Part shown: one piece after another, positions 1 through 64,000 of the stretch
Layout of the letters: each line of letters starts with the position of its first letter
How positions within the stretch are numbered: position 1 is the stretch's first letter
NCBI GenBank assembly: GCA_016839555.1
Contig: JAEOUA010000008.1
Coordinates: 1 to 64,000 of the forward strand
Source of the DNA: Promethearchaeota archaeon
Lineage (GTDB): Archaea > Asgardarchaeota > Lokiarchaeia > Sigyniarchaeales > SOKP01
DNA length: 64,000 nt
Direction of reading: 5' to 3'
The notes under the pieces: model-generated
Databases searched by the model: none
The model's input: only the letters and a program-made list of their open reading frames with translations
What the model was told of the DNA's origin: nothing
Program-made: the position numbers and the translations under genes

Positions 1-2
1 CA

Positions 3-3000
3 TTCTCTTCGTCTTTTGGCTTGAGTTCGCAAGCCTCTCTTACTGATGCCGAAGCAAAGGATTATAAGGCGAAATTCTTGATTAATCCAAACGGTTTCAA
101 GTATCCAGTAGATCGTATTGTAATTAACGTGATCCAACATGATAAGAAAGGGTCCCTTTTTGGTGACACATCAACTATGGCGGATAATATCGTGGTAGAT
201 AGCGAGGACTATAAGGTTATGGGAGGCGCTCTTTACTTTATAAAAACGCTTGAAGAGATTGTGGCAGAGAAATATAGTGCTTTCGAGCAAGATCTTGACA
301 AATTAGACCCAAGCAGATATCTCGTGTATTACAGCATACAAGTAATATTTCCATTGGAAGTTCCCGATACTACTAATGAAACCCATCGCCTTGGACTTGC
401 TCAAGCCACGCAGTTTGCGGTAATTGATTATTTTAATCAATATGTGCAAGCGCAAACCATTGCTCAGATGAAGGCAGAGATTGCCTATACGGAGACTCTA
501 ACCTTCTGGTCAACAATTCTTACTACAGCACTGACCTACTTCGGTGGCTGGGGCGCATCTGGTTCTGGCGAATTTATTTCTGAAATAGGCGCAGCGGTTG
601 GCAAAGAGAGTACAAAGGTAATTGCCAAGATGATTATGGAAGAAGTGTTAAAAATAGCCGTCAAGACAGTAGCCTCAGCGATGTATGAAGTGCTTCAGGA
701 AGTTATAATCGATGCTTTCATAGAATCACTTGCGCAGGGCATTTTTGTGGAGATTTTGGGCATGAGCGAGGATGCGGGATTCTGGATCTCATCCCTTGCC
801 ACTTCCCTTCGAGAAAGTGTAGGTGGACCGTTTGCTTTAATGCGTAAGGGGATTACATATAGTTTATCCTTAGCTGCTGGAAAGTTGGGCATACATGTTA
901 CTTTATTTAAGAAAACGAAAGCACAGCTTAATGAATTAAATAGCAGACTTGAGGAAGCAAGACAAGCAGGAGATATAATGACAGAGTTGCAATTACAACA
1001 AGAAATTGCCGATACTGAAGCAAAGTTAGCCAAAAAGCAAAACACATTAAATCTCTTTAAGGGATTATTTAAAGGCATTGGTATGATTGCCGCTGGTTTC
1101 TTCACGGGCGGACTTGGTTTCTTGGGCTCCTTGGGATTACTTGAAACGACCATCAGTACCTCAGACTATGCAGATATCAAATCAAGAATTAATACCATGC
1201 ATCACATTCTCACCAGTCAAATTCAATTTGATATGATTATCTGCGGGAGTCCTTGTAAAAAAGGATCTGATAAAATTAAGGGTGATAATAAGCAAATTGA
1301 ACCTGAGACAGCCGTGCCACATGATTTAGAGGAAACGCATAATGAGGGAGATTTAAGAGATGCATTTGAAGATCAACAAGGTAAAATAGTAGATCCCCTT
1401 TCTCAACAATATGCAAATGATATAGATACTCCAAAGCTTCCCGACTTTTTAACCGATCCAACTGATTTGAGCCCCGAAGAAGAATTTTCTCAGAATTATC
1501 AATTAGATGCTATTCTCGAAAAATTCCCAAGTGTTTCGCAAGCCCGCATAGACACCCTACGACTTGTTCACCAGCTTGAAACTATCAGAGGTATGACAAG
1601 TTTAGATTTTGAATCATGGATTGAGGAACAAAGCATAAAAGAGGAAATTAGAAATAAAATAGAAACAGTTAAGAAATCAAATCAACGCCTAAGTCTCGAA
1701 GAGCTAAATGAAGCATTACATAATAAAGAACCTTTAACGCCAGAATTATTGTCATTATTTCAAGAAATATTCCCCAACGGATTTTTAGGAATTTCAGGAT
1801 ACGATCCTATTCTTGATTTAAAGGCATATGCTATGTTTATGGGGCTTCCATACGCTCATTTTGGGTTTTGGGGAGGTATGGGACCTAGTATTTCTCATGC
1901 TTCTGCTTATTATAAAGATGTTGCCAGATACTTTACTCAAGATTTGCGAACCTTAATTCTTTATAATGAATATGATATAGCAGAACATTTACATAATTTA
2001 TATATAAATAATAAACTTCAAAATTTTCCAAACCTTCAAGGTATTGCGACTGGGATAACTCAAGATGCTTCTGGAAGATATAAATTACCTAGAGGTAAAG
2101 ATGGGAGAGTTACTCATGAGACTATAGCGGCTATTATTGGTATCCATCAGGGTATCTTTAGTTATTGGCTTAATGGGGAACGAGCCATTACTTTATTGCA
2201 TAAGATTAATATGATTGAATTCATTAATTATTTTTATGCTGATACGGGGTTTGGTGAACAATTGTTATCATTTATTGATAATTATGGAGTATCATATCAA
2301 ATTAAGCCTGAAACTGAGGCTAGCATTTATAGTTTAAAAATAAAGCGACTATTTTTGAGATATGAAGATATTATTATAGATATTTTACAAAATAATCCCA
2401 ATAAACCTAATTATAGAAAAATTCTTACTACTCGAGATAGTAGTGGTAATTTAGTTTATTTAGAATTAGATCCATATACATCACAATTGAAATTTAGGCG
2501 ATATTCTGATGGATTGATTAGTGATTCTTTTCTAGCACTACTTATTGGAATATCTCATCAAACAATAAGTAGATGGAAAAATGAAATCAGTAAAATTAAA
2601 CCTAGTACTTATATAGAAGTAAATAATTATATTTTAAGTTTTTTTAGTGAGGATATACTCAAAACATCTTTATATAATTTTAAATTGGAGTTTGATCTCA
2701 TTAACAAGGATCCTAGTGTTTTAGCAACTTATACAGTTAAGAAACAATTAATTCATCAATTGCTCACGGGAGAGCGTTTCTATGAAAATATTCATGATAA
2801 TGCTAAAGAACTTTTTGGTTATGCTTCAACCAGGGATTATATTCCTTTAATCAAAAGTATTATTTTTGATTTACTGACTGATGAAAACTTTATGTACAGC
2901 GAGCTTTTGCCCGCAGCATTTCCAGAAGAATATTTAAGAGTTCAATCTAATTTACTTATTGGAATTTCAGCAGAAGGAGCTACTCAATTACAAAGTTTAA

Positions 3001-4076
3001 TAGATTTAGGAAAATTAATTTCAAATTATCTATATTTGAATAATCCTTTAGCGGAAGATCTTTTAGGTATAAATCTTGGTGAAAATCTGTTAGACACTAT
3101 TTATGAAATGTTGTTTGGTCGAATAACTACATCATGGCGAAAATTAGAAAATGCTGCAGAAGCTCAAAAATTAACTTTGAGATTGACTCCAGGACAATGG
3201 ATTTTAAGGGTAGCTGAAGGAAGAATGGAAAGTATACCTGCTTCATTTTTATATATACCTATAACTTGTGATATTTGTGGAAAGGATCATCATATTCAGG
3301 CACAAGAACTTTTAAGAGGTCAAGGTTGCCCAACATGTTCAAAAGGAAAGAATGAAAAAATAACTGGAGCTATGTTTGAAACTCTTCTACTTGAATTAAA
3401 AAAATATGGGGTTGTAATATTAAAAGCGGATGAACATACTCCAGTACTCGAAATATTTAAAAATGCTGAAAGCAAAATTCATTCTCTTCCAGATATGGCG
3501 TTTGATTACAATTTTATACTAACAATAACTGGCAAAGAAATAATATGGACTGTTGAATCTGATGGGAGGCAACATCGAGAAGATGGTATAGGATTTATGG
3601 CACAAATTGGAATTATTGCAAAAGAGGGAAAAATAACCCGATTGGAAATATCTGATGCTCTAACTTCCGCTGGGGTAAAAGAAATAGAGAAATTAAAAAG
3701 CTTAATAGAAATAAATAAATATTTAAACCATTTAGAGGATTTGGGTTATGATATTGAACTTTTAAGAGAATATTATAATGATTGGATAGATTATTTGGAT
3801 CGTAATAAATTAAAAGATGATCTATTTTCTAATCCTTATGAAACAAGAAGAGTCTATTTAACTCGAGTCCCTCATTGGATTACTTTTGATGAGAGGTGTG
3901 AACTTATTGTTAATGATTTTTTAAAAATTTTAGATAAGTTTGGAATTGATCCAAATGATATAACAACGGATTTAAAGAAAAAATTATTAGATGCCCTATT
4001 GAATTCTGATATTAAGTGGCAATTTAAAATATATGAAGAATCTTATTTTAAATTATGGGGTTCTCCTGAAACATAA
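3..4076 (+). CDS. C-terminal part of a very large protein, truncated at the window edge: hydrophobic/Gly-rich helical region, two XRE-like HTH motifs, Zn ribbon and a restriction-endonuclease-fold (DUF559/Vsr-like) nuclease
   Basis: Frame is open from base 3, so the TTG at 21 is probably not the start. Motifs: ETIAAIIGIHQGIFSYWLNG, SFLALLIGISHQTISRWKN, CDIC..CPTC, AFDYNF...VESDGRQH. Confidence 0.7.
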   Translation, partial: FSSSFGLSSQASLTDAEAKDYKAKFLINPNGFKYPVDRIVINVIQHDKKGSLFGDTSTMADNIVVDSEDYKVMGGALYFIKTLEEIVAEKYSAFEQDLDKLDPSRYLVYYSIQVIFPLEVPDTTNETHRLGLAQATQFAVIDYFNQYVQAQTIAQMKAEIAYTETLTFWSTILTTALTYFGGWGASGSGEFISEIGAAVGKESTKVIAKMIMEEVLKIAVKTVASAMYEVLQEVIIDAFIESLAQGIFVEILGMSEDAGFWISSLATSLRESVGGPFALMRKGITYSLSLAAGKLGIHVTLFKKTKAQLNELNSRLEEARQAGDIMTELQLQQEIADTEAKLAKKQNTLNLFKGLFKGIGMIAAGFFTGGLGFLGSLGLLETTISTSDYADIKSRINTMHHILTSQIQFDMIICGSPCKKGSDKIKGDNKQIEPETAVPHDLEETHNEGDLRDAFEDQQGKIVDPLSQQYANDIDTPKLPDFLTDPTDLSPEEEFSQNYQLDAILEKFPSVSQARIDTLRLVHQLETIRGMTSLDFESWIEEQSIKEEIRNKIETVKKSNQRLSLEELNEALHNKEPLTPELLSLFQEIFPNGFLGISGYDPILDLKAYAMFMGLPYAHFGFWGGMGPSISHASAYYKDVARYFTQDLRTLILYNEYDIAEHLHNLYINNKLQNFPNLQGIATGITQDASGRYKLPRGKDGRVTHETIAAIIGIHQGIFSYWLNGERAITLLHKINMIEFINYFYADTGFGEQLLSFIDNYGVSYQIKPETEASIYSLKIKRLFLRYEDIIIDILQNNPNKPNYRKILTTRDSSGNLVYLELDPYTSQLKFRRYSDGLISDSFLALLIGISHQTISRWKNEISKIKPSTYIEVNNYILSFFSEDILKTSLYNFKLEFDLINKDPSVLATYTVKKQLIHQLLTGERFYENIHDNAKELFGYASTRDYIPLIKSIIFDLLTDENFMYSELLPAAFPEEYLRVQSNLLIGISAEGATQLQSLIDLGKLISNYLYLNNPLAEDLLGINLGENLLDTIYEMLFGRITTSWRKLENAAEAQKLTLRLTPGQWILRVAEGRMESIPASFLYIPITCDICGKDHHIQAQELLRGQGCPTCSKGKNEKITGAMFETLLLELKKYGVVILKADEHTPVLEIFKNAESKIHSLPDMAFDYNFILTITGKEIIWTVESDGRQHREDGIGFMAQIGIIAKEGKITRLEISDALTSAGVKEIEKLKSLIEINKYLNHLEDLGYDIELLREYYNDWIDYLDRNKLKDDLFSNPYETRRVYLTRVPHWITFDERCELIVNDFLKILDKFGIDPNDITTDLKKKLLDALLNSDIKWQFKIYEESYFKLWGSPET

Positions 4077-4216
4077 ATTTCTGAAGACTAATTTAATATA
4101 TTATTTTTTTAATTATTAGTTTTTTGTATATTAATGATTTTAAATAATTTTATATATTTAAAAATTTATAATAACATTGTAGAATAATAAAATAGCACAC
4201 AATTTGGAGATGATTT

Positions 4217-4711
4217 ATTATCGAGCACGTCTATTATTGTTTTTGTAGTAGAGTTTCTGATTTTTTAAAATTTTATAATTATATGCAATCCTACGGTTTG
4301 AAGGCTTTTATTCATAGAAATTTTATCTTACTACGGAGGATTAAATGTGGGCAAACACCTATTCAACTCTCTGGGGGAAAAGGACTGTATGGAATGATTA
4401 TCAAAGTTGATGAGGAATATAGTGAGTTCTTTAGTGAAATTCAAAGGCAAAAATTCTTTAAAAATATTATTTTGTGTCCATATGATGAATTAAAAGTTAA
4501 GCGAGATGAACATAGACGATTTCCGCAAGCTAAATTTTTTGATCATACAGGTCATATTGGCATTATACAATATGCTTATAAGCACAATTATTTTACATTA
4601 GAGGAATTATCGCTAAAAATTCGAAAAAGAGTTGAAAATATTTTGAAACAAGATCTTTCTAAATTACGTGAGATTTCAATAAAAATGAAAACCAGTTATA
4701 TAGATGATTAA
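4217..4711 (+). CDS. Hypothetical protein, possible partner/immunity gene of the upstream nuclease-tipped protein; start probably upstream of the ATG at 4283
   Basis: Frame open from 4214; SD-like GGAGATGAT at 4206-4214 precedes ATT 4217/ATC 4220; no recognisable motif. Confidence 0.5.
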   Translation: MIEHVYYCFCSRVSDFLKFYNYMQSYGLKAFIHRNFILLRRIKCGQTPIQLSGGKGLYGMIIKVDEEYSEFFSEIQRQKFFKNIILCPYDELKVKRDEHRRFPQAKFFDHTGHIGIIQYAYKHNYFTLEELSLKIRKRVENILKQDLSKLREISIKMKTSYIDD

Positions 4712-4862
4712 TTATTAAACTATACGAAATTTACAAATAAATATTTATATATAAATATTCTTTCATTTTTCACATAAAAAATAATAATAATTAGATTTTT
4801 TAATTATTAAATTATAAATTATATGAAATATATTATTTAAAAACAAATTTAGGCAAGATTAA

Positions 4863-5408
4863 ATGTCTACAACTAAAAGAAAAAGTAGACTTCATAAGTG
4901 TTTAATTTGTGATTATGATTTATGCACTGGTTGTGAAATCTGCGAAAGTGTATGCTCTTTTGTTCACGATGCTGAATTCAATCCAATTAACACAAGAATT
5001 CATAGAGTGCGAATTGAACCCGTTTTTAACATTGCTTTAGCGTGCCAGAAATGCGAAGATGCACCATGTATACGAGCTTGCCCAGAAAAAGCCTTAGATA
5101 AAGATGAAGAGGGTTCTGTTTTAGTTGATGAGGATAAATGCAATGGCTGCGGATTTTGCATCCGTGCATGCGATTTTGGTGTAATCTCACTCCATTTAGA
5201 TACCCAAAAGGCGCTCGTCTGTGATCTATGTGAAAATATGAGAGAAGAGTTTATTGATCCTGAAGTTGGGAAACCTGAACCTCAGTGCATAGAATTGTGC
5301 CCACGAGAAGCTATATCATTGAAAACTGTTGAGCAAATAGGTGAAGAGACCAGAATTGATGCCGTTAAACGATTATTTGGGGAAATGTTAAAAGAATATG
5401 AAAGTTAA
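4863..5408 (+). CDS. 4Fe-4S dicluster electron-transfer protein (DmsB/NrfC-like)
   Basis: CTGCEICESVC, CQKCEDAPCIRAC, CNGCGFCIRAC, CDLC...CIELCP motifs. Confidence 0.9.
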   Translation: MSTTKRKSRLHKCLICDYDLCTGCEICESVCSFVHDAEFNPINTRIHRVRIEPVFNIALACQKCEDAPCIRACPEKALDKDEEGSVLVDEDKCNGCGFCIRACDFGVISLHLDTQKALVCDLCENMREEFIDPEVGKPEPQCIELCPREAISLKTVEQIGEETRIDAVKRLFGEMLKEYES

Positions 5409-5685
5409 TCCCTAAAATTGCTTTTTTTTCTTTTTTATTTTATATCTTTATTATCTTTTATTTTCAATTCATTTATTTTTGAGTTAATTACTAAAAAAAA
5501 ATCAAATAATTAGAAAATAAATCATAAGCCATTTTAAAAATTTAAGTTGACCTTTAAGTTTTTTAATTAAGCATAATCCTTTAAAAAATAAATTATTCTT
5601 AATGAATAATTATTAAGAATTAAGGACAATTTTTTTTTCTAATAATTCATTAATCTAATTAAGAATTTTTTAAAATTAAAAATAT

Positions 5686-5997
5686 TTGGAGGTTTTAACA
5701 ATTTCAATCACACTTAATGTTAATTATGGTCCTCCATTCGATCGATATACAAAAAAAACCAAAGAAATTTTAAAAGTACAACAAGAAATCCAAATCGAAG
5801 AACTAATTTCTCTCCTACAGCAAAAATATGGAGAAGAATTTAAAGAGAATATTTGGAACCAAAAAAATCCCTCAGATTTTCATGGACGTCTCTCCATTGT
5901 GATTAATGGAAGAGCTTTTCGAGATGAAAACTTTTTAAAAAAAGAATTAAAGGATGGAGATAAAGTGTGGCTTATCCATTATTTTTATGGAGGGTAA
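5686..5997 (+). CDS. MoaD/ThiS/SAMP-family ubiquitin-like protein; likely true start ATT 5701
   Basis: IVING...LKDGDKV..YFYGG with C-terminal di-glycine; SD GGAGGT at 5688-5693. Confidence 0.85.
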   Translation: MEVLTISITLNVNYGPPFDRYTKKTKEILKVQQEIQIEELISLLQQKYGEEFKENIWNQKNPSDFHGRLSIVINGRAFRDENFLKKELKDGDKVWLIHYFYGG

Positions 5998-6069
5998 AAT
6001 CTCTCAAACTTCCTTTTTATTTAAACCAAATTATTAAAACTACTAATTATCAATAAGGAGTGATAGAAT

Positions 6070-6426
6070 ATCAAAAAACTTAAATTTAAAATAAGTATAC
6101 CTCTCTCAGGATTAGAAAAAAGTAAAGAATTCACTATAAAAGTCAAAGATGATGCCACATTTATAGAAAGCTTAGCAATGGTAGATAAATATATTAATAA
6201 TCATTCTAAAGAATCAATCTTTCCAATATATGACCAATATATTCACAATTATTTACAATTATTTATTGATTTTACACATGAAAAGATTTATGAGGATGTT
6301 GCTGTAACTGCGTATGCACCGAATGAAAAAGGGCAGTTCATGAAATTCAATCCAGTGGGAGATAATATCGAATTTAATTTATTCCCTAACTCTGAAATAT
6401 ATCTCCAGCCTGATGCGGGTTGTTGA
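6070..6426 (+). CDS. Putative beta-grasp/ubiquitin-like protein ending in PDAGC
   Basis: Frame open from 6067 (IKKLKFKISIPLSGLEKSKEFTIKVKDDATFIESLAM...); SD AAGGAGTGAT just before ATC 6070; follows the MoaD-like gene. Confidence 0.55.
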   Translation: MKKLKFKISIPLSGLEKSKEFTIKVKDDATFIESLAMVDKYINNHSKESIFPIYDQYIHNYLQLFIDFTHEKIYEDVAVTAYAPNEKGQFMKFNPVGDNIEFNLFPNSEIYLQPDAGC

Positions 6427-6687
6427 TGAGACAAGTTTAAACCACGATTAGACATTAAAGAATTTAAAAAAATTATTGCCAAAAAATATGGAAAAGAAAA
6501 TAAATATTTCGCCCATTATTTTAAAAAAACAAAAAAATAGAATGAAATCTTTCAGAAAATATTAGTGAAAGATTGACTGAAGGTATGTGACCTTTATGTT
6601 TGTCAAAAATTAGTTATACTTATTATTTTTACAAAAAAGATAATTCAATCATAAGCTTGAATAAAAAGAATAAAAAAATAGACAAGT

Positions 6688-7187
6688 TTATGTTTTTCTG
6701 GCAAGTTCTATAAGCTCGTTTAAATGTATCACATAGTGAGGAATAGCATATATGAGGATTGAAATTATTCCTCCGATAATACTAAATATAATACTTGCAA
6801 TATAGAGTGTATTACAATACCCCACAAGCTTATTTAATGGTTCCGTAAATTCAGCATTATTCATTAATTTTCGCGCTACAAGAGCCAAGATAAATTTTAT
6901 GTTAAAAGAAAAGAAATAAATGAGAGAAGAAAGCAATGCTTCGAATTAATACCTGGAAAGCCCTCATGAATATGTGCGATCTGTTGAGACTACGTGATGG
7001 GTTCACCAGTGTAGACAGAACGTGGTTGATATTCTCTGTTTGATGATTGCACTATAGGTATTTCTAAAGGATAATTTAATTTAGAAGAAAAGCCTTGTGG
7101 AGTGCGAAAGGGTAGTTTTATTCCACAACAATTATAATATCTTTGATCTGGATTCTGTATTTGCTTATCACAATTCGAACAATGCAC
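6688..7187 (-). pseudogene. Degraded zinc-ribbon + membrane protein gene
   Basis: MHCSNC Zn-ribbon ORF stops at TAG (6990-6992); the frame continues ...FPGINSKHCFLLSFISFLLT*, and the hydrophobic C-terminal part (6688-6936) lies behind further disruptions. Confidence 0.55.
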
Positions 7188-7190
7188 TGT

Positions 7191-7682
7191 TTATGCTATC
7201 CTCGAATCACTTGTAATAGGGATCTTATCGGTCTTATTTTTTTCGAAAATTTCCTGTATAATTCTATAGAAATCTTTTCTTCTATTAACAAAATGAGAAT
7301 ATAGTTCCCCTCTATTTTGTGACGCAGTGAGTCGCCATCGAGTTATTTTCGGATTTCCCCTCCCATCTTTGATAAGTTTCCCCTTTTTGCGTTTCACTAT
7401 TTCTATTTTTATCCGTCCTTTTTTAGGTTTATCGGGAATAATTCTTTCAACATCATACCAACGCACCCATTTACTCTTTCCAATATCTTTTAGTCCATCT
7501 CTCATAAAGCTATACTGTATTCTCCATGCAAATCCATTATCACTAACCACCAATAATCCATAACTTTTTCCGATTTTACATTTTGATATGATAATAGGCT
7601 CTCCTACTGCGTCTGTCGACATCATTTTCTCAAATTTTTTTTGCCTATCAGGAGATAATTCCCATCCTTCAATTACAGGAAT
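7191..7682 (-). CDS. Conserved hypothetical protein, possibly PH-like beta fold; start extended to ATT
   Basis: SD AAGGTGAT precedes ATT at 7682, giving (M)PVIEGWELSPDRQKKFEKMMST... in frame with the 144-aa ORF. Confidence 0.65.
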   Translation of the reverse strand: MPVIEGWELSPDRQKKFEKMMSTDAVGEPIIISKCKIGKSYGLLVVSDNGFAWRIQYSFMRDGLKDIGKSKWVRWYDVERIIPDKPKKGRIKIEIVKRKKGKLIKDGRGNPKITRWRLTASQNRGELYSHFVNRRKDFYRIIQEIFEKNKTDKIPITSDSRIA

Positions 7683-8017
7683 ATATGATCACCTTATTTT
7701 TATTTTTTTTATATTTGTATTTTGATAGTTTCCTCTAAGAACTAATTTTATTTAAAACTTATGTGGGGTGGAAATTAATATTTTTTCTTGATATACTCTC
7801 AGATCATACTATTAGCAATTATCAATAAAAAATAAAATGCAAAAAAGAAGTATAATTGTAATAATAAAAAAGAGATAAAAAGGAGAGAAAAAAAAAGACA
7901 AATAAAGAATCAAAATGCCTAAAATTTGTGAAATTTTAAACTAATCTAAATCTTTATTTTAATGTTAAACTTTTATGCTTGTCTTACATAGAACCTTACT
8001 TGACTTACTTTTATTTA

Positions 8018-8281
8018 CTAATAGTACGACCCTTTTTTATTGAATTTTTTACGTGGTCCTTTCTCAACTATGATGACATTACTAGCTTGGGGGCCTTTCT
8101 TTCCTTCCACTACCTCATATTCTACGATATCTCCTTCATAGATCACTCTGTATTCATCCTCGCCCCCTTTAATGCCACTATAATGTACAAACACATCGTT
8201 GGAACCATCTTCAGGTTGGATAAAACCATAACCCTTCTTTGTGTTGAACCATTTAACGGACCCTTTATGTCTGTCTGCCAT
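8018..8281 (-). CDS. cspA: Cold-shock domain protein
   Basis: [15 protein letters not shown] (RNP1), DVFVHYS (RNP2), KGPQASNV. Confidence 0.95.
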
Positions 8282-8472
8282 TTATTATTACCAAATCTTT
8301 CTTTTAAAAATTATTAAATATATATAACTGTTGAAGACTTTTAAGATAATTAACAAAATAAAGTTTATGATTTTATATAATAAAAATGAAAGGATTCATT
8401 ATATTTTCTTATCTTTACACGACTTCTGTGGATAAAAATTAAACCTGTTGCGTAAATGTGTCTAAAAATTAG

Positions 8473-9387
8473 TTAAAAAAATGTTTTTAGATCTTTTAGC
8501 CTATTTCTTAGGGTCACTTCCGTGATACCCGCTTGCGCAGCAACATCTGTTTGAGTTTTTTGATCAGGACTATGAGCCATTGCCAGATAAAGAGCGGCGG
8601 CAGCAAACCCTCGAGGGTCTTTTCCAGTGGATGTAATTCCTTTTTTAAAGCTTTCACGCAAAATTTTATTGGCTTTTTTTTGCGTTGATAGTTGAAGACC
8701 CAAAATATTTCCAAATTTATAGACAAGTTGTTCAGCAGTGATAGGATGATATTTTAATCCTAATTCGGGTAAGATTTCATTAAGAAGCAATCCCAAAGAT
8801 CTGATCACTTTATGTTTTGAAACTACTAAAGTTTCGCAAATTTCATCAAATGTGAGAGGATATTCATGAATTCTAATTGCGGCATATAATGCAGCTGCGA
8901 TAAAGCCTTTTATTGTTCTCCCTAATGTCATTTGTTTTTTTACAACTTCCACATAAATTTTCCAAGCGGTTTCCTCAATATAAGAAGGTATATTAAGTGC
9001 AGAGGTAAGCATTTTTAATTTAGGTCGTGCTTCCCAGAAATTTCTCTCTATACTCGACACAAGAGATTTTTGTATTTTTGATAATCGAGAAAACAGCGTT
9101 TTTTGCTGGGGACTCATTTTATCTTCTTTTGTAACTTTTGGAATAGTCGTTCGAGGCCCAAATCGTCTCCATCGAGGTTCAGTTCTGCTTCGTTCTCTGA
9201 TTTCCTCCGGGGAAAAGGCTCTTCTCTTGAATGAGACAATATTCCTCATATGAACTGTTCCACAGTTAACACAGACAATCTCTCCATTGATTTGCCTAAT
9301 TTTTGGATTCTCACAACATTTTTCTTCTATTAAATCATTCTCATATTCTTCAAATTCTTGTGAGTTTTCCGTATTGGATTCATTCAT
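8473..9387 (-). CDS. tfb: Transcription initiation factor IIB (TFB) paralogue
   Basis: N-terminal Zn ribbon (CC..CVNCG), two cyclin folds, GKDPRGFAAAALY, TQTDVAAQAGITEVTLRNR. Confidence 0.92.
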   Translation of the reverse strand: MNESNTENSQEFEEYENDLIEEKCCENPKIRQINGEIVCVNCGTVHMRNIVSFKRRAFSPEEIRERSRTEPRWRRFGPRTTIPKVTKEDKMSPQQKTLFSRLSKIQKSLVSSIERNFWEARPKLKMLTSALNIPSYIEETAWKIYVEVVKKQMTLGRTIKGFIAAALYAAIRIHEYPLTFDEICETLVVSKHKVIRSLGLLLNEILPELGLKYHPITAEQLVYKFGNILGLQLSTQKKANKILRESFKKGITSTGKDPRGFAAAALYLAMAHSPDQKTQTDVAAQAGITEVTLRNRLKDLKTFF

Positions 9388-9562
9388 GTTTGAGGATTTG
9401 AAATGACTTTAAGTTTTTAAAAAAAAGATTGACCTAAATTGTGCATTAAAAATTAAAGATAATATGTTATTTAAATCTGTGCTTATTAATTTATAAGAAT
9501 CAGATATGATTATAAATTCTAAAAAAATTATTCTAAAAATTTATTTACATCATTAAATTACT

Positions 9563-9982
9563 ATGTCTATGTATAAAGAAGATTGTTTATTTTGTAAAAT
9601 CGCTAGAGAGGAAATTCCCTCAAGGAAAGTGTTTGAAAATGATTCTACTCTTGCTTTTTTAGACATACGCCCTATGACAAAAGGGCATACAATCGTGATT
9701 CTGAAAAATCATTATGAAACTTTAGCAGATATTAGCAATGAGGATATCACTAATTTATTTCAATCAGTTAAAAAAGTAGCGCAATTACTGTATAATAACT
9801 TAAATATTGAGGGATATAATATTGTAATGAATAATTATGAAGCTGCGGGTCAAGTTATTAAGCATTCTCATGTCCATATCATTCCCAGAAATAAAAGAGA
9901 TGGATTAATAAAATTAGAGATACCAAAGAAAGAAGCTTCAGAAGAACAATTAAATAATGTTATAAAGCAGTTGAAAGACTGA
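9563..9982 (+). CDS. HIT family nucleotide hydrolase
   Basis: DCLFCKI, GHTIVI, AGQVIKHSHVHIIPR histidine triad. Confidence 0.95.
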   Translation: MSMYKEDCLFCKIAREEIPSRKVFENDSTLAFLDIRPMTKGHTIVILKNHYETLADISNEDITNLFQSVKKVAQLLYNNLNIEGYNIVMNNYEAAGQVIKHSHVHIIPRNKRDGLIKLEIPKKEASEEQLNNVIKQLKD

Positions 9983-10128
9983 AATATATCATTATTGTTT
10001 ACAATTTATTTTTCCCTTTTATTAAATTATTCTTTTTTCGACTTTCATATAATAAATATTATTTATTTATAGCACGATAGAACCATTTTTAATCAGGTTT
10101 AAATTTACTTCTCTATTAAGATAAGATA

Positions 10129-10785
10129 ATGGATGTTCTCTCCATTATGTATTATCTAGGTTTAATCATTCTAATAATATTTTTAGTTTGGATTTTCATC
10201 ATATTTGTTGTCCTTCGTATTATTAGAAAATTTTATAAATTTCCAATTCCTGCATTTTTCACACGATTAATTGATAATCCCATCAGAAGGAAGCTTATCC
10301 AAAAACCTAAAACGGTAGCTGAACGTTTAGATTTATCACCAGGAATGAAAGTTTTAGAAATTGGACCGGGAAAAGGGTCTTATACGAAAATTATTGCTAA
10401 GAAAATTTTGCCAGAGGGCGTTGTTTATGCAATAGATATTCAAGATTATATTATAAAGAACTTAAAAGAGGAAATAGAAAAAGAGAAAATATCCAATATA
10501 ATTCCCTTGATTGATAATGCTTACAATTTATCATTTGAAGAAAATAGTATAGATAGAATATTAGCAATCGCCTGTTTACCTGAAATTCCAGAGCCAGTAA
10601 AAGCATTAAAAGAATTTAGAAGAGTTCTTAAAGATGATGGAATTATTTCTTTGAGTGAATTATTTCCGGATCCTGATTATCCAACAAGAAAAAAAGAAAA
10701 GAAATGGGCTAAAGATGCGGGTTTAAAATTTAAAGAAGAATTTGGGAATTGGTTTGTCTATCAGTTGAATTTCGGAAAGAAATAA
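10129..10785 (+). CDS. Class I SAM-dependent methyltransferase with N-terminal membrane anchor
   Basis: VLEIGPGKG motif I, YAIDIQ, ALKEFRRVLKDDG. Confidence 0.9.
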   Translation: MDVLSIMYYLGLIILIIFLVWIFIIFVVLRIIRKFYKFPIPAFFTRLIDNPIRRKLIQKPKTVAERLDLSPGMKVLEIGPGKGSYTKIIAKKILPEGVVYAIDIQDYIIKNLKEEIEKEKISNIIPLIDNAYNLSFEENSIDRILAIACLPEIPEPVKALKEFRRVLKDDGIISLSELFPDPDYPTRKKEKKWAKDAGLKFKEEFGNWFVYQLNFGKK

Positions 10786-10808
10786 TAAGGAAAAAAATAA
10801 TTCAAAAA

Positions 10809-12062
10809 TTAAAAGTATTCATTTTTAATTCTCATCAGAGAAGCATCTATTATAATTAGCCCGCCAAGTATTATGAATGTATACATCAAATTCCAAGTTA
10901 CTAATAATCCAATAATAGGATAAAGAATTGCACGTAAGAGACTGCTAAACATATTTATGGTACTTAAAACAGTTGCTCTATCGTCAATTTTTATTTGTTT
11001 ATTGATTGATTCGATAAAAAAAATCTTTCGAGAAAAACCAAGACCTATAATTAATAACATTAAAATAATACCTATTGATTTTACCAATGTTAACCCCAGT
11101 AAAATAAAGCAAATCCCTGGAATGATCGTATAAATACGGATTAAGAGACTCTTATTTTTAATGTTGGTTCCTAGAGTAGGAACTATATTAGTAAACACCA
11201 CCTGGGAGATAGTCATAGCTGCGGAAACAAATCCAAAATATATCAAATCAATTTCAACTAGTTCTAAGTATGGTTGATATGTCCATATTAAAAAAAATAC
11301 AATTACTTCAAGAAAAATATACTCAAATGCGAAAATTCGAAGCCTTTTTGTATTTTTTAATTCCTTAAAACCGGAAATAATGACTTCTTGATATTTTTTT
11401 TGCCTTGTTTTGATTATGAATTGATTTGGTTCTTTAATTGTAAGGGATGTTATTGTTGCTAAGAAAAATGGAACTACCATTATAAACATTACAAATGGAA
11501 GTGAAATCAATTCTCCGATTATTGACCCTATAGGTGCTGAAATAAAAATCCCTATAAGCAATGAAGATTGAATTCGTGCCATTTTTATATTAATTTTATT
11601 CTGTAGGCCTATTTTTTTTAATGAATCATAGACTATCGCTTGATCGGTTCCCGATATTGAAGCCTGTGAAAAAGCCCATAAGGTCTCTCCTATTGCAAAG
11701 ATAAAAATATTAGGATAACTTGAATAAATTAACGCTGCGAGCACATTTGAGAGACCGCCTAAAAATAATAGAGACTTTCTGCTAATCATATCTGCAATAG
11801 CGCCACATGGAATTTCAAATATCAAAATCATAATTGTAAAATAACTTTCTAAGCACATTATTTCAAAAAAGCTCAGCTTACCCCATTGAGTAAAGAACGG
11901 AATAAGGACTCCAGAAATTAAATGAAAGTTTATTAAAAACTGAAATAGATATAATTTTTTGATATTCGTTTTCCATATTTTTAGATTTTCCATTGAAGTT
12001 TTTTGATTATAATTTGAATTATGCTCTAAAGAGCCACTCTTCTTATTTTCTTTTTCATTCAT
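10809..12062 (-). CDS. MFS transporter
   Basis: ~12 hydrophobic segments; EIPCGAIADMISRK MFS motif A. Confidence 0.9.
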   Translation of the reverse strand: MNEKENKKSGSLEHNSNYNQKTSMENLKIWKTNIKKLYLFQFLINFHLISGVLIPFFTQWGKLSFFEIMCLESYFTIMILIFEIPCGAIADMISRKSLLFLGGLSNVLAALIYSSYPNIFIFAIGETLWAFSQASISGTDQAIVYDSLKKIGLQNKINIKMARIQSSLLIGIFISAPIGSIIGELISLPFVMFIMVVPFFLATITSLTIKEPNQFIIKTRQKKYQEVIISGFKELKNTKRLRIFAFEYIFLEVIVFFLIWTYQPYLELVEIDLIYFGFVSAAMTISQVVFTNIVPTLGTNIKNKSLLIRIYTIIPGICFILLGLTLVKSIGIILMLLIIGLGFSRKIFFIESINKQIKIDDRATVLSTINMFSSLLRAILYPIIGLLVTWNLMYTFIILGGLIIIDASLMRIKNEYF

Positions 12063-12793
12063 ATTTTTTTCAAATCCAATATTTCACATATTACAGGTTT
12101 TTAAGATTTTTTTGAATTCATTATCTAATTTTATATAGACCTAGAAATTTATGTAATATTTTCTTAGAGAGAATATTATAACGAGAATGCATCAAATTAA
12201 ATAAAGAAGTGAATCAGCAAGGTCGAAAAAAGTTAATCCGAAGATTATTCAATGTGTCTATTTTAATATTAATTTTAGTGGAACAGGAGTTTTAATATTT
12301 ATAATATTGATGGCATAGAAATGAAGAGATTGAACTTTCATAATAATTAAGGTGGTATTCTTTCTCATATGTCCAACTCTTTTTCTAAGCATGATACTCA
12401 ACTAAAATTTTAATTAAATTTATAAAATGCTTATTTATATTTAAAGATATTCTTTAAAATGAATTTTTGCGGGAGAAAAATGGGATATTTATACTTTAGT
12501 CTTTGAAAAAAAGTTGGTTTTAAAGGTTTTTAAAGAAATTATCACATTTGATCAAAAAATCTTATTTTAATAATTGAAAAATGAATAATTCTTTAATTAT
12601 TCCATTGAAATGCTATGTTATGAGTATCTATATATATTAATTATTTTAAGTATTCAGAGAGATTTTGATAAAGATTAATCTTTAAAACATTGTAATATTT
12701 CAAAAATTACAATATAACACTAATAATAAAAATAAAAAGGAATTATTCAATCTCAAAAATATTGGAGGTTGTATTAAAGAAAAGGTGGAAAAA

Positions 12794-14755
12794 TTGTCTG
12801 AACAACAGACCAACGATAAACCTAAAGTGGGAGCCTTTATTTGTAGATGAGGAATTAACGTTGCCGGAACTGTTGATGTCCCAAAAGTTGTTGAGGAAAT
12901 CGATAAATTAGAAGGTGTGAGTGCTTTTGAATATCTAAATATGTGTACTTCTGGTGGCTCTGAATATATTCAGGAACAGATTAAGGAAAAGGGACTGGAA
13001 CGCATTGTTATAGCCGCTTGTACTCCCCTCACTCATGAGCCAGTATTTATGGATATTTTGAAGCAAGCAGGATTACCGCAAAGATATTTAGAATTTATTA
13101 ATATTAGAGAACATTGTTCTTATGTCCATCAAGATCCCGCCATTAGAGAAAAAGCTACGCAAAAAGCAATCGAACTTGTAAAAGCAGGAATTTCCAGATC
13201 ACGCTTATTGGAAGAAGTTCCTACAAAAACAGTACCAGTTACTCCGACAGCTTTAGTTATTGGTGGAGGAATTGGAGGAATTTCAGCAGCAATCGATTTA
13301 GGGAATGAGGGATATAAGGTCTATTTAGTAGAAAAGAACACTACGATAGGAGGGAGAATGGCCCAGCTTGATAGAACCTTTCCAACAGATGATTGTTCAA
13401 TATGAATTCTGGGTCCATTGATGCTCGAAGTGGAGAGAAACACGAATGTTGAAATTTTATCTTATAGCGAAGTAGTCAAGGTTGAGGGCTACATTGGTAA
13501 TTTTAAGGTACAAGTAAAGCGTAAGGCTCGATATGTTAATGAAGGGTTATGCACTGGATGTGGTTCCTGTACTGAAGTATGTCCCATATATGTTCCTAAT
13601 TATTTTGATGAAAATCTTTCCGCTCGTAAATGTATAGATATTGCATTTGCACAAGCAGTTCCTGCTATTTCAAATATAGAGCGAAACTCGTGTGTGGAAT
13701 GTTTTGCGTGCGTAGACGCTTGTGATAATGAAGCAATTGATTTTAGTCAAAAGGACGAAATAATTGAACTGGATATTGGTACAATATTAGTTGCGACTGG
13801 TTGGGACTTATATCAAGGGGATGATTATGGCTATGGTAAATTTGAAAACGTAGTCACTCAAGTGCAATTAGAAAGGATTCTTGCGCCAAATGGTCCGACA
13901 TTGGGACATTTGAAACGTCCTTCCGATAGAGAACGCCCTAAAAGAATATTATTTATTAATTGCGTGGGTTCAAGAAACTTAAATAGTAATGAGTATTGTA
14001 GTGTCGTATGCTGCAATTTATCAGTAAAAAATTCTAAACTGATTAAATCAGAATATCCTGATGCAGAAATAGTCGTAGCTTACATCGATATGCGATGCGG
14101 AGGTAAAATGTACGAAGAATATTACCGACGAGCTAGAAATGCAGGAATATTATTCGTAAAAGGGTTAGTGGGAAAAATCGAGGAAGATCCAGAAACGAAA
14201 AATATTCGAGTACAATTAGAACCAGTAGGATCGGATACCATTATAGAGAAGGAATTTGATATGGTGGTATTATCTTCTGCCTCATTACCCTCTCAAGGAA
14301 CCAATGAAATCGCAAAAGTAATGAATATCGAAAAATCACCAGATGGCTTTTTAAAGGAAGCACATCCACGGCTTGATCCTATTAGCACCAAAGTCCCAGG
14401 CGTATTTATCGCAGGGTCTTGTCAAGGACAAAAATCAATTGATCTTACTGTGAGTCAAGCGAAAGGAGCAGCATCTAGCGCAAGTATTCCTATGCATCAT
14501 GAAAAATACGTAATAGAGTTAATTCGTGCCAAACCTATTGATGAGCGATGTGCAAAATGCTATAAATGCATACTAGCGTGTCCCTATAGTGCTATTTCGG
14601 TAAACGAACAAGGATTAATTGAGGTTGATCTTATCAGTTGCAGAGGATGTGGAATTTGTGAAGCGCAATGCCCATCTAAAGCAATAGAATTAACACATTA
14701 TAAAGATAATCAATTTATGGCATATTTAGACGAAATATTGCCAATTATAGGTTAA
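12794..14755 (+). CDS. hdrA: Heterodisulfide reductase subunit A, selenoprotein with two Sec (TGA 12848-12850 and 13403-13405), ~653 aa
   Basis: One continuous frame: KVGAFICR[TGA][10 protein letters not shown]...VIGGGIGG (FAD)...TFPTDDCSI[TGA]ILGPLM...; both TGA sit at HdrA Cys positions (CxCG and DCxxC motifs); ferredoxin motifs; SD AAGGTGG before TTG; ends TAA. Confidence 0.93.
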
Positions 14756-14768
14756 AGAGGCTAAAATA

Positions 14769-15191
14769 ATGGAAGATAATATAAAGATAGTGGCTTTCCT
14801 CTGTCGGAAATGAGGATATGGAGGAGCTGATATGGCTGGCACAATTCGTGCCCAATATCCAACATCTCTTAGAACTGTAATGGTACCATGCACGGGTCGA
14901 GTCGATCCTGACCTTATAATGCGAGCATTTGGTCGTGGATCTGATGGGGTATTAGTTGTGGGATGATATCCCGGCGAATGCGATTACGAAAATGGAAATT
15001 ATTTCGCCTATAGATTAGTTGATTATTTAAAAGAAGTAATGGAATCGATTGGAATAGAATCCTCACGACTTCGAATGGAATTTTGTAGTTCTGCAGAAGG
15101 ACAGAAATTCCAGCAAATTGCGACTGAATTTCATAAGCAAATCGAAAAAATGGGTCCCAATCCTTTTAAAAAAGGCTCCTCAAAAAAATAA
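14769..15191 (+). CDS. mvhD: MvhD/VhuD [2Fe-2S] subunit, selenoprotein with two Sec (TGA 14811-14813 and 14964-14966), 140 aa; absent from the ORF track
   Basis: MEDNIKIVAFLCRK[U]GYGGADMAG...VPCTGRVD...GSDGVLVVG[U]YPGECDYENGN...LRMEFCSSAEG...MGPNP; ends TAA. Confidence 0.95.
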
Positions 15192-15193
15192 TT

Positions 15194-15246
15194 ATGTTTC
15201 CTGATGATATGAGATTAAAAAAACGAGAATCTCATTGAAGAAATGG
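15194..15246 (+). promoter_or_regulatory. Eukaryote-like SECIS element in the 3' UTR of hdrA-mvhD
   Basis: TTTC-CTG-ATGA-T-ATGAGATT-[AAAAAAACGAG]-AATCTCAT-T-GA-A-GAAA: AUGA/GA kink-turn core, perfect 8-bp upper helix, A-rich apical loop, lower TTTC/GAAA helix. Confidence 0.88.
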
Positions 15247-15372
15247 TTTGTGCCATTAATGAACATAAAGTAATAAATTTGTAATAAAAAAGTAGTAAAA
15301 ATAACTGTAAAGTTAAAATATTTAATCAAAATAACGTGCAAATTCTAACTTTATAAATTGAGTTGGACGTAA

Positions 15373-16515
15373 ATGGAAGTAAAAGCACAATACTTAATAA
15401 TGGAAAAAGATTTCCCCGGTTTATTAAAAGCTTTATTAAAGGAGGGAATAGTCGAAAAAATTATCGGAGCAGAGACAAAAGTAAGTAAAAAAACGGGGGA
15501 AGAGGACAGATTTACTGTATCTCCAATATTATGGAGTAACCCCGATGAAATTGAAAAGTTTCCCTTGTCAAATTTAATTGCGTATGGATATGCTCGCACA
15601 GATTCAGCATCAAAATATTTACATAAATCCGTTGATGGAGGAAAAAACCAAAAAATCGGTCTTATTGCAAGGCCTTGTGATATTAGGGCGTTAATTGAGC
15701 TTGCAAAAATCAGACAAGTCAATTTAGATAACTTATTCATTATTGCACTTGAAGAACAAGGTCTCATGTTAGATGTCTCAAAAAACTTAAAAAAAGCAAA
15801 AAATATTGATCCTTCTAAGATTATTAAAGAAAAAGTTGATGATGATGGCATCATTTTTCTCTTTGACGATGGAAAGACTAAAAAGGTTGAAATGGATATT
15901 GCAGATAATTGTTCCAGATGTTCACAAAAAAAGCCAGTGATGGCAGATATTTCTATTAGTAATATAGGATTACCTATTGATTCCAATTCGGTTATTTTAA
16001 AGGTTTATTCTGAAAAAGGTGCGGAATTACTAGAAAAGTCTGGAATAGAGGTAAAAGACTTACCGAATGACATTAAAAACGCCCATGAAGAGAAAATGAA
16101 AGAAATACTAGAAGCCGCTGAACAAAAATGGGCAAAGGATCTTGAAGAATGGAATCAGTTATCGCAAGAACAAAAGATTGAGCAATTGCTCAAATGTACT
16201 ATGTGTGGCATGTGTATACGGGCATGTCCTGTATGTTATTGCGTAGATTGCATATTACAACAAAAAAGGAAGGACAAAAATATTGATAATGTGAGTTATC
16301 AATTAACGAGGATTGCACATGTGGCAGATAGATGTGTACAATGTGGAAAATGCTCCAATAATTGTCCAGTGGATTTACCCCTTTCATTAATTTTTCAGGC
16401 GCTTAAAAAGCAATTTGCAGAGAAATTTAACTATCGGGCGGGCTCATCTGTGGAAGATATTCCCTTCAGAAGTGCGGAAGCAATTAAACAAATGGAATTA
16501 GAAAAGACTGCTTGA
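15373..16515 (+). CDS. FdhB/FrhB-related (FlxC-like) Fe-S protein with C-terminal 4Fe-4S dicluster
   Basis: ARPCDIRAL, NCSRC, CTMCGMCIRACPVCYC, HVADRCVQCGKCSNNCP; follows hdrA-mvhD. Confidence 0.8.
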   Translation: MEVKAQYLIMEKDFPGLLKALLKEGIVEKIIGAETKVSKKTGEEDRFTVSPILWSNPDEIEKFPLSNLIAYGYARTDSASKYLHKSVDGGKNQKIGLIARPCDIRALIELAKIRQVNLDNLFIIALEEQGLMLDVSKNLKKAKNIDPSKIIKEKVDDDGIIFLFDDGKTKKVEMDIADNCSRCSQKKPVMADISISNIGLPIDSNSVILKVYSEKGAELLEKSGIEVKDLPNDIKNAHEEKMKEILEAAEQKWAKDLEEWNQLSQEQKIEQLLKCTMCGMCIRACPVCYCVDCILQQKRKDKNIDNVSYQLTRIAHVADRCVQCGKCSNNCPVDLPLSLIFQALKKQFAEKFNYRAGSSVEDIPFRSAEAIKQMELEKTA

Positions 16516-16658
16516 ATGTTTATATTAAATTTTATTTTTTATATCTTTTTTTATATTTCTATTCGTTTAAATATATTATATTAAAAAGTCTCAGCTTAGT
16601 CTATTCCAATTTGATATATCAAAAAAAATATTATCCAGAAAAGATATTATTTTAATAT

Positions 16659-16892
16659 TTATATAGGAACTATAAAATGAGTTGACGTCCTTTCAATACC
16701 ATCGATACGGTGAATTCTCTTTAAAATCACATTAGAGATCGTTTGAATATCTTTTCCCTCCACTTTTAAAATCGCATCAATTGAACCAGTAACAACATTT
16801 GCCTCTTTTATTTCTTCCATTTCTTTTAATTTTGATATAGCATCCTCTACAAATCCAGCTTCAATTTTTAAAAAAATATAACATTCCGTCAT
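16659..16892 (-). CDS. Stand-alone Lrp/AsnC ligand-binding (RAM) domain protein
   Basis: EANVVTGSIDAILKVE, IHRIDGIERTST. Confidence 0.88.
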   Translation of the reverse strand: MTECYIFLKIEAGFVEDAISKLKEMEEIKEANVVTGSIDAILKVEGKDIQTISNVILKRIHRIDGIERTSTHFIVPI

Positions 16893-17262
16893 ATAAGTTT
16901 TACCATTTCTTTATTTGTTATTTAACATTAAAACCAAACTTATATTTAGTTTTTGTGTATTTTTAAGTTTTAATAAAACAGACATGATGTATTATTCTTT
17001 AAAATGAAATTTTTTGGACAATTGATATTTTGAAAAGATAACATTTTTAGATTAATGATAATCTCATACAAAAGGGTAAAAGTTAAGGAAAAGCTTTAAT
17101 AAGGCAAATTTTAATTCACTTCTTTTCGGGTTTTTTTTTATTTTTTCTTTTATGATTCAAATACAATTTAATAAGCTGATCTAAAAGTTTTAGAATCGTG
17201 AATAATGTTTTATATTATAATGATTATAGTTTATTAACAAAACACGAATCATAAAATTAAAA

Positions 17263-20200
17263 ATGCCGGTATTTAGTGGAAAGCAAGAAAAAAAAGAAAT
17301 GGTTTGGGACGAGGAAGATTTAAAAAAAGAGAAGAAACCGAAAGAATATGAGGAAAAATTTGAAAGTGAAGAAGTAAAAGTATACGCTGAGGATGAATGT
17401 TTAAAATACATAATTGAGATTTCAGAGGAAGTTAATCTCTCCCAAGATCATAATACAAAAATTGATTCATTCGAATTTAATGGAAATATTAAGGTTAAAA
17501 ACCCTTCTGATAAAAATAGATTATGGGATATTGAAGTATTATTGAATAAGATTGAAGCTACTGATTTAGAATCAGACAAGATAACTATTAAAGAATTGGG
17601 TGTTGATGATGATAATAATGAATATTTACAACAATTCAAATTGGAAACTGAAGCTCCAAAAAATCAATTACTCATAAAAGAGTATATTAATTCTTCCCTA
17701 AATGCAAATAAGATTCTTAACCTTAAAGATGTTGCACGAGACCTTAATGAATTAAGGCAAGAAAAAGTAGCAATAGAGAATAGAGAAAATCTATTAGAAT
17801 CATTTGGGATAGCCATTGATCAAGATAATACTATATTTTTTGCTATTGTGATTAAAAATATTTCTGACACACCAATTAAAGCCATTAATATTACGAAACA
17901 ATTTCCAGAACTTTTTTCAAATATCTCTATTATATCTAATTCTGCAGGTAAAGTAAATCTCAATGACAATGATGAGATTATTTGGAAAGTAGAAGAATTA
18001 AATCCTGATCTTTCAGAAATGATAAAAATATCCGCAAATATTTTAGTAGAAAGCATTGATGGAAGGGAAACAGGCCCAATAAATGCAAATTACTTAAGTG
18101 ATATTTCATTTACAGGAGATCTGAATATAAAAGACCACTCTGCATATACTCATAATAGCCATTATATAGATATTGTTGAGCGAGATGAGGCCCCTGAAAA
18201 TTGGGTTTGCCAATTTACATTCAATAATCCGACGGAATTTTGTATTGAACTGTTAGATATCGATATTCATGCTCCCGAGGAACCCGAAAATAAGTTCATA
18301 GCAATCGATTCCACATACACACCAAAATTGGGAGGGAATGGACAATGGACTTCAGAACCTTGGGAATATGAATTTAGTGATTATCCTTCCTTTAGGAAAA
18401 ATGTTGAATTTCGAGTCTTGCCTGAAGTCAAAACAATAGTTAGCGGAAATTTAATGATTTCTGATGTTCAATTATTTGTATCAAGTATAACTGGGGATGT
18501 TGTATATAGTCGTGAAGAGGAAATTACCGAAAGAATCACTAAAGATATAAGAGTACCTACATATAAGCGAGGGGAAGTATATTGCTCTTTAAAAATTGAA
18601 AATAATGGTTCAGCACCAATAAATGAAATCGGAATAATTCAGCAATTTTTTACAAATGAATTTAGAACACCTGAGACTAATGATATTGCTTTTAAAGTTA
18701 ATGATAAACTGGTGGAATTCTTTGATGCTGTTGAGATATCCATAAAAAATAATACTTTAAGCATTCAAATAAATGATTTAAGAAATACGGATATTGGACT
18801 GTTCAATCCGGGTGATATCCTTTTTGTAAATTATCCCATACAAATCATTAATCCTTCTCAAAAAGCTCGCTTTGAGTCAGATGTTATCTATACCGCAAAT
18901 ACATATCCAGAAATTATTCCTCTCGAAGTACGACCAGAAGTGCCTATTATTGAGGCAATTCATATAAGAAGAAAGATACGACTTAGTAAGGAAATCATTC
19001 CTTTGAGTGCTTTTGGCAATTATGAAATAATTCTGACTGCCCAAAATAATAGTACTATTATTTTAGAAGAATTAGAATTGGTTGATATTATACCTGAATA
19101 TTTTAAATTTGAAAAAAGTACGCAAGAACCATTAAGCATGGAACAGAATGGAGAGACTATCATTAAATGGGAAATTGAAGAACTAAAAGAAGAAGAGATG
19201 ATAGAAATCACGTATGAGGTATCTGGCTCTGGCGAATATGCTCCGAAAGAAATAATGCATGCTAAAAATTATCCCGTCATTATTGAGAAAGGAAAACCTT
19301 TGGAAAGTTATACTCTAAAAAAACAAGAAGAAGTAAAAACTGAAATTCAAGATGAATATATAGAGTTAGAAGAAGAGGAAGAAGAAGAGGAGGAAAAGGG
19401 ATGGAAAGAATTCACGGAAGAAGAAAAAGAGGAATATCGACGACAAAAGGAGGAAGAAAAAAAACAATTACAAGAGGATTTTGAAGAGTTCCTTGAAACT
19501 CAAACTTTAAAAGATGTAGTGGAATCTGTGGATAAAATTAGGGATTTAGAGCAAGTGAAAGATGAAGCTTTAAATCTAGATGAAAGAATTGAACAATTAG
19601 AAGAACAAGATCCAGAAAAAGCTGAAAAACTTAGAAATCTTAAGGAGAGACATGGATATTCTGTAAGGAATTACTTAATGGTCCTTGCTCAAGCACGAAA
19701 TCGAGGAGATAAAGAATTTAATGGGATTATTAATAGTTATATCAATTGGAAAAGAATGGGTGCTCAAGTGAAAAAAAATCCCGATAAATCTAAACCGTAC
19801 GGATTTAAAATTTTTGTTCCTGTGTTCAAATCAAAAGCTCAAGAAGAATTAAAAGGGTATAAGATGGGAACGGTATTTGATATTAGTCAGACGAACAAAT
19901 ATGAGGATTTTCTCGCCCAGAAAGAGGAGGTAAAAAAACTTGCGGAAGAAATGGAAGAAATAGAATATGAAAGGGCTCTTGAATTCACTGATAAAAACTT
20001 TCCCGAAGTTACTATTGAAGAGGATATAACTGGTGAAAAGGGAACTTATGAAAAAGATAATAAAACCATAATAGTCCATAAAAAAACATCGCATGACGTA
20101 TTTCATCAATTAGGGACCCACATTAGCGCTAAAAAAGGTTTATTAACTTCTGATAAGGATGGAGAACTTAAAAACGAGATTGTTTCAGAAATTGGATGCT

Positions 20201-20364
20201 ATTTATTGATGAAAAAATTTGAAGAAGGTCAAAAATATAAGATTAATTATGATTTTGGTTATAGCAATATTTGGGCCACGGAAATCCTTGACTCGTTTAA
20301 ATTTACGGAATTTGAAAAAGTTTATAACGAACTTGTGGAATATATAAAAGAACTTTCTATCTAA
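17263..20364 (+). CDS. Multi-beta-sandwich protein (mu-homology/DUF11-like) fused via an acidic linker to an ArdC-like ssDNA-binding + degenerate zincin module
   Basis: N-terminal ~665 aa paralogous to 21169-23274; poly-Glu linker; YSVRNYLMVLAQ..SYINWKRMGAQVKK..KIFVP..VFDISQT (ArdC-N pattern); VFHQLGTH..EIVSE. Confidence 0.7.
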   Translation: MPVFSGKQEKKEMVWDEEDLKKEKKPKEYEEKFESEEVKVYAEDECLKYIIEISEEVNLSQDHNTKIDSFEFNGNIKVKNPSDKNRLWDIEVLLNKIEATDLESDKITIKELGVDDDNNEYLQQFKLETEAPKNQLLIKEYINSSLNANKILNLKDVARDLNELRQEKVAIENRENLLESFGIAIDQDNTIFFAIVIKNISDTPIKAINITKQFPELFSNISIISNSAGKVNLNDNDEIIWKVEELNPDLSEMIKISANILVESIDGRETGPINANYLSDISFTGDLNIKDHSAYTHNSHYIDIVERDEAPENWVCQFTFNNPTEFCIELLDIDIHAPEEPENKFIAIDSTYTPKLGGNGQWTSEPWEYEFSDYPSFRKNVEFRVLPEVKTIVSGNLMISDVQLFVSSITGDVVYSREEEITERITKDIRVPTYKRGEVYCSLKIENNGSAPINEIGIIQQFFTNEFRTPETNDIAFKVNDKLVEFFDAVEISIKNNTLSIQINDLRNTDIGLFNPGDILFVNYPIQIINPSQKARFESDVIYTANTYPEIIPLEVRPEVPIIEAIHIRRKIRLSKEIIPLSAFGNYEIILTAQNNSTIILEELELVDIIPEYFKFEKSTQEPLSMEQNGETIIKWEIEELKEEEMIEITYEVSGSGEYAPKEIMHAKNYPVIIEKGKPLESYTLKKQEEVKTEIQDEYIELEEEEEEEEEKGWKEFTEEEKEEYRRQKEEEKKQLQEDFEEFLETQTLKDVVESVDKIRDLEQVKDEALNLDERIEQLEEQDPEKAEKLRNLKERHGYSVRNYLMVLAQARNRGDKEFNGIINSYINWKRMGAQVKKNPDKSKPYGFKIFVPVFKSKAQEELKGYKMGTVFDISQTNKYEDFLAQKEEVKKLAEEMEEIEYERALEFTDKNFPEVTIEEDITGEKGTYEKDNKTIIVHKKTSHDVFHQLGTHISAKKGLLTSDKDGELKNEIVSEIGCYLLMKKFEEGQKYKINYDFGYSNIWATEILDSFKFTEFEKVYNELVEYIKELSI

Positions 20365-20442
20365 GCAAAATATTATAATTGTATAATCTCATTTTTTTTA
20401 TTTTAATATATTTATGAATCCAATTTATGGAATAAAGGACAT

Positions 20443-20574
20443 TTAAGCAATTAATGAAATAGAGATAATAATAGCAAGAGAACTTATAATAAATGCTAAA
20501 ATTATAATTAATGTAATCAATGAAGATTTTGAAATCGTTTTTCTCTTCTTTTTCTCTCTTTTATAAGTTGGAAT
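20443..20574 (-). CDS. Putative 43-aa tail-anchored membrane microprotein (ATT start)
   Basis: SD AAGGTGAT + 5 nt + ATT; (M)PTYKREKKKRKTISKSSLITLIIILAFIISSLAIIISISLIA*. Confidence 0.6.
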   Translation of the reverse strand: MPTYKREKKKRKTISKSSLITLIIILAFIISSLAIIISISLIA

Positions 20575-21168
20575 CTTGAATCACCTTAAAATCTATATAT
20601 TTTGCTTAGTTTTTAATTTTCTTTTTTATATCGTTTCTAATATACTTGTAGAACCAAAATCTATTTCTTATAGAAAATGCTCAGATATAATTTTTTAATT
20701 GAAAAAGGATTATTAAGCTTTTTAAAATTTCAATATTCCTCTCTTTTTTCTATTTTATTTAGACTGTAGAAATAAATAATTTTTATGATACGTGAATAAA
20801 TTTATTCTAAGAAGAATATACTAATTAACTCTTTTTTTTATAATATTAATATCAAACATAATTCTCTTAAGCTAGCAACTAATTTATCTTTTTTTTCCAT
20901 TAAACCTTAATTCTTCATAGTTTTCTTTTTTTAGGATGTGATCTATTACATTATAATTTAATTGATACCTTAGTATGGTAGAAATTAATATTATAGATAT
21001 CAAATAGAAATAATTTGCTTTAGCTAGAAATATTTTTGATTAAAAAAAAAATAAACCATTAAGTTTTTAATCAATCGTAAGTGATTATTAACTTAATCTT
21101 TAAAAAAAATATTAAGATTCAATTTAAAAAAAATAATCATAATAAATTAATAAGGATGTGAAAAATTA

Positions 21169-23274
21169 ATGCCTTTATTTGGTGGCGGAGAAAAAGAAAA
21201 AAAGAAGAGAAAAGAAATTGGGTGGGATGTTGAGGATGCCGAGGAAAAACTTGAAGCAGAAGGATTAAGAAGAACAGAAATGGACGTTGGCCGTGTCGAA
21301 TTAATTGATACTGACAAATCTACTCCTGTCATCGAAACGTATGATGAAGATACTGGGGAATTAGAAGGAGCTATCGCGCTAAAAGATGGAAACAGAGAGG
21401 GACTTCTGGCAATTGTGAAGATTATGGAGGAAGTAAATGTAGAGCAGGACCATGAAGCAAAGATTAAATCTATCGATTTTAAAGGTAAACTGAATGTCGA
21501 AAATCCCTCAAAAAAGGATCGTTTATGGGATATCGATTTAAGCTTAAAAAATATAGAAGGAACTAACTTAAAATCTGAAGAGATAAAAATAATTGAATTA
21601 GGTACAGATAAAGATAATAATGTGGATTCAAGAGACTTTAAATTGAGCGGTGAAGCAAAGAATTTACTTCTAGTGAAAGAATATATTAATAGTTTGCCTG
21701 ATGCTGATAGAGTTTTAAATAGAAGAGATATCGAACGAGATTTGGACAGAATTGAGGAAGAAGAAATTGAAGAAGAGTCCACTTCAAGTCAAGCGTTTAA
21801 TTTAGAATCTTATGCTATCCCTATTCAAAAAGAAAATCCAGTCCACTTTACGATTGCTATTAAAAATTTATTTCCGTCTGCAGTGAAAAATATAGAATTA
21901 ACTAAGGAGATTCCTAACGATTTCTTGGACGTAAATATTACTGATACTTCTGCAGGATATGCGGATGTTGGAGAGGGGCAAATTGTATGGACTATCGAAG
22001 AAAAAATCCCTTCTGGAAGCACAATCCTTCTGAAATTTAATGCTTCTGTTATGGCAGAAAGTATTGATAAAATAAGCACCGGAACTATTGATGTCAAATA
22101 CAAAGGAATGTCCTCTTTTGCGAAAGGCTTGGCAATAGACAAATTTGATGCATATACTCGAAACAGATTTTATGTGGATGCTATAGAAAGAGATGAAGAA
22201 CCCGAAGTATGGGATTGCTCTCTCGTGTTTGAAAACACTTCTGAATTTATCTTACAGCTATTAAATGCAGATGTCTATTCTCCTGAGGATGAGTCAGTGA
22301 AATTAGTGGATGTAGACCCTAATGATGTGCCTCCTCTACCGGCCGGCGCACGATGGTTCAGTAAATCTTGGATGTACGAGTCATCGGATATTCCACGATT
22401 TAGTAAACTACTCGAATTTCGAGTAATGCCCGATTTCCAGACAACTGTTAATGGAACCTTAGCTATTGATCAGGTAGAATTATATGTTGCCAGCATCACT
22501 GGAGATGTTGTATATAGTCGTAAAGAAGAGATCAAAAAGAGAGTTGTAGAAACTATCGCAATTCCTACATATAAAGAAACACCTGTCTATGCATCTCTAA
22601 TGATTGAAAATAATGGGTCAGCACCATTTAATGAACTCAAAATCATTCATAGAAACTTTACTTCTGAATTTCGACCTCCCTCTAAGGATGAAATAACAGT
22701 ATTGTGGGATGATAGTGAAATTGAAGTTGATCCAGATGCCATAAGTGTTTCAAAAGAAACGCTTCAAATTTCTATGCGAAATTTAAAAGATTCTACAACT
22801 GGAATGTTTGAACCAGAATCAGTCATAGAAATTCGATATCCTATTCACGGAATGAACCCATCGAAAGAAGCTGTATTCGAATCTGAGGTTGTTTACCTAG
22901 CAAATACTTTACCCGTTAGTCAGGAAATTGAATTCGTTCCAGAAGTACCAGTTATTGAATCTGTTCATCTTAGAAGAAAATTCCGTGTTGGGAAAGAAGT
23001 TATGCCCATTGGAGACCTTGGGACTTACAAAATCATTTTATCCATTGAAAATATTGGTGAAATGCCATTAGAGAACTTAGTATTAATGGATAAAGTGCCA
23101 GATTCTTTCGAATATGGAGAATATTCTATGAAACCAGAAATAACCGATGAAGTGGGAGAAGACACGCTTAAATGGGAAATTGATGAGTTAGAACCAGCCG
23201 AAAGATTAGAAATAACCTATGAGATTACAGGTAAGGGAGAGTATCATCCATCGGATGCCCAGCTCGCCTTATAA
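21169..23274 (+). CDS. Cytoplasmic multi-beta-sandwich protein with mu-homology-like N-terminal part and DUF11/Ig-like domains
   Basis: No signal peptide; IVKIMEEVNVEQDHEAKIKSIDFKGKLNV, FTIAIKN..VKNIELTKEIP..GQIVWTI, TIDVKYKGMSSFAKGLAI; strong similarity to the upstream paralogue. Confidence 0.7.
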   Translation: MPLFGGGEKEKKKRKEIGWDVEDAEEKLEAEGLRRTEMDVGRVELIDTDKSTPVIETYDEDTGELEGAIALKDGNREGLLAIVKIMEEVNVEQDHEAKIKSIDFKGKLNVENPSKKDRLWDIDLSLKNIEGTNLKSEEIKIIELGTDKDNNVDSRDFKLSGEAKNLLLVKEYINSLPDADRVLNRRDIERDLDRIEEEEIEEESTSSQAFNLESYAIPIQKENPVHFTIAIKNLFPSAVKNIELTKEIPNDFLDVNITDTSAGYADVGEGQIVWTIEEKIPSGSTILLKFNASVMAESIDKISTGTIDVKYKGMSSFAKGLAIDKFDAYTRNRFYVDAIERDEEPEVWDCSLVFENTSEFILQLLNADVYSPEDESVKLVDVDPNDVPPLPAGARWFSKSWMYESSDIPRFSKLLEFRVMPDFQTTVNGTLAIDQVELYVASITGDVVYSRKEEIKKRVVETIAIPTYKETPVYASLMIENNGSAPFNELKIIHRNFTSEFRPPSKDEITVLWDDSEIEVDPDAISVSKETLQISMRNLKDSTTGMFEPESVIEIRYPIHGMNPSKEAVFESEVVYLANTLPVSQEIEFVPEVPVIESVHLRRKFRVGKEVMPIGDLGTYKIILSIENIGEMPLENLVLMDKVPDSFEYGEYSMKPEITDEVGEDTLKWEIDELEPAERLEITYEITGKGEYHPSDAQLAL

Positions 23275-23365
23275 ATTCTTTTTGTAAATATAAATCTATT
23301 TTTTTTTATTACCTTTTTATTAATGCTTAAGCCAAATCATCTTACTCTTTTATAAAGATTTCTTG

Positions 23366-26131
23366 TTATTGGTTGAGATCTGGAATTGATTTTTGTTTAT
23401 TTATTGTCCAAAGTGGTAAATCCGTTTTTTGTTTAATAATAAATTTATTTTCTTTTAAAAAGGTGATTTCTTTTTTAATATCTTCTTTCTTATACCCAAA
23501 ATTCAATAGTTCGGTGAAAAGTGCTTCAGTAATAATATATAATTTACTTTGAAATAATTCAATAATAAATTCCCTTAAATTAGTGTGAACTACAGTAAAT
23601 TTTTTCTCAATTTTTTCTTTGGGTTTTGGTAATTTGATTTTGTTAATAATTTCAAGCTTTTTCTTCTTCCCCCATTCAAAATCTGTTATACTTTGAATTT
23701 TTCGGTCATAACCACCATAAATAATCTGTTTCACCCCTTCTCTCTTATTATAAAGAGAAATTATTGACTGAATCGAAGTTTTTCCCGTGGTTTTCCATTT
23801 TAATTTTATATCTGTTGAATCCAATTTATTATTCTGATATACACTTAATTTTCCATGGGAACCACCAACTATTAATTCTTGTGCTCCATCGTCATCTATA
23901 TCGTCAACGCATAATGTTAAAGGTCTTCCTTCGGTAGTTTTAATGTATAATAGCCGATCTCCACTACTATTGAGAATTTTTAAATGAGAATCATTACAAG
24001 CGATGATAATCTCATTATAACCATTATTTGTTATATCAACAACACGAATATCATTAATTCTTTTGCTTAAATCTTTTTGCCATAAGATTTCCAAACTATT
24101 ATTCTCTATGTATATTAGCTGTAAAATACCATTTTGAGTACCTACTAAAAGTCCTAAAATTGGATTTTTTAATTCAGGTAGTTTTAGAGCGCCAACTGTA
24201 CAAGCGGTAACCCATGAGGAATAATAAAGAATAAATTTAGGTTCTTTTGACTCAAGCCCTTCATATATTTTTACTTTTTTCCTTTCTAGACCGAAAATAA
24301 AATCCATGATACCATTTCTGTTTAAATCTCCCGCGCAACAACATAATATCTTTCCTTGGCTTTTTTGATGAAATATTCCCTGTAATTTTTCTTTTTGTTT
24401 ATCGAATTTGAGAACCAGCATATTTCCATCACCCGTTCCTGCCAGAATCTCTTCTATCCCGTCTTGATCAAAGTCTATTGAAAAGGCACAGCGAACCCAT
24501 CCATCAAATTCAATAGAACTTAATAATTTAGCATTTTGATCTAATAAAAACAGTTTTTTATCATGTCCTCCATAAATAAGATACACTTTTTCTTTAGTTT
24601 TTAATGTGCAACAAGTTAAAATTGCTCCTGTAGTATTGAAATCCCAATTAAAATCATAATTTTTAGAGACGAGCGCTCCTTTTCTTTCATTTTCTATTTT
24701 TTCTTCAATTTCGGCTTTTATCTCTGAAAATTTTTCAACAAGCCTCTCATCATTAATTTTTTGTGCTAAATTAATGATATCAGTACAATTTAGAAGAGCA
24801 TTTTGTAATCGTTTTTTTTCTTTATTTGTTTTTAATTCTAAATCCAATTCTTTTATCTGGTCTCCAATTTTTTGTTCCTCATTTCTTTGACGAATATTAT
24901 CCTTAGTATCCTCAATAAGTTGTGCATATTGGCTAATAATGTCTTCTCTTTCAATAGAGGTACTCAATTCTATTATTTTATTGGAAATCTCAATTACTTC
25001 TTCATAATTTTTTTGATCTTGGTCTTTTTTAATTTGTGTTTCTAACTCTTCTATTATATTTATAATTTCCTTTTGTTGTTTAATTTTGTATTTTTCTTCC
25101 ATTAACAGAATAATTTCATCTTTTTGTTTAGTATATTCCTCCCATGTTTTCTCATTATTGATTAAGCTTGCTAATTGAATCACTTCTAATGCAATTTCTA
25201 AAGCTTCTTCGTAATTCTTTCTTTTTTTTACTTCTTTAAATTGTTTTTGTAATTGCGTAATTTTATTATCAAGTACTGCTTTTTCCTTTTCCTTTTCAAT
25301 CTCCTTTTTAATTTCATCGATGATTTTTAGATATTCCTTTTTTTTATTTTTCAAGTTTATAGAGCTGGCAAGATCAATAATTTCCTCGCAATGATTAATG
25401 GCTACATTATATCTTCCCGAATCTCGATTCTCTTTAACTTTTTCCTCTAACACTGCAACATTGCTTTCAATTTTTTCTTTTTCTATTTCTTCAATAATAG
25501 ATTTATATTTATTTTCAATTCCTTTTTTTCTAATAGATTTCGCGATTATAATGATCTCTTCACTTTTTGTAATAGCATCTTCGAATAATTGGTTTTTTCG
25601 ATCTTTTTCTACTCCTTCTTCTAATTTACCAATCTCTTGTAGTTTATTATGGAAATTTTCCTCAGCTTCTTTTATCTCATTCCTTAAAATTCTTAATTGC
25701 TCATTAAAATATATATCTTTTTTTTCCCTCACTAAATCTTCTACGACATCTACTTTAGAAAGAGCCTCCTCAAATTTAGTCAGCTTTTTAAGTTTATTCG
25801 CTTCTTTTATAATATCTTCTACTTTTTCTAATAATTCCGAATCGATTTTTTCTTCTGTGAAATAAAATTTATAATCATATCTTTTCTGTTCAAGCCCCAT
25901 ATCTATACAAGTACTTAGAATAATATTTTTGTAAAAATTTTGCCACATTGCCAGATTTTCGGAAAACCCAGAAGTTTTTAATCTTTCAGTAGCGTCAATT
26001 CGCTTTATATCTATGACATCACGCTTTATAAAATCCTCTCTCTTATATTTTAAGAGATATTGTTTTATTTCATCTTCACGCTCTACAAAAAGCGATTTAT
26101 ACTTTTTAAATAACTCGTCTAATTTTTCCAT
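23366..26131 (-). CDS. Helical-repeat (TPR/MIT-like) + FG-GAP-type beta-propeller + C-terminal winged-helix-like protein
   Basis: ~5 repeats of type K..NYEEAL..A.EII.LA..I; blades DFDQDGIEEILAG, DLNRNGIMDFIFG, DITNNGYNEIIIA, DIDDDGAQELIVG. Confidence 0.75.
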   Translation of the reverse strand: MEKLDELFKKYKSLFVEREDEIKQYLLKYKREDFIKRDVIDIKRIDATERLKTSGFSENLAMWQNFYKNIILSTCIDMGLEQKRYDYKFYFTEEKIDSELLEKVEDIIKEANKLKKLTKFEEALSKVDVVEDLVREKKDIYFNEQLRILRNEIKEAEENFHNKLQEIGKLEEGVEKDRKNQLFEDAITKSEEIIIIAKSIRKKGIENKYKSIIEEIEKEKIESNVAVLEEKVKENRDSGRYNVAINHCEEIIDLASSINLKNKKKEYLKIIDEIKKEIEKEKEKAVLDNKITQLQKQFKEVKKRKNYEEALEIALEVIQLASLINNEKTWEEYTKQKDEIILLMEEKYKIKQQKEIINIIEELETQIKKDQDQKNYEEVIEISNKIIELSTSIEREDIISQYAQLIEDTKDNIRQRNEEQKIGDQIKELDLELKTNKEKKRLQNALLNCTDIINLAQKINDERLVEKFSEIKAEIEEKIENERKGALVSKNYDFNWDFNTTGAILTCCTLKTKEKVYLIYGGHDKKLFLLDQNAKLLSSIEFDGWVRCAFSIDFDQDGIEEILAGTGDGNMLVLKFDKQKEKLQGIFHQKSQGKILCCCAGDLNRNGIMDFIFGLERKKVKIYEGLESKEPKFILYYSSWVTACTVGALKLPELKNPILGLLVGTQNGILQLIYIENNSLEILWQKDLSKRINDIRVVDITNNGYNEIIIACNDSHLKILNSSGDRLLYIKTTEGRPLTLCVDDIDDDGAQELIVGGSHGKLSVYQNNKLDSTDIKLKWKTTGKTSIQSIISLYNKREGVKQIIYGGYDRKIQSITDFEWGKKKKLEIINKIKLPKPKEKIEKKFTVVHTNLREFIIELFQSKLYIITEALFTELLNFGYKKEDIKKEITFLKENKFIIKQKTDLPLWTINKQKSIPDLNQ

Positions 26132-26359
26132 TATTTTTTTTAATTCAGAGAATTCTCTACTTAAGTATCAATAATCTAAATATAATAAGAAACTAATTTA
26201 AACATTTTTGAAAAGAAAATATGGAAAACTCTTAATTAAAATTATAATTAATAATAATCCTATTACTATTATATTTATATACAACGAGATTATTTATGGC
26301 TTTTGATATTACTTTTATAATTAAATATTATAAAATAATAATGACTGAGTAGAAAATCA

Positions 26360-27937
26360 TTGGCAAAAAGTAAAGTAAATAGAATTATTTTATGCATAAT
26401 TGATGATGTTAGGAGCAAGCAATTTTTTCATTTGATTAATAAAGGTTTACTTCCCAATTGTAAGACTTTAATGGAAAATGGGATTTATTCCAAGAATTGT
26501 GTAACTGACTTTCCCGCAATCACTTATCCTACGCAAGTGTCAATAATAACTGGAACATATACAGGTGATTATAGACATGAGAAATGTCATGGAATTCCTT
26601 TATCTAATTGGATGGGTAGAGATTATAATCCCCCACTCATACGGAATTATGGTTCTACTAAATTAGAAATTTATAAAATGAATGAAGATATGGGAAAAAA
26701 TTGTCAAACAATATGCGAAATGATCCCTGAAGGAAATAAAACAAGCATCGCCCAATTTATTAATAGAGGTGTAGACTATTTCTTTCCAAATCGCAAGATT
26801 AAGCTAATTTTTTATTATTTATTGATTAATTATTACAAAAATATCAAAACAATTATTAAATATACGAATAATATTGTCGTTCAAAAATTATTAGAGACTT
26901 TTAAACATCCTACTAAATATTTTGAGACTAATGAAGCTCCAATTTGCTCACTTATTTGGTTTTTAACATCAGATGTTTTAATGCATAGATATGGAAATTC
27001 AGACCCACTATATAAATTGAATCTTTTACATATCGATCGAGTTATTGGAAAATTAATTGCGGGGTTAAAACAATTAGGATATTTAGAAGATACGGCAATT
27101 GCTATCACTTCAGATCATGGGAATTATAGAGCAAATAAAATTGGTAATTTGGATAATATATACGAGGGGCTTGGTCTTGTAAATTATCACCAACGAAAAA
27201 ATATTAGCGTAAATGTGAATATAGCTGAATTCGGAGCACTAGGATTTTTCTATTTTAAATATAACAATTTAGATAGAAAAATTAGATGGGGAAATCCTTC
27301 AATAGAGGAATTGGAGAAATTTGGTCCTAAAAAGATTAATTTATTTGATAAATTGTTTAAAATAGAAGGAACTAAGTTAATGTATTATAAAGATAATAAT
27401 AATACCCATCAGAAAGGACAAATCTTTTTAAAAAGGAGAGTTGGAAAAGAAAATTGTATCCATGGAAGAATAGAATATCGGGGTACAGGAAAACAAATGC
27501 AAGCTCGATATATTTTTGAAAATAATAATGAAAGAGATGTGTTTGGATATTGTAAAGATAAAAGAGCGAGCACATATTTAGATGGAAAATTTCATTCTAT
27601 TGAGGAGTGGTTAGAAGCAACGCATCATTTAGATTTTCCTCTTTATCCGGATCTACTTTGTAGGCATTTTAAAAATCCTCGAAGCGCAGATATAATTTTG
27701 AGCACTGAGGGAACAATTGTTTATAATATTCAGCATGGTAGAAAGAAAAGTAATAATCTATATTCACACGATATTGGTGCGAGAAAGAGTTCAATTGTTC
27801 CCTTAATCATTTCTGGCTCAAATGATATTCCAAAAAGAGAAATAACTTTTTGTAAAATTACTGATATTGTCTCCACGCTTCTAAAATTATTGGGTACCCA
27901 TCCAGCAGAAAGTGCTATAGGAAAAAGTCTAATTTAG
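26360..27937 (+). CDS. Alkaline-phosphatase superfamily (nucleotide pyrophosphatase/phosphodiesterase type) enzyme
   Basis: IILCIIDD, FPAITYPTQVSIITG, DVLMHRYG, ITSDHG. Confidence 0.85.
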   Translation: MAKSKVNRIILCIIDDVRSKQFFHLINKGLLPNCKTLMENGIYSKNCVTDFPAITYPTQVSIITGTYTGDYRHEKCHGIPLSNWMGRDYNPPLIRNYGSTKLEIYKMNEDMGKNCQTICEMIPEGNKTSIAQFINRGVDYFFPNRKIKLIFYYLLINYYKNIKTIIKYTNNIVVQKLLETFKHPTKYFETNEAPICSLIWFLTSDVLMHRYGNSDPLYKLNLLHIDRVIGKLIAGLKQLGYLEDTAIAITSDHGNYRANKIGNLDNIYEGLGLVNYHQRKNISVNVNIAEFGALGFFYFKYNNLDRKIRWGNPSIEELEKFGPKKINLFDKLFKIEGTKLMYYKDNNNTHQKGQIFLKRRVGKENCIHGRIEYRGTGKQMQARYIFENNNERDVFGYCKDKRASTYLDGKFHSIEEWLEATHHLDFPLYPDLLCRHFKNPRSADIILSTEGTIVYNIQHGRKKSNNLYSHDIGARKSSIVPLIISGSNDIPKREITFCKITDIVSTLLKLLGTHPAESAIGKSLI

Positions 27938-28173
27938 AAAATACTTATAATAAAAAGATCAAAAAAAGTATAATAAATTATAATATTTATTTCTGATTCA
28001 ATACGAATCTTTTATTATTGATGTTCTTACCATAAATAACAGGGTTTTGTAATTATATATTAAAATAATAAATTTATATTTAGAATGATCAAAAATATAT
28101 ATATAAAATATATAGATTAATATTATATTCTATATTTCTTTAATCAAAAACAAATAAAAGATAGGAAACAAAA

Positions 28174-29184
28174 ATGTATAATATTGAGACTCGTAAAGTT
28201 CAACAAACTGGGGGCTCATCTTATATAGTGAGTCTTCCAAAACCATGGATAGAAAAAAATAATATTGAGAAAAAAGATACGGTAGGGATTATAGCACAAC
28301 CCGATGGAAATCTGTTAATCACTCCTAAGATTAATTCCGAAGACATTTTAAAATCGAAAGAAATTATTGCCGATGAGTATGAAGATTATAATTTCTTATT
28401 TCGAGTACTAATCTCAACATATATCATGGGATTTTCACAGATTATCATAAAATCCAGTAAAAAATTTGAACCCTTTATTAGAAATTGTATTACGGATTTC
28501 ACTCAAATTACGATTGGTCCAGAAATTGTGGAGGAAACTAATACGTATATTTCGATAAAGGATCTTCTTAATCCAAAAGAAATGCCCTTTGATAAAACAA
28601 TCAAGCGAATGTATATTTTAGCAGAGAGCATGCATGAAGATGCAATTAGAGCTTTAAAAGAAAAAAACAAAAAATTAGCTGATGAGGTTATTAATCGAGA
28701 CGATGATATCGACAGATTGCATTGGCTAATCGGCAGGCAATCGAATATAGTTCTGAGAGATATTATGCTTTCTCAAAAAATGGGAATCAATCTGGAGGAT
28801 GCTAATTATTACCAGCAAATGAGTAGATATCTGGAACGAATAGCGGACCATGCGGTTAGAGTCGCACGAAACGTTAAAAACTTAATCAAAAACGGAATTA
28901 AACAGGAATTAATCGAAAAAATCTCAAACGCAAGTAAAATTGCCTTAGAACTTTTAAATCAGAGTTTAACGGCGAGGATGAATAAAGATATAAAATTGGC
29001 AAATGAAAATATTGAATCTGTGTCTAAATTAGTAAATGCATGTGAAAATATTACGCTTGAACCTATTCAAAACTATATAGATACATCCATAGCCATAGGT
29101 TATATTGTCGAAAGTATCAGAAGAACGGGTGAGTACTCTGCTGATATTTCTGAGCTTGTTATTAATAATTTAATAAATTCTTAA
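28174..29184 (+). CDS. phoU: Archaeal phosphate-uptake regulator (AbrB + PhoU domains)
   Basis: ETRKVQQTGGSSYIVSLPKPW; RDDDIDRL; YLERIADHA. Confidence 0.92.
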   Translation: MYNIETRKVQQTGGSSYIVSLPKPWIEKNNIEKKDTVGIIAQPDGNLLITPKINSEDILKSKEIIADEYEDYNFLFRVLISTYIMGFSQIIIKSSKKFEPFIRNCITDFTQITIGPEIVEETNTYISIKDLLNPKEMPFDKTIKRMYILAESMHEDAIRALKEKNKKLADEVINRDDDIDRLHWLIGRQSNIVLRDIMLSQKMGINLEDANYYQQMSRYLERIADHAVRVARNVKNLIKNGIKQELIEKISNASKIALELLNQSLTARMNKDIKLANENIESVSKLVNACENITLEPIQNYIDTSIAIGYIVESIRRTGEYSADISELVINNLINS

Positions 29185-29305
29185 AACTTTTTTTATGCTT
29201 TTTATAGCTTTTTTTAACATTTAATAAAAAAATTTTGATTAATTGAAATTATTAAGGTAGAAATAATTATTCAAAATAATTTTGGTATATAAAATAAAAA
29301 TATAC

Positions 29306-30400
29306 TTATACTTTTTTTGGTGGAGGGACAAAAACTTCTCGTAAACCGGTCCGTTTTAAAATTATCGCTTCTTCAGGACAATGGTGTACACAGAGACCGC
29401 AGCCAATACATTTATTTTCATTCAAAACTGCAATTGTATCTTCTAAGTGAATTGTTTCCATTGGACAAATATTAACGCAGGTACCACATCCAATACATTT
29501 CTCATCAATAATTTGGGAAATATATGAAGTGTAACAATGATATGGCATGATTCCCTTATAATAAAGCTGGAAAATTCCACAACAGCATTTACAGCAATTA
29601 CATAAAGCTTCCTCTTCTTTTTCTGTATCAGAATGAATATGAAAGGCTTTATGAACTAATCCATCATCTTCAGCAGAAATTAATAATTTTATTACCTCTT
29701 CTTTACTTGCTGGTCTTCCGAAGTTATGATCAATTACAAACTGAGCACTTTTACCGAATAGAAAGCAGTTCTTTCGCTCATCAGTGACCTTACATGGATC
29801 CCCTAATAGATCTTTCTCGTGTCGACAATAACAATGAACTAACGCTATATTATCATAATTATCAATAATTTTCGAAACTTCCTCAAAAGGAATAACTGTT
29901 TCTCCTTTTATATCCTTAATTTCTTCCTCCACAGGAACGATTCTATCAATGGGAGGGAAGTTTTTAAATTGGGGTACTATATTTTCATAATTACTTTGAG
30001 TAATTTCGCTCATTTCTTTAAAGAGTTTATCAAATAGCTGTACTAATCTTTTTTCTTTTTCGCTAGTTTCTCCTTTCATGAGAGTATATTCAAAAATGCC
30101 AGGAAAAGGAGACATTAAACGATATACTGTTATTCTTTTGGATCGTGATTGAGTTCCCACTATAATACCATTATTCATCAAATCATTAAGAATTTTCAAG
30201 ATAGTTTCTTCATTTAAATCAGTCTTTTTTTTGATTTGATCCATATTTAGGCTAGGCTTTAAAAACACAGAAGCAATGAATTCTGCATATTCTTCCTTGA
30301 TTAGGATCTGCAATATTTCAATTAAAGTTTGATTGATAGGAAAAGGTATATTCCCAGCATTTACAATTCTCCTTGCTACTTTATACCATGTTTTGTCTAT
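29306..30400 (-). CDS. HTH + 4Fe-4S ferredoxin domain protein; N-terminus extended beyond the ORF call
   Basis: CYCR, CNCCKCCC, two CxxCxxCxxxCP motifs; frame open upstream (IDKTWYKVARRIVNAGNIPFPINQTLIEILQ) with only ATA/ATT codons available as starts. Confidence 0.8.
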   Translation of the reverse strand: MDKTWYKVARRIVNAGNIPFPINQTLIEILQILIKEEYAEFIASVFLKPSLNMDQIKKKTDLNEETILKILNDLMNNGIIVGTQSRSKRITVYRLMSPFPGIFEYTLMKGETSEKEKRLVQLFDKLFKEMSEITQSNYENIVPQFKNFPPIDRIVPVEEEIKDIKGETVIPFEEVSKIIDNYDNIALVHCYCRHEKDLLGDPCKVTDERKNCFLFGKSAQFVIDHNFGRPASKEEVIKLLISAEDDGLVHKAFHIHSDTEKEEEALCNCCKCCCGIFQLYYKGIMPYHCYTSYISQIIDEKCIGCGTCVNICPMETIHLEDTIAVLNENKCIGCGLCVHHCPEEAIILKRTGLREVFVPPPKKV

Positions 30401-30531
30401 TTTAATAAATATCCCTTTTTTTTAAATATTTAAAAGAATTTTTAAATGAAAAAGTTGTAATAAAAAAGCTAATAATATTGAAAAAGTTAATCATTAATAT
30501 CCAACTCATAAACAGCTAAAAATGGAAATGA

Positions 30532-30954
30532 TTAAAGAGGTTCCTTTACTAAATAATATACTTTAGAAGAACCACATTTTGGGCAGTCTGTTTTCTTTTC
30601 TTTGGATGCATTTTCATCCTGCCATTCATAATCACATTTAAGGCATCCGTATCCTTTAAATCCTTTTTTAAATCTGATGTTGCCCCCAATCACTCTAATT
30701 TGCTTTCCTTCAATTAACGCCTTTGTGACGACTTTATGAGCACTTTCCAATACTCTTGAGAATGTGGGTTGCGAGACATTCATTTTATCGGCAGCATCTT
30801 TTTGAGTGAGATTTATGTAATGTTTCAATCTCATTGCTTCAAATTCCGCAATACTCATAGTTATGGAATTTTCTGGTATAGGTGAGGTATCTGTAAAATA
30901 AAAACTATTAGGGGGAGGGTATTTTACATGTCTCCTCATCGTTCGTCTTCCCAA
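30532..30954 (-). CDS. DUF134 family predicted DNA-binding protein with Zn ribbon
   Basis: EFEAMRLKH..LTQKDAADKMNVSQPTFSRVLESA; CLKC..CPKC. Confidence 0.9.
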   Translation of the reverse strand: MGRRTMRRHVKYPPPNSFYFTDTSPIPENSITMSIAEFEAMRLKHYINLTQKDAADKMNVSQPTFSRVLESAHKVVTKALIEGKQIRVIGGNIRFKKGFKGYGCLKCDYEWQDENASKEKKTDCPKCGSSKVYYLVKEPL

Positions 30955-31255
30955 GACTATTCAACCTCTTTCTTATTTTTTCCGCATTTGTTATTATATC
31001 GTATTTTAACCATTATTCAGATTGTTCCCTTAATAATTTAGCTAGTATTTTTTCTGGTATAGGAAAAACAAGACCAAATATTTTGAGCTTATAAATATTA
31101 ATTATTGTTTGATTATCCTATGCTATTATTATTATTATTGAATGTTTATTTAAAATTTTTTCATATATAAAATAAGCTAAAGAAATTTTCATGCTATATT
31201 TATAAATATAAGTTTAACATATTTTATTGAATTAACAAAAATAATAAACTTTTTA

Positions 31256-32563
31256 ATGTCAATAATGGAACAAAAACCAAAATTTAAAGCATCTTATATT
31301 GGAATCTTTTCGCTAAATTATTTCATACAAGGAGTCTGTTTTAGTCTTTTTACTAGCGTGATACCAATTTTTCTTATTCTTCAATTGGGAGCAGTAGGAG
31401 CTACAGATATAGGAACTTTAGGAACAATTGTTCTCATTCCATTCGCAGTTAAATTCATTTATGGAATGCTCTCAGATAAATATTCGGTTAAGAGATTAGG
31501 GAGAAGGAAACCATGGATAATTGGCTCCTCAATATTATCAGGAATAGTTTGGATGATTATTCCTTTCATAGTCACAGAGATAAACGCTCTATTAATATTT
31601 ACTATTTTTGGCCCAATCGCTACCCTTGGAATGGCGATTGCTGATACTACGATTGACGGTATGATTTTGGACAATTGTCCAAAACAACAATTAGGTAGAG
31701 TACAAGGAATTTGTTGGGGATTTCGTTCTGTGGGAATGATTTTGGGAGGACCGATAGTAGTTTTTATTTATTCGTTGATAGGAATAAATATCGAGGTAGT
31801 ATTCTTTGTATATGGGATGGTGGGGATTGCTACCAGTTTTTTAATTTTAATCGTGAAAGAACTTAAAGTCATAACTGAAATTGAAATTTTAGATAATCTG
31901 AAAACAGTTTTTGGAAAAAAGAAAAATTGGACGGTCTTTTCATTTGCATTATTTAATGCATTTGTTGATGGTGTTATCTTCTTATTCGTTTCGTTATTTA
32001 TTCTTTTCCAGACAGGTGATTTACTATTTGAAGGGGGAATAATCAATACTGGCGCTATTGAAGAAAATACAGATTTATATGGTGCTAACGCATTCATTTC
32101 TTTTATAATTGGCTTAGGAGTAATTGCTGGAGCACTTATTGGAGGATATATTGCTGATATTGTATCTAGAAAATGGTCTTTTTACTCTTCAATGATAGTT
32201 ACAACAATTTCATTAATAATTTTTATAATTCCCGCACCGTATTTGATCTTACTAATATTTGCTTTTATTGCAGGCTCCACAAATGGATGGAGAAATAGTG
32301 GATTCTCAGCTATTATAGGACAAGTTTCTCAGCTTTACCCAGAGGTGGATAGTACTTATTATGCCACATGCAATTCATTTGCAAATATAGGTTCCCAACT
32401 CGGCTTAATTTCTATTAATATAATAATCACAATTTTAACTGGTTCTGGGATATACTTTACGTTTGCAATAATTTTCATCTTTTTAGGGCTAACTTCTAAT
32501 ATTGGGATATTACCATTTCTATTCATAAAGCCAGAAGAATATGAACTGCCAGAAAAAGTGTAA
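31256..32563 (+). CDS. MFS transporter (AmpG/acetyl-CoA transporter-like)
   Basis: PFAVKFIYGMLSDKY..GRRKPW, ADTTIDG, ~12 TM segments. Confidence 0.88.
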   Translation: MSIMEQKPKFKASYIGIFSLNYFIQGVCFSLFTSVIPIFLILQLGAVGATDIGTLGTIVLIPFAVKFIYGMLSDKYSVKRLGRRKPWIIGSSILSGIVWMIIPFIVTEINALLIFTIFGPIATLGMAIADTTIDGMILDNCPKQQLGRVQGICWGFRSVGMILGGPIVVFIYSLIGINIEVVFFVYGMVGIATSFLILIVKELKVITEIEILDNLKTVFGKKKNWTVFSFALFNAFVDGVIFLFVSLFILFQTGDLLFEGGIINTGAIEENTDLYGANAFISFIIGLGVIAGALIGGYIADIVSRKWSFYSSMIVTTISLIIFIIPAPYLILLIFAFIAGSTNGWRNSGFSAIIGQVSQLYPEVDSTYYATCNSFANIGSQLGLISINIIITILTGSGIYFTFAIIFIFLGLTSNIGILPFLFIKPEEYELPEKV

Positions 32564-32778
32564 AACTTATAAATTTCTTTTTTTTTTATTTAATTTAGTT
32601 TATAGAGATTATTATGCTTTTTTTAGTAATAAATAAGAAAAGAAAGTAATGTTCTTCAAATAAGGTTTTATAAAGTTAAGAATAAAAACCAATTTTATTA
32701 CTATTAACATAAGATTTTTATAGCTTTTTTAATAATTAACTTTACTTAATTCTAAATTCTAACTTAACGCAAACTAAT

Positions 32779-33957
32779 ATGAAAATAGATTACGCGAAAA
32801 GATTAACTCGATTACCTAAATATATTTTTGCTCAAATAGAAGAATTGATAGCTGAAAAAAAAAGGGCTGGGGAAAGTTTAATAAAGCTTGGAATTGGAGA
32901 TCCGGATTTAACAACACCAGAATTAATCGTAAATGAATTAATAGAGCAAGTAAAAGTACCAGAGAATCAAAATTATCCAACCTCTAAAGGAGAGACTTTT
33001 TATAGAGAGGGTATTGCTCGTTGGAATAAAGTTCGGTATGGCATCGATTTAGATCCTGAAACAGAAATATCTCATGTAATAGGGGGAAAAGAAGGAGTTG
33101 CCAATATTGCAAGAGCATTTATTGAACCGGGAGATATTGTTCTATGTCCAAATCCGGGATATCCCGTATATGAGAATGGCGCTACAAAACTATGCGATGG
33201 AGAGCCTTATTTAATGCCTTTAAAAAAAGAAAATAATTTTTTACCAGATATAGAAGCTATTGATTCAGATATTTTGATAAAAGCAAAAATGATGTATATA
33301 AACTATCCGAATAATCCTACAGGAGCTATTATCCCTAAATCATATTTAAAGAAATTAGTTGATTATGCCGAAGATTATAAATTTTTTATTGTTCATGATA
33401 ATCCTTATTCTGAATTCACTTTTGATGATTATATTGCACCAAGCATTTTACAAATAAGCCAGGAACACGTTGAAATCAATAGCGCCTCAAAAATGTTTAA
33501 TATGACTGGCTTTCGATGCGGTTGGATTGCAGGAAATGCTTATATTATTGAAGGCTTACGAAAAGTAAAATCTCAAATTGATTCTGGTGGACCAATTTTT
33601 ATTCAAAAAGCAGTAATCAAAGGTTTAAATGAATACAAATCAGAAAAAAAACCAGAGATCATCCAAAAAAATATGGATATCTATCAAAAAAGGCGAGATG
33701 TTTTAGTTAAAGGTTTAAATGATATAGGATGGAAAACAGATAAACCCCATGCCACCTTTTATATTTGGACCCAAATTCCAGAACAATATTGTAATTTGAC
33801 TTGTTTGGAATTTGTTAAAAAATTAATAAATGTGGGGGTAATATTAACGCCTGGAGTTGGTTTTGGAAAATATGGAGAAGGTTTTGTCAGATTTGCTTTA
33901 ACACAATCCGTTGAAACCATCAAAGAAGCGTTAAAAAGAATAGAGAAAATTCTTTAA
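32779..33957 (+). CDS. PLP-dependent class I/II aminotransferase (LL-diaminopimelate aminotransferase-like)
   Basis: LGIGDPD, NYPNNPTG, HDNPYSE, SASKMFNMTGFRCG, PGVGFGKYGEGFVRFAL. Confidence 0.88.
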   Translation: MKIDYAKRLTRLPKYIFAQIEELIAEKKRAGESLIKLGIGDPDLTTPELIVNELIEQVKVPENQNYPTSKGETFYREGIARWNKVRYGIDLDPETEISHVIGGKEGVANIARAFIEPGDIVLCPNPGYPVYENGATKLCDGEPYLMPLKKENNFLPDIEAIDSDILIKAKMMYINYPNNPTGAIIPKSYLKKLVDYAEDYKFFIVHDNPYSEFTFDDYIAPSILQISQEHVEINSASKMFNMTGFRCGWIAGNAYIIEGLRKVKSQIDSGGPIFIQKAVIKGLNEYKSEKKPEIIQKNMDIYQKRRDVLVKGLNDIGWKTDKPHATFYIWTQIPEQYCNLTCLEFVKKLINVGVILTPGVGFGKYGEGFVRFALTQSVETIKEALKRIEKIL

Positions 33958-34017
33958 TTTTTAAAATCATTTTTCAAAATTCTGTAAACATTTCAAAAAT
34001 ATATAATTATTTATATT

Positions 34018-34155
34018 TTACCACGCAATTTCTTCATAATTAATAAAGCACTCAGCAGGAAGAGCAAACCTTGTATGATCAAGAAGCATAGTCATATAGG
34101 TTTTTCCTTTACTTTTTTTGGACTTTAATATTGACCCTTGTTTTATTATAGCCAC
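34018..34155 (-). CDS. Putative 45-aa small protein
   Basis: SD AAGGAGGT upstream of GTG; MAIIKQGSILKSKKSKGKTYMTMLLDHTRFALPAECFINYEEIAW*. Confidence 0.5.
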   Translation of the reverse strand: MAIIKQGSILKSKKSKGKTYMTMLLDHTRFALPAECFINYEEIAW

Positions 34156-34553
34156 CTCTTTTTTACCTCCTTTTTATTTTTTTCTATTTATGATATGGCT
34201 GTTAAACAAGAAAGCACCGATCCGATGACCTTTTTAGAAATAAAATATGATTATATTCCCAAGAGAACAATCCCGCAGATATTTCATAAAAAAAAGGTTA
34301 GTCGGAAATGCTCTCTTCTTTATAATACTACCTCTAATACTACAACTACTGATAATGCTTTCCTATTAAAGGTAATATTATTCGAAATCATAGTTATTAC
34401 TATAATTAATTAAGATATTCTATTTAAATCTTATGCTATAGAACATAGCGAATTATAAAAGTTTTCAGAATCCAATTAAATTTTAAAAATAGTAATAATG
34501 ATAAAATATATCGATATAATTTAAAAAATAAAATAAAAATGTAAATATTAACT

Positions 34554-35873
34554 ATGGAAAAGAAAATCGTTTTAATTGGAGCTGGTTCCACATCATTTGG
34601 TCCTTCAATGTTTTCAGATCTATATCAGAGTGAAGTTCTTAACGGTTCTACTGTAGTATTAAATGATATTGATAAAGAAAAATTAGATATTATTTATGAA
34701 TTACTCTCCATTGAAAATGAAAAAGCAAATAATAAATTTGAATTGCAAAAAACTCTAAATCGAAAAGAAGCTTTAAAAGATGCAGATTTCATAATTAGCT
34801 CGATTGAGGTTGGAGATAGAATGAAACTTTGGTGGCAAGATTACACTATACCTCGAGAATATGGTTCAACTCAGATTCTGGGTGAGTGTGGTGGTCCAGG
34901 TGGTACGTTTCATGCATTTAGAATCATTCCACCTATTATCGATATTGTAAAAGATGTCGAAAAAATATGCCCTAAAGCTTTTTTTATTAATTTTTCAAAC
35001 CCAATGTCTCGGGTTTGCTTAGCAATTAAGAGAGCAGTAGATATTAATTTTATTGGATTGTGTCATCAAATCCATTTCCTTGAAATTCATCTTCCTAGAA
35101 TGTTAAATATAAAACTGGAAAACCTTCGAATGACGGTTGCGGGCTTGAATCATTTTGGATTTCTTTTAGATCTTAAAGATTTAAGAACAAATAAATCTTT
35201 GATGCTTGAATTTAATGAAAAAGCGATGAATTATTTTAAAAAGTATGAAGATCCCTTTGAATTTTCCACGCTTACTTTTGAAGTTTATAAAAGATTTGGA
35301 TATTTCCCTCATCCAGGCGATAATCATCTCGGAGAATATTTGCAGTTTGGCGAGGAGTTCACTACCACTCAAGATATGATCAATTGGATAAATCGAACAG
35401 ATAAGTTTAATGTGGGGATTTATAAAAAAGTATTAAGATATCATAAGCGATTGAAGGAGGGAAGATATCCTCGAAAAGGAATGCTATATAAAGTCCCTTC
35501 TGGTGAGCGGGCAATTCCAATAATTGAGGCTATTATAAAAAATGAAAATTCTTATGAGCCTTCAGTTAATATCCCAAATAATGGACTGATTGAAAATTTA
35601 CCTCAAGATCTAGTTGTTGAGGTCCCTGTTAGAGTTAATAAGGAGGGGGTTAATGGAGTAAAATTGGGAAAAATTCCTAAAAATATTGCAGCACTTTTAC
35701 GTATTGAGGCAACAATTCAAGATTTATGTGTAGAGGCGATATTAAAGAAATCAAAAAAATTAGCAATCGCTTCTTTAGCAATAGATCTAAACGTTGGGAG
35801 TTTTGAAAGAGCAGAAAAGATTTATAGCAAAATGAGTGAAATTCAGAAAGGTTATTTACCTAATTTTAAGTAA
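34554..35873 (+). CDS. Glycoside hydrolase family 4 (NAD+-dependent alpha-galactosidase/alpha-glucosidase)
   Basis: IVLIGAGS, GECGGPGG, INFSNPM, IGLCH, AGLNH. Confidence 0.92.
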   Translation: MEKKIVLIGAGSTSFGPSMFSDLYQSEVLNGSTVVLNDIDKEKLDIIYELLSIENEKANNKFELQKTLNRKEALKDADFIISSIEVGDRMKLWWQDYTIPREYGSTQILGECGGPGGTFHAFRIIPPIIDIVKDVEKICPKAFFINFSNPMSRVCLAIKRAVDINFIGLCHQIHFLEIHLPRMLNIKLENLRMTVAGLNHFGFLLDLKDLRTNKSLMLEFNEKAMNYFKKYEDPFEFSTLTFEVYKRFGYFPHPGDNHLGEYLQFGEEFTTTQDMINWINRTDKFNVGIYKKVLRYHKRLKEGRYPRKGMLYKVPSGERAIPIIEAIIKNENSYEPSVNIPNNGLIENLPQDLVVEVPVRVNKEGVNGVKLGKIPKNIAALLRIEATIQDLCVEAILKKSKKLAIASLAIDLNVGSFERAEKIYSKMSEIQKGYLPNFK

Positions 35874-36077
35874 TTTTCTTATTTATCTCATAATCTTTTT
35901 ATTTTTTAACAGTTGTGGGTGTTATATTTTTACGATTTTTTTATTATAGAAAAAAGAATAATATTTTGAGAAAAAAGCGTTTTATTTAACGATAATTTTA
36001 AATATTAAAATATTGTCTAAAAGTATGTAGAAAGAGATAGAATAGCTTCATTTGATAAAAAAAGATCAGTTTTTATA

Positions 36078-39000
36078 ATGAGTGAAAGTAGGAATTTATA
36101 TAAAGCAATACTAGAGAATAAAAAGATATTTAAATACATTTTTGAAAAAAGTGGATTTGGAATTGCTATTTTAAATTCAGAGGGAAAATTTCTTCTAGAA
36201 AATAATTCTTTTCTAAAAATATTTAATCTTGCTAAATTGGCAGATTTTAATGATCAAAGATTTTTTAATGAAGTTATAGTCCCCAATATTGATAGGCAAA
36301 ATCTTTTTTTACAGGATAATTTAGTTTTTGAAAAAAAGATTAATTTACCTAATTTTTTTGACAATCCAGAATTATCTTCTAAAGAAAATCTCAAATACCT
36401 ACGAATTAAAATCTCTCCTATCATATTAAAACGAGAAAATCAACACTATATTATTGTTGAAATTGAAGATATAACTCGAGAAAAAGATATAGAAAAGGAG
36501 TTGAAATATAATGAAACAAGATTTAATGCTATTGCTGATAATGCAAAAGAAGCAATATTCATAATTGATGAAAATTTTAAATTAATTTATGCTAATAAAA
36601 ATGTAAGCAAAACTTTAGGATATCCTATCGTAGAAATTATTGGCGAAGATTTTCGAAAATTTTTAGATGAGGAGAACAAAGATTTAGTTATTAAAAAATA
36701 TAAAAGCAGACAAAAAGGTGAATGGGTTGAACCTCAATATGAATTTAAAGTAGTTACTAAAAATGGACAAAAAAGAACTATTGAAGTTACTGCTATTGCC
36801 ACAAAAGAATTAGGTGAGGGAATAAAAAGCATAGGTCAAGCAATAGATATCACAGATAAGAAGAAAACAGAACAGAGATTAGAGGAGTCAGAAGAAAGAT
36901 TCAATATTTTAGGAACCCCTCTAATGAGTATTATCATTTTGCAAGATCATAAGATAAAATACGCAAATAAACATTTCAGAGATGTGTTTGGATATTCAAA
37001 TAAGCAAGTTAGTAATTTGAGTCTAAAAGAATTTGTTAATAAAATCCATCCAGATGACAGGCAACTTATTTTGGATCAATTTAGTAAAAATGAAATTAGT
37101 GAATTAAATAATGGAAAAAATTATCAATTTAAGATATATAATAAAGATAATGACTTAATTTGGAAAGCAGCATACTTAAATAAAATAAAATATCAAGGAA
37201 AAGATGCTAAATTAATTACTTTAATTGATATAACAGACCAAAAGAAAACAGAAATAGCCTTAAAGGAATCTGAGAAAGAAAAAACCCTCATGGTAAATAG
37301 TATTTCGGAACATTTTATTTTTCAAGATCTTGATCATAATATTATTTTCGCAAATAAAGCCGCATCAGACTCCCTTTCACTTCCTAACGAAAAACTAATA
37401 GGACAAAAGTGTTATCAACTTTGGAATACTTTGAATGAACCTTGTATTGGTTGTCCCACAGAAAAAGCAATTAAGACTGGGAAAGTAGAACATAATGAAA
37501 TGATAACTCCAGACGGAAGATATTGGTTTATAAGAGGATTTCCCGTAAAGGATGATGATGAAAATCTCATTGGTGTAATTGAAATTACTAAGGATATCAC
37601 AGATACTAAAAGAGCTGAACAAGCTTTAAAGGATTCAGAACAAAAATTCAGAATTATTACGGAACAATCTTTTATGGGCATTGCTATAGCACAAGATCTT
37701 AAATTAAAATATACAAATAAGAGATTTTTGGAGATTATAGAATACAATTTAGAAGATATTTTAAATTGGGAGAAAGGGAGATTTTATGAACTTATTCATC
37801 CAGAGGATGCGAATCAGGTTATCCCTATATTTGAGAAAAAATACCGTGGAGAGATAGGAGCAATTAGAAATTTACAATTCCGGATTATTTCAAAACACGG
37901 TAAAATTGTGTGGGTAGAGATTTTTTCAAAAACGATTCCATACAAAGGAGGATGGGCTGATTTAATATCTATTATTGATATTACAAATCAAAAGGAAGTA
38001 GAGAAAGTATTAAGAGAATCTGAAGAAAAATTTAGAAGGATTGTTTATTCCATTCCAGATTTGTTTTTCTTAGTATCGAAGGATACCACCGTTTTAGATT
38101 ATAAATGTGAAAATGAGTTATTATTTATGCCACCAGAAGAGTTTATGAATAAAAAATTAAGTGAAATTTTACCAGAAGAACTTGCATTAAAAACTAAAGA
38201 ATCAGTTGAAAAAGCAATTAGTACAAGAACACAGCAAATAATGGAATATTCATTACCAATTAATTTTAAAATCCAATATTATGAGGCAAGATTTTTTCAT
38301 TATTCAGAGAACCAAGTAGCGATTTTTATAAGAAACATTAGCGGTCGTAAAAAAGCAGAGAAAATGATAAAAGAGGAAGTAGAACGATTAAAAGAATTAG
38401 ACCAAATGAGAAAGGATTTAATTTCAAGAGTTTCTCACGAATTAAAAACCCCAATAATGGCTATTAGTGGCGCTATTGAATATGTTATAGATTGCTATGA
38501 TAATAGTATTAATAAAGAAATAATTGAATTAATAAAAATGATAGAAAAGAATGAAAAACGATTAGAAAATTTGATTGAAAGTTTACTTGATATCAGCAGA
38601 ATGGAACATGATAAATTACAATTGAAAAAACAACAATGTGAGCTTAATGAGTTAATTATAAATAGTGTAAAAGAGTTAGAATATCTCCTTAAAGGCCGTA
38701 AATTAGTTTTAAATTTAGATTTCTCTAATGAAATTAATTTATATATTGATAAAATAAGAATAGAACAAGTAATTATTAATTTACTTTCAAACGCAATAAA
38801 AAATACTCCTCCCGAAGGAAAAATCATTATAAAGAGTGAGAAAAAAAATAATAATACTTTTGAGATCTCATTTTCTGATACTGGTATTGGGCTAACTGGA
38901 GAGGAGATGAATAAATTATTTACGCAATTCGGAAAAATTGAACGCTATGGAGAGGGGCTGGAATATCTTGATATTAGGGGGTCGGGCTTAGGATTGTATA

Positions 39001-39098
39001 TCTCAAGGCAAATTATACAACGCCATGGCGGCAAAATTTGGGTTGAATCAGAAGGGCGAAATAGAGGTAGTACCTTTATAATAGAATTACCTATTTAA
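36078..39098 (+). CDS. Cytoplasmic multi-PAS sensor histidine kinase
   Basis: Repeated PAS/PAC units ending DIT..K..E; VSHELKTP H-box; NLLSNAIK, DTGIG, GSGLGL boxes. Confidence 0.95.
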   Translation: MSESRNLYKAILENKKIFKYIFEKSGFGIAILNSEGKFLLENNSFLKIFNLAKLADFNDQRFFNEVIVPNIDRQNLFLQDNLVFEKKINLPNFFDNPELSSKENLKYLRIKISPIILKRENQHYIIVEIEDITREKDIEKELKYNETRFNAIADNAKEAIFIIDENFKLIYANKNVSKTLGYPIVEIIGEDFRKFLDEENKDLVIKKYKSRQKGEWVEPQYEFKVVTKNGQKRTIEVTAIATKELGEGIKSIGQAIDITDKKKTEQRLEESEERFNILGTPLMSIIILQDHKIKYANKHFRDVFGYSNKQVSNLSLKEFVNKIHPDDRQLILDQFSKNEISELNNGKNYQFKIYNKDNDLIWKAAYLNKIKYQGKDAKLITLIDITDQKKTEIALKESEKEKTLMVNSISEHFIFQDLDHNIIFANKAASDSLSLPNEKLIGQKCYQLWNTLNEPCIGCPTEKAIKTGKVEHNEMITPDGRYWFIRGFPVKDDDENLIGVIEITKDITDTKRAEQALKDSEQKFRIITEQSFMGIAIAQDLKLKYTNKRFLEIIEYNLEDILNWEKGRFYELIHPEDANQVIPIFEKKYRGEIGAIRNLQFRIISKHGKIVWVEIFSKTIPYKGGWADLISIIDITNQKEVEKVLRESEEKFRRIVYSIPDLFFLVSKDTTVLDYKCENELLFMPPEEFMNKKLSEILPEELALKTKESVEKAISTRTQQIMEYSLPINFKIQYYEARFFHYSENQVAIFIRNISGRKKAEKMIKEEVERLKELDQMRKDLISRVSHELKTPIMAISGAIEYVIDCYDNSINKEIIELIKMIEKNEKRLENLIESLLDISRMEHDKLQLKKQQCELNELIINSVKELEYLLKGRKLVLNLDFSNEINLYIDKIRIEQVIINLLSNAIKNTPPEGKIIIKSEKKNNNTFEISFSDTGIGLTGEEMNKLFTQFGKIERYGEGLEYLDIRGSGLGLYISRQIIQRHGGKIWVESEGRNRGSTFIIELPI

Positions 39099-39150
39099 TT
39101 CTAAAGTTTTTAAAAAGTTAGTAATTTTACTTGAAAAAATAAGATTATAT

Positions 39151-39309
39151 TTAAAAATTCTCTTTTTTCCATTTTTCTAAATAATTTTTAAGAGTTTTTT
39201 TAGAAATACCTATAGATGTTTGATTATCTCTTTCCTTCTCAGATGATTCCTCTTTGTTAGAAGAATGATAGGATAATTCCCAATCATAATAAGATATAGC
39301 TCTAGACAT
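39151..39309 (-). CDS. Putative 52-aa small protein
   Basis: ATG..TAA frame MSRAISYYDWELSYHSSNKEESSEKERDNQTSIGISKKTLKNYLEKWKKENF in an otherwise empty intergenic region. Confidence 0.45.
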   Translation of the reverse strand: MSRAISYYDWELSYHSSNKEESSEKERDNQTSIGISKKTLKNYLEKWKKENF

Positions 39310-39367
39310 ATTTATAAGATAACAATTAAAATTAATAAAGAGAAGGAGACTAACGGTTTACTAAAAC

Positions 39368-39383
39368 TATCACCTAGGTGATA
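39368..39383. promoter_or_regulatory. Perfect 16-bp palindrome, candidate operator
   Basis: TATCACCTAGGTGATA is its own reverse complement. Confidence 0.4.
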
Positions 39384-39477
39384 TCTTAAAAATCTTAAAG
39401 AACTGAACACTTAAGCTATATTAGAAATATTATATCATAGGAAAATAATCATAGTAATCTCAAATTTCCAGTTATTT

Positions 39478-41883
39478 TCATAGAAAACACATTAAATCCT
39501 TCTGTGTGGAACACTCACTCGAAATATTTTCTAACAGATCATCAAGATCCTTAAATTTAAAAGGAAAAATATTTTCAAAGGCTCTTTTTAATAGTTCTAT
39601 ATATTTTTTTTTGTCATACCGATGGATATTCTTTTTGTAGAAATGTGAAAGAATGACTTTTTTTTGGGGAAAATCTGGATTTGCATCAGCATTTAGGATT
39701 ATATATCGTACGCTTTTACCGGGTGTCATAATAAGACCTGCTCTTTCTGCCTGCTTGGCAGCAACGGCTTGATAGGAATTTACCTTATATTGGGAAGGTT
39801 TACGAGATATTTTTTGATGAATGATTAGTTCTTCTTTTGAGAGATTGCCACTCTGAATTCTCTTTGCATATTTTACAAGCAATTGTTTTGCTTTTGGAAT
39901 TTTTTTCTTGAATTGTGTTACGGAAGTTACTATTTTAAATATATTAATAAAATCTTTTTGCGCTTTTTTAATGATAGTTGGTATATCTCTCCGGCGAAGC
40001 TCAATTCCACGGACTTTTATGGTCCCATCTGCTTTAATACCCCAATAGTGATTTAAGGTGGGCACCTCCGGTTCCGCTTGCGAGGGAAGAAATATTATAA
40101 TATTAAACAATCCTTCCCAACTCATAGGAATATTTGTTTCCTTACTAATTTCATCAGAAATTAACTTGGTAACATTTTTAAACTCCTTTACAGATCGTTT
40201 TTTAGCGTCTTGAAGCCAAAGAGAGTCTACAATCCCATGAATGACTCGGCAACCATGTCTTTTAGCTATCTCTGCAGCACGCATTAAGAATTCGCGAGCA
40301 AAAGCACAAACTGTTTGATGCGCTTCTATCTTCCCGAATCGAGCGTTTTTAAATCCTAAATATCCAAAACTAACGACCAAGACCCATTTAAGAGCAATAT
40401 CAGTAAACTTATAGCGAAGATCTCCAGTTTTTTTTACATACGCTTTACATTTAAGTCTTTTTTCTAATGGTAACCGAATTGATTTCGAAATGATTCCTTC
40501 TCGCTTCGAACAAATATGAAAATCCAACCCGGGCACCTTGATTCCTGTGCCATCAGATTCACAGCATTTGCAATTAAGTGTCTCCGACGAGATATTATAT
40601 TTTGACATTAACGAAGGATACATCGAGGAAAAATCTAATTCCGCAACTTGTTCAAATACACCAATTTTGGGCTCAAAAATATGACCTCCTCGATCACTTT
40701 TTATTAAATCCATTCCCGTAGAGAAGTCTTCAGGATTTTTTTTGAAAGGAGGGATCAAATGATCAAGTTTATATGCATTATAGAATTGGATTGACTGAAG
40801 TGCTCCGCCAATGGTGATTCGACATAATCTTTGCAAAGGTACACGTGAAATTCGTGCTACTTCAATTACTCCGGGGACATTACCTTCACTAAAATGTAGG
40901 CTTCCGTAAGTTGTCGTGTCGAGATGAAAACGACCCGTGAAATATACTTGAGTCTTTGAACGCCGCCTTATTATTCCATAGGACATATAATGATCTGCAC
41001 CCCCTGATAATTCGAAAATACAATATCTAAGAGGTGTTTTTGTTCTAGAAAAGTAAAATTCCTTTGAGATTTTGTGAACGGAAGCTCTTGCGGAAAGATA
41101 AGGAAAAATAAACTCGTCCCCTCCTTGAGTAAGAATGATATCTGGGTCAAGTTTTTCAATAACTTGGCTTATTTTTCTCAAGTTTTCAGCTTCATCTGCC
41201 ATATCAATTAAAATATGTTTTTTCTTTACAGCACCATCCGCACGAGGTACATTCCAGTTTCTATCATTTTCTATGATACTGATTACAGCATATGCCAGAG
41301 GTTCATTAAAATACGGTTTAATATCTTTTTGTTGCACCTTAATCTCTAACCATACTGCTTTTAAAGGGGGAAGGTCATAAAATAATTCTTCATTGCCATC
41401 TTTTAATTCCAAGCTAATTAATTTGGGGATGTTCTGTTTTTTAAGGTATTCTATGCTAAAATGACAGTAGGCGAATGGAAACAAATCATTTACGTAAAAA
41501 TACATTTGTGAAATTGGAAGATCCGTATTATAAAGTGTGAATAAGTCTAACTTTTTGATTTCCTCGATTGTCTTTTTGAATAATGAAGGATCGATGACGG
41601 ACACTCCAAATATCTTGGTCTTTTTATGATCTTCAAGGTTCACATATTTCTTACAAATTCTTACATTTCGCACGTTTGGATGATCCTTTAAGAGGGATTG
41701 CCCTCTCTTCAAATCATAGGCCATATGATTTCGAGGTACTGCAAAGAATTCCGGATAATAATCTTGAAACACTTCTATTATTTCTTTGTCGTTTGCTCTT
41801 TTTACCCATAAAACAACACCACCTTTTGTTGTAGAGACATCTAACAACCATCCCTCAAACTCAGTTTGTTCTTGCAAAGGCAC
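39478..41883 (-). CDS. polB2: DNA polymerase B2 (PolB2/Dpo2-type, degenerate catalytic motifs)
   Basis: ELDFSSMYPSLM (motif A), KWVLVVSFGYLG (motif B), HGIVDSL replacing YGDTDS (motif C), KVRGIELRRRD. Confidence 0.88.
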   Translation of the reverse strand: MPLQEQTEFEGWLLDVSTTKGGVVLWVKRANDKEIIEVFQDYYPEFFAVPRNHMAYDLKRGQSLLKDHPNVRNVRICKKYVNLEDHKKTKIFGVSVIDPSLFKKTIEEIKKLDLFTLYNTDLPISQMYFYVNDLFPFAYCHFSIEYLKKQNIPKLISLELKDGNEELFYDLPPLKAVWLEIKVQQKDIKPYFNEPLAYAVISIIENDRNWNVPRADGAVKKKHILIDMADEAENLRKISQVIEKLDPDIILTQGGDEFIFPYLSARASVHKISKEFYFSRTKTPLRYCIFELSGGADHYMSYGIIRRRSKTQVYFTGRFHLDTTTYGSLHFSEGNVPGVIEVARISRVPLQRLCRITIGGALQSIQFYNAYKLDHLIPPFKKNPEDFSTGMDLIKSDRGGHIFEPKIGVFEQVAELDFSSMYPSLMSKYNISSETLNCKCCESDGTGIKVPGLDFHICSKREGIISKSIRLPLEKRLKCKAYVKKTGDLRYKFTDIALKWVLVVSFGYLGFKNARFGKIEAHQTVCAFAREFLMRAAEIAKRHGCRVIHGIVDSLWLQDAKKRSVKEFKNVTKLISDEISKETNIPMSWEGLFNIIIFLPSQAEPEVPTLNHYWGIKADGTIKVRGIELRRRDIPTIIKKAQKDFINIFKIVTSVTQFKKKIPKAKQLLVKYAKRIQSGNLSKEELIIHQKISRKPSQYKVNSYQAVAAKQAERAGLIMTPGKSVRYIILNADANPDFPQKKVILSHFYKKNIHRYDKKKYIELLKRAFENIFPFKFKDLDDLLENISSECSTQKDLMCFL

Positions 41884-41884
41884 T

Positions 41885-42163
41885 TTAACTCCTTTGAATT
41901 ATTTCTTCTAATTGTTTTATTCTTTTTTCTAAAGACTCGATTTTTTTCTCTTGTTCAATGGCAAACGAAACAAATAAAACTTCAGAAAGCATCGGACGTC
42001 CTCCCATACTCCCTGCGTCCGCATGAATTCGAGCATAATTCATTAATTTATCAAAAATTTTTGCATCTTCTGGTCGTAAAGCGCGCTTATAGTCTTTCCA
42101 GCTTTCAATCTCTTTTTCTAATGCCGGTCGAAACGAAGGAACCGTTCTACCCATGGTATTCAC
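41885..42163 (-). CDS. Small PolB2-associated protein (arCOG07300-type)
   Basis: MGRTVPSFRPALEKEIESWKDYKRALRPED; ends 1 nt before the polB2 start. Confidence 0.8.
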   Translation of the reverse strand: MNTMGRTVPSFRPALEKEIESWKDYKRALRPEDAKIFDKLMNYARIHADAGSMGGRPMLSEVLFVSFAIEQEKKIESLEKRIKQLEEIIQRS

Positions 42164-42555
42164 TTTATTCTCAATTTATGGTTTTATTTTAATCGTGATA
42201 TTTACCTTTTTTTAATCGGAAGCTTTTTGACGAAATATATAAAAAGGCGAAAAATCACATGATAATAATCTATAGAATAAGTTTTTTACTGCATTTAAAC
42301 CCTAATAGAGCAAAAATTTTCTATAAATCTTATAACACATCAGTTTTGAAATTGAGATTATATTGTAACAAAAAATGGACTAAAGAAGTACTTTTAAGGA
42401 TAATTTTTATTTATAAAAAAAAGTATTTCTTTTGGGAGTTTAGCAATTCACAAGAGGATTTTAGAAGAAGTTAAAGGTTTAAAAGTAATATTATTTTTTT
42501 AAAAAGTTTTTATAGGTGAAATTTATTAGTGATCTAAGAAAAAAAGGTATTAGAA

Positions 42556-45129
42556 ATGTTGAGGTATAAAAAAATCGGAGTGTTATTGATATTTATCTTA
42601 ATTTTTAGTTTTTCAGCATTTATATTCCAAAGCATAGATAGAAATAGTCTCGATGATAATAAATATTTTCCATTTACCAATTCTAAGGAAAAAAGTCTTC
42701 AATCATCTGGTATTCAGCCTATTAACTTGAGTTTATTTGAAGATTGGAATTTAACAGAGCCGTTTTTTGACCGTCATAATGAAGAATTGTTGGTTATCGA
42801 AAATATTGAAGGATATAATGTAAGTTTAAATTGTGTTGTAAAAAATCTTCGAGATAGAAGTAGTGAAGAAAATTACTATCCTGAAGCCATAAGTTTAAGT
42901 TTATACCAACATAATTCAACGAATTGGACTTATATAGGAAGCTTTTCAGATATTTCAAATGGAAGTGGTTATATAAATATAGATATTTCTATTCCAAAAA
43001 ATATCTCAGGATATTTTGCGATAGGTAGCATCGTAAACGTAACATTTGATATTTTTTTTACTCTTAGTGATAATAATACTCGAGAGATTCAAGCAATTTA
43101 TCAACAAAATAGATGGACTATTAATTATAATTCTTCTTATATTATAGGGAATTATACTTCTATCATTAGTAATTTATCTTCTGCTCTTGATTTAGAACTT
43201 ATACGAGGATATGACGGTGCGAATTGGAGACCAATAATCCAATATCAATTTTTTGAAACTTTGAGCATTTTTGAAAGTTTTTCAAAATACTTAATTGAAT
43301 TTTCTGTGCAAACACTTGAAATAGCCTATAATGATTACCTTGAAGTGGGAGATGATTTAGGTCTATATATAGTTCCCAAAGTAGACGGGAATCTCTCTGT
43401 GACTTTTTTAGGTGTTAATAACGAAGTTCTAATAAATAATACTCAAATCGTTACAAAGAACAAGATGATTAATTATTCTTGGCAGATGAATGCATCCAAT
43501 CCCGGAGGTATTGGTGAATTAAGTATTGAATTCAAAGGTGAAACCATGTTTAATGTATCATACATAAATTCTCAGATTGAGTTTCATAAACAATCAAAAA
43601 TAGAAATTGCGGGATTAATTGTTGGTGATGACTTTACAAATACAACTCAGGCTTTAGAAACTATCGGTTTAGTAGCAATTTTTACGGATCTTTATAATGA
43701 TTCAGTTATACCAAATGCCACTTTAGAATATAATATTGGTAACTTTTCTGGCGAAATGGATTATATTTATCTAGCAGATTATAGTGGTAATCCAGATGAA
43801 GATTTCTATATATATTTGGAAATTATTGATTTATCTGAACTGAGACTAAAACCAGGAAATTATACTGTTGAAATAATAGCATCTAAAATTGGATATGATA
43901 ATGATACTTATCAACTACCCTTAGAAATTACGAGAGTTTATTGTAATATTTCTACTCCCTTATTATTAAACAATCATATTGATATTTTTATCAATGAACC
44001 ATTTGAATTAGACTTAGATTTATTATATGAGGCATGGACAGATGCCTGGATTAATATTCAAGAGCCAGTAAATTTAACTTTTACAATCTATACTTCAAAT
44101 TGGGAGGAAATAGGAAGTTTACCGACACTAGATACTCAATATGCAGATCCTGAGATAAAAGGGGTAATTGAATCTGGTGATGCTTATCCCGGCGATTACT
44201 TTATTGAAGTGGCTGTTGAATCTCCCTTTTATTATGGAAGAAAAAATATTTCACTCACTATAAAAAACCAGTTAAGTATATTTCTCATAGCACCACCGAA
44301 TATTGCTCATCCAGATGTTATCAATTTGAATTGGATAAGTGATGGATTGTTCTTTGGAGATACAAGAGGGCTTGTATTAATTCTTATAGATGGTAAGCCA
44401 TATGGTATTCAGCCCTTATTGCCGCTTTCTTCTCTTCAAATAGATTCCAATGATCTATCTGCTGGACAACATGTAATACAGGTTTTGATTCAATCAGATT
44501 ATTATATAGGTCAGACTATTCGAACTATTAATATAGAATTATCCTTTTGGGAACAATATGGGATCATTATTCTTACTGTAATTGGAATAATAGCAATAGC
44601 GCTTTTGGTTTTGGCGGGATACCAACGAAGGAAGAAAAAACTCAAACAAAAAGAATGGGCCTCTTTAGGTGCGATGATGGCAATAAAAGACGGTATGAAT
44701 ATGTTTACAATTAAGCGTTCAAAAAAATCAAAATATTCATACGAATTGAGCGCCGATGAAGATTTATTTACTGGAATGATTGAAGCTATCAAAAATTTCG
44801 CAAAAGAGATTAATTTAAGTTCTGGAGATACCACCAGATTTCAAGGTGATCAAGGCATGATAACAATAATACCTGAAAATGAGCGAAGATTTAATTTAGT
44901 TTTTCTCAGCCAAGATGAACTTAAACATATTGAATCTGATTTGAGGTCAATATTTGTACAGAGTTTAAGAAGATATTATGATGCTCATATTGGTGATTGG
45001 AAGGGCGATTTAAGTTTATTTAAAATTTATCTAAATAAAGCACAGCGATTAATTAATTCTGATTCTATAGCGAAAGCAAAGAAAAGGGGTAAAAAAGAAA
45101 AGGTCTATGATTATGAAATGCAAACTTAA
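42556..45129 (+). CDS. Single-pass membrane protein with a large extracellular Ig-like region and cytoplasmic longin-like domain
   Basis: N-terminal signal/anchor, many N-x-S/T sequons, TM YGIIILTVIGIIAIALLVLAGY + RRKKK, then DEDLFTGMIEAIKNFAKEI. Confidence 0.7.
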   Translation: MLRYKKIGVLLIFILIFSFSAFIFQSIDRNSLDDNKYFPFTNSKEKSLQSSGIQPINLSLFEDWNLTEPFFDRHNEELLVIENIEGYNVSLNCVVKNLRDRSSEENYYPEAISLSLYQHNSTNWTYIGSFSDISNGSGYINIDISIPKNISGYFAIGSIVNVTFDIFFTLSDNNTREIQAIYQQNRWTINYNSSYIIGNYTSIISNLSSALDLELIRGYDGANWRPIIQYQFFETLSIFESFSKYLIEFSVQTLEIAYNDYLEVGDDLGLYIVPKVDGNLSVTFLGVNNEVLINNTQIVTKNKMINYSWQMNASNPGGIGELSIEFKGETMFNVSYINSQIEFHKQSKIEIAGLIVGDDFTNTTQALETIGLVAIFTDLYNDSVIPNATLEYNIGNFSGEMDYIYLADYSGNPDEDFYIYLEIIDLSELRLKPGNYTVEIIASKIGYDNDTYQLPLEITRVYCNISTPLLLNNHIDIFINEPFELDLDLLYEAWTDAWINIQEPVNLTFTIYTSNWEEIGSLPTLDTQYADPEIKGVIESGDAYPGDYFIEVAVESPFYYGRKNISLTIKNQLSIFLIAPPNIAHPDVINLNWISDGLFFGDTRGLVLILIDGKPYGIQPLLPLSSLQIDSNDLSAGQHVIQVLIQSDYYIGQTIRTINIELSFWEQYGIIILTVIGIIAIALLVLAGYQRRKKKLKQKEWASLGAMMAIKDGMNMFTIKRSKKSKYSYELSADEDLFTGMIEAIKNFAKEINLSSGDTTRFQGDQGMITIIPENERRFNLVFLSQDELKHIESDLRSIFVQSLRRYYDAHIGDWKGDLSLFKIYLNKAQRLINSDSIAKAKKRGKKEKVYDYEMQT

Positions 45130-45261
45130 AATTTATAATTTTTTTTTTTGCATCTTTTTTTTATTCCACCTTCTAATAAATATTTTAAATTAAAGGAATA
45201 ATATATCAATATAATTTAATTTTGAAAAGATTTAATATTTAATAAGAATAGGATTGTTAAT

Positions 45262-45681
45262 ATGAGTTTAAATTATAAGGATCATGCTCCTTGTGGTATT
45301 TATTGTAAAATGTGTCCTGGTGTACAAGTTTATGGATGTAAAGGTTGTAGGGTAGAAAAGGGACAAATCAAGGATTTTCCAGTTTGTAAAACCTATGAAT
45401 GCGTGAAAAATAAAAGCCATACATTTTGTGTTGAATGCGGAGATTTTCCTTGCGAAAAACTGCAGCCAATTGTCAATTTCGAGATTTTTGTTCCTCACAA
45501 TTCAAAAATCTATAATCTTTTGATGATAAAGAAGTTGGGGATCGAGAAATGGAATGAAATATGCGAAGAAAAAACCATTTTATATTATCATGGGAAGAAA
45601 GTAAAATATGGAGGAGATCCTCTTACACTAGAAGAAAAAGATAAAAATTTGTATAAAAAGAAAGAAAATAAGGAAAAATAA
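45262..45681 (+). CDS. DUF3795 family Cys-rich protein
   Basis: APCGIYCKMC, CKGC, CKTYEC, FCVECGDFPC. Confidence 0.85.
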   Translation: MSLNYKDHAPCGIYCKMCPGVQVYGCKGCRVEKGQIKDFPVCKTYECVKNKSHTFCVECGDFPCEKLQPIVNFEIFVPHNSKIYNLLMIKKLGIEKWNEICEEKTILYYHGKKVKYGGDPLTLEEKDKNLYKKKENKEK

Positions 45682-45747
45682 TTCTTTTTATTTATTATAT
45701 TCTTTTGATAATTTCATTAAAGATCGTTTCTTTTAAATTTTCGACAA

Positions 45748-48700
45748 TTAAGTATATTTGTGTGAACGTCCTCTGTAAAAATATGAAATATTTTCTGCAA
45801 TAATTTTTATAAGTTCGTCTTGCTGGGTGATAGAACAAACCATTTCATTAGGATTTTCCGTCATAGGCCCATAAAAAGCCTCCTCTTGGTCTCGATTAGC
45901 TGCAACCACTGATACATCCATCTCAGTTATAACACGTATATCTATATTAGCTTTTTCAATTAATTTATCTGCTATTTGTCTATCAATTTGAGGGGAAGCA
46001 ATAGTTACCTTCTGACTAATTTTAGTCGCCATAATAGTATCCACCGGTAATATATTCATATCTGGAACTATTATAAAAATAAGTAATTTTGTTCTTTTTA
46101 TCATCGCATCTAAATAAGCCTTAATACTATTTTGAGAAACAATTTGCCAAGTACCTTCTGCTTGAAGTATTTCCATGGTTTTCACATCCTCCCATACTTC
46201 TGCGAGAATATTTTTAAGGTCAGTTGCAGCAACTATAACATTATCAATAGGATCTGTAACTCCCTTAACAGCTTTGTCGAAAGATTCTAACATATCTTTT
46301 ATAAGTTTATCAAGATTATTCATTGACTCTTTACCAACTTTATTTGTTGCCTCTATAAAGCTCCTATCAATTTCTCTAACTTCATTTATAAGCGCTCCCT
46401 TCAATTCCTCTATAGAAGAGATGAAACTTTCAACTGCTTTCCCCATAATTTCAAAATATATTTTCTGAAGTGCATTAAGATTATCATTAATTTTAGTTTG
46501 GGTCGAATCTGCTGTAGCATTTGATTTGTCAATAAGATTATTTGAGAAATCAATAAGGTTTTTTGTGAAATTTGAATAATAATTTGTAGTTTTTCTAGCG
46601 CCCTCTTCAAAAATATTCGATATTTGTGTTTGCAATTCATTGATTTTTGTAGATATGTCGGTAATAGCATTTTCAACATCGGTTGTAAGTTTTTCATTAA
46701 AATTTCTGGCTAAATTATTGAATTCATTATTTAATTTGGAAATACTTGCTTTAACAGCTTCATTTGAACCTTTGATTGTTGTGTCTATATTTCTTTTAGT
46801 ATCGTTAAAAGTTCCCTCAATTCCCATCTCAATTTCAGATAAATCAGTATCTAATTGGCTTGAAAAATTAGAGATGCTATTGGAAAGTGAATCTGCAATT
46901 TTTTTTAATGTGCTTTCCTGTAACGATTTTAGTTTGTGATTAAATTCTGTTGATTTGCTCTCAATCTCTTGTTTAATAGAATTTAGATTTACCGAGGAGA
47001 TATTCTTTACTTTTTCAATTTCCGATGTGAAGCTTGCTGAAAACTCCTCAATCTTAATATCAAATTCATCCTTAATAGATCCAAATTTATTCTGGTTTGC
47101 CATATTATATTCTTTATACTTTTCTTTAATATAATCAATAATTGACTGAGTTGTAGTAGCAAATAGTTCTTTGGTCTCTAGAAAAATTGGTTTACCTAAT
47201 TCCGAGATCTTTCTCTTATGTTCGCTAATTCTATTGTTAAGATTCTGTTTTTGCTCAATTAAACTTGAATTTAGATTATTTATTTGCTTATCAAAAGTAC
47301 CTTTTATTTCTGCTGTTTGTTGAGTAAGAAAGTTATTAATTATAGCCTTTTTTTCTTCTAAATTTAATTGACTTTCCAAATTATTCTTAATAGTTTCAAA
47401 CTTGGTTTTTGTTCCATCTTCATATTCTTTAAACTTTTGTTTAATAAAATCAGTAGCAGATTGAATATTAGTACTAAATTGTTCTTTAATTTCTGTAAAG
47501 AGGGGTGTGGCAAACTCGGAAGCCAATTTCTTCTGCCCATCAATTTTATCATTGAATTTCTCTTTTTGTTTTAATAAACCGGTTCCCAGCGAATTAAATT
47601 GTTCATTAAAGGTATTTTTTATATCAGCTAGTTTTTTTGTAAAAAAAGCTTCAAGTCCAATTCTTTTTTCTTTTAAATTAGGTTCAGCCTTTAATTTTTT
47701 ATTAATTTTTTCAAATTGATCTTTTATTCCATCTTCATATTGTTTAAATTTTTGCTTAATAAAGTCAGTAGTAGATTGTATATTATTAGCAAACTGTTCT
47801 TTTATATCTTTAAATATTGGTGCTCCAAAATCAGAAGCCTTTTTCATTTGTTCGTTAATTTTACTATTAAAATTCTTTTTTTGGGTGATTAAAACCGAAT
47901 CCAAATCATTGATTTGAGCGGTAAAACTATTCTTTAGATCAGTTAAGGTTTGCGTGAAATATGTATGTAGATTTGATTTTTGCTCCTTAAGATCTAACTG
48001 AGTTTCTAACTTGTTTTTAATAGTTTCAAATTGGTTTTTTGTTCTATCTTCATATTCTTTAAATTTCTGCGTAATAAAATTAATAGCAGATTGAAATTCA
48101 GTAGTAAATAATTCTATAGTTTCTTTAAAGAATAAATCTAAAAAATTAGAGAATTTTTCTTTCTTTTCTTCAATTTTACCATCAAAGATCTCCTTTTGTT
48201 CATTAAGATCAGAATTAAGTATATTTATTTGCTCATCGAAAATACTTTTTAAATCTACTAATTTTTGTGAGAAATACGCATCAAGACTATTTCTTTGTTC
48301 CTTTAGAGTAGTTTCTAAAGAGGATTTTCCTTCATCTAAGTCTATTAATAAGGTATTTTGAAGTTCTAGTAAATTATTTGCGGTTTGTTCGCTAAGATTA
48401 GAGAGTTCTTCAAAAAAATTTTCGCGGTTTAAGGTTATAGTATTATCGAATTCTGTTTTTAATATTTCCATTTGAGAATCTATATTTTTTTTAAGAGAAT
48501 TAGAATTTTCTAAATTTTTTGTTTTTAGATTACTTAAAGATTTATCAAGATTAGTGTTTGTTGAATTAGATAAATTATCCAATTCAGTAAATGTTTCTGT
48601 ACTCCAATTTTTTAATTGTTCCATCGTTTTCTCTTGCTGTGATTTATTTTCAGCAATAGCTTTATCTTTAGCATTATTTAATGTGGTTGAAAATTGATTT

Positions 48701-49398
48701 TTTGCTTTGTTGAATAAATTTTCCACGGCTTTATCCAATCCTTCAAAATCTTTAATAATAGAATCTTTAGTTTCATTTGCGTTGATGTTTGAATCTTCTC
48801 TAAATTTCCCTATAGAAGATTCGTTTTCTTTCTTAAAATTCATAATATTAGTTTCTACGCTGTTTTTTGTTGAAGTAATTGATTCTTCTACCTTCCGCTC
48901 GCCTTCATTTAATGCTGCTTTATGCTCAGAAGTAGATTTTTGCATTGCCTCTGTAATATTATCATCTGCTTTTTTAATACTTTCTTTAATAGCAGCCTTT
49001 TCATTCTCAATAACAGTCTCAATATTACTGCGGACTTCTAAAAATTCATTCTTAGTTTCAGTTTTTAGTTTTTGCAAAGAAATCTTAATTTTCTCTTTCT
49101 CATCTTCCATTTTACTATTAAAATCTTCTAAATGTTTTATAAATCCTTCGAATGGTGGAACACTTATATAAACATCAACAAGTCCACCAGCTTTTTGGTA
49201 CTTTTGAGCAAGCCCTTTAACAACCAAACCCTCTAAAACTTCTTTAATTTTCTCATAATTAGTTTCTTGATCAATTTTAGTATAGATACAGACTTCTCCC
49301 ACTGTAAGTTTACTTTTAATCAGTAGCAACTCATAACAGAGTGCTTCTATATCATTTAAACCTAATTTCTCTTGGGCTATTGTTTTAAATCTTTGCAT
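45748..49398 (-). CDS. TrmB-like HTH + very long helical/coiled-coil region + TrmB-effector-like C-terminal domain
   Basis: LGLNDIEALCYELLL..LTVGEV..VLEGLVVKGL..YISVPP; C-terminal SIKAYLDAMIKRTKLLIFIIVP. Confidence 0.75.
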   Translation of the reverse strand: MQRFKTIAQEKLGLNDIEALCYELLLIKSKLTVGEVCIYTKIDQETNYEKIKEVLEGLVVKGLAQKYQKAGGLVDVYISVPPFEGFIKHLEDFNSKMEDEKEKIKISLQKLKTETKNEFLEVRSNIETVIENEKAAIKESIKKADDNITEAMQKSTSEHKAALNEGERKVEESITSTKNSVETNIMNFKKENESSIGKFREDSNINANETKDSIIKDFEGLDKAVENLFNKAKNQFSTTLNNAKDKAIAENKSQQEKTMEQLKNWSTETFTELDNLSNSTNTNLDKSLSNLKTKNLENSNSLKKNIDSQMEILKTEFDNTITLNRENFFEELSNLSEQTANNLLELQNTLLIDLDEGKSSLETTLKEQRNSLDAYFSQKLVDLKSIFDEQINILNSDLNEQKEIFDGKIEEKKEKFSNFLDLFFKETIELFTTEFQSAINFITQKFKEYEDRTKNQFETIKNKLETQLDLKEQKSNLHTYFTQTLTDLKNSFTAQINDLDSVLITQKKNFNSKINEQMKKASDFGAPIFKDIKEQFANNIQSTTDFIKQKFKQYEDGIKDQFEKINKKLKAEPNLKEKRIGLEAFFTKKLADIKNTFNEQFNSLGTGLLKQKEKFNDKIDGQKKLASEFATPLFTEIKEQFSTNIQSATDFIKQKFKEYEDGTKTKFETIKNNLESQLNLEEKKAIINNFLTQQTAEIKGTFDKQINNLNSSLIEQKQNLNNRISEHKRKISELGKPIFLETKELFATTTQSIIDYIKEKYKEYNMANQNKFGSIKDEFDIKIEEFSASFTSEIEKVKNISSVNLNSIKQEIESKSTEFNHKLKSLQESTLKKIADSLSNSISNFSSQLDTDLSEIEMGIEGTFNDTKRNIDTTIKGSNEAVKASISKLNNEFNNLARNFNEKLTTDVENAITDISTKINELQTQISNIFEEGARKTTNYYSNFTKNLIDFSNNLIDKSNATADSTQTKINDNLNALQKIYFEIMGKAVESFISSIEELKGALINEVREIDRSFIEATNKVGKESMNNLDKLIKDMLESFDKAVKGVTDPIDNVIVAATDLKNILAEVWEDVKTMEILQAEGTWQIVSQNSIKAYLDAMIKRTKLLIFIIVPDMNILPVDTIMATKISQKVTIASPQIDRQIADKLIEKANIDIRVITEMDVSVVAANRDQEEAFYGPMTENPNEMVCSITQQDELIKIIAENISYFYRGRSHKYT
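47026..48285 (-). repeat. Four tandem ~315-bp (105-aa) intragenic repeats
   Basis: CATATT anchor (KFK(E/Q)YED) recurs at 47421, 47736 and 48051, exactly 315 bp apart; a fourth diverged copy KYKEYNM follows. Confidence 0.85.
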
Positions 49399-49541
49399 AA
49401 GTTAATTAGAGCGGGAGAATTTTTAAATCTTTATTAAAAAGTTTGAGATTTCTGATATAAAAATTTAAACAGGTTTTTTATACAGAAATAAATTGTAATT
49501 AGAATGAAATATGTGAAGAAATATTTCTACTTAATCCTCTA

Positions 49542-50297
49542 TCATTTTATCCAGCAATCTAAGGTAGTGTTCTTGGAATTATTTGCTAAATTTCGCTTCG
49601 GTTTTAGAGGTATCCATTTTAATTCTCGCTTCTCTGGTAAAGAGGGATGTTGGACCAAAGTATACTCTACAAAGCGTTCTTCATTTTTAATCATCACCAA
49701 CACATTTCCAAAATGCGAGAGAATTTTTCCTCCTGCTGGTCTAAACTGGGAATATTTATGTAATGTTGCCGTTATCACAATTAAGGGATTCGTGTTAGAA
49801 AGAATAGTTTTTATTCCGCTAATAGCTCGCAATAAGTCCTCAAATGTCTGTTTTTCATAGCTCTGAAATAATTTAGTTATGCCAGAGATGAGAACTACTT
49901 TTATATCTTCCAGTTTCGCAAGTCGATTTTCCAGAAGTTCGACCATCTGATCCCAAGTAAATGCTCGTGCGATGAGAATATTTTCTAACACTTTGCGGGG
50001 GGATAATCGCTTTAACACCGCAAATTTGCTCACATCATAAGGATTAAATCGATTATTACCATCAATAAACGCAACTCTAATCCCATCTCCTAATCCTCCA
50101 TTAGAAAAAGCCTTTTGAACAATCACAGAAGTAGTTAATAAAATAGTGGTGGTTTTTTTTTCATCGCCATAAAGTAAATAAATGAGATTTTGCTGAAATC
50201 CGCCATTTAAAAGCTTATCGAGCGTTGGATCGCCGCTTGAAATCACATTATGCCGATTATTCTTCTTATAAACTCTAAATCCCGAATCAAACTCCAT
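49542..50297 (-). CDS. RadA/RecA-like protein with degenerate Walker A (PolB2-cassette type)
   Basis: ISSGDPTLDKLLNGG, LYGDEKKTT (no GKT), FIDGNNRFNPY, NILIARAFT, PAGGKILSH. Confidence 0.85.
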   Translation of the reverse strand: MEFDSGFRVYKKNNRHNVISSGDPTLDKLLNGGFQQNLIYLLYGDEKKTTTILLTTSVIVQKAFSNGGLGDGIRVAFIDGNNRFNPYDVSKFAVLKRLSPRKVLENILIARAFTWDQMVELLENRLAKLEDIKVVLISGITKLFQSYEKQTFEDLLRAISGIKTILSNTNPLIVITATLHKYSQFRPAGGKILSHFGNVLVMIKNEERFVEYTLVQHPSLPEKRELKWIPLKPKRNLANNSKNTTLDCWIK

Positions 50298-50621
50298 AAC
50301 TAAAATTAATGAGAAAGGAAACTAAAGGTGGATCGGGGCGACAATTTTTTAAAATCCTCCCTTTTAAATGGAGAGAATAGCTTAACTTATAAATAATATA
50401 AAGGGTGTTTTCTTTAGATGTAAAGGGGTTATATGGGGACAGAGAGAGGTAATTAAAAGTAGAAGTAGATTAGAAAACATAAATCTGAATTAGGCTGACT
50501 CGACAAAAATATTTCTGCCAGTGGCTGGATTAAACAGAAATTATAATTGCTAAAAGCAAAATATAGTTAAAAATTAATTTATCAATAAAAAGAATTAGTC
50601 TTATTAAAAATAATTAATAAG

Positions 50622-50861
50622 TTAATCAATCAGTATCGCTTCCTTTTTACATTGAGTTGTACAAATATGACATTTAATACAAAAGTCTTCTCTTTCTTTC
50701 ACGACCGTGCATTTTGGAATCGATTGCTTGTTAACTACTTTATATACACCACGGAAACACGCCTCTTCACATGAAAAATCCTCACAATTTTTACATTTTT
50801 CAGTATCAATATGATGAAACCTATAATGTTCAATATTTGCTTGTTTGTTTACTTCGGTCAT
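50622..50861 (-). CDS. Ferredoxin-like protein
   Basis: CKNCEDFSCEEAC and CIKCHICTTQC. Confidence 0.85.
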   Translation of the reverse strand: MTEVNKQANIEHYRFHHIDTEKCKNCEDFSCEEACFRGVYKVVNKQSIPKCTVVKEREDFCIKCHICTTQCKKEAILID

Positions 50862-51013
50862 TCATAATAAGAAAGCTATAAGAATAATTTATCAATTTTG
50901 GTTATAATATATAAAAAAACTAAACAATAGCACATTTTCAATCTTTAAAAATCAGAAAAATATTTATATTAGAAAAGATCAATGATGATTAGAAATAAAT
51001 AAAGTTTGAAAAA

Positions 51014-52189
51014 ATGAATAGCCCAGAGAGAGTTTTCAAAGCTTTAAATTTAGAAGAACCTGATAGAGTTCCTATTCATTTACTTTATATTGATGCGAAC
51101 AATGTTGATAAAATATTGGGAAAACCTCAAATGTCGGATTTTGATTTGGTAGATCAAATAAAAGAAAATAATCCTGACAATTGGACCGAGGAATTAACTA
51201 ATTTAGTAGAAAGCGTAGAGACCTCAGTATTTTCCCGAACTGTAGAAGCTGCGATCCAAATTGGACTTGATATAATGCAAGTTGGAATAATTCCATTCTA
51301 TTTTATTGAGGATCCTAATGATCCACGATTATTAATGAATGATATTTTTGGGAGAGTGTGGGAGGCGCGAAACAATGAAGGTAATTTTAATCCTTATTAT
51401 TTATATGGAACAACGAATTCCAAGGAAAAATGGGAAAAAATTAAATCTGATCTTCAAGGACCATTAAAGAAAAAATATAAAACATTTTCTAAAAAATTCT
51501 ATAGACGAATAAATAAGAAATACAAAGATGAAATTTGTGTGGCTGTAACTAATGATCTAGCTGGAGTTTTCGAAAGTGCTTCTCAAGGTATGGGCATGAC
51601 TTATTATGCTAAAATGCTACATAAAAATCCAGAATTTATTAAAGAGGTTCATGATGTTATTGCAGAATTTACTGCAGAATTATATAAAAGTTATATGGAT
51701 GTAGGAGCGGAAGTTTTTGTGGAATCAGGTGATTTAGCTTATAAAACGGGGCCGATGATGAGCCCTCAAAAATTTTATGAAACCTTATTACCAGCATATC
51801 AGTTAATTACAGAGACAGTCCATGAAAGAGGAGGCAAAATTATTTTGCACACAGATGGCCAAGTAACTCCCCTTTTAGATTTTGTTGTTGATTGTGGCTT
51901 TGATGGATTACATAGTCTTGAACCAACTGCTAATGTTGACATAGCGGAAGTAAAAAAGAAAGTCGGAGATAAATTATGTCTTATAGGGAATATTGATGTT
52001 TCTTATATTCTCGTAGAAGGGTCAAGAAAAGAAGTTTTTGATGCCGTTAAAAATGCAATAAAAATTGCGGCGCCAGGGGGAGGATATATTATATCCGCTG
52101 CAAATATGCATCCAACTGTGAAAGTGGAAAATATAAAGTGGTTAATTGAAGCTACCAAAAAATATGGTAATTATCCTATTTCCTTATAA
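51014..52189 (+). CDS. Uroporphyrinogen decarboxylase superfamily protein (MtaA/CmuA-like)
   Basis: ERVFKALNLEEPDRVP, GDLAYKTGPMMSP, LHTDG, CLIGNID, APGGGYI. Confidence 0.85.
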   Translation: MNSPERVFKALNLEEPDRVPIHLLYIDANNVDKILGKPQMSDFDLVDQIKENNPDNWTEELTNLVESVETSVFSRTVEAAIQIGLDIMQVGIIPFYFIEDPNDPRLLMNDIFGRVWEARNNEGNFNPYYLYGTTNSKEKWEKIKSDLQGPLKKKYKTFSKKFYRRINKKYKDEICVAVTNDLAGVFESASQGMGMTYYAKMLHKNPEFIKEVHDVIAEFTAELYKSYMDVGAEVFVESGDLAYKTGPMMSPQKFYETLLPAYQLITETVHERGGKIILHTDGQVTPLLDFVVDCGFDGLHSLEPTANVDIAEVKKKVGDKLCLIGNIDVSYILVEGSRKEVFDAVKNAIKIAAPGGGYIISAANMHPTVKVENIKWLIEATKKYGNYPISL

Positions 52190-52221
52190 CGTCGAATTTA
52201 AGTATATAGGATTTTTAAAGG

Positions 52222-53652
52222 TCATTTATCTTCCAAGTTTATGCCTAAATCTTGCAACTTATCCCTGATTTTATCGCTTATTACATAAAGTTTCCTTTCT
52301 CTGAGTTCTTCACGGGTTTCCTTGATTATATCTAATAAGTTCTTTATTAGTTTATCTTTTTCTCCAATTGGCTCAATAATTCCAAGTTTTAATTTTTTCC
52401 TTAAGTCTGGGAATATTCCAAAAATTTGCTCTAAATCCTCAATAAATCCAAAAAATTGATTTTTAAATTCTTCTGTAATGTCAGTATTTTTCTCAAAAAC
52501 GACTCGATTAATCTCATTAAAAAGGGTTAAAATCTCTGCTATTGCCTCAGGGGTGCTAAAATCATTATCCATCGCTTCTATTATTTTTATTTTAGTTTCT
52601 TCTATTTTCGAACTTAAATCGGTTAATTTTTGAGAACTTTTATTAATTGGATTTAATTCGTGAATTTTTTTTATTGTATTTAACATTTTCTCATAATTAC
52701 TTTCTGCTTGTTGGATACTGTTCATTGTAAAATTGGCTGAGCTTCGATAATGGCTGGAGATTAAAAAAAATCGAATAACCATTGGATCAAATTTTTTAAG
52801 GAGATCCGATACTAAGAAAAAATTTCCAAGACTTTTCGACATTTTTTCTTGATCTACTTCAATAAATCCATTATGCAGAAAATACTTAGCAAATAGATCT
52901 TCCCCGGTATATGCTGTCGATTGAGCAATTTCATTTTTATGGTGAGGTGATTTTAAATCGAGACCTCCTCCATGAATATCAATCACATCCCCTAAAAACT
53001 TTAACGCCATACATGAGCATTCTATATGCCATCCTGGCCGGCCTTTTCCCCAAAGGCTTTCCCAATATGGTTCTCCTTCTTTCCAGGCCTTCCAAAGTAC
53101 AAAATCATTAGGATCATATTTATCACCATATAAAGGTTGCTCGTCTGTGGGAATTTCATACTCTATATATTCTTCTTCTTCTTTATTTTGAAAAATGGTA
53201 TTATAACCTGGATATGTCTTTACAGCAAAATATACTGACCCATTACTTTCATATGCATAGCCTTTTTCAATCAAAGTCTGAATCACTTCAATCATAAAAT
53301 CGATTATTTCCGTCGCTCTTGGAGTTCTCGTTTCGGGCTTAATATTCAAAATCCTCATTATATTATCATATTCTTCAATGTATTTTTCACTAAGTGCTTT
53401 AAAATCCATGTTTTTTTCATTAGCACGTTTTATAATCTTATCATCAATATCAGTATAATTTTTGACAATATTAACGTTAAATCCTTTATATTCTAAATAA
53501 CGTCTTATCAAATCAAAAGCGACAGCGGATTTTGCATGCCCAAGATGGGGCGAATCGTACACTGTAGGCCCACAAACATACATAAGAACCTTATCGGGAT
53601 TTAAAGGTTCAAATTTTTCTTTCTGAAAGGTTAGACTATTATAAACAAGCAT
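52222..53652 (-). CDS. cysS: Cysteine--tRNA ligase
   Basis: MYVCGPTVYDSPHLGH, GRPGWHIECS, DIHGGGLDL, KMSKSLGN. Confidence 0.97.
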   Translation of the reverse strand: MLVYNSLTFQKEKFEPLNPDKVLMYVCGPTVYDSPHLGHAKSAVAFDLIRRYLEYKGFNVNIVKNYTDIDDKIIKRANEKNMDFKALSEKYIEEYDNIMRILNIKPETRTPRATEIIDFMIEVIQTLIEKGYAYESNGSVYFAVKTYPGYNTIFQNKEEEEYIEYEIPTDEQPLYGDKYDPNDFVLWKAWKEGEPYWESLWGKGRPGWHIECSCMALKFLGDVIDIHGGGLDLKSPHHKNEIAQSTAYTGEDLFAKYFLHNGFIEVDQEKMSKSLGNFFLVSDLLKKFDPMVIRFFLISSHYRSSANFTMNSIQQAESNYEKMLNTIKKIHELNPINKSSQKLTDLSSKIEETKIKIIEAMDNDFSTPEAIAEILTLFNEINRVVFEKNTDITEEFKNQFFGFIEDLEQIFGIFPDLRKKLKLGIIEPIGEKDKLIKNLLDIIKETREELRERKLYVISDKIRDKLQDLGINLEDK

Positions 53653-53786
53653 TTATCTACTTCACCATAAAAAGAAACTCATATTAATCTAGATTTTTTA
53701 GATCATCATACCATTTATTATTTTCTCTAATTTTTTATTATTACAACTTGACAGCAATTAAATTGCTAAATAGAATGACATTATCT

Positions 53787-54359
53787 TTAATTACAATAAT
53801 TCACCCATTTTTGAGGGTTTTTAGCATATCCTTTCTCATCTATAGCTCCGATTCTGTCTATAATTTTTTGAGGTATGGGATTTTTTCCAATTCTTAATAT
53901 TTTTAATTTTTTTAAATTTCCCAAACCCTCAATAGTTCTTATATTATTTTCATATAGATTTAAATTTAATAAGTTATGTAAATTCTCAAGACCTTCAATT
54001 TTTGTAATTTTATTAGTCTCAAATGAAAGCGTTTCAAGATTTTTTAGATTGCTAAGGTTCTCAATTTTAGAAATTTTATTTTCGGAAAGATAGAGCACTT
54101 TTAAATTTGAAAGCGCTTCTAGATTTTCAATTCTTTGAATTTTATTTCCATAAAGATTAAGCTTTTCTAAACCTTTAAGATTATTTAATCCTTGAATTTC
54201 TGTTATATTATTATTAAACAAATATAATTCTTTTAAATTCGGTAAATTCTCCAAATTAATCATTTGTTTTATATTTTTTATCCCAATATTACCTAAAATT
54301 AATTTCTGATTCTTTAGATAATATTTTTTACCTTTAACTACAACATAATCTTGAGCCAT
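53787..54359 (-). CDS. Leucine-rich repeat protein (SDS22-like 22-aa repeats)
   Basis: Repeats LENLPNLKELYLFNNNITEIQG / LEKLNLYGNKIQRIEN. Confidence 0.92.
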   Translation of the reverse strand: MAQDYVVVKGKKYYLKNQKLILGNIGIKNIKQMINLENLPNLKELYLFNNNITEIQGLNNLKGLEKLNLYGNKIQRIENLEALSNLKVLYLSENKISKIENLSNLKNLETLSFETNKITKIEGLENLHNLLNLNLYENNIRTIEGLGNLKKLKILRIGKNPIPQKIIDRIGAIDEKGYAKNPQKWVNYCN

Positions 54360-54468
54360 AAATTAATCATATTCTAAAAGTGTTTTAAAAATTCAAATTA
54401 TTTTAATGATTAATTCAAAAAAGAAGTTTTGCAAACCTATTTCTTTTCAAATATATTAGTGTAAAAAA

Positions 54469-54566
54469 AGCCAGCGATGGGAATTGAACCCATGATAAAT
54501 GGCTTTCCACGATAGTTGGGTATTTAAGTTCTGCAGGCCATCTCCTTGCCGCTCGGAAACGCTGGC
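54469..54566 (-). tRNA. tRNA-Cys(GCA) with 26-nt intron at 37/38 (intron 54505-54530)
   Basis: Acceptor GCCAGCG/CGCTGGC + U discriminator; anticodon stem ATGGC/GCCAT with CT-GCA-G; T arm ATGGG-TTCAATT-CCCAT; CCA not encoded. Confidence 0.92.
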
Positions 54567-54762
54567 GTGAACAAATAATATTGACTGAAATGTGAATTAT
54601 CAATTCACAATAAATATTCAATAGCTTGATTTAAATAATTAATGTTAATTATAAAATGATTGAAAAAAATAAAATAATAAGTTAGGAATTAATCTTATAT
54701 TGTTAATTTATTAGGAATTGTATTCTTTAATATCTTGGAAACTAAAAATTATTTTGGATAAA

Positions 54763-55053
54763 ATGACAGAACTGGAGAGAATTGAGAAGATTCTTAAAAA
54801 ACATATGAAAATTTTGAAAAAAAAATTCTATGTTAAAAGAATTGGTATTTTTGGTTCCCTTTCAAAAGGAAAGCAAACTCCTGAGAGCGATGTTGATATT
54901 TTAGTTGAGCTAAATGGTCCAATAGGTTGGGATTTTGTAGAATTAAAGTATTTTCTAGAAGAGATCATTGGAAAGAAAGTCGATTTAGTTAGTATTAAAG
55001 CATTAAAACCACAACTCAAAAAAAATATTTTAAATGAGGTTATCTATGTATGA
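54763..55053 (+). CDS. Minimal nucleotidyltransferase (MNT) antitoxin
   Basis: GIFGSLSKG...SDVDILV, KVDLV; ATG at 54763. Confidence 0.9.
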   Translation: MTELERIEKILKKHMKILKKKFYVKRIGIFGSLSKGKQTPESDVDILVELNGPIGWDFVELKYFLEEIIGKKVDLVSIKALKPQLKKNILNEVIYV

Positions 55054-55399
55054 CCGATGACATTGATAAAGTTAAACTATATTTAGAAGATATTTTAGAA
55101 GCTATTCAAAAAATAGCAAAATATACAAAAAATTTAAATAAATCAACTTTTAAGAAAAAAGAAATTATAATCATGCCGTTTTAAGAAATTTAGAAATATT
55201 GGGAGAAGCATCTCGAAATCTACCAGATGACTTTAAAGCTAAATTTACTCAAATCCCATGGAAAAAAATTATCGGATTAAGAAATATAGTATTACATGAA
55301 TATATTAATATTGATTTAGACATCATATGGGATATAATTACCAAAAACATCCCTGAAACTGAATTAAAAATAGAAAAAATATATAAAAACTTTTTTTAA
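55050..55399 (+). pseudogene. HEPN (DUF86) toxin gene with a single-base frameshift near 55172
   Basis: ATG overlaps the MNT stop; YLEDILEAIQKI...EIII then 'atc atg ccg ttt taa'; restoring one G gives DAVLRNLEILGEA...LRNIVLHEY. Confidence 0.85.
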
Positions 55400-55614
55400 T
55401 ATGATTTTTCCTAAATTCCTTTTAATAAATGTCTTTATTCTTATTTTGTTTAGATTATTTTATAAAATAAAAAATTATATATAGATTAATTTATGAAAGA
55501 TTCTCTCTTTTCTTTTAGAGTTAATATTTCATAAAACTAAAGCTTATTATTTTGGTTAACTAGTTTTGAAATTAGAAATATAATTATAAATCAATAAATA
55601 AATGGTGAAAAATT

Positions 55615-55923
55615 ATGTCCGAAGAAAAAGAACGAATAATTATAAGTCCTTCAATATGTGGTTGGGCTGATGAGGATCACAAAACTTATAGAATTGAAGT
55701 AGAATTACCGGGTGTGGATAAAGATACAATTAAACTTAAGATGCATGAAGATAGTTTCTTTTTGAAGGGAGAGACGGATAATGTAGTATATGTTGGATCA
55801 TATGCTGTTTGCTGTCCAGTAAAACCAGGGGAGGCTAAAGCTAACTACAAAAATGGATTACTGAAGGTTGAAGTTCCCTTTAAAGATCCATTGGAAGATG
55901 CGATTGATATAGAAATTCATTAA
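55615..55923 (+). CDS. Small heat-shock protein (Hsp20 family)
   Basis: IEVELPGVDKDTI, AKANYKNGLLKVEVP. Confidence 0.9.
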   Translation: MSEEKERIIISPSICGWADEDHKTYRIEVELPGVDKDTIKLKMHEDSFFLKGETDNVVYVGSYAVCCPVKPGEAKANYKNGLLKVEVPFKDPLEDAIDIEIH

Positions 55924-55972
55924 TTTTTCTTTTTTAATTTAATAATAAACACTTTAAAAAAAGGTGTAAAAT

Positions 55973-56278
55973 ATGTCAGAAGAATTAGAAAAAAGAATTA
56001 TATCCCCAAATATGTGTTCATGGCTCGATGATGAACATAATACATCACATATTGAGATAGAGCTACCTGGTGTAGAAAAAGATACTATAAAGTTGCGAAT
56101 GCATGAAGACTCATTTTTTATTTCTGGAGAAACAGAACAAATAAGATATATTGGTTCTTATTCGTTATGCTGTCCTGTGATTCCAGAAAATGCTAAAGCA
56201 ACCTATAAAGAAGGATTATTAACATTTGATGTTCCCTTTAAAACAAAATTCGAAAGTGTAGATGTAGAAATTCATTAA
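55973..56278 (+). CDS. Small heat-shock protein (Hsp20 family), tandem paralogue
   Basis: IEIELPGVEKDTI, AKATYKEGLLTFDVP. Confidence 0.9.
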   Translation: MSEELEKRIISPNMCSWLDDEHNTSHIEIELPGVEKDTIKLRMHEDSFFISGETEQIRYIGSYSLCCPVIPENAKATYKEGLLTFDVPFKTKFESVDVEIH

Positions 56279-56356
56279 ATAACTTTTTTTTATTTTAAAT
56301 TTTTTATCAGACTTGCTTTTCCATTGTTCTATATGAAAGATCTTGTCATGAAGCAA

Positions 56357-57223
56357 TTAATTAACTTTCTCCGCGATAATAAATATATGGCGTTCTGGTA
56401 CAAGTGGTTCATCAATTCCAACATAATCAGTTTCAATTATATCAAATCCATGTGCTTTTAAAAGTTTTTCCCACTCTTTTACCTTAAGGAAATTGAGAGG
56501 TACATTAATATCTTCACCCCCAATTACTCGATTATAAAACCAATCAACAAAACAGTTAGTTATTTTAAAATCATCCTTTTCAATATAAGCTTCTTTGATT
56601 ACTAAACGTTGTTTAGTTACTCTAGTTGCTTCTTCTAATAGATGTTCAGGATCATTCGCATGATGTAACACAGTATATAGAATAGTTGTATCTACTTCTT
56701 GATCTGCTAAAGGTACTTTATGCTTTGGATTATATAATATTAATGGTAATTCTGTATAATTATAATCCAAAACATCAATTAGAACAACTTCTTTATCAAG
56801 TTCTTTTTTTATCACTTGTGCTAAAAGACCATTTCCAGCACCAAGATCCAAAATTTTCTTTCCTACGATATAATCTCTTATTTTTTCAAACCTCTTTTTA
56901 ACTTCTTTGAATTCTTTAGCTTTTAGATCTTTTTCATTATCAACATGTCTTTTAATAAATTTTCGCAATGTATTTTCGACGTTAATAAGTGGAATTCCTT
57001 TTTTCATGCCTTTAGTTATAGTTCTATTTACATATAGCCAAAAAATCCTTCTTTTAAAATAATTAACATCAGCATTTTTCATTGCAGATAGTAACAATGA
57101 GCGGATTTCATTCCAATAATGCTTGTATTCTTCGTTACTTTTAGAAAATATTGGATATATTACATCTTCTATAATATTTATATCATTTGGATTATCTAAT
57201 TTATTAAATTTTATGTGGTTCAT
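56357..57223 (-). CDS. Class I SAM-dependent methyltransferase
   Basis: ILDLGAGNG, TVLHH, LLEEATRV. Confidence 0.88.
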   Translation of the reverse strand: MNHIKFNKLDNPNDINIIEDVIYPIFSKSNEEYKHYWNEIRSLLLSAMKNADVNYFKRRIFWLYVNRTITKGMKKGIPLINVENTLRKFIKRHVDNEKDLKAKEFKEVKKRFEKIRDYIVGKKILDLGAGNGLLAQVIKKELDKEVVLIDVLDYNYTELPLILYNPKHKVPLADQEVDTTILYTVLHHANDPEHLLEEATRVTKQRLVIKEAYIEKDDFKITNCFVDWFYNRVIGGEDINVPLNFLKVKEWEKLLKAHGFDIIETDYVGIDEPLVPERHIFIIAEKVN

Positions 57224-57256
57224 TTTTTATTAATATTAGTATTATTTTTAAGTAAT

Positions 57257-57298
57257 TGAGTATTTACTCATTTATAAACTTTATGAGCAATTACTCAT
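57257..57298. promoter_or_regulatory. Twin palindromic operators flanking a TATA-like box in the divergent tetR/methyltransferase promoter
   Basis: TGAGTATTTACTCA (57257-57270), TTTATAAA (57271-57278), TGAGCAATTACTCA (57284-57297). Confidence 0.75.
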
Positions 57299-57311
57299 TT
57301 AATAAATTAAG

Positions 57312-57926
57312 ATGTCAAAAAAAAAATTCTCTAGAAATAAAGAAGAAAAAATAGAACGCATTTATAAAGAATTCTTTAATCTAATATTAAAAAAAGGTTA
57401 TCATAACACAAGTACGAATCATATCGCAGAATCTGCTAAAATTAGTATAGGTACAATTTATAAATATTTTCCTAAAGGAAAAGAAGATATTATAAGAAAA
57501 TATTTTGAAGAATCAATGGAAAATATGTTGGAATCAGATGATTTGATTAGTTTAAATGATGATAATATTAGGAATAATCTTAATCATTTTATTACAGAGT
57601 TAATAAAATATCATAAGGAGAATAGAGGATATCATCTAGCTTTTAGATCTGCTATACAATCTGATAAAAAATTGCTTGCTTCACATAGAGAGAAAACATT
57701 TTTAATATTTAAAGACAGGGCGCAGAAATTAAGAAAAGCTAATAAAAATTTTGAAAAAATACCCGAAAAAGGATTAGTTGAAGCTTTTGTATTTGCATAT
57801 AATCTTGTTAATGCTATACTCTATCATCATTTATCAATAATGAAATTTTTTGATTCAGAAGATAAATTAATTGAATATCTTTTGAATTTGGTGGTTTTTT
57901 CATTACAATATTTACTTAAATCATAA
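57312..57926 (+). CDS. TetR/AcrR family transcriptional regulator
   Basis: KKGYHNTSTNHIAESAKISIGTIYKYF. Confidence 0.92.
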   Translation: MSKKKFSRNKEEKIERIYKEFFNLILKKGYHNTSTNHIAESAKISIGTIYKYFPKGKEDIIRKYFEESMENMLESDDLISLNDDNIRNNLNHFITELIKYHKENRGYHLAFRSAIQSDKKLLASHREKTFLIFKDRAQKLRKANKNFEKIPEKGLVEAFVFAYNLVNAILYHHLSIMKFFDSEDKLIEYLLNLVVFSLQYLLKS

Positions 57927-57956
57927 ATAAGACAAAATAAGATGAAATGAAAAATA

Positions 57957-58898
57957 TTAATATTTAATTTCGGTTTTTTTAAGGTAATCAAATGCAGAAT
58001 AGGCTGCGATAACTCCTTCCGATACACCTGTAATAGCTTGTTTAAAAGGGGCGTCAGCAACATCCCCAGCGGCATATATACCTGAAATATTTGTTTCAGA
58101 CTTTCTATTAATTATAATCTCTCCTTTTTCGTTGGTTTTAACACCTATTTTTTCAGCAATATCAGATGCCGGAATGGAACCAATTTCAATAAAAACTCCG
58201 TCAACTTCTAAATTTTCTCCATTATCGAATACAACGGATGTCACATTATTTTCATCTCCTTTAATTTCATTAATATTAGTATTATAAATGATTTCGATTT
58301 TTTCATTTTCAAGCACTCGCTTTTTATTAATCGGTTCTGCCCGTATCTCATCTCTTCGATATATAATATATACTTTTTTAGCATGTCTTGCTAGAAAAAG
58401 TGCCTCTTTAGCAGCTGAGTCGCTTCCACCAATAACGCTTACAATTTTATCTTTAAAAAAAGGCCCATCGCATGTAGCGCAATAAGATACTCCTTTTCCC
58501 GTATATTTTTTTTCTCCAGCGATATTAAGCTTTCTGCGTTCTGAGCCGGTTGCAATACATATGGTCTTTGCCTTAAAGGTTTGGAAGAATGATTTCAAGA
58601 TGAAATAATCATTTTCTTTACTGATTTCATTAATTTCGTCAGTAATATAAGGAATTTCAAGAGAATTAATATGATCTCTAAACATTTCCATAAGTTCAGT
58701 CCCTGTAACCGAGGTAATTCCAGGATAATTCTCGACGATATGAGTTGTAGTTATTAATCCTCCATATTCTCTACCGATTAATAGAAATTCCAAATCAAAT
58801 CTCGCAGCATAAATCGCACATCCTAATGCTGTTGGACCAAGCCCTAAGATGATAATATCATAAATCTTTTCAGGATCTAATTGTTCTAAATTATACAT
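57957..58898 (-). CDS. trxB: Thioredoxin reductase
   Basis: VENYPG, GVSYCATCDG, VIGGSDSA, GIYAAGDV. Confidence 0.95.
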   Translation of the reverse strand: MYNLEQLDPEKIYDIIILGLGPTALGCAIYAARFDLEFLLIGREYGGLITTTHIVENYPGITSVTGTELMEMFRDHINSLEIPYITDEINEISKENDYFILKSFFQTFKAKTICIATGSERRKLNIAGEKKYTGKGVSYCATCDGPFFKDKIVSVIGGSDSAAKEALFLARHAKKVYIIYRRDEIRAEPINKKRVLENEKIEIIYNTNINEIKGDENNVTSVVFDNGENLEVDGVFIEIGSIPASDIAEKIGVKTNEKGEIIINRKSETNISGIYAAGDVADAPFKQAITGVSEGVIAAYSAFDYLKKTEIKY

Positions 58899-58998
58899 AT
58901 TATACCCTTTTTTGAAATTATTCTTACAATATAGCTTATTTTTTTATGAGTTTTAAATAAAGGTAACACATTAAAGAGAGTTTAGTTTCTTATCAGAA

Positions 58999-59694
58999 TT
59001 ATCTGTATTGAATATTAATATTTGAAACTATTAATTCTCTTAGAAGTTGTTGAGATCCAATCATCCCCTGAATCGCTGGTCGCTCATTTATAATAGTATA
59101 GGGGACTCCTGAGGCGTTATAATATTGTCCAATATCTTGATTGGCAAGAATATCAACAATTACTGATCTAATTTTTCCCTCGGACGCAATTGCAAACAGA
59201 TTTGCGGTTTCAATCAACTGAGGACAATATGGACATTGCATTGTCATCATTATCTTTATAGTTGTTGGGTTAATTCTATGAAGATTTTGTTTAATTGCAT
59301 TTTCAAAATAATTGGGTCCTCCAGCAAAAGCGAATATCGTTTTTACGAAGGGCTGGATTTCTAACCCATGGGGTGCTGCCAAATATCTCACCAATTCTCT
59401 ATCTCTATCATCAATAAATAATATAGTCGGAACTCTTTGAATATCATATCTTCGGGCAAATTCCTGATTTTCGCTAATAGATAATTCCTGAACTTCTAAC
59501 ATTCCATTTGAATTTTCTTCATAAATTCGAAGTAAATTCATAAGATTATTACAATCATAACATTCTCTTACTTTAGTTCCATCGGGATTCGTTTTTAATG
59601 AAGTAAAAACCCTTAATTTTGCATTTTTTTGCAATTTCGACATTTCTCGTTGAATTATATTCTTATAGTTTTCTGTAGTTGCTATTATTACCAC
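58999..59694 (-). CDS. Protein disulfide oxidoreductase (double thioredoxin fold, PDO/AhpF-NTD type)
   Basis: CYDC and CPYC active sites. Confidence 0.88.
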   Translation of the reverse strand: MVIIATTENYKNIIQREMSKLQKNAKLRVFTSLKTNPDGTKVRECYDCNNLMNLLRIYEENSNGMLEVQELSISENQEFARRYDIQRVPTILFIDDRDRELVRYLAAPHGLEIQPFVKTIFAFAGGPNYFENAIKQNLHRINPTTIKIMMTMQCPYCPQLIETANLFAIASEGKIRSVIVDILANQDIGQYYNASGVPYTIINERPAIQGMIGSQQLLRELIVSNINIQYR

Positions 59695-59725
59695 CTCCTC
59701 CTTAAATTAATTATTTAAATAAAAG

Positions 59726-60430
59726 TTAAGCATACATTCCTCCAAAATCTCTTTGTCCTCCAGTTAATTTATCCAAAAGATCTTGTGGAGTAAAGAGACC
59801 ATATAAAGTATCTTTCTTGTTAATCATTGTATTAGGTACACTTGTGATGTTATATTCTTGAGCAATATCTGGATTTGCATTAATATCTATTACTTTAACA
59901 TTTATTTTTCCATCTGAAACAAGTGCAAACAAATTAGCAATAGGAATAACTTGAGGGCAGTATGGACATGTATGGGTTATAAACATAGTAATTTCTGATT
60001 TCTGGATATTTTTCAAATTTGTTTTTATTTGGTCCTTATAAAATGGACTTAATCCTGAATAGAATTGCAAAGTTTTTATAAATCCAACTAATTGATTTCC
60101 ATCCGGGACTGCGGTATATCTTATCATTTCTTTTCCATTTTTATCCAAAAAGATAATGGTTGGAATTCTTTCAATATGAAATTTCTCTATAAACTCTTGA
60201 TCTTCATTAGTTGATATTTCTATAATTTTTAATTTCCCTTGCGAGGCTTTTTCTAATTCATTTAATATATTCATTATGCTATTACAAGACAAGCATTGTC
60301 TTCTTTTTTTTTCTTCTTTAGAAGCTTTATAATCAGTAACTACTCGTAAGGTGATCTCATTTTTTAATTTCGACATCTCATTATTGATTATTTTCTCTTC
60401 GCGGTCAGAAAATACCATTTTTAAATTCAC
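59726..60430 (-). CDS. Protein disulfide oxidoreductase, tandem paralogue
   Basis: CLSC and CPYC active sites. Confidence 0.88.
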   Translation of the reverse strand: MNLKMVFSDREEKIINNEMSKLKNEITLRVVTDYKASKEEKKRRQCLSCNSIMNILNELEKASQGKLKIIEISTNEDQEFIEKFHIERIPTIIFLDKNGKEMIRYTAVPDGNQLVGFIKTLQFYSGLSPFYKDQIKTNLKNIQKSEITMFITHTCPYCPQVIPIANLFALVSDGKINVKVIDINANPDIAQEYNITSVPNTMINKKDTLYGLFTPQDLLDKLTGGQRDFGGMYA

Positions 60431-60857
60431 TGATTTTTCTAAATCTATATCTAATTACTTAGAGATTATTTGTATTAAAAATATTTTTCTTAATAAAATA
60501 AAAATAAGTAAATGATCTAATTTACTGAATATAATTTTAAGGAAAAAAATATTAAGAAAAAATTAATTTATTCTTTCTAATTTTTATTACTTTCTCTAAA
60601 GATATTAAATCAATATGTCCCATTATATAAAGATTCATAATACTTATTCTATTTCTCGCTTCAAGCTTTAGATTCTGACCATAAATCTAAAAAATAAATC
60701 ATAAAATTATTATTTATTTTCTAAATAGGTTTAACTAATTATTAATTTTAATAAAAATCACACAATCTTTGAAAAAGTTTAATTACTTTATCATTCAAAT
60801 AAAATTAAAATAAATTATATAAATTTTTCAAAATAATTAATAAAAACTGAATTAAAA

Positions 60858-62234
60858 ATGGAACAGCAAACCTTTGGAAAAGTACAGAAATGGTCTTTCG
60901 GATTGGGTTCATATGCGCAATGGTTCATAAACGGTGCGTTTAATACGTGGGTTTTTTCATTCTATTTCTCCGCAGTGAGACTAAATGTTATATATCTAAT
61001 GATAGCTTTTGTCTGTTGGACATTCTGGAATGCAATAAACGATCCTTTAATAGGTTATCTCTCTGACAAAACACATACTAGATTCGGTCGCCGTAAACCG
61101 TTCATTATGATTGGATCAATCCCAATATTGATAATAGAAATAATGATATGGCTTCCCAGACCAGGGAGTGATCTCATTAACTTCATTTATCTTTTAATTA
61201 TGCTAATTTGTTATGATACTTTTTATACTATGGTGGCATTACCATTTGATTCTCTCTTTCCTGAGTTATATACCTCTGTAGAGGAGCGCGCTGAAGTAAA
61301 CACAATCAAACAAGTGATGGCAACAGTTGGATTAATAATGGCATTTCTGATTCCGGGTATCTTTATTGGTAGAATATCTGATCCTTCCGGATATTTAACA
61401 AATGGGATTGTTACTTCTATTTGTGTAGGAATAGCATTACTTCTTTCCCTAAAATATGGGGTAAGAGAGCGTGAAGAGTTCAAAATGGATCATATGCATG
61501 GATTTAACTTCTTTGATAGTTTAAAATATACCTTAAAGAATAGAGGGTTTATCCTGTATACACTTATGTTTTTCCTTTATGAATACCTTACTTTAGTATT
61601 AAGTACAACAGTGCCTTTATATGGTGATGAAATTTTAAACGTAGGGACATTTATGACATCAATTCTTTTAGGGCTTCTATTTATTGTTGGAATTGCAACT
61701 GTGATTATATGGATGAAATTAGACGTGAAATTAGGTAGCAGGAAAGTGTATGCTATTTCGATTCTTGCTTATTTTGTCGCTAGCTTACCTATTCTCTTTA
61801 TTGATGAGTTTATTTTCGCTTTAATTACAGTGATATTTATGGGATTTGGTTTCGGGGGGATGCTTTACTTTATTTATTTACTCATCGCAGATGTAATTGA
61901 TGAGGATGAATTAAAAACAGGTGTCCGAAGAGAAGGTACTTTCTTTGGAGTTACTAATTTCTTCATGCGTTTAGCGATGGTAGCTTCAATCCTAACTGTT
62001 GGGTCGATGTTTATTTCCACTGGCTGGGAGGAGTGGGTACCCAATCCTAATATTGATACACTTTTAGCTTTAAGATTATTAATTGTTGTTGTTCCTGGCA
62101 TCGCCTTAGGAATAACAGCTTTATGTTTGTACTTCTATCCATTCCCAAAAGAAAAAGTAGACAATATAAAACTCCAACTTAAAGAGTTGCATGATCAAAA
62201 AAGAGATAAAGTAAGATCACAAATAAAACCATAA
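60858..62234 (+). CDS. GPH-family (MelB-like) MFS sugar:cation symporter
   Basis: WNAINDPLIGYLSDKTHTRFGRRKPF, ADVIDEDELKTGVRREG. Confidence 0.92.
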   Translation: MEQQTFGKVQKWSFGLGSYAQWFINGAFNTWVFSFYFSAVRLNVIYLMIAFVCWTFWNAINDPLIGYLSDKTHTRFGRRKPFIMIGSIPILIIEIMIWLPRPGSDLINFIYLLIMLICYDTFYTMVALPFDSLFPELYTSVEERAEVNTIKQVMATVGLIMAFLIPGIFIGRISDPSGYLTNGIVTSICVGIALLLSLKYGVREREEFKMDHMHGFNFFDSLKYTLKNRGFILYTLMFFLYEYLTLVLSTTVPLYGDEILNVGTFMTSILLGLLFIVGIATVIIWMKLDVKLGSRKVYAISILAYFVASLPILFIDEFIFALITVIFMGFGFGGMLYFIYLLIADVIDEDELKTGVRREGTFFGVTNFFMRLAMVASILTVGSMFISTGWEEWVPNPNIDTLLALRLLIVVVPGIALGITALCLYFYPFPKEKVDNIKLQLKELHDQKRDKVRSQIKP

Positions 62235-62353
62235 TCAAAAATTTTTTTCTTGATTTCTTTATTTTATTTAATAGTTTTTTTTAATTTGTTGAATTTTATT
62301 AATATACTGAGTATATATTTTATTAAAAAATATCATAATTCATTTGTGTTATA

Positions 62354-62773
62354 ATGCAATTTGAAAAAATTATTTCAGCAATAAAAGATAAAGTCTCGGA
62401 GAAGGATGAGATTATTGCTGCATATCTGTTTGGATCTTCTTTACATAATAAAGAATATGAAGATATAGATATTGGAATTCTTTTAGATGAATCTTTTAAA
62501 CCCGATTATTTATATGAAATAAATTTAACCAAGATTTTAGAGGAATATTTTAAAAACAAATTGAATAATTACATTCAATTCGATATTCATATTCTGAACA
62601 ATCAAAATCTGAGATTCCTCTTTGGTATTCTACAGAATGCAATGTTAATAATATCTAAGAATGATAAAAAAAGAGCGAAATTCGAATCTCAAGTTATTAT
62701 TCGTTATTTGGATATTAAACCTCTTTATGAATATTATGATAAGATGAGGAAATTACGATATGCAAATCGATAA
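62354..62773 (+). CDS. MNT nucleotidyltransferase antitoxin
   Basis: AAYLFGS...DIDIGIL. Confidence 0.88.
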   Translation: MQFEKIISAIKDKVSEKDEIIAAYLFGSSLHNKEYEDIDIGILLDESFKPDYLYEINLTKILEEYFKNKLNNYIQFDIHILNNQNLRFLFGILQNAMLIISKNDKKRAKFESQVIIRYLDIKPLYEYYDKMRKLRYANR

Positions 62774-63176
62774 AAATCTTATTCAAGGAAAAATTGATGT
62801 CATAGAAAGAGACTTAAAATTTCTTAAAGGATATAAAAAGTTATCGATTAAAGAGTTTTTAAATAATTTTAAAGATATCCAAGCTGTTAAATACTCACTA
62901 TTAGAAATAATTGAAGCTTGTATTGATATTGGTGCTCATCTGATATCTATTTATAATTTAGAGAGACCAAAGACTTATGCCGAAATATTTGAACTTTTAG
63001 GGCAAAACGAAATAATAAATTTAAAATTAAGTAAAAATTTGACAAATATGGCTCGATTTAGGAATGTTTTAGTCCATATTTATAATAAAGTAAACGATTC
63101 AAAAATCTTAGAATATGTTAAAAAGGATTTAGAGAATGTTAAAGATTTTATTAAATCTGTACTCGTTCTTAGTTAA
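62760..63176 (+). CDS. HEPN (DUF86) RNase toxin
   Basis: IEACIDIG, FRNVLVHIY (RX4H motif); overlaps the MNT gene. Confidence 0.9.
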   Translation: MQIDKNLIQGKIDVIERDLKFLKGYKKLSIKEFLNNFKDIQAVKYSLLEIIEACIDIGAHLISIYNLERPKTYAEIFELLGQNEIINLKLSKNLTNMARFRNVLVHIYNKVNDSKILEYVKKDLENVKDFIKSVLVLS

Positions 63177-63258
63177 TTAAATTTAAATCTAGATTATTAA
63201 ATATTAATTATAATTTTTTAATGTAATTGAAACCAGATATTATTTATCGAGTTAGAAA

Positions 63259-63999
63259 TTAAAGTTGTTTTAGTGCTTGATCCAAGTCCTCAATTAAGTC
63301 TTGCGGATCTTCTAATCCGACGGATAATCGGAAATGAGTATCAGAAATATTCATTGAGCGTTTTTCCCAAGATGCAAGGTCTATTCCTGTCATTAATGAG
63401 GTATATTCTATTAATGAAGTGGTATCTCCAAGAGAAACTCCCACTTTAATTTGATCCAAAAGTTCAATGAATTTATTACTCTTTTCAATAGATTCCAGCT
63501 CGAAACCAATCATACCGCCGAAATTTTTCATTTGTTTTTGCGCAATCTGATGATGAGGATGAGATTTTAATCCCGGATAAACCGTGTTATATACTTTTTC
63601 ATGATTGTCCAAATATTGTGCAATTTTCATAGCATTTGAACTATGCCGTTTCATTCTCATTCCAAGGGTTCTTACCCCTCTTAAAATCAACCACGCATTA
63701 AAAGGACTTAATACAGCTCCTTGAGTTTCTAACCAATAATATCTGATGTCTCTCAAAACTTTTTTAGGGCCTAAAATGGCACCCCCTAAACAATCCCCAT
63801 GTCCATTGATATATTTTGTAAGACTTTCTACAACGAGATCAGCACCTAATTTTATAGGTTGTTGTAAAGCAGGAGATGCCCATGTATTATCAACGATACA
63901 CTTTCCATTATTTTCATGAATTATATTTGCACAAGCCTTAATATCAATAATATCAACGGTTGGATTTGCAGGAGTTTCAACGAATAAAAGCTTTGTATT
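63259..63999 (-). CDS. Cys/Met metabolism PLP enzyme (methionine gamma-lyase/cystathionine gamma-lyase family), 5'-truncated by the window edge
   Basis: Frame open to the window end: LLFVETPANPT, VDNTWASP, ESLTKYINGHGD, VSLGDTTSLI, RLSVGLED. Confidence 0.92.
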   Translation of the reverse strand, partial: NTKLLFVETPANPTVDIIDIKACANIIHENNGKCIVDNTWASPALQQPIKLGADLVVESLTKYINGHGDCLGGAILGPKKVLRDIRYYWLETQGAVLSPFNAWLILRGVRTLGMRMKRHSSNAMKIAQYLDNHEKVYNTVYPGLKSHPHHQIAQKQMKNFGGMIGFELESIEKSNKFIELLDQIKVGVSLGDTTSLIEYTSLMTGIDLASWEKRSMNISDTHFRLSVGLEDPQDLIEDLDQALKQL

Positions 64000-64000
64000 T

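Follow-up and report, generated by a model that had tools for sequence, protein, structure and literature searches.

ATT and ATA as probable start codons behind Shine-Dalgarno motifs in a Lokiarchaeial genome

The E. coli genes infC (encoding IF3) and pcnB have AUU starts that are led by a Shine-Dalgarno (SD) motif and used by the ordinary initiator tRNA. ATT, ATC and ATA are among the possible initiators of NCBI table 11. In mitochondria, translation is initiated at AUA, AUU and AUC, internal AUA is read as Met, and tRNA-Met is modified. In the open-access papers searched, no genome-wide report of ATT/ATA starts was found, and the only remark found in print concerns a single gene. Near-cognate initiation in eukaryotes is controlled by eIF1, and archaeal aIF1 favours discrimination against non-canonical starts, according to a published study (PMC6237735).

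The window, the whole stretch of DNA analysed here, comprises 64,000 nucleotides from the MAG of an uncultured Loki-type Asgard archaeon (Promethearchaeota). The assembly is 92% complete, with 6% estimated contamination and 29% GC. A preliminary description had flagged six sites in the window at which genes appeared to begin at ATT, ATC or ATA behind strong SD motifs, with a weaker one at the sixth, in most cases ahead of an open extension. Every motif and codon was confirmed by direct reading of the sequence. The extension before the first in-frame ATG, GTG or TTG was open over 22, 66, 36, 19, 18 and 29 codons at sites 1-6, respectively, and an in-frame stop was found 1-7 codons 5' of each of the six codons. 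The motifs and genes, with their proposed starts, are as follows; the last entry lies beyond the flagged six and is one of the genome-wide candidates.

4206-4214, plus strand: SD-like motif GGAGATGAT of site 1, read directly, with one mismatch to GGAGGTGAT
4217-4711, plus strand: gene 1, 164 aa, no known family, proposed start ATT 4217
5688-5693, plus strand: SD GGAGGT of site 2, aligned spacing of 8 nt to ATT 5701
5701-5997, plus strand: gene 2, ThiS/MoaD-like protein with C-terminal GG, 98 aa, proposed start ATT 5701
6057-6064, plus strand: SD GGAGTGAT of site 3, read directly
6070-6426, plus strand: gene 3, 118 aa, no known family, proposed start ATC 6070
7694-7687, minus strand: SD AGGTGATC of site 4, eight-base match, aligned spacing 9
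7191-7682, minus strand: gene 4, 163 aa, no known family, proposed start ATT 7682
20586-20580, minus strand: SD AGGTGAT of site 5, seven-base match, aligned spacing 9
20443-20574, minus strand: gene 5, small membrane protein, 43 aa, proposed start ATT 20574
29306-30400, minus strand: gene 6, winged-helix plus 2x[4Fe-4S] protein, 364 aa, proposed start ATA 30400, without SD
58999-59685, minus strand: protein disulfide oxidoreductase (PDO), proposed start ATA 59685 behind GGAGGTGGT (59698-59690)

Pfam and NCBIfam profile searches gave no family for genes 1, 3 and 4. The description 'behind strong SD' was correct for sites 1-5 but not for site 6, as no SD was found in gene 6 or in its nearest orthologue. 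The aligned SD spacing was 6 or 9 at site 1 and 8-9 at sites 2-5, the latter matching the range of ATG genes. At site 2, a TTG (5686) falls within the SD itself.

These genes could instead be translated from the first downstream ATG, GTG or TTG, with the open leader and the SD-led ATT, ATA or ATC being coincidental. At 29% GC it is not unusual for a leader of about 20 codons to be open by chance: the first ATG is preceded by 20 or more codons in 22% of long ORFs. The public calls also use the same downstream codons. However, the 'leader' was conserved as protein. At every site except site 2 the orthologues started at the aligned codon, and at site 2 their start was no more than one codon away, as expected if the preliminary description was right. 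Their start codons were mostly ATG, with some TTG, and those at site 3 were mostly ATT. Among the orthologues at sites 1, 4, 5 and 6, ATG, ATT and ATA interchanged freely. Moreover, no SD precedes the downstream canonical codon at site 3 or site 4.

The codon aligned with ATT 4217 of gene 1 was ATG in three homologues, seven residues ahead of a conserved C-F motif; ATC 4220 is a possible alternative start. The frame of gene 2 contained no Met codon throughout, and Pfam ThiS covered residues 18-98. The Met start of the gene 2 orthologues lay one codon inside ATT 5701, and two orthologues likewise had ATT. For gene 3, the aligned start in 31 sequences from 13 genera, window gene included, was ATT in 20, ATA in 4, ATG in 3, ATC in 2, GTT in 1 and TTA in 1, and a strong SD preceded most of the homologues' starts. 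The homologues of gene 4 could be aligned from residue 1 (aligned codon ATG in 11, TTG in 2 and ATA in 2), with a conserved P-[IV]-x-x-G-W-E after the start codon. In two same-genus orthologues of gene 5, the aligned codon was ATG (MPTYKRKKK...). The nearest orthologue of gene 6, which is 72% identical, had ATG exactly at ATA 30400 (MDKKWYK versus IDKTWYK). Starting gene 6 at the first canonical codon, 29 codons in, would delete the conserved WYKxAR... N-terminus. Only one paralogue within the genome could be aligned at this N-terminus, too few for a count of starts that lack an SD. By the alignment with the nearest orthologue, ATA 30400 is most likely the start of gene 6, and ATT 30406 is a possible alternative.

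A downstream start would also behead Pfam domains; the receiver domain, ETF and the P-loop of Ras are examples. Of 20 genome-wide candidates, 11 had a Pfam or NCBIfam domain that extended upstream of the first canonical start. The same was found for the PDO gene of the window, in which residue 5 aligned with position 2 of the NCBIfam PDO profile and the GTG chosen by ORF callers fell within the SD. Such candidates include the following:

Response_reg: residues 4-114, first canonical start 35 codons downstream
Ras: residues 11-176, first canonical start 26 codons downstream
ETF: residues 10-177, first canonical start 47 codons downstream
Snf7: residues 23-181, first canonical start 72 codons downstream
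CpXC: residues 9-91, first canonical start 67 codons downstream
Zn ribbon: residues 2-25, first canonical start 114 codons downstream
DUF6506: residues 4-89, first canonical start 32 codons downstream

In this genome, SD 5-mers ahead of first ATGs peaked at an aligned spacing of 8-10. SD-led starts were counted in frames of at least 80 codons with an upstream stop within 15 codons. At spacing 8-10, the counts were ATG 53, TTG 29, GTG 6, ATT 34, ATA 24 and ATC 4, and the control codons TTA, TAT and AAT were counted 3-5 times each. Enrichment was tested with SD 6-mers that lacked a nearby canonical start and opened a frame of at least 80 codons, with ten spacings as flanks. At spacing 8-10, ATT (31) and ATA (23) made up 54 of 121 codons, where the flank rate (20/394 for each codon) predicts about 12. 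The odds ratio was 6.4 for ATT (p = 1.6e-9) and 4.4 for ATA (p = 1.3e-5), and two decoy motifs as well as the control codons were flat. ATC was not enriched genome-wide behind SDs (2 observed, about 2.4 expected). Raw codon counts behind SD 6-mers, taken with no open-frame filter, gave no usable enrichment even for ATG, because most copies of the SD motif sit within genes. The codon count downstream of SDs that the preliminary description had suggested thus favours ATT and ATA once the open-frame filter is applied, but not ATC, and the unfiltered version of it is flat.

With 5-mer SDs, ATT was found 73, ATA 51 and ATC 15 times, against ATG 185, TTG 69 and GTG 17. After background subtraction, the share of ATT, ATA and ATC among SD-led starts is about 24-32%, or at least about 2% of genes; chance background among the genome-wide candidates is about a quarter for 6-mer SDs and nearer 40% for 5-mers. 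The residue following SD-led ATT, ATA or ATC was Ser in 27% of cases, compared with 7% following internal ATT or ATA. As the enrichment was restricted to ATT and ATA at spacing 8-10, it also speaks against translation from downstream codons, which we consider very improbable. Taken together, four independent lines (SD statistics, orthologues, domains and public calls) support the claim of routine initiation for ATT and ATA but not for ATC, which is rare. ATT and ATA, and rarely ATC, very probably serve as start codons here in a quarter to a third of genes with a clear ribosome-binding site, including all six flagged ones.

The expectation that standard annotation truncates such genes was borne out, as the databases contain exactly the shortened products. 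Gene 1 is called as a 142-aa form from ATG 4283, gene 2 from the TTG inside the SD, gene 3 as an 82-aa form from ATG 6178, and gene 4 as a 144-aa form from ATG 7625. These calls shorten the proteins because ATT and ATA, and rarely ATC, very probably serve as starts. In each genome of this lineage, gene finders restricted to ATG, GTG and TTG would truncate at least dozens of proteins or set their N-termini wrongly. Among those affected are eukaryote-like signature proteins for which both expression and structure determination rely on such calls, such as the Ras-like GTPases and ESCRT-III of this genome, and tubulin (PMC13394414). Genomes are simple to re-annotate with ATT and ATA accepted after an SD, and many sequences used in structure, phylogeny and biochemistry would change.

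In the family of this archaeon, the aIF1 gene started at ATT in 28 and at ATC in 2 of the 30 loci examined. In the sister family it started at ATA, TTG, GTG or ATG, and in other Asgard families at ATA or CTG in several cases and at ATG in many. In a 400-kb sample from another genus of the same family, the SD-led counts were ATT 9, ATA 8 and ATC 2 versus ATG 15, TTG 8 and GTG 3. In 400-kb samples of two closed sister-family genomes, which have low power, the ATT/ATA signal was weak. These data bear on the idea that the genes are pseudogenes that have lost their start codons, or that the unusual codons are assembly or sequencing errors. The source is a MAG with 6% estimated contamination, and a single transition or transversion turns ATG into ATA or ATT. 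However, the frames are intact and the N-termini conserved, the codon type recurs in independent MAGs of 13 genera (ATT in 20 of 31 site-3 homologues), the presumably essential aIF1 has ATT or ATC at all 30 family loci, and the candidates are spread over all 12 contigs. We see hardly any chance that gene decay or error explains them.

The 16S rRNA in the assembly was limited to its first ~660 nt, at a contig end, and no initiator tRNA was found by ARAGORN with and without introns, Rfam tRNA, anticodon-arm patterns or BLAST with a relative's initiator tRNA. The initiator tRNA gene is probably missing from the assembly. As the assembly lacks both, relatives served as the source for the 16S 3' end and for the initiator tRNA. 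Their 16S 3' end (one of the same genus) is ...CUGGAUCACCUCC. In genomes from the same genus and the same family, the anticodon arm of the initiator tRNA is the canonical GGGCUCAUAACCC. Near-cognate decoding is probable because these relatives carry a normal CAU initiator tRNA. A change of the genetic code from ATA/ATT to Met was rejected, since internal ATT, ATA and ATC interchange as Ile where the position is conserved, for example immediately ahead of the first Cys in aIF1.

Real AUU and AUA starts might also be read through a modified C34, a second initiator-like tRNA or initiation with Ile. f5C34 is a modification in mitochondrial tRNA-Met. In this genome the initiator tRNA was not found and only about 25-28 tRNAs were detected, a low number because many tRNAs carry introns, and the high share of ATT, ATA and ATC may demand more than passive tolerance. 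Against this, just one initiator gene, which has CAU and three G:C pairs, can be recognised in relatives from this genus and family, and no initiator-like arm with another anticodon was seen. Decoding of this kind is unlikely in our view.

We are confident, on sequence comparison, that initiation at SD-positioned AUU and AUA, and rarely AUC, takes place in this archaeon, most likely with ordinary Met-tRNAi. The SD of the mRNA would pair with the 16S 3' end (GGAGGTGATCC) and place the codon 8-10 nt downstream in the P site. In this lineage, the P-site codon would frequently be AUU or AUA, rarely AUC, in place of AUG, UUG or GUG. Ordinary Met-tRNAi (CAU) most likely reads AUU and AUA despite a mispaired third codon base, which would keep Met at the N-terminus. 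Proofreading of the start codon may accordingly be less stringent and start selection relaxed. Site 6 is not explained by SD positioning because it has no SD; leaderless initiation, with a transcript that begins at the start codon, would be a candidate mode for this gene. The interchange of ATG, ATT and ATA among orthologues fits AT-biased mutation acting on a tolerant initiation machinery. ATT has been kept over many genera in a few genes, namely the site 3 gene and aIF1, which suggests that the weak codon has a regulatory use there.

A tentative model, which may well prove wrong, is that aIF1 is restrained Asgard-wide by its own near-cognate start and that a permissive set-point made AUU and AUA ordinary starts in this Lokiarchaeial family. 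If so, the aIF1 loop would be a third independent version beside the infC AUU start and the poor-context feedback of eIF1, and AUU and AUA would be ordinary starts for a quarter or more of the SD-led genes in the closest known archaeal relatives of eukaryotes. The start codon of aIF1 renders this feedback model directly testable. Tolerance of AUU and AUA at such a rate, in a lineage whose initiation factors are of eukaryote type, would be a natural experiment on how start-codon stringency is set.

Compared with infC and pcnB of E. coli, the starts described here share a near-cognate AUH codon at normal spacing after an SD and, as we infer, the ordinary initiator tRNA. In both systems the gene of a proofreading factor itself has a near-cognate start, AUU in infC and ATT or ATC in aIF1. 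Autoregulation of aIF1 through this start, as in the infC feedback loop, would be a putative further parallel. A handful of genes is concerned in E. coli; here such codons make up about 24-32% of the starts led by an SD, in no less than about 2% of genes, in another domain of life with eukaryote-type factors (aIF1, aIF1A and aIF2). The single-gene remark in print likewise placed an ATT upstream of the annotated Met, at a plausible distance from a ribosome-binding site, and restored a missing N-terminal strand; it concerned one gene of another Asgard class, called the case rare and included no genome-wide or comparative analysis. The eukaryotic eIF1 and aIF1 belong to a common SUI1 factor family, which is expected to set the stringency towards AUU and AUA. 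Near-cognate starts in eukaryotes are mostly CUG, GUG and ACG, reached by scanning and used with low efficiency, whereas SD-positioned AUU and AUA would be the main starts of ordinary genes here. As in mitochondria, third-position variants of AUG appear as regular starts in an AT-rich genome, but internal ATA, ATT and ATC remain Ile in the Lokiarchaeon.

The window covers the initial 64 kb of contig 7. Its source assembly (3.74 Mb, 29.5% GC, 12 contigs) contains an archaeal 16S fragment. Relatives of its family-B DNA polymerase (66-76% identical) were found almost exclusively in Promethearchaeota/Promethearchaeia MAGs (Loki-type Asgard archaea). The preliminary description had reported at least six genes starting with ATT, ATA or ATC behind Shine-Dalgarno (SD) motifs, strong ones except for a weaker one at site 6. 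Direct reading of the sequence recovered all six listed sites, each with an in-frame stop 1-7 codons ahead. The SDs were strong at sites 2-5 (6-8 bases matching GGAGGTGATCC) and had one mismatch at site 1, but site 6 has no real SD.

Proposed starts in the window, with length of the open frame and distance downstream to the first in-frame ATG, GTG or TTG (codons)
Site 1: ATT 4217 or ATC 4220, +, gene 1; 164; 22
Site 2: ATT 5701, +, ThiS/MoaD-like protein; 98; 66
Site 3: ATC 6070, +, 118-aa protein of no known family; 118; 36
Site 4: ATT 7682, -, gene 4; 163; 19
Site 5: ATT 20574, -, gene 5; 43; 18
Site 6: ATA 30400 (or ATT 30406), -, winged-helix plus 2x[4Fe-4S] protein; 364; 29

Orthologues were compared at each site, and their start fell on the aligned codon at sites 1, 3, 4, 5 and 6 and one codon off at site 2. 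For site 4, 16 homologues in 12 other genomes and a paralogue aligned from residue 1; the aligned codon was ATG (11), TTG (2) or ATA (2), followed in all by P-[IV]-x-x-G-W-E. ATT 4217 of site 1 aligned with ATG in a paralogue and two same-genus homologues. In another homologue of gene 1 (L138, from the same-genus MAG G071), the ATG-led N-terminal part is out of frame with the remainder, the result of a frameshift or of faulty assembly. Two same-genus orthologues have ATG at site 5 (N-terminus MPTYKRKKK), and ATA 30400 aligned exactly with the ATG of the nearest orthologue (MDKKWYK there, IDKTWYK in the window), both genes lacking an SD. The site 2 frame contains no Met codon anywhere, and the initial M of its orthologues lies one codon further in; two orthologues have ATT there, and in one of the two it aligns with a TTG of that orthologue's own nearest relative.

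At site 3, the homologues from 13 genera, including the window's own gene, had ATT (20), ATA (4), ATG (3), ATC (2), GTT (1, L114) and TTA (1, L124), mostly behind strong SDs. At this site it is the weak codon that is conserved. In relatives (L117, L119, L120, L121, L127 and L130), a paralogue lies next to this gene as a tandem copy, and each of the two has an ATT or ATA start behind a strong SD. In the window, the ThiS/MoaD-like gene (C-terminal GG) precedes the conserved 118-aa gene (5701-6426, +), and the two may belong to a cluster for a ubiquitin-like modifier.

In five relatives, among them a same-genus one, the 16S gene ends at its 3' side in ...CUGGAUCACCUCC, which confirms the SD register used. 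Spacing was counted between the last base of the GGAGG register and the start codon. SDs serve a minority of genes only; in the 2,815 frames that reach 150 codons or more, SD 5-mers ahead of the first ATG clustered 7-13 nt away and were most frequent at 8-10. The codon at each spacing behind all 6-mers of GGAGGTGATCC was then scored genome-wide. A codon was counted only if its open frame ran for 80 codons or more and an in-frame stop preceded it by no more than 15 codons; unfiltered raw counts were uninformative. At spacing 8-10, the counts were ATG 53, TTG 29, GTG 6, ATT 34, ATA 24 and ATC 4, against 3-5 each for the same-composition controls TTA, TAT and AAT. When SDs with any canonical start at spacing 5-14 were dropped, ATT (31) and ATA (23) made up 54 of the 121 codons left at spacing 8-10, compared with 20/394 each at the ten flanking spacings (odds ratio 6.4, p = 1.6e-9 and 4.4, p = 1.3e-5, respectively). 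Reversed and complemented decoy motifs gave no enrichment in the same test, and ATC was not enriched. The proposed routine initiation at AUH codons is supported genome-wide for ATT and ATA.

With 5-mers, the counts were ATT 73, ATA 51 and ATC 15 versus ATG 185, TTG 69 and GTG 17. After subtraction of the flank rate, ATT/ATA/ATC starts numbered about 42 (6-mers) to 86 (5-mers), or 24-32% of the starts led by an SD. Set against the roughly 3,900 frames that are 100 codons or longer, they amount to about 2% at the least. After SD-led ATT/ATA/ATC codons, the next residue was Ser in 27% of cases and Lys in 18% of them; Ser follows only 7% of internal ATT/ATA codons.

Domain boundaries provide a further, independent line of evidence. 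In a Pfam scan of 20 genome-wide ATT/ATA/ATC candidates, 11 had a domain whose start preceded the first canonical codon by a clear margin.

Pfam matches among the 11 candidates (residues; codons downstream to the first canonical start)
Response_reg: 4-114; 35
Ras: 11-176; 26
ETF: 10-177; 47
Snf7: 23-181; 72
CpXC: 9-91; 67
Zn ribbon: 2-25; 114
DUF6506: 4-89; 32
ADC: 20-244; 26
ABC-2 family: two more candidates
Roc: one candidate, weak match

The window has a seventh such gene, for a protein disulfide oxidoreductase, with its start at ATA 59685 behind GGAGGTGGT; residue 5 of the product matches NCBIfam profile position 2. The gene is the downstream copy of a tandem paralogue pair (58999-60430, -); the upstream copy was called from GTG 60430. 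Another genome-wide candidate, of 427 codons, crosses the window end (63259-64000, -) to C7:64542 on the same contig, with its ATA behind TGGTGAT just beyond the window. The expected truncation by standard annotation was evident in public collections, which hold exactly the 144-, 82- and 142-aa short products of genes 4, 3 and 1, and a 103-aa form of gene 2 from a TTG within the SD.

No initiator tRNA was found in this assembly, where only about 25-28 tRNAs could be detected and many of them have long introns or introns in unusual positions. ARAGORN in default mode found no tRNA in the window; the Rfam tRNA model matched an intron-containing one at 54469-54566 (-), anticodon arm GCA (Cys). One same-genus and three same-family genomes carry the canonical initiator arm GGGCUCAUAACCC in genes broken by D-loop or 37/38 introns. 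The intron lies in the D-loop region in L282 (genome G011) and L285 (G039), and after position 37 in genomes G012, G043, G069 and G022. The simplest reading is near-cognate decoding, in which Met-tRNAi would read AUU and AUA with a third-position mismatch; tRNA base modification may also take part.

A 400-kb sample from another genus of the family showed the same pattern (ATT 9, ATA 8, ATC 2; ATG 15, TTG 8, GTG 3; control codons 0-1). In the sister family, of which two closed genomes were sampled, the signal was weaker. AUU and AUA starts are an already-known type of event. In the open-access literature searched, we found no genome-wide description of them for archaea; the sole related remark concerned an Asgard tubulin gene, said to have a 'rare ATT start codon'. 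The present analysis adds orthologue support at all six sites, an effect size, the ATT that gene 3 conserves among its homologues, the finding that relatives have a canonical initiator tRNA, and a phylum-wide view of the start codon of aIF1.

Start-codon proofreading factor
G000:C6:232950-233267, +, aIF1 (SUI1), ATT start; further aIF1 loci of this and other Asgard families, L229-L278 and L292-L331

In the literature, aIF1 is credited with discriminating against non-canonical starts (PMC6237735). The aIF1 frame of this genome starts with ATT and has no canonical start ahead of the zinc knuckle. In its family, all 30 loci have ATT (28) or ATC (2), with an in-frame stop directly before. The homologous codon is ATG, TTG, GTG or ATA in the sister family and ATG or GTG in many other Asgard families. 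Several of these other families lack a canonical start and have either ATA behind AGGAGG (L308, L318, L319) or CTG (L303, L304, L329, L331, L294, L295). The pattern parallels the autoregulation of infC and eIF1 without amounting to proof of such a loop.
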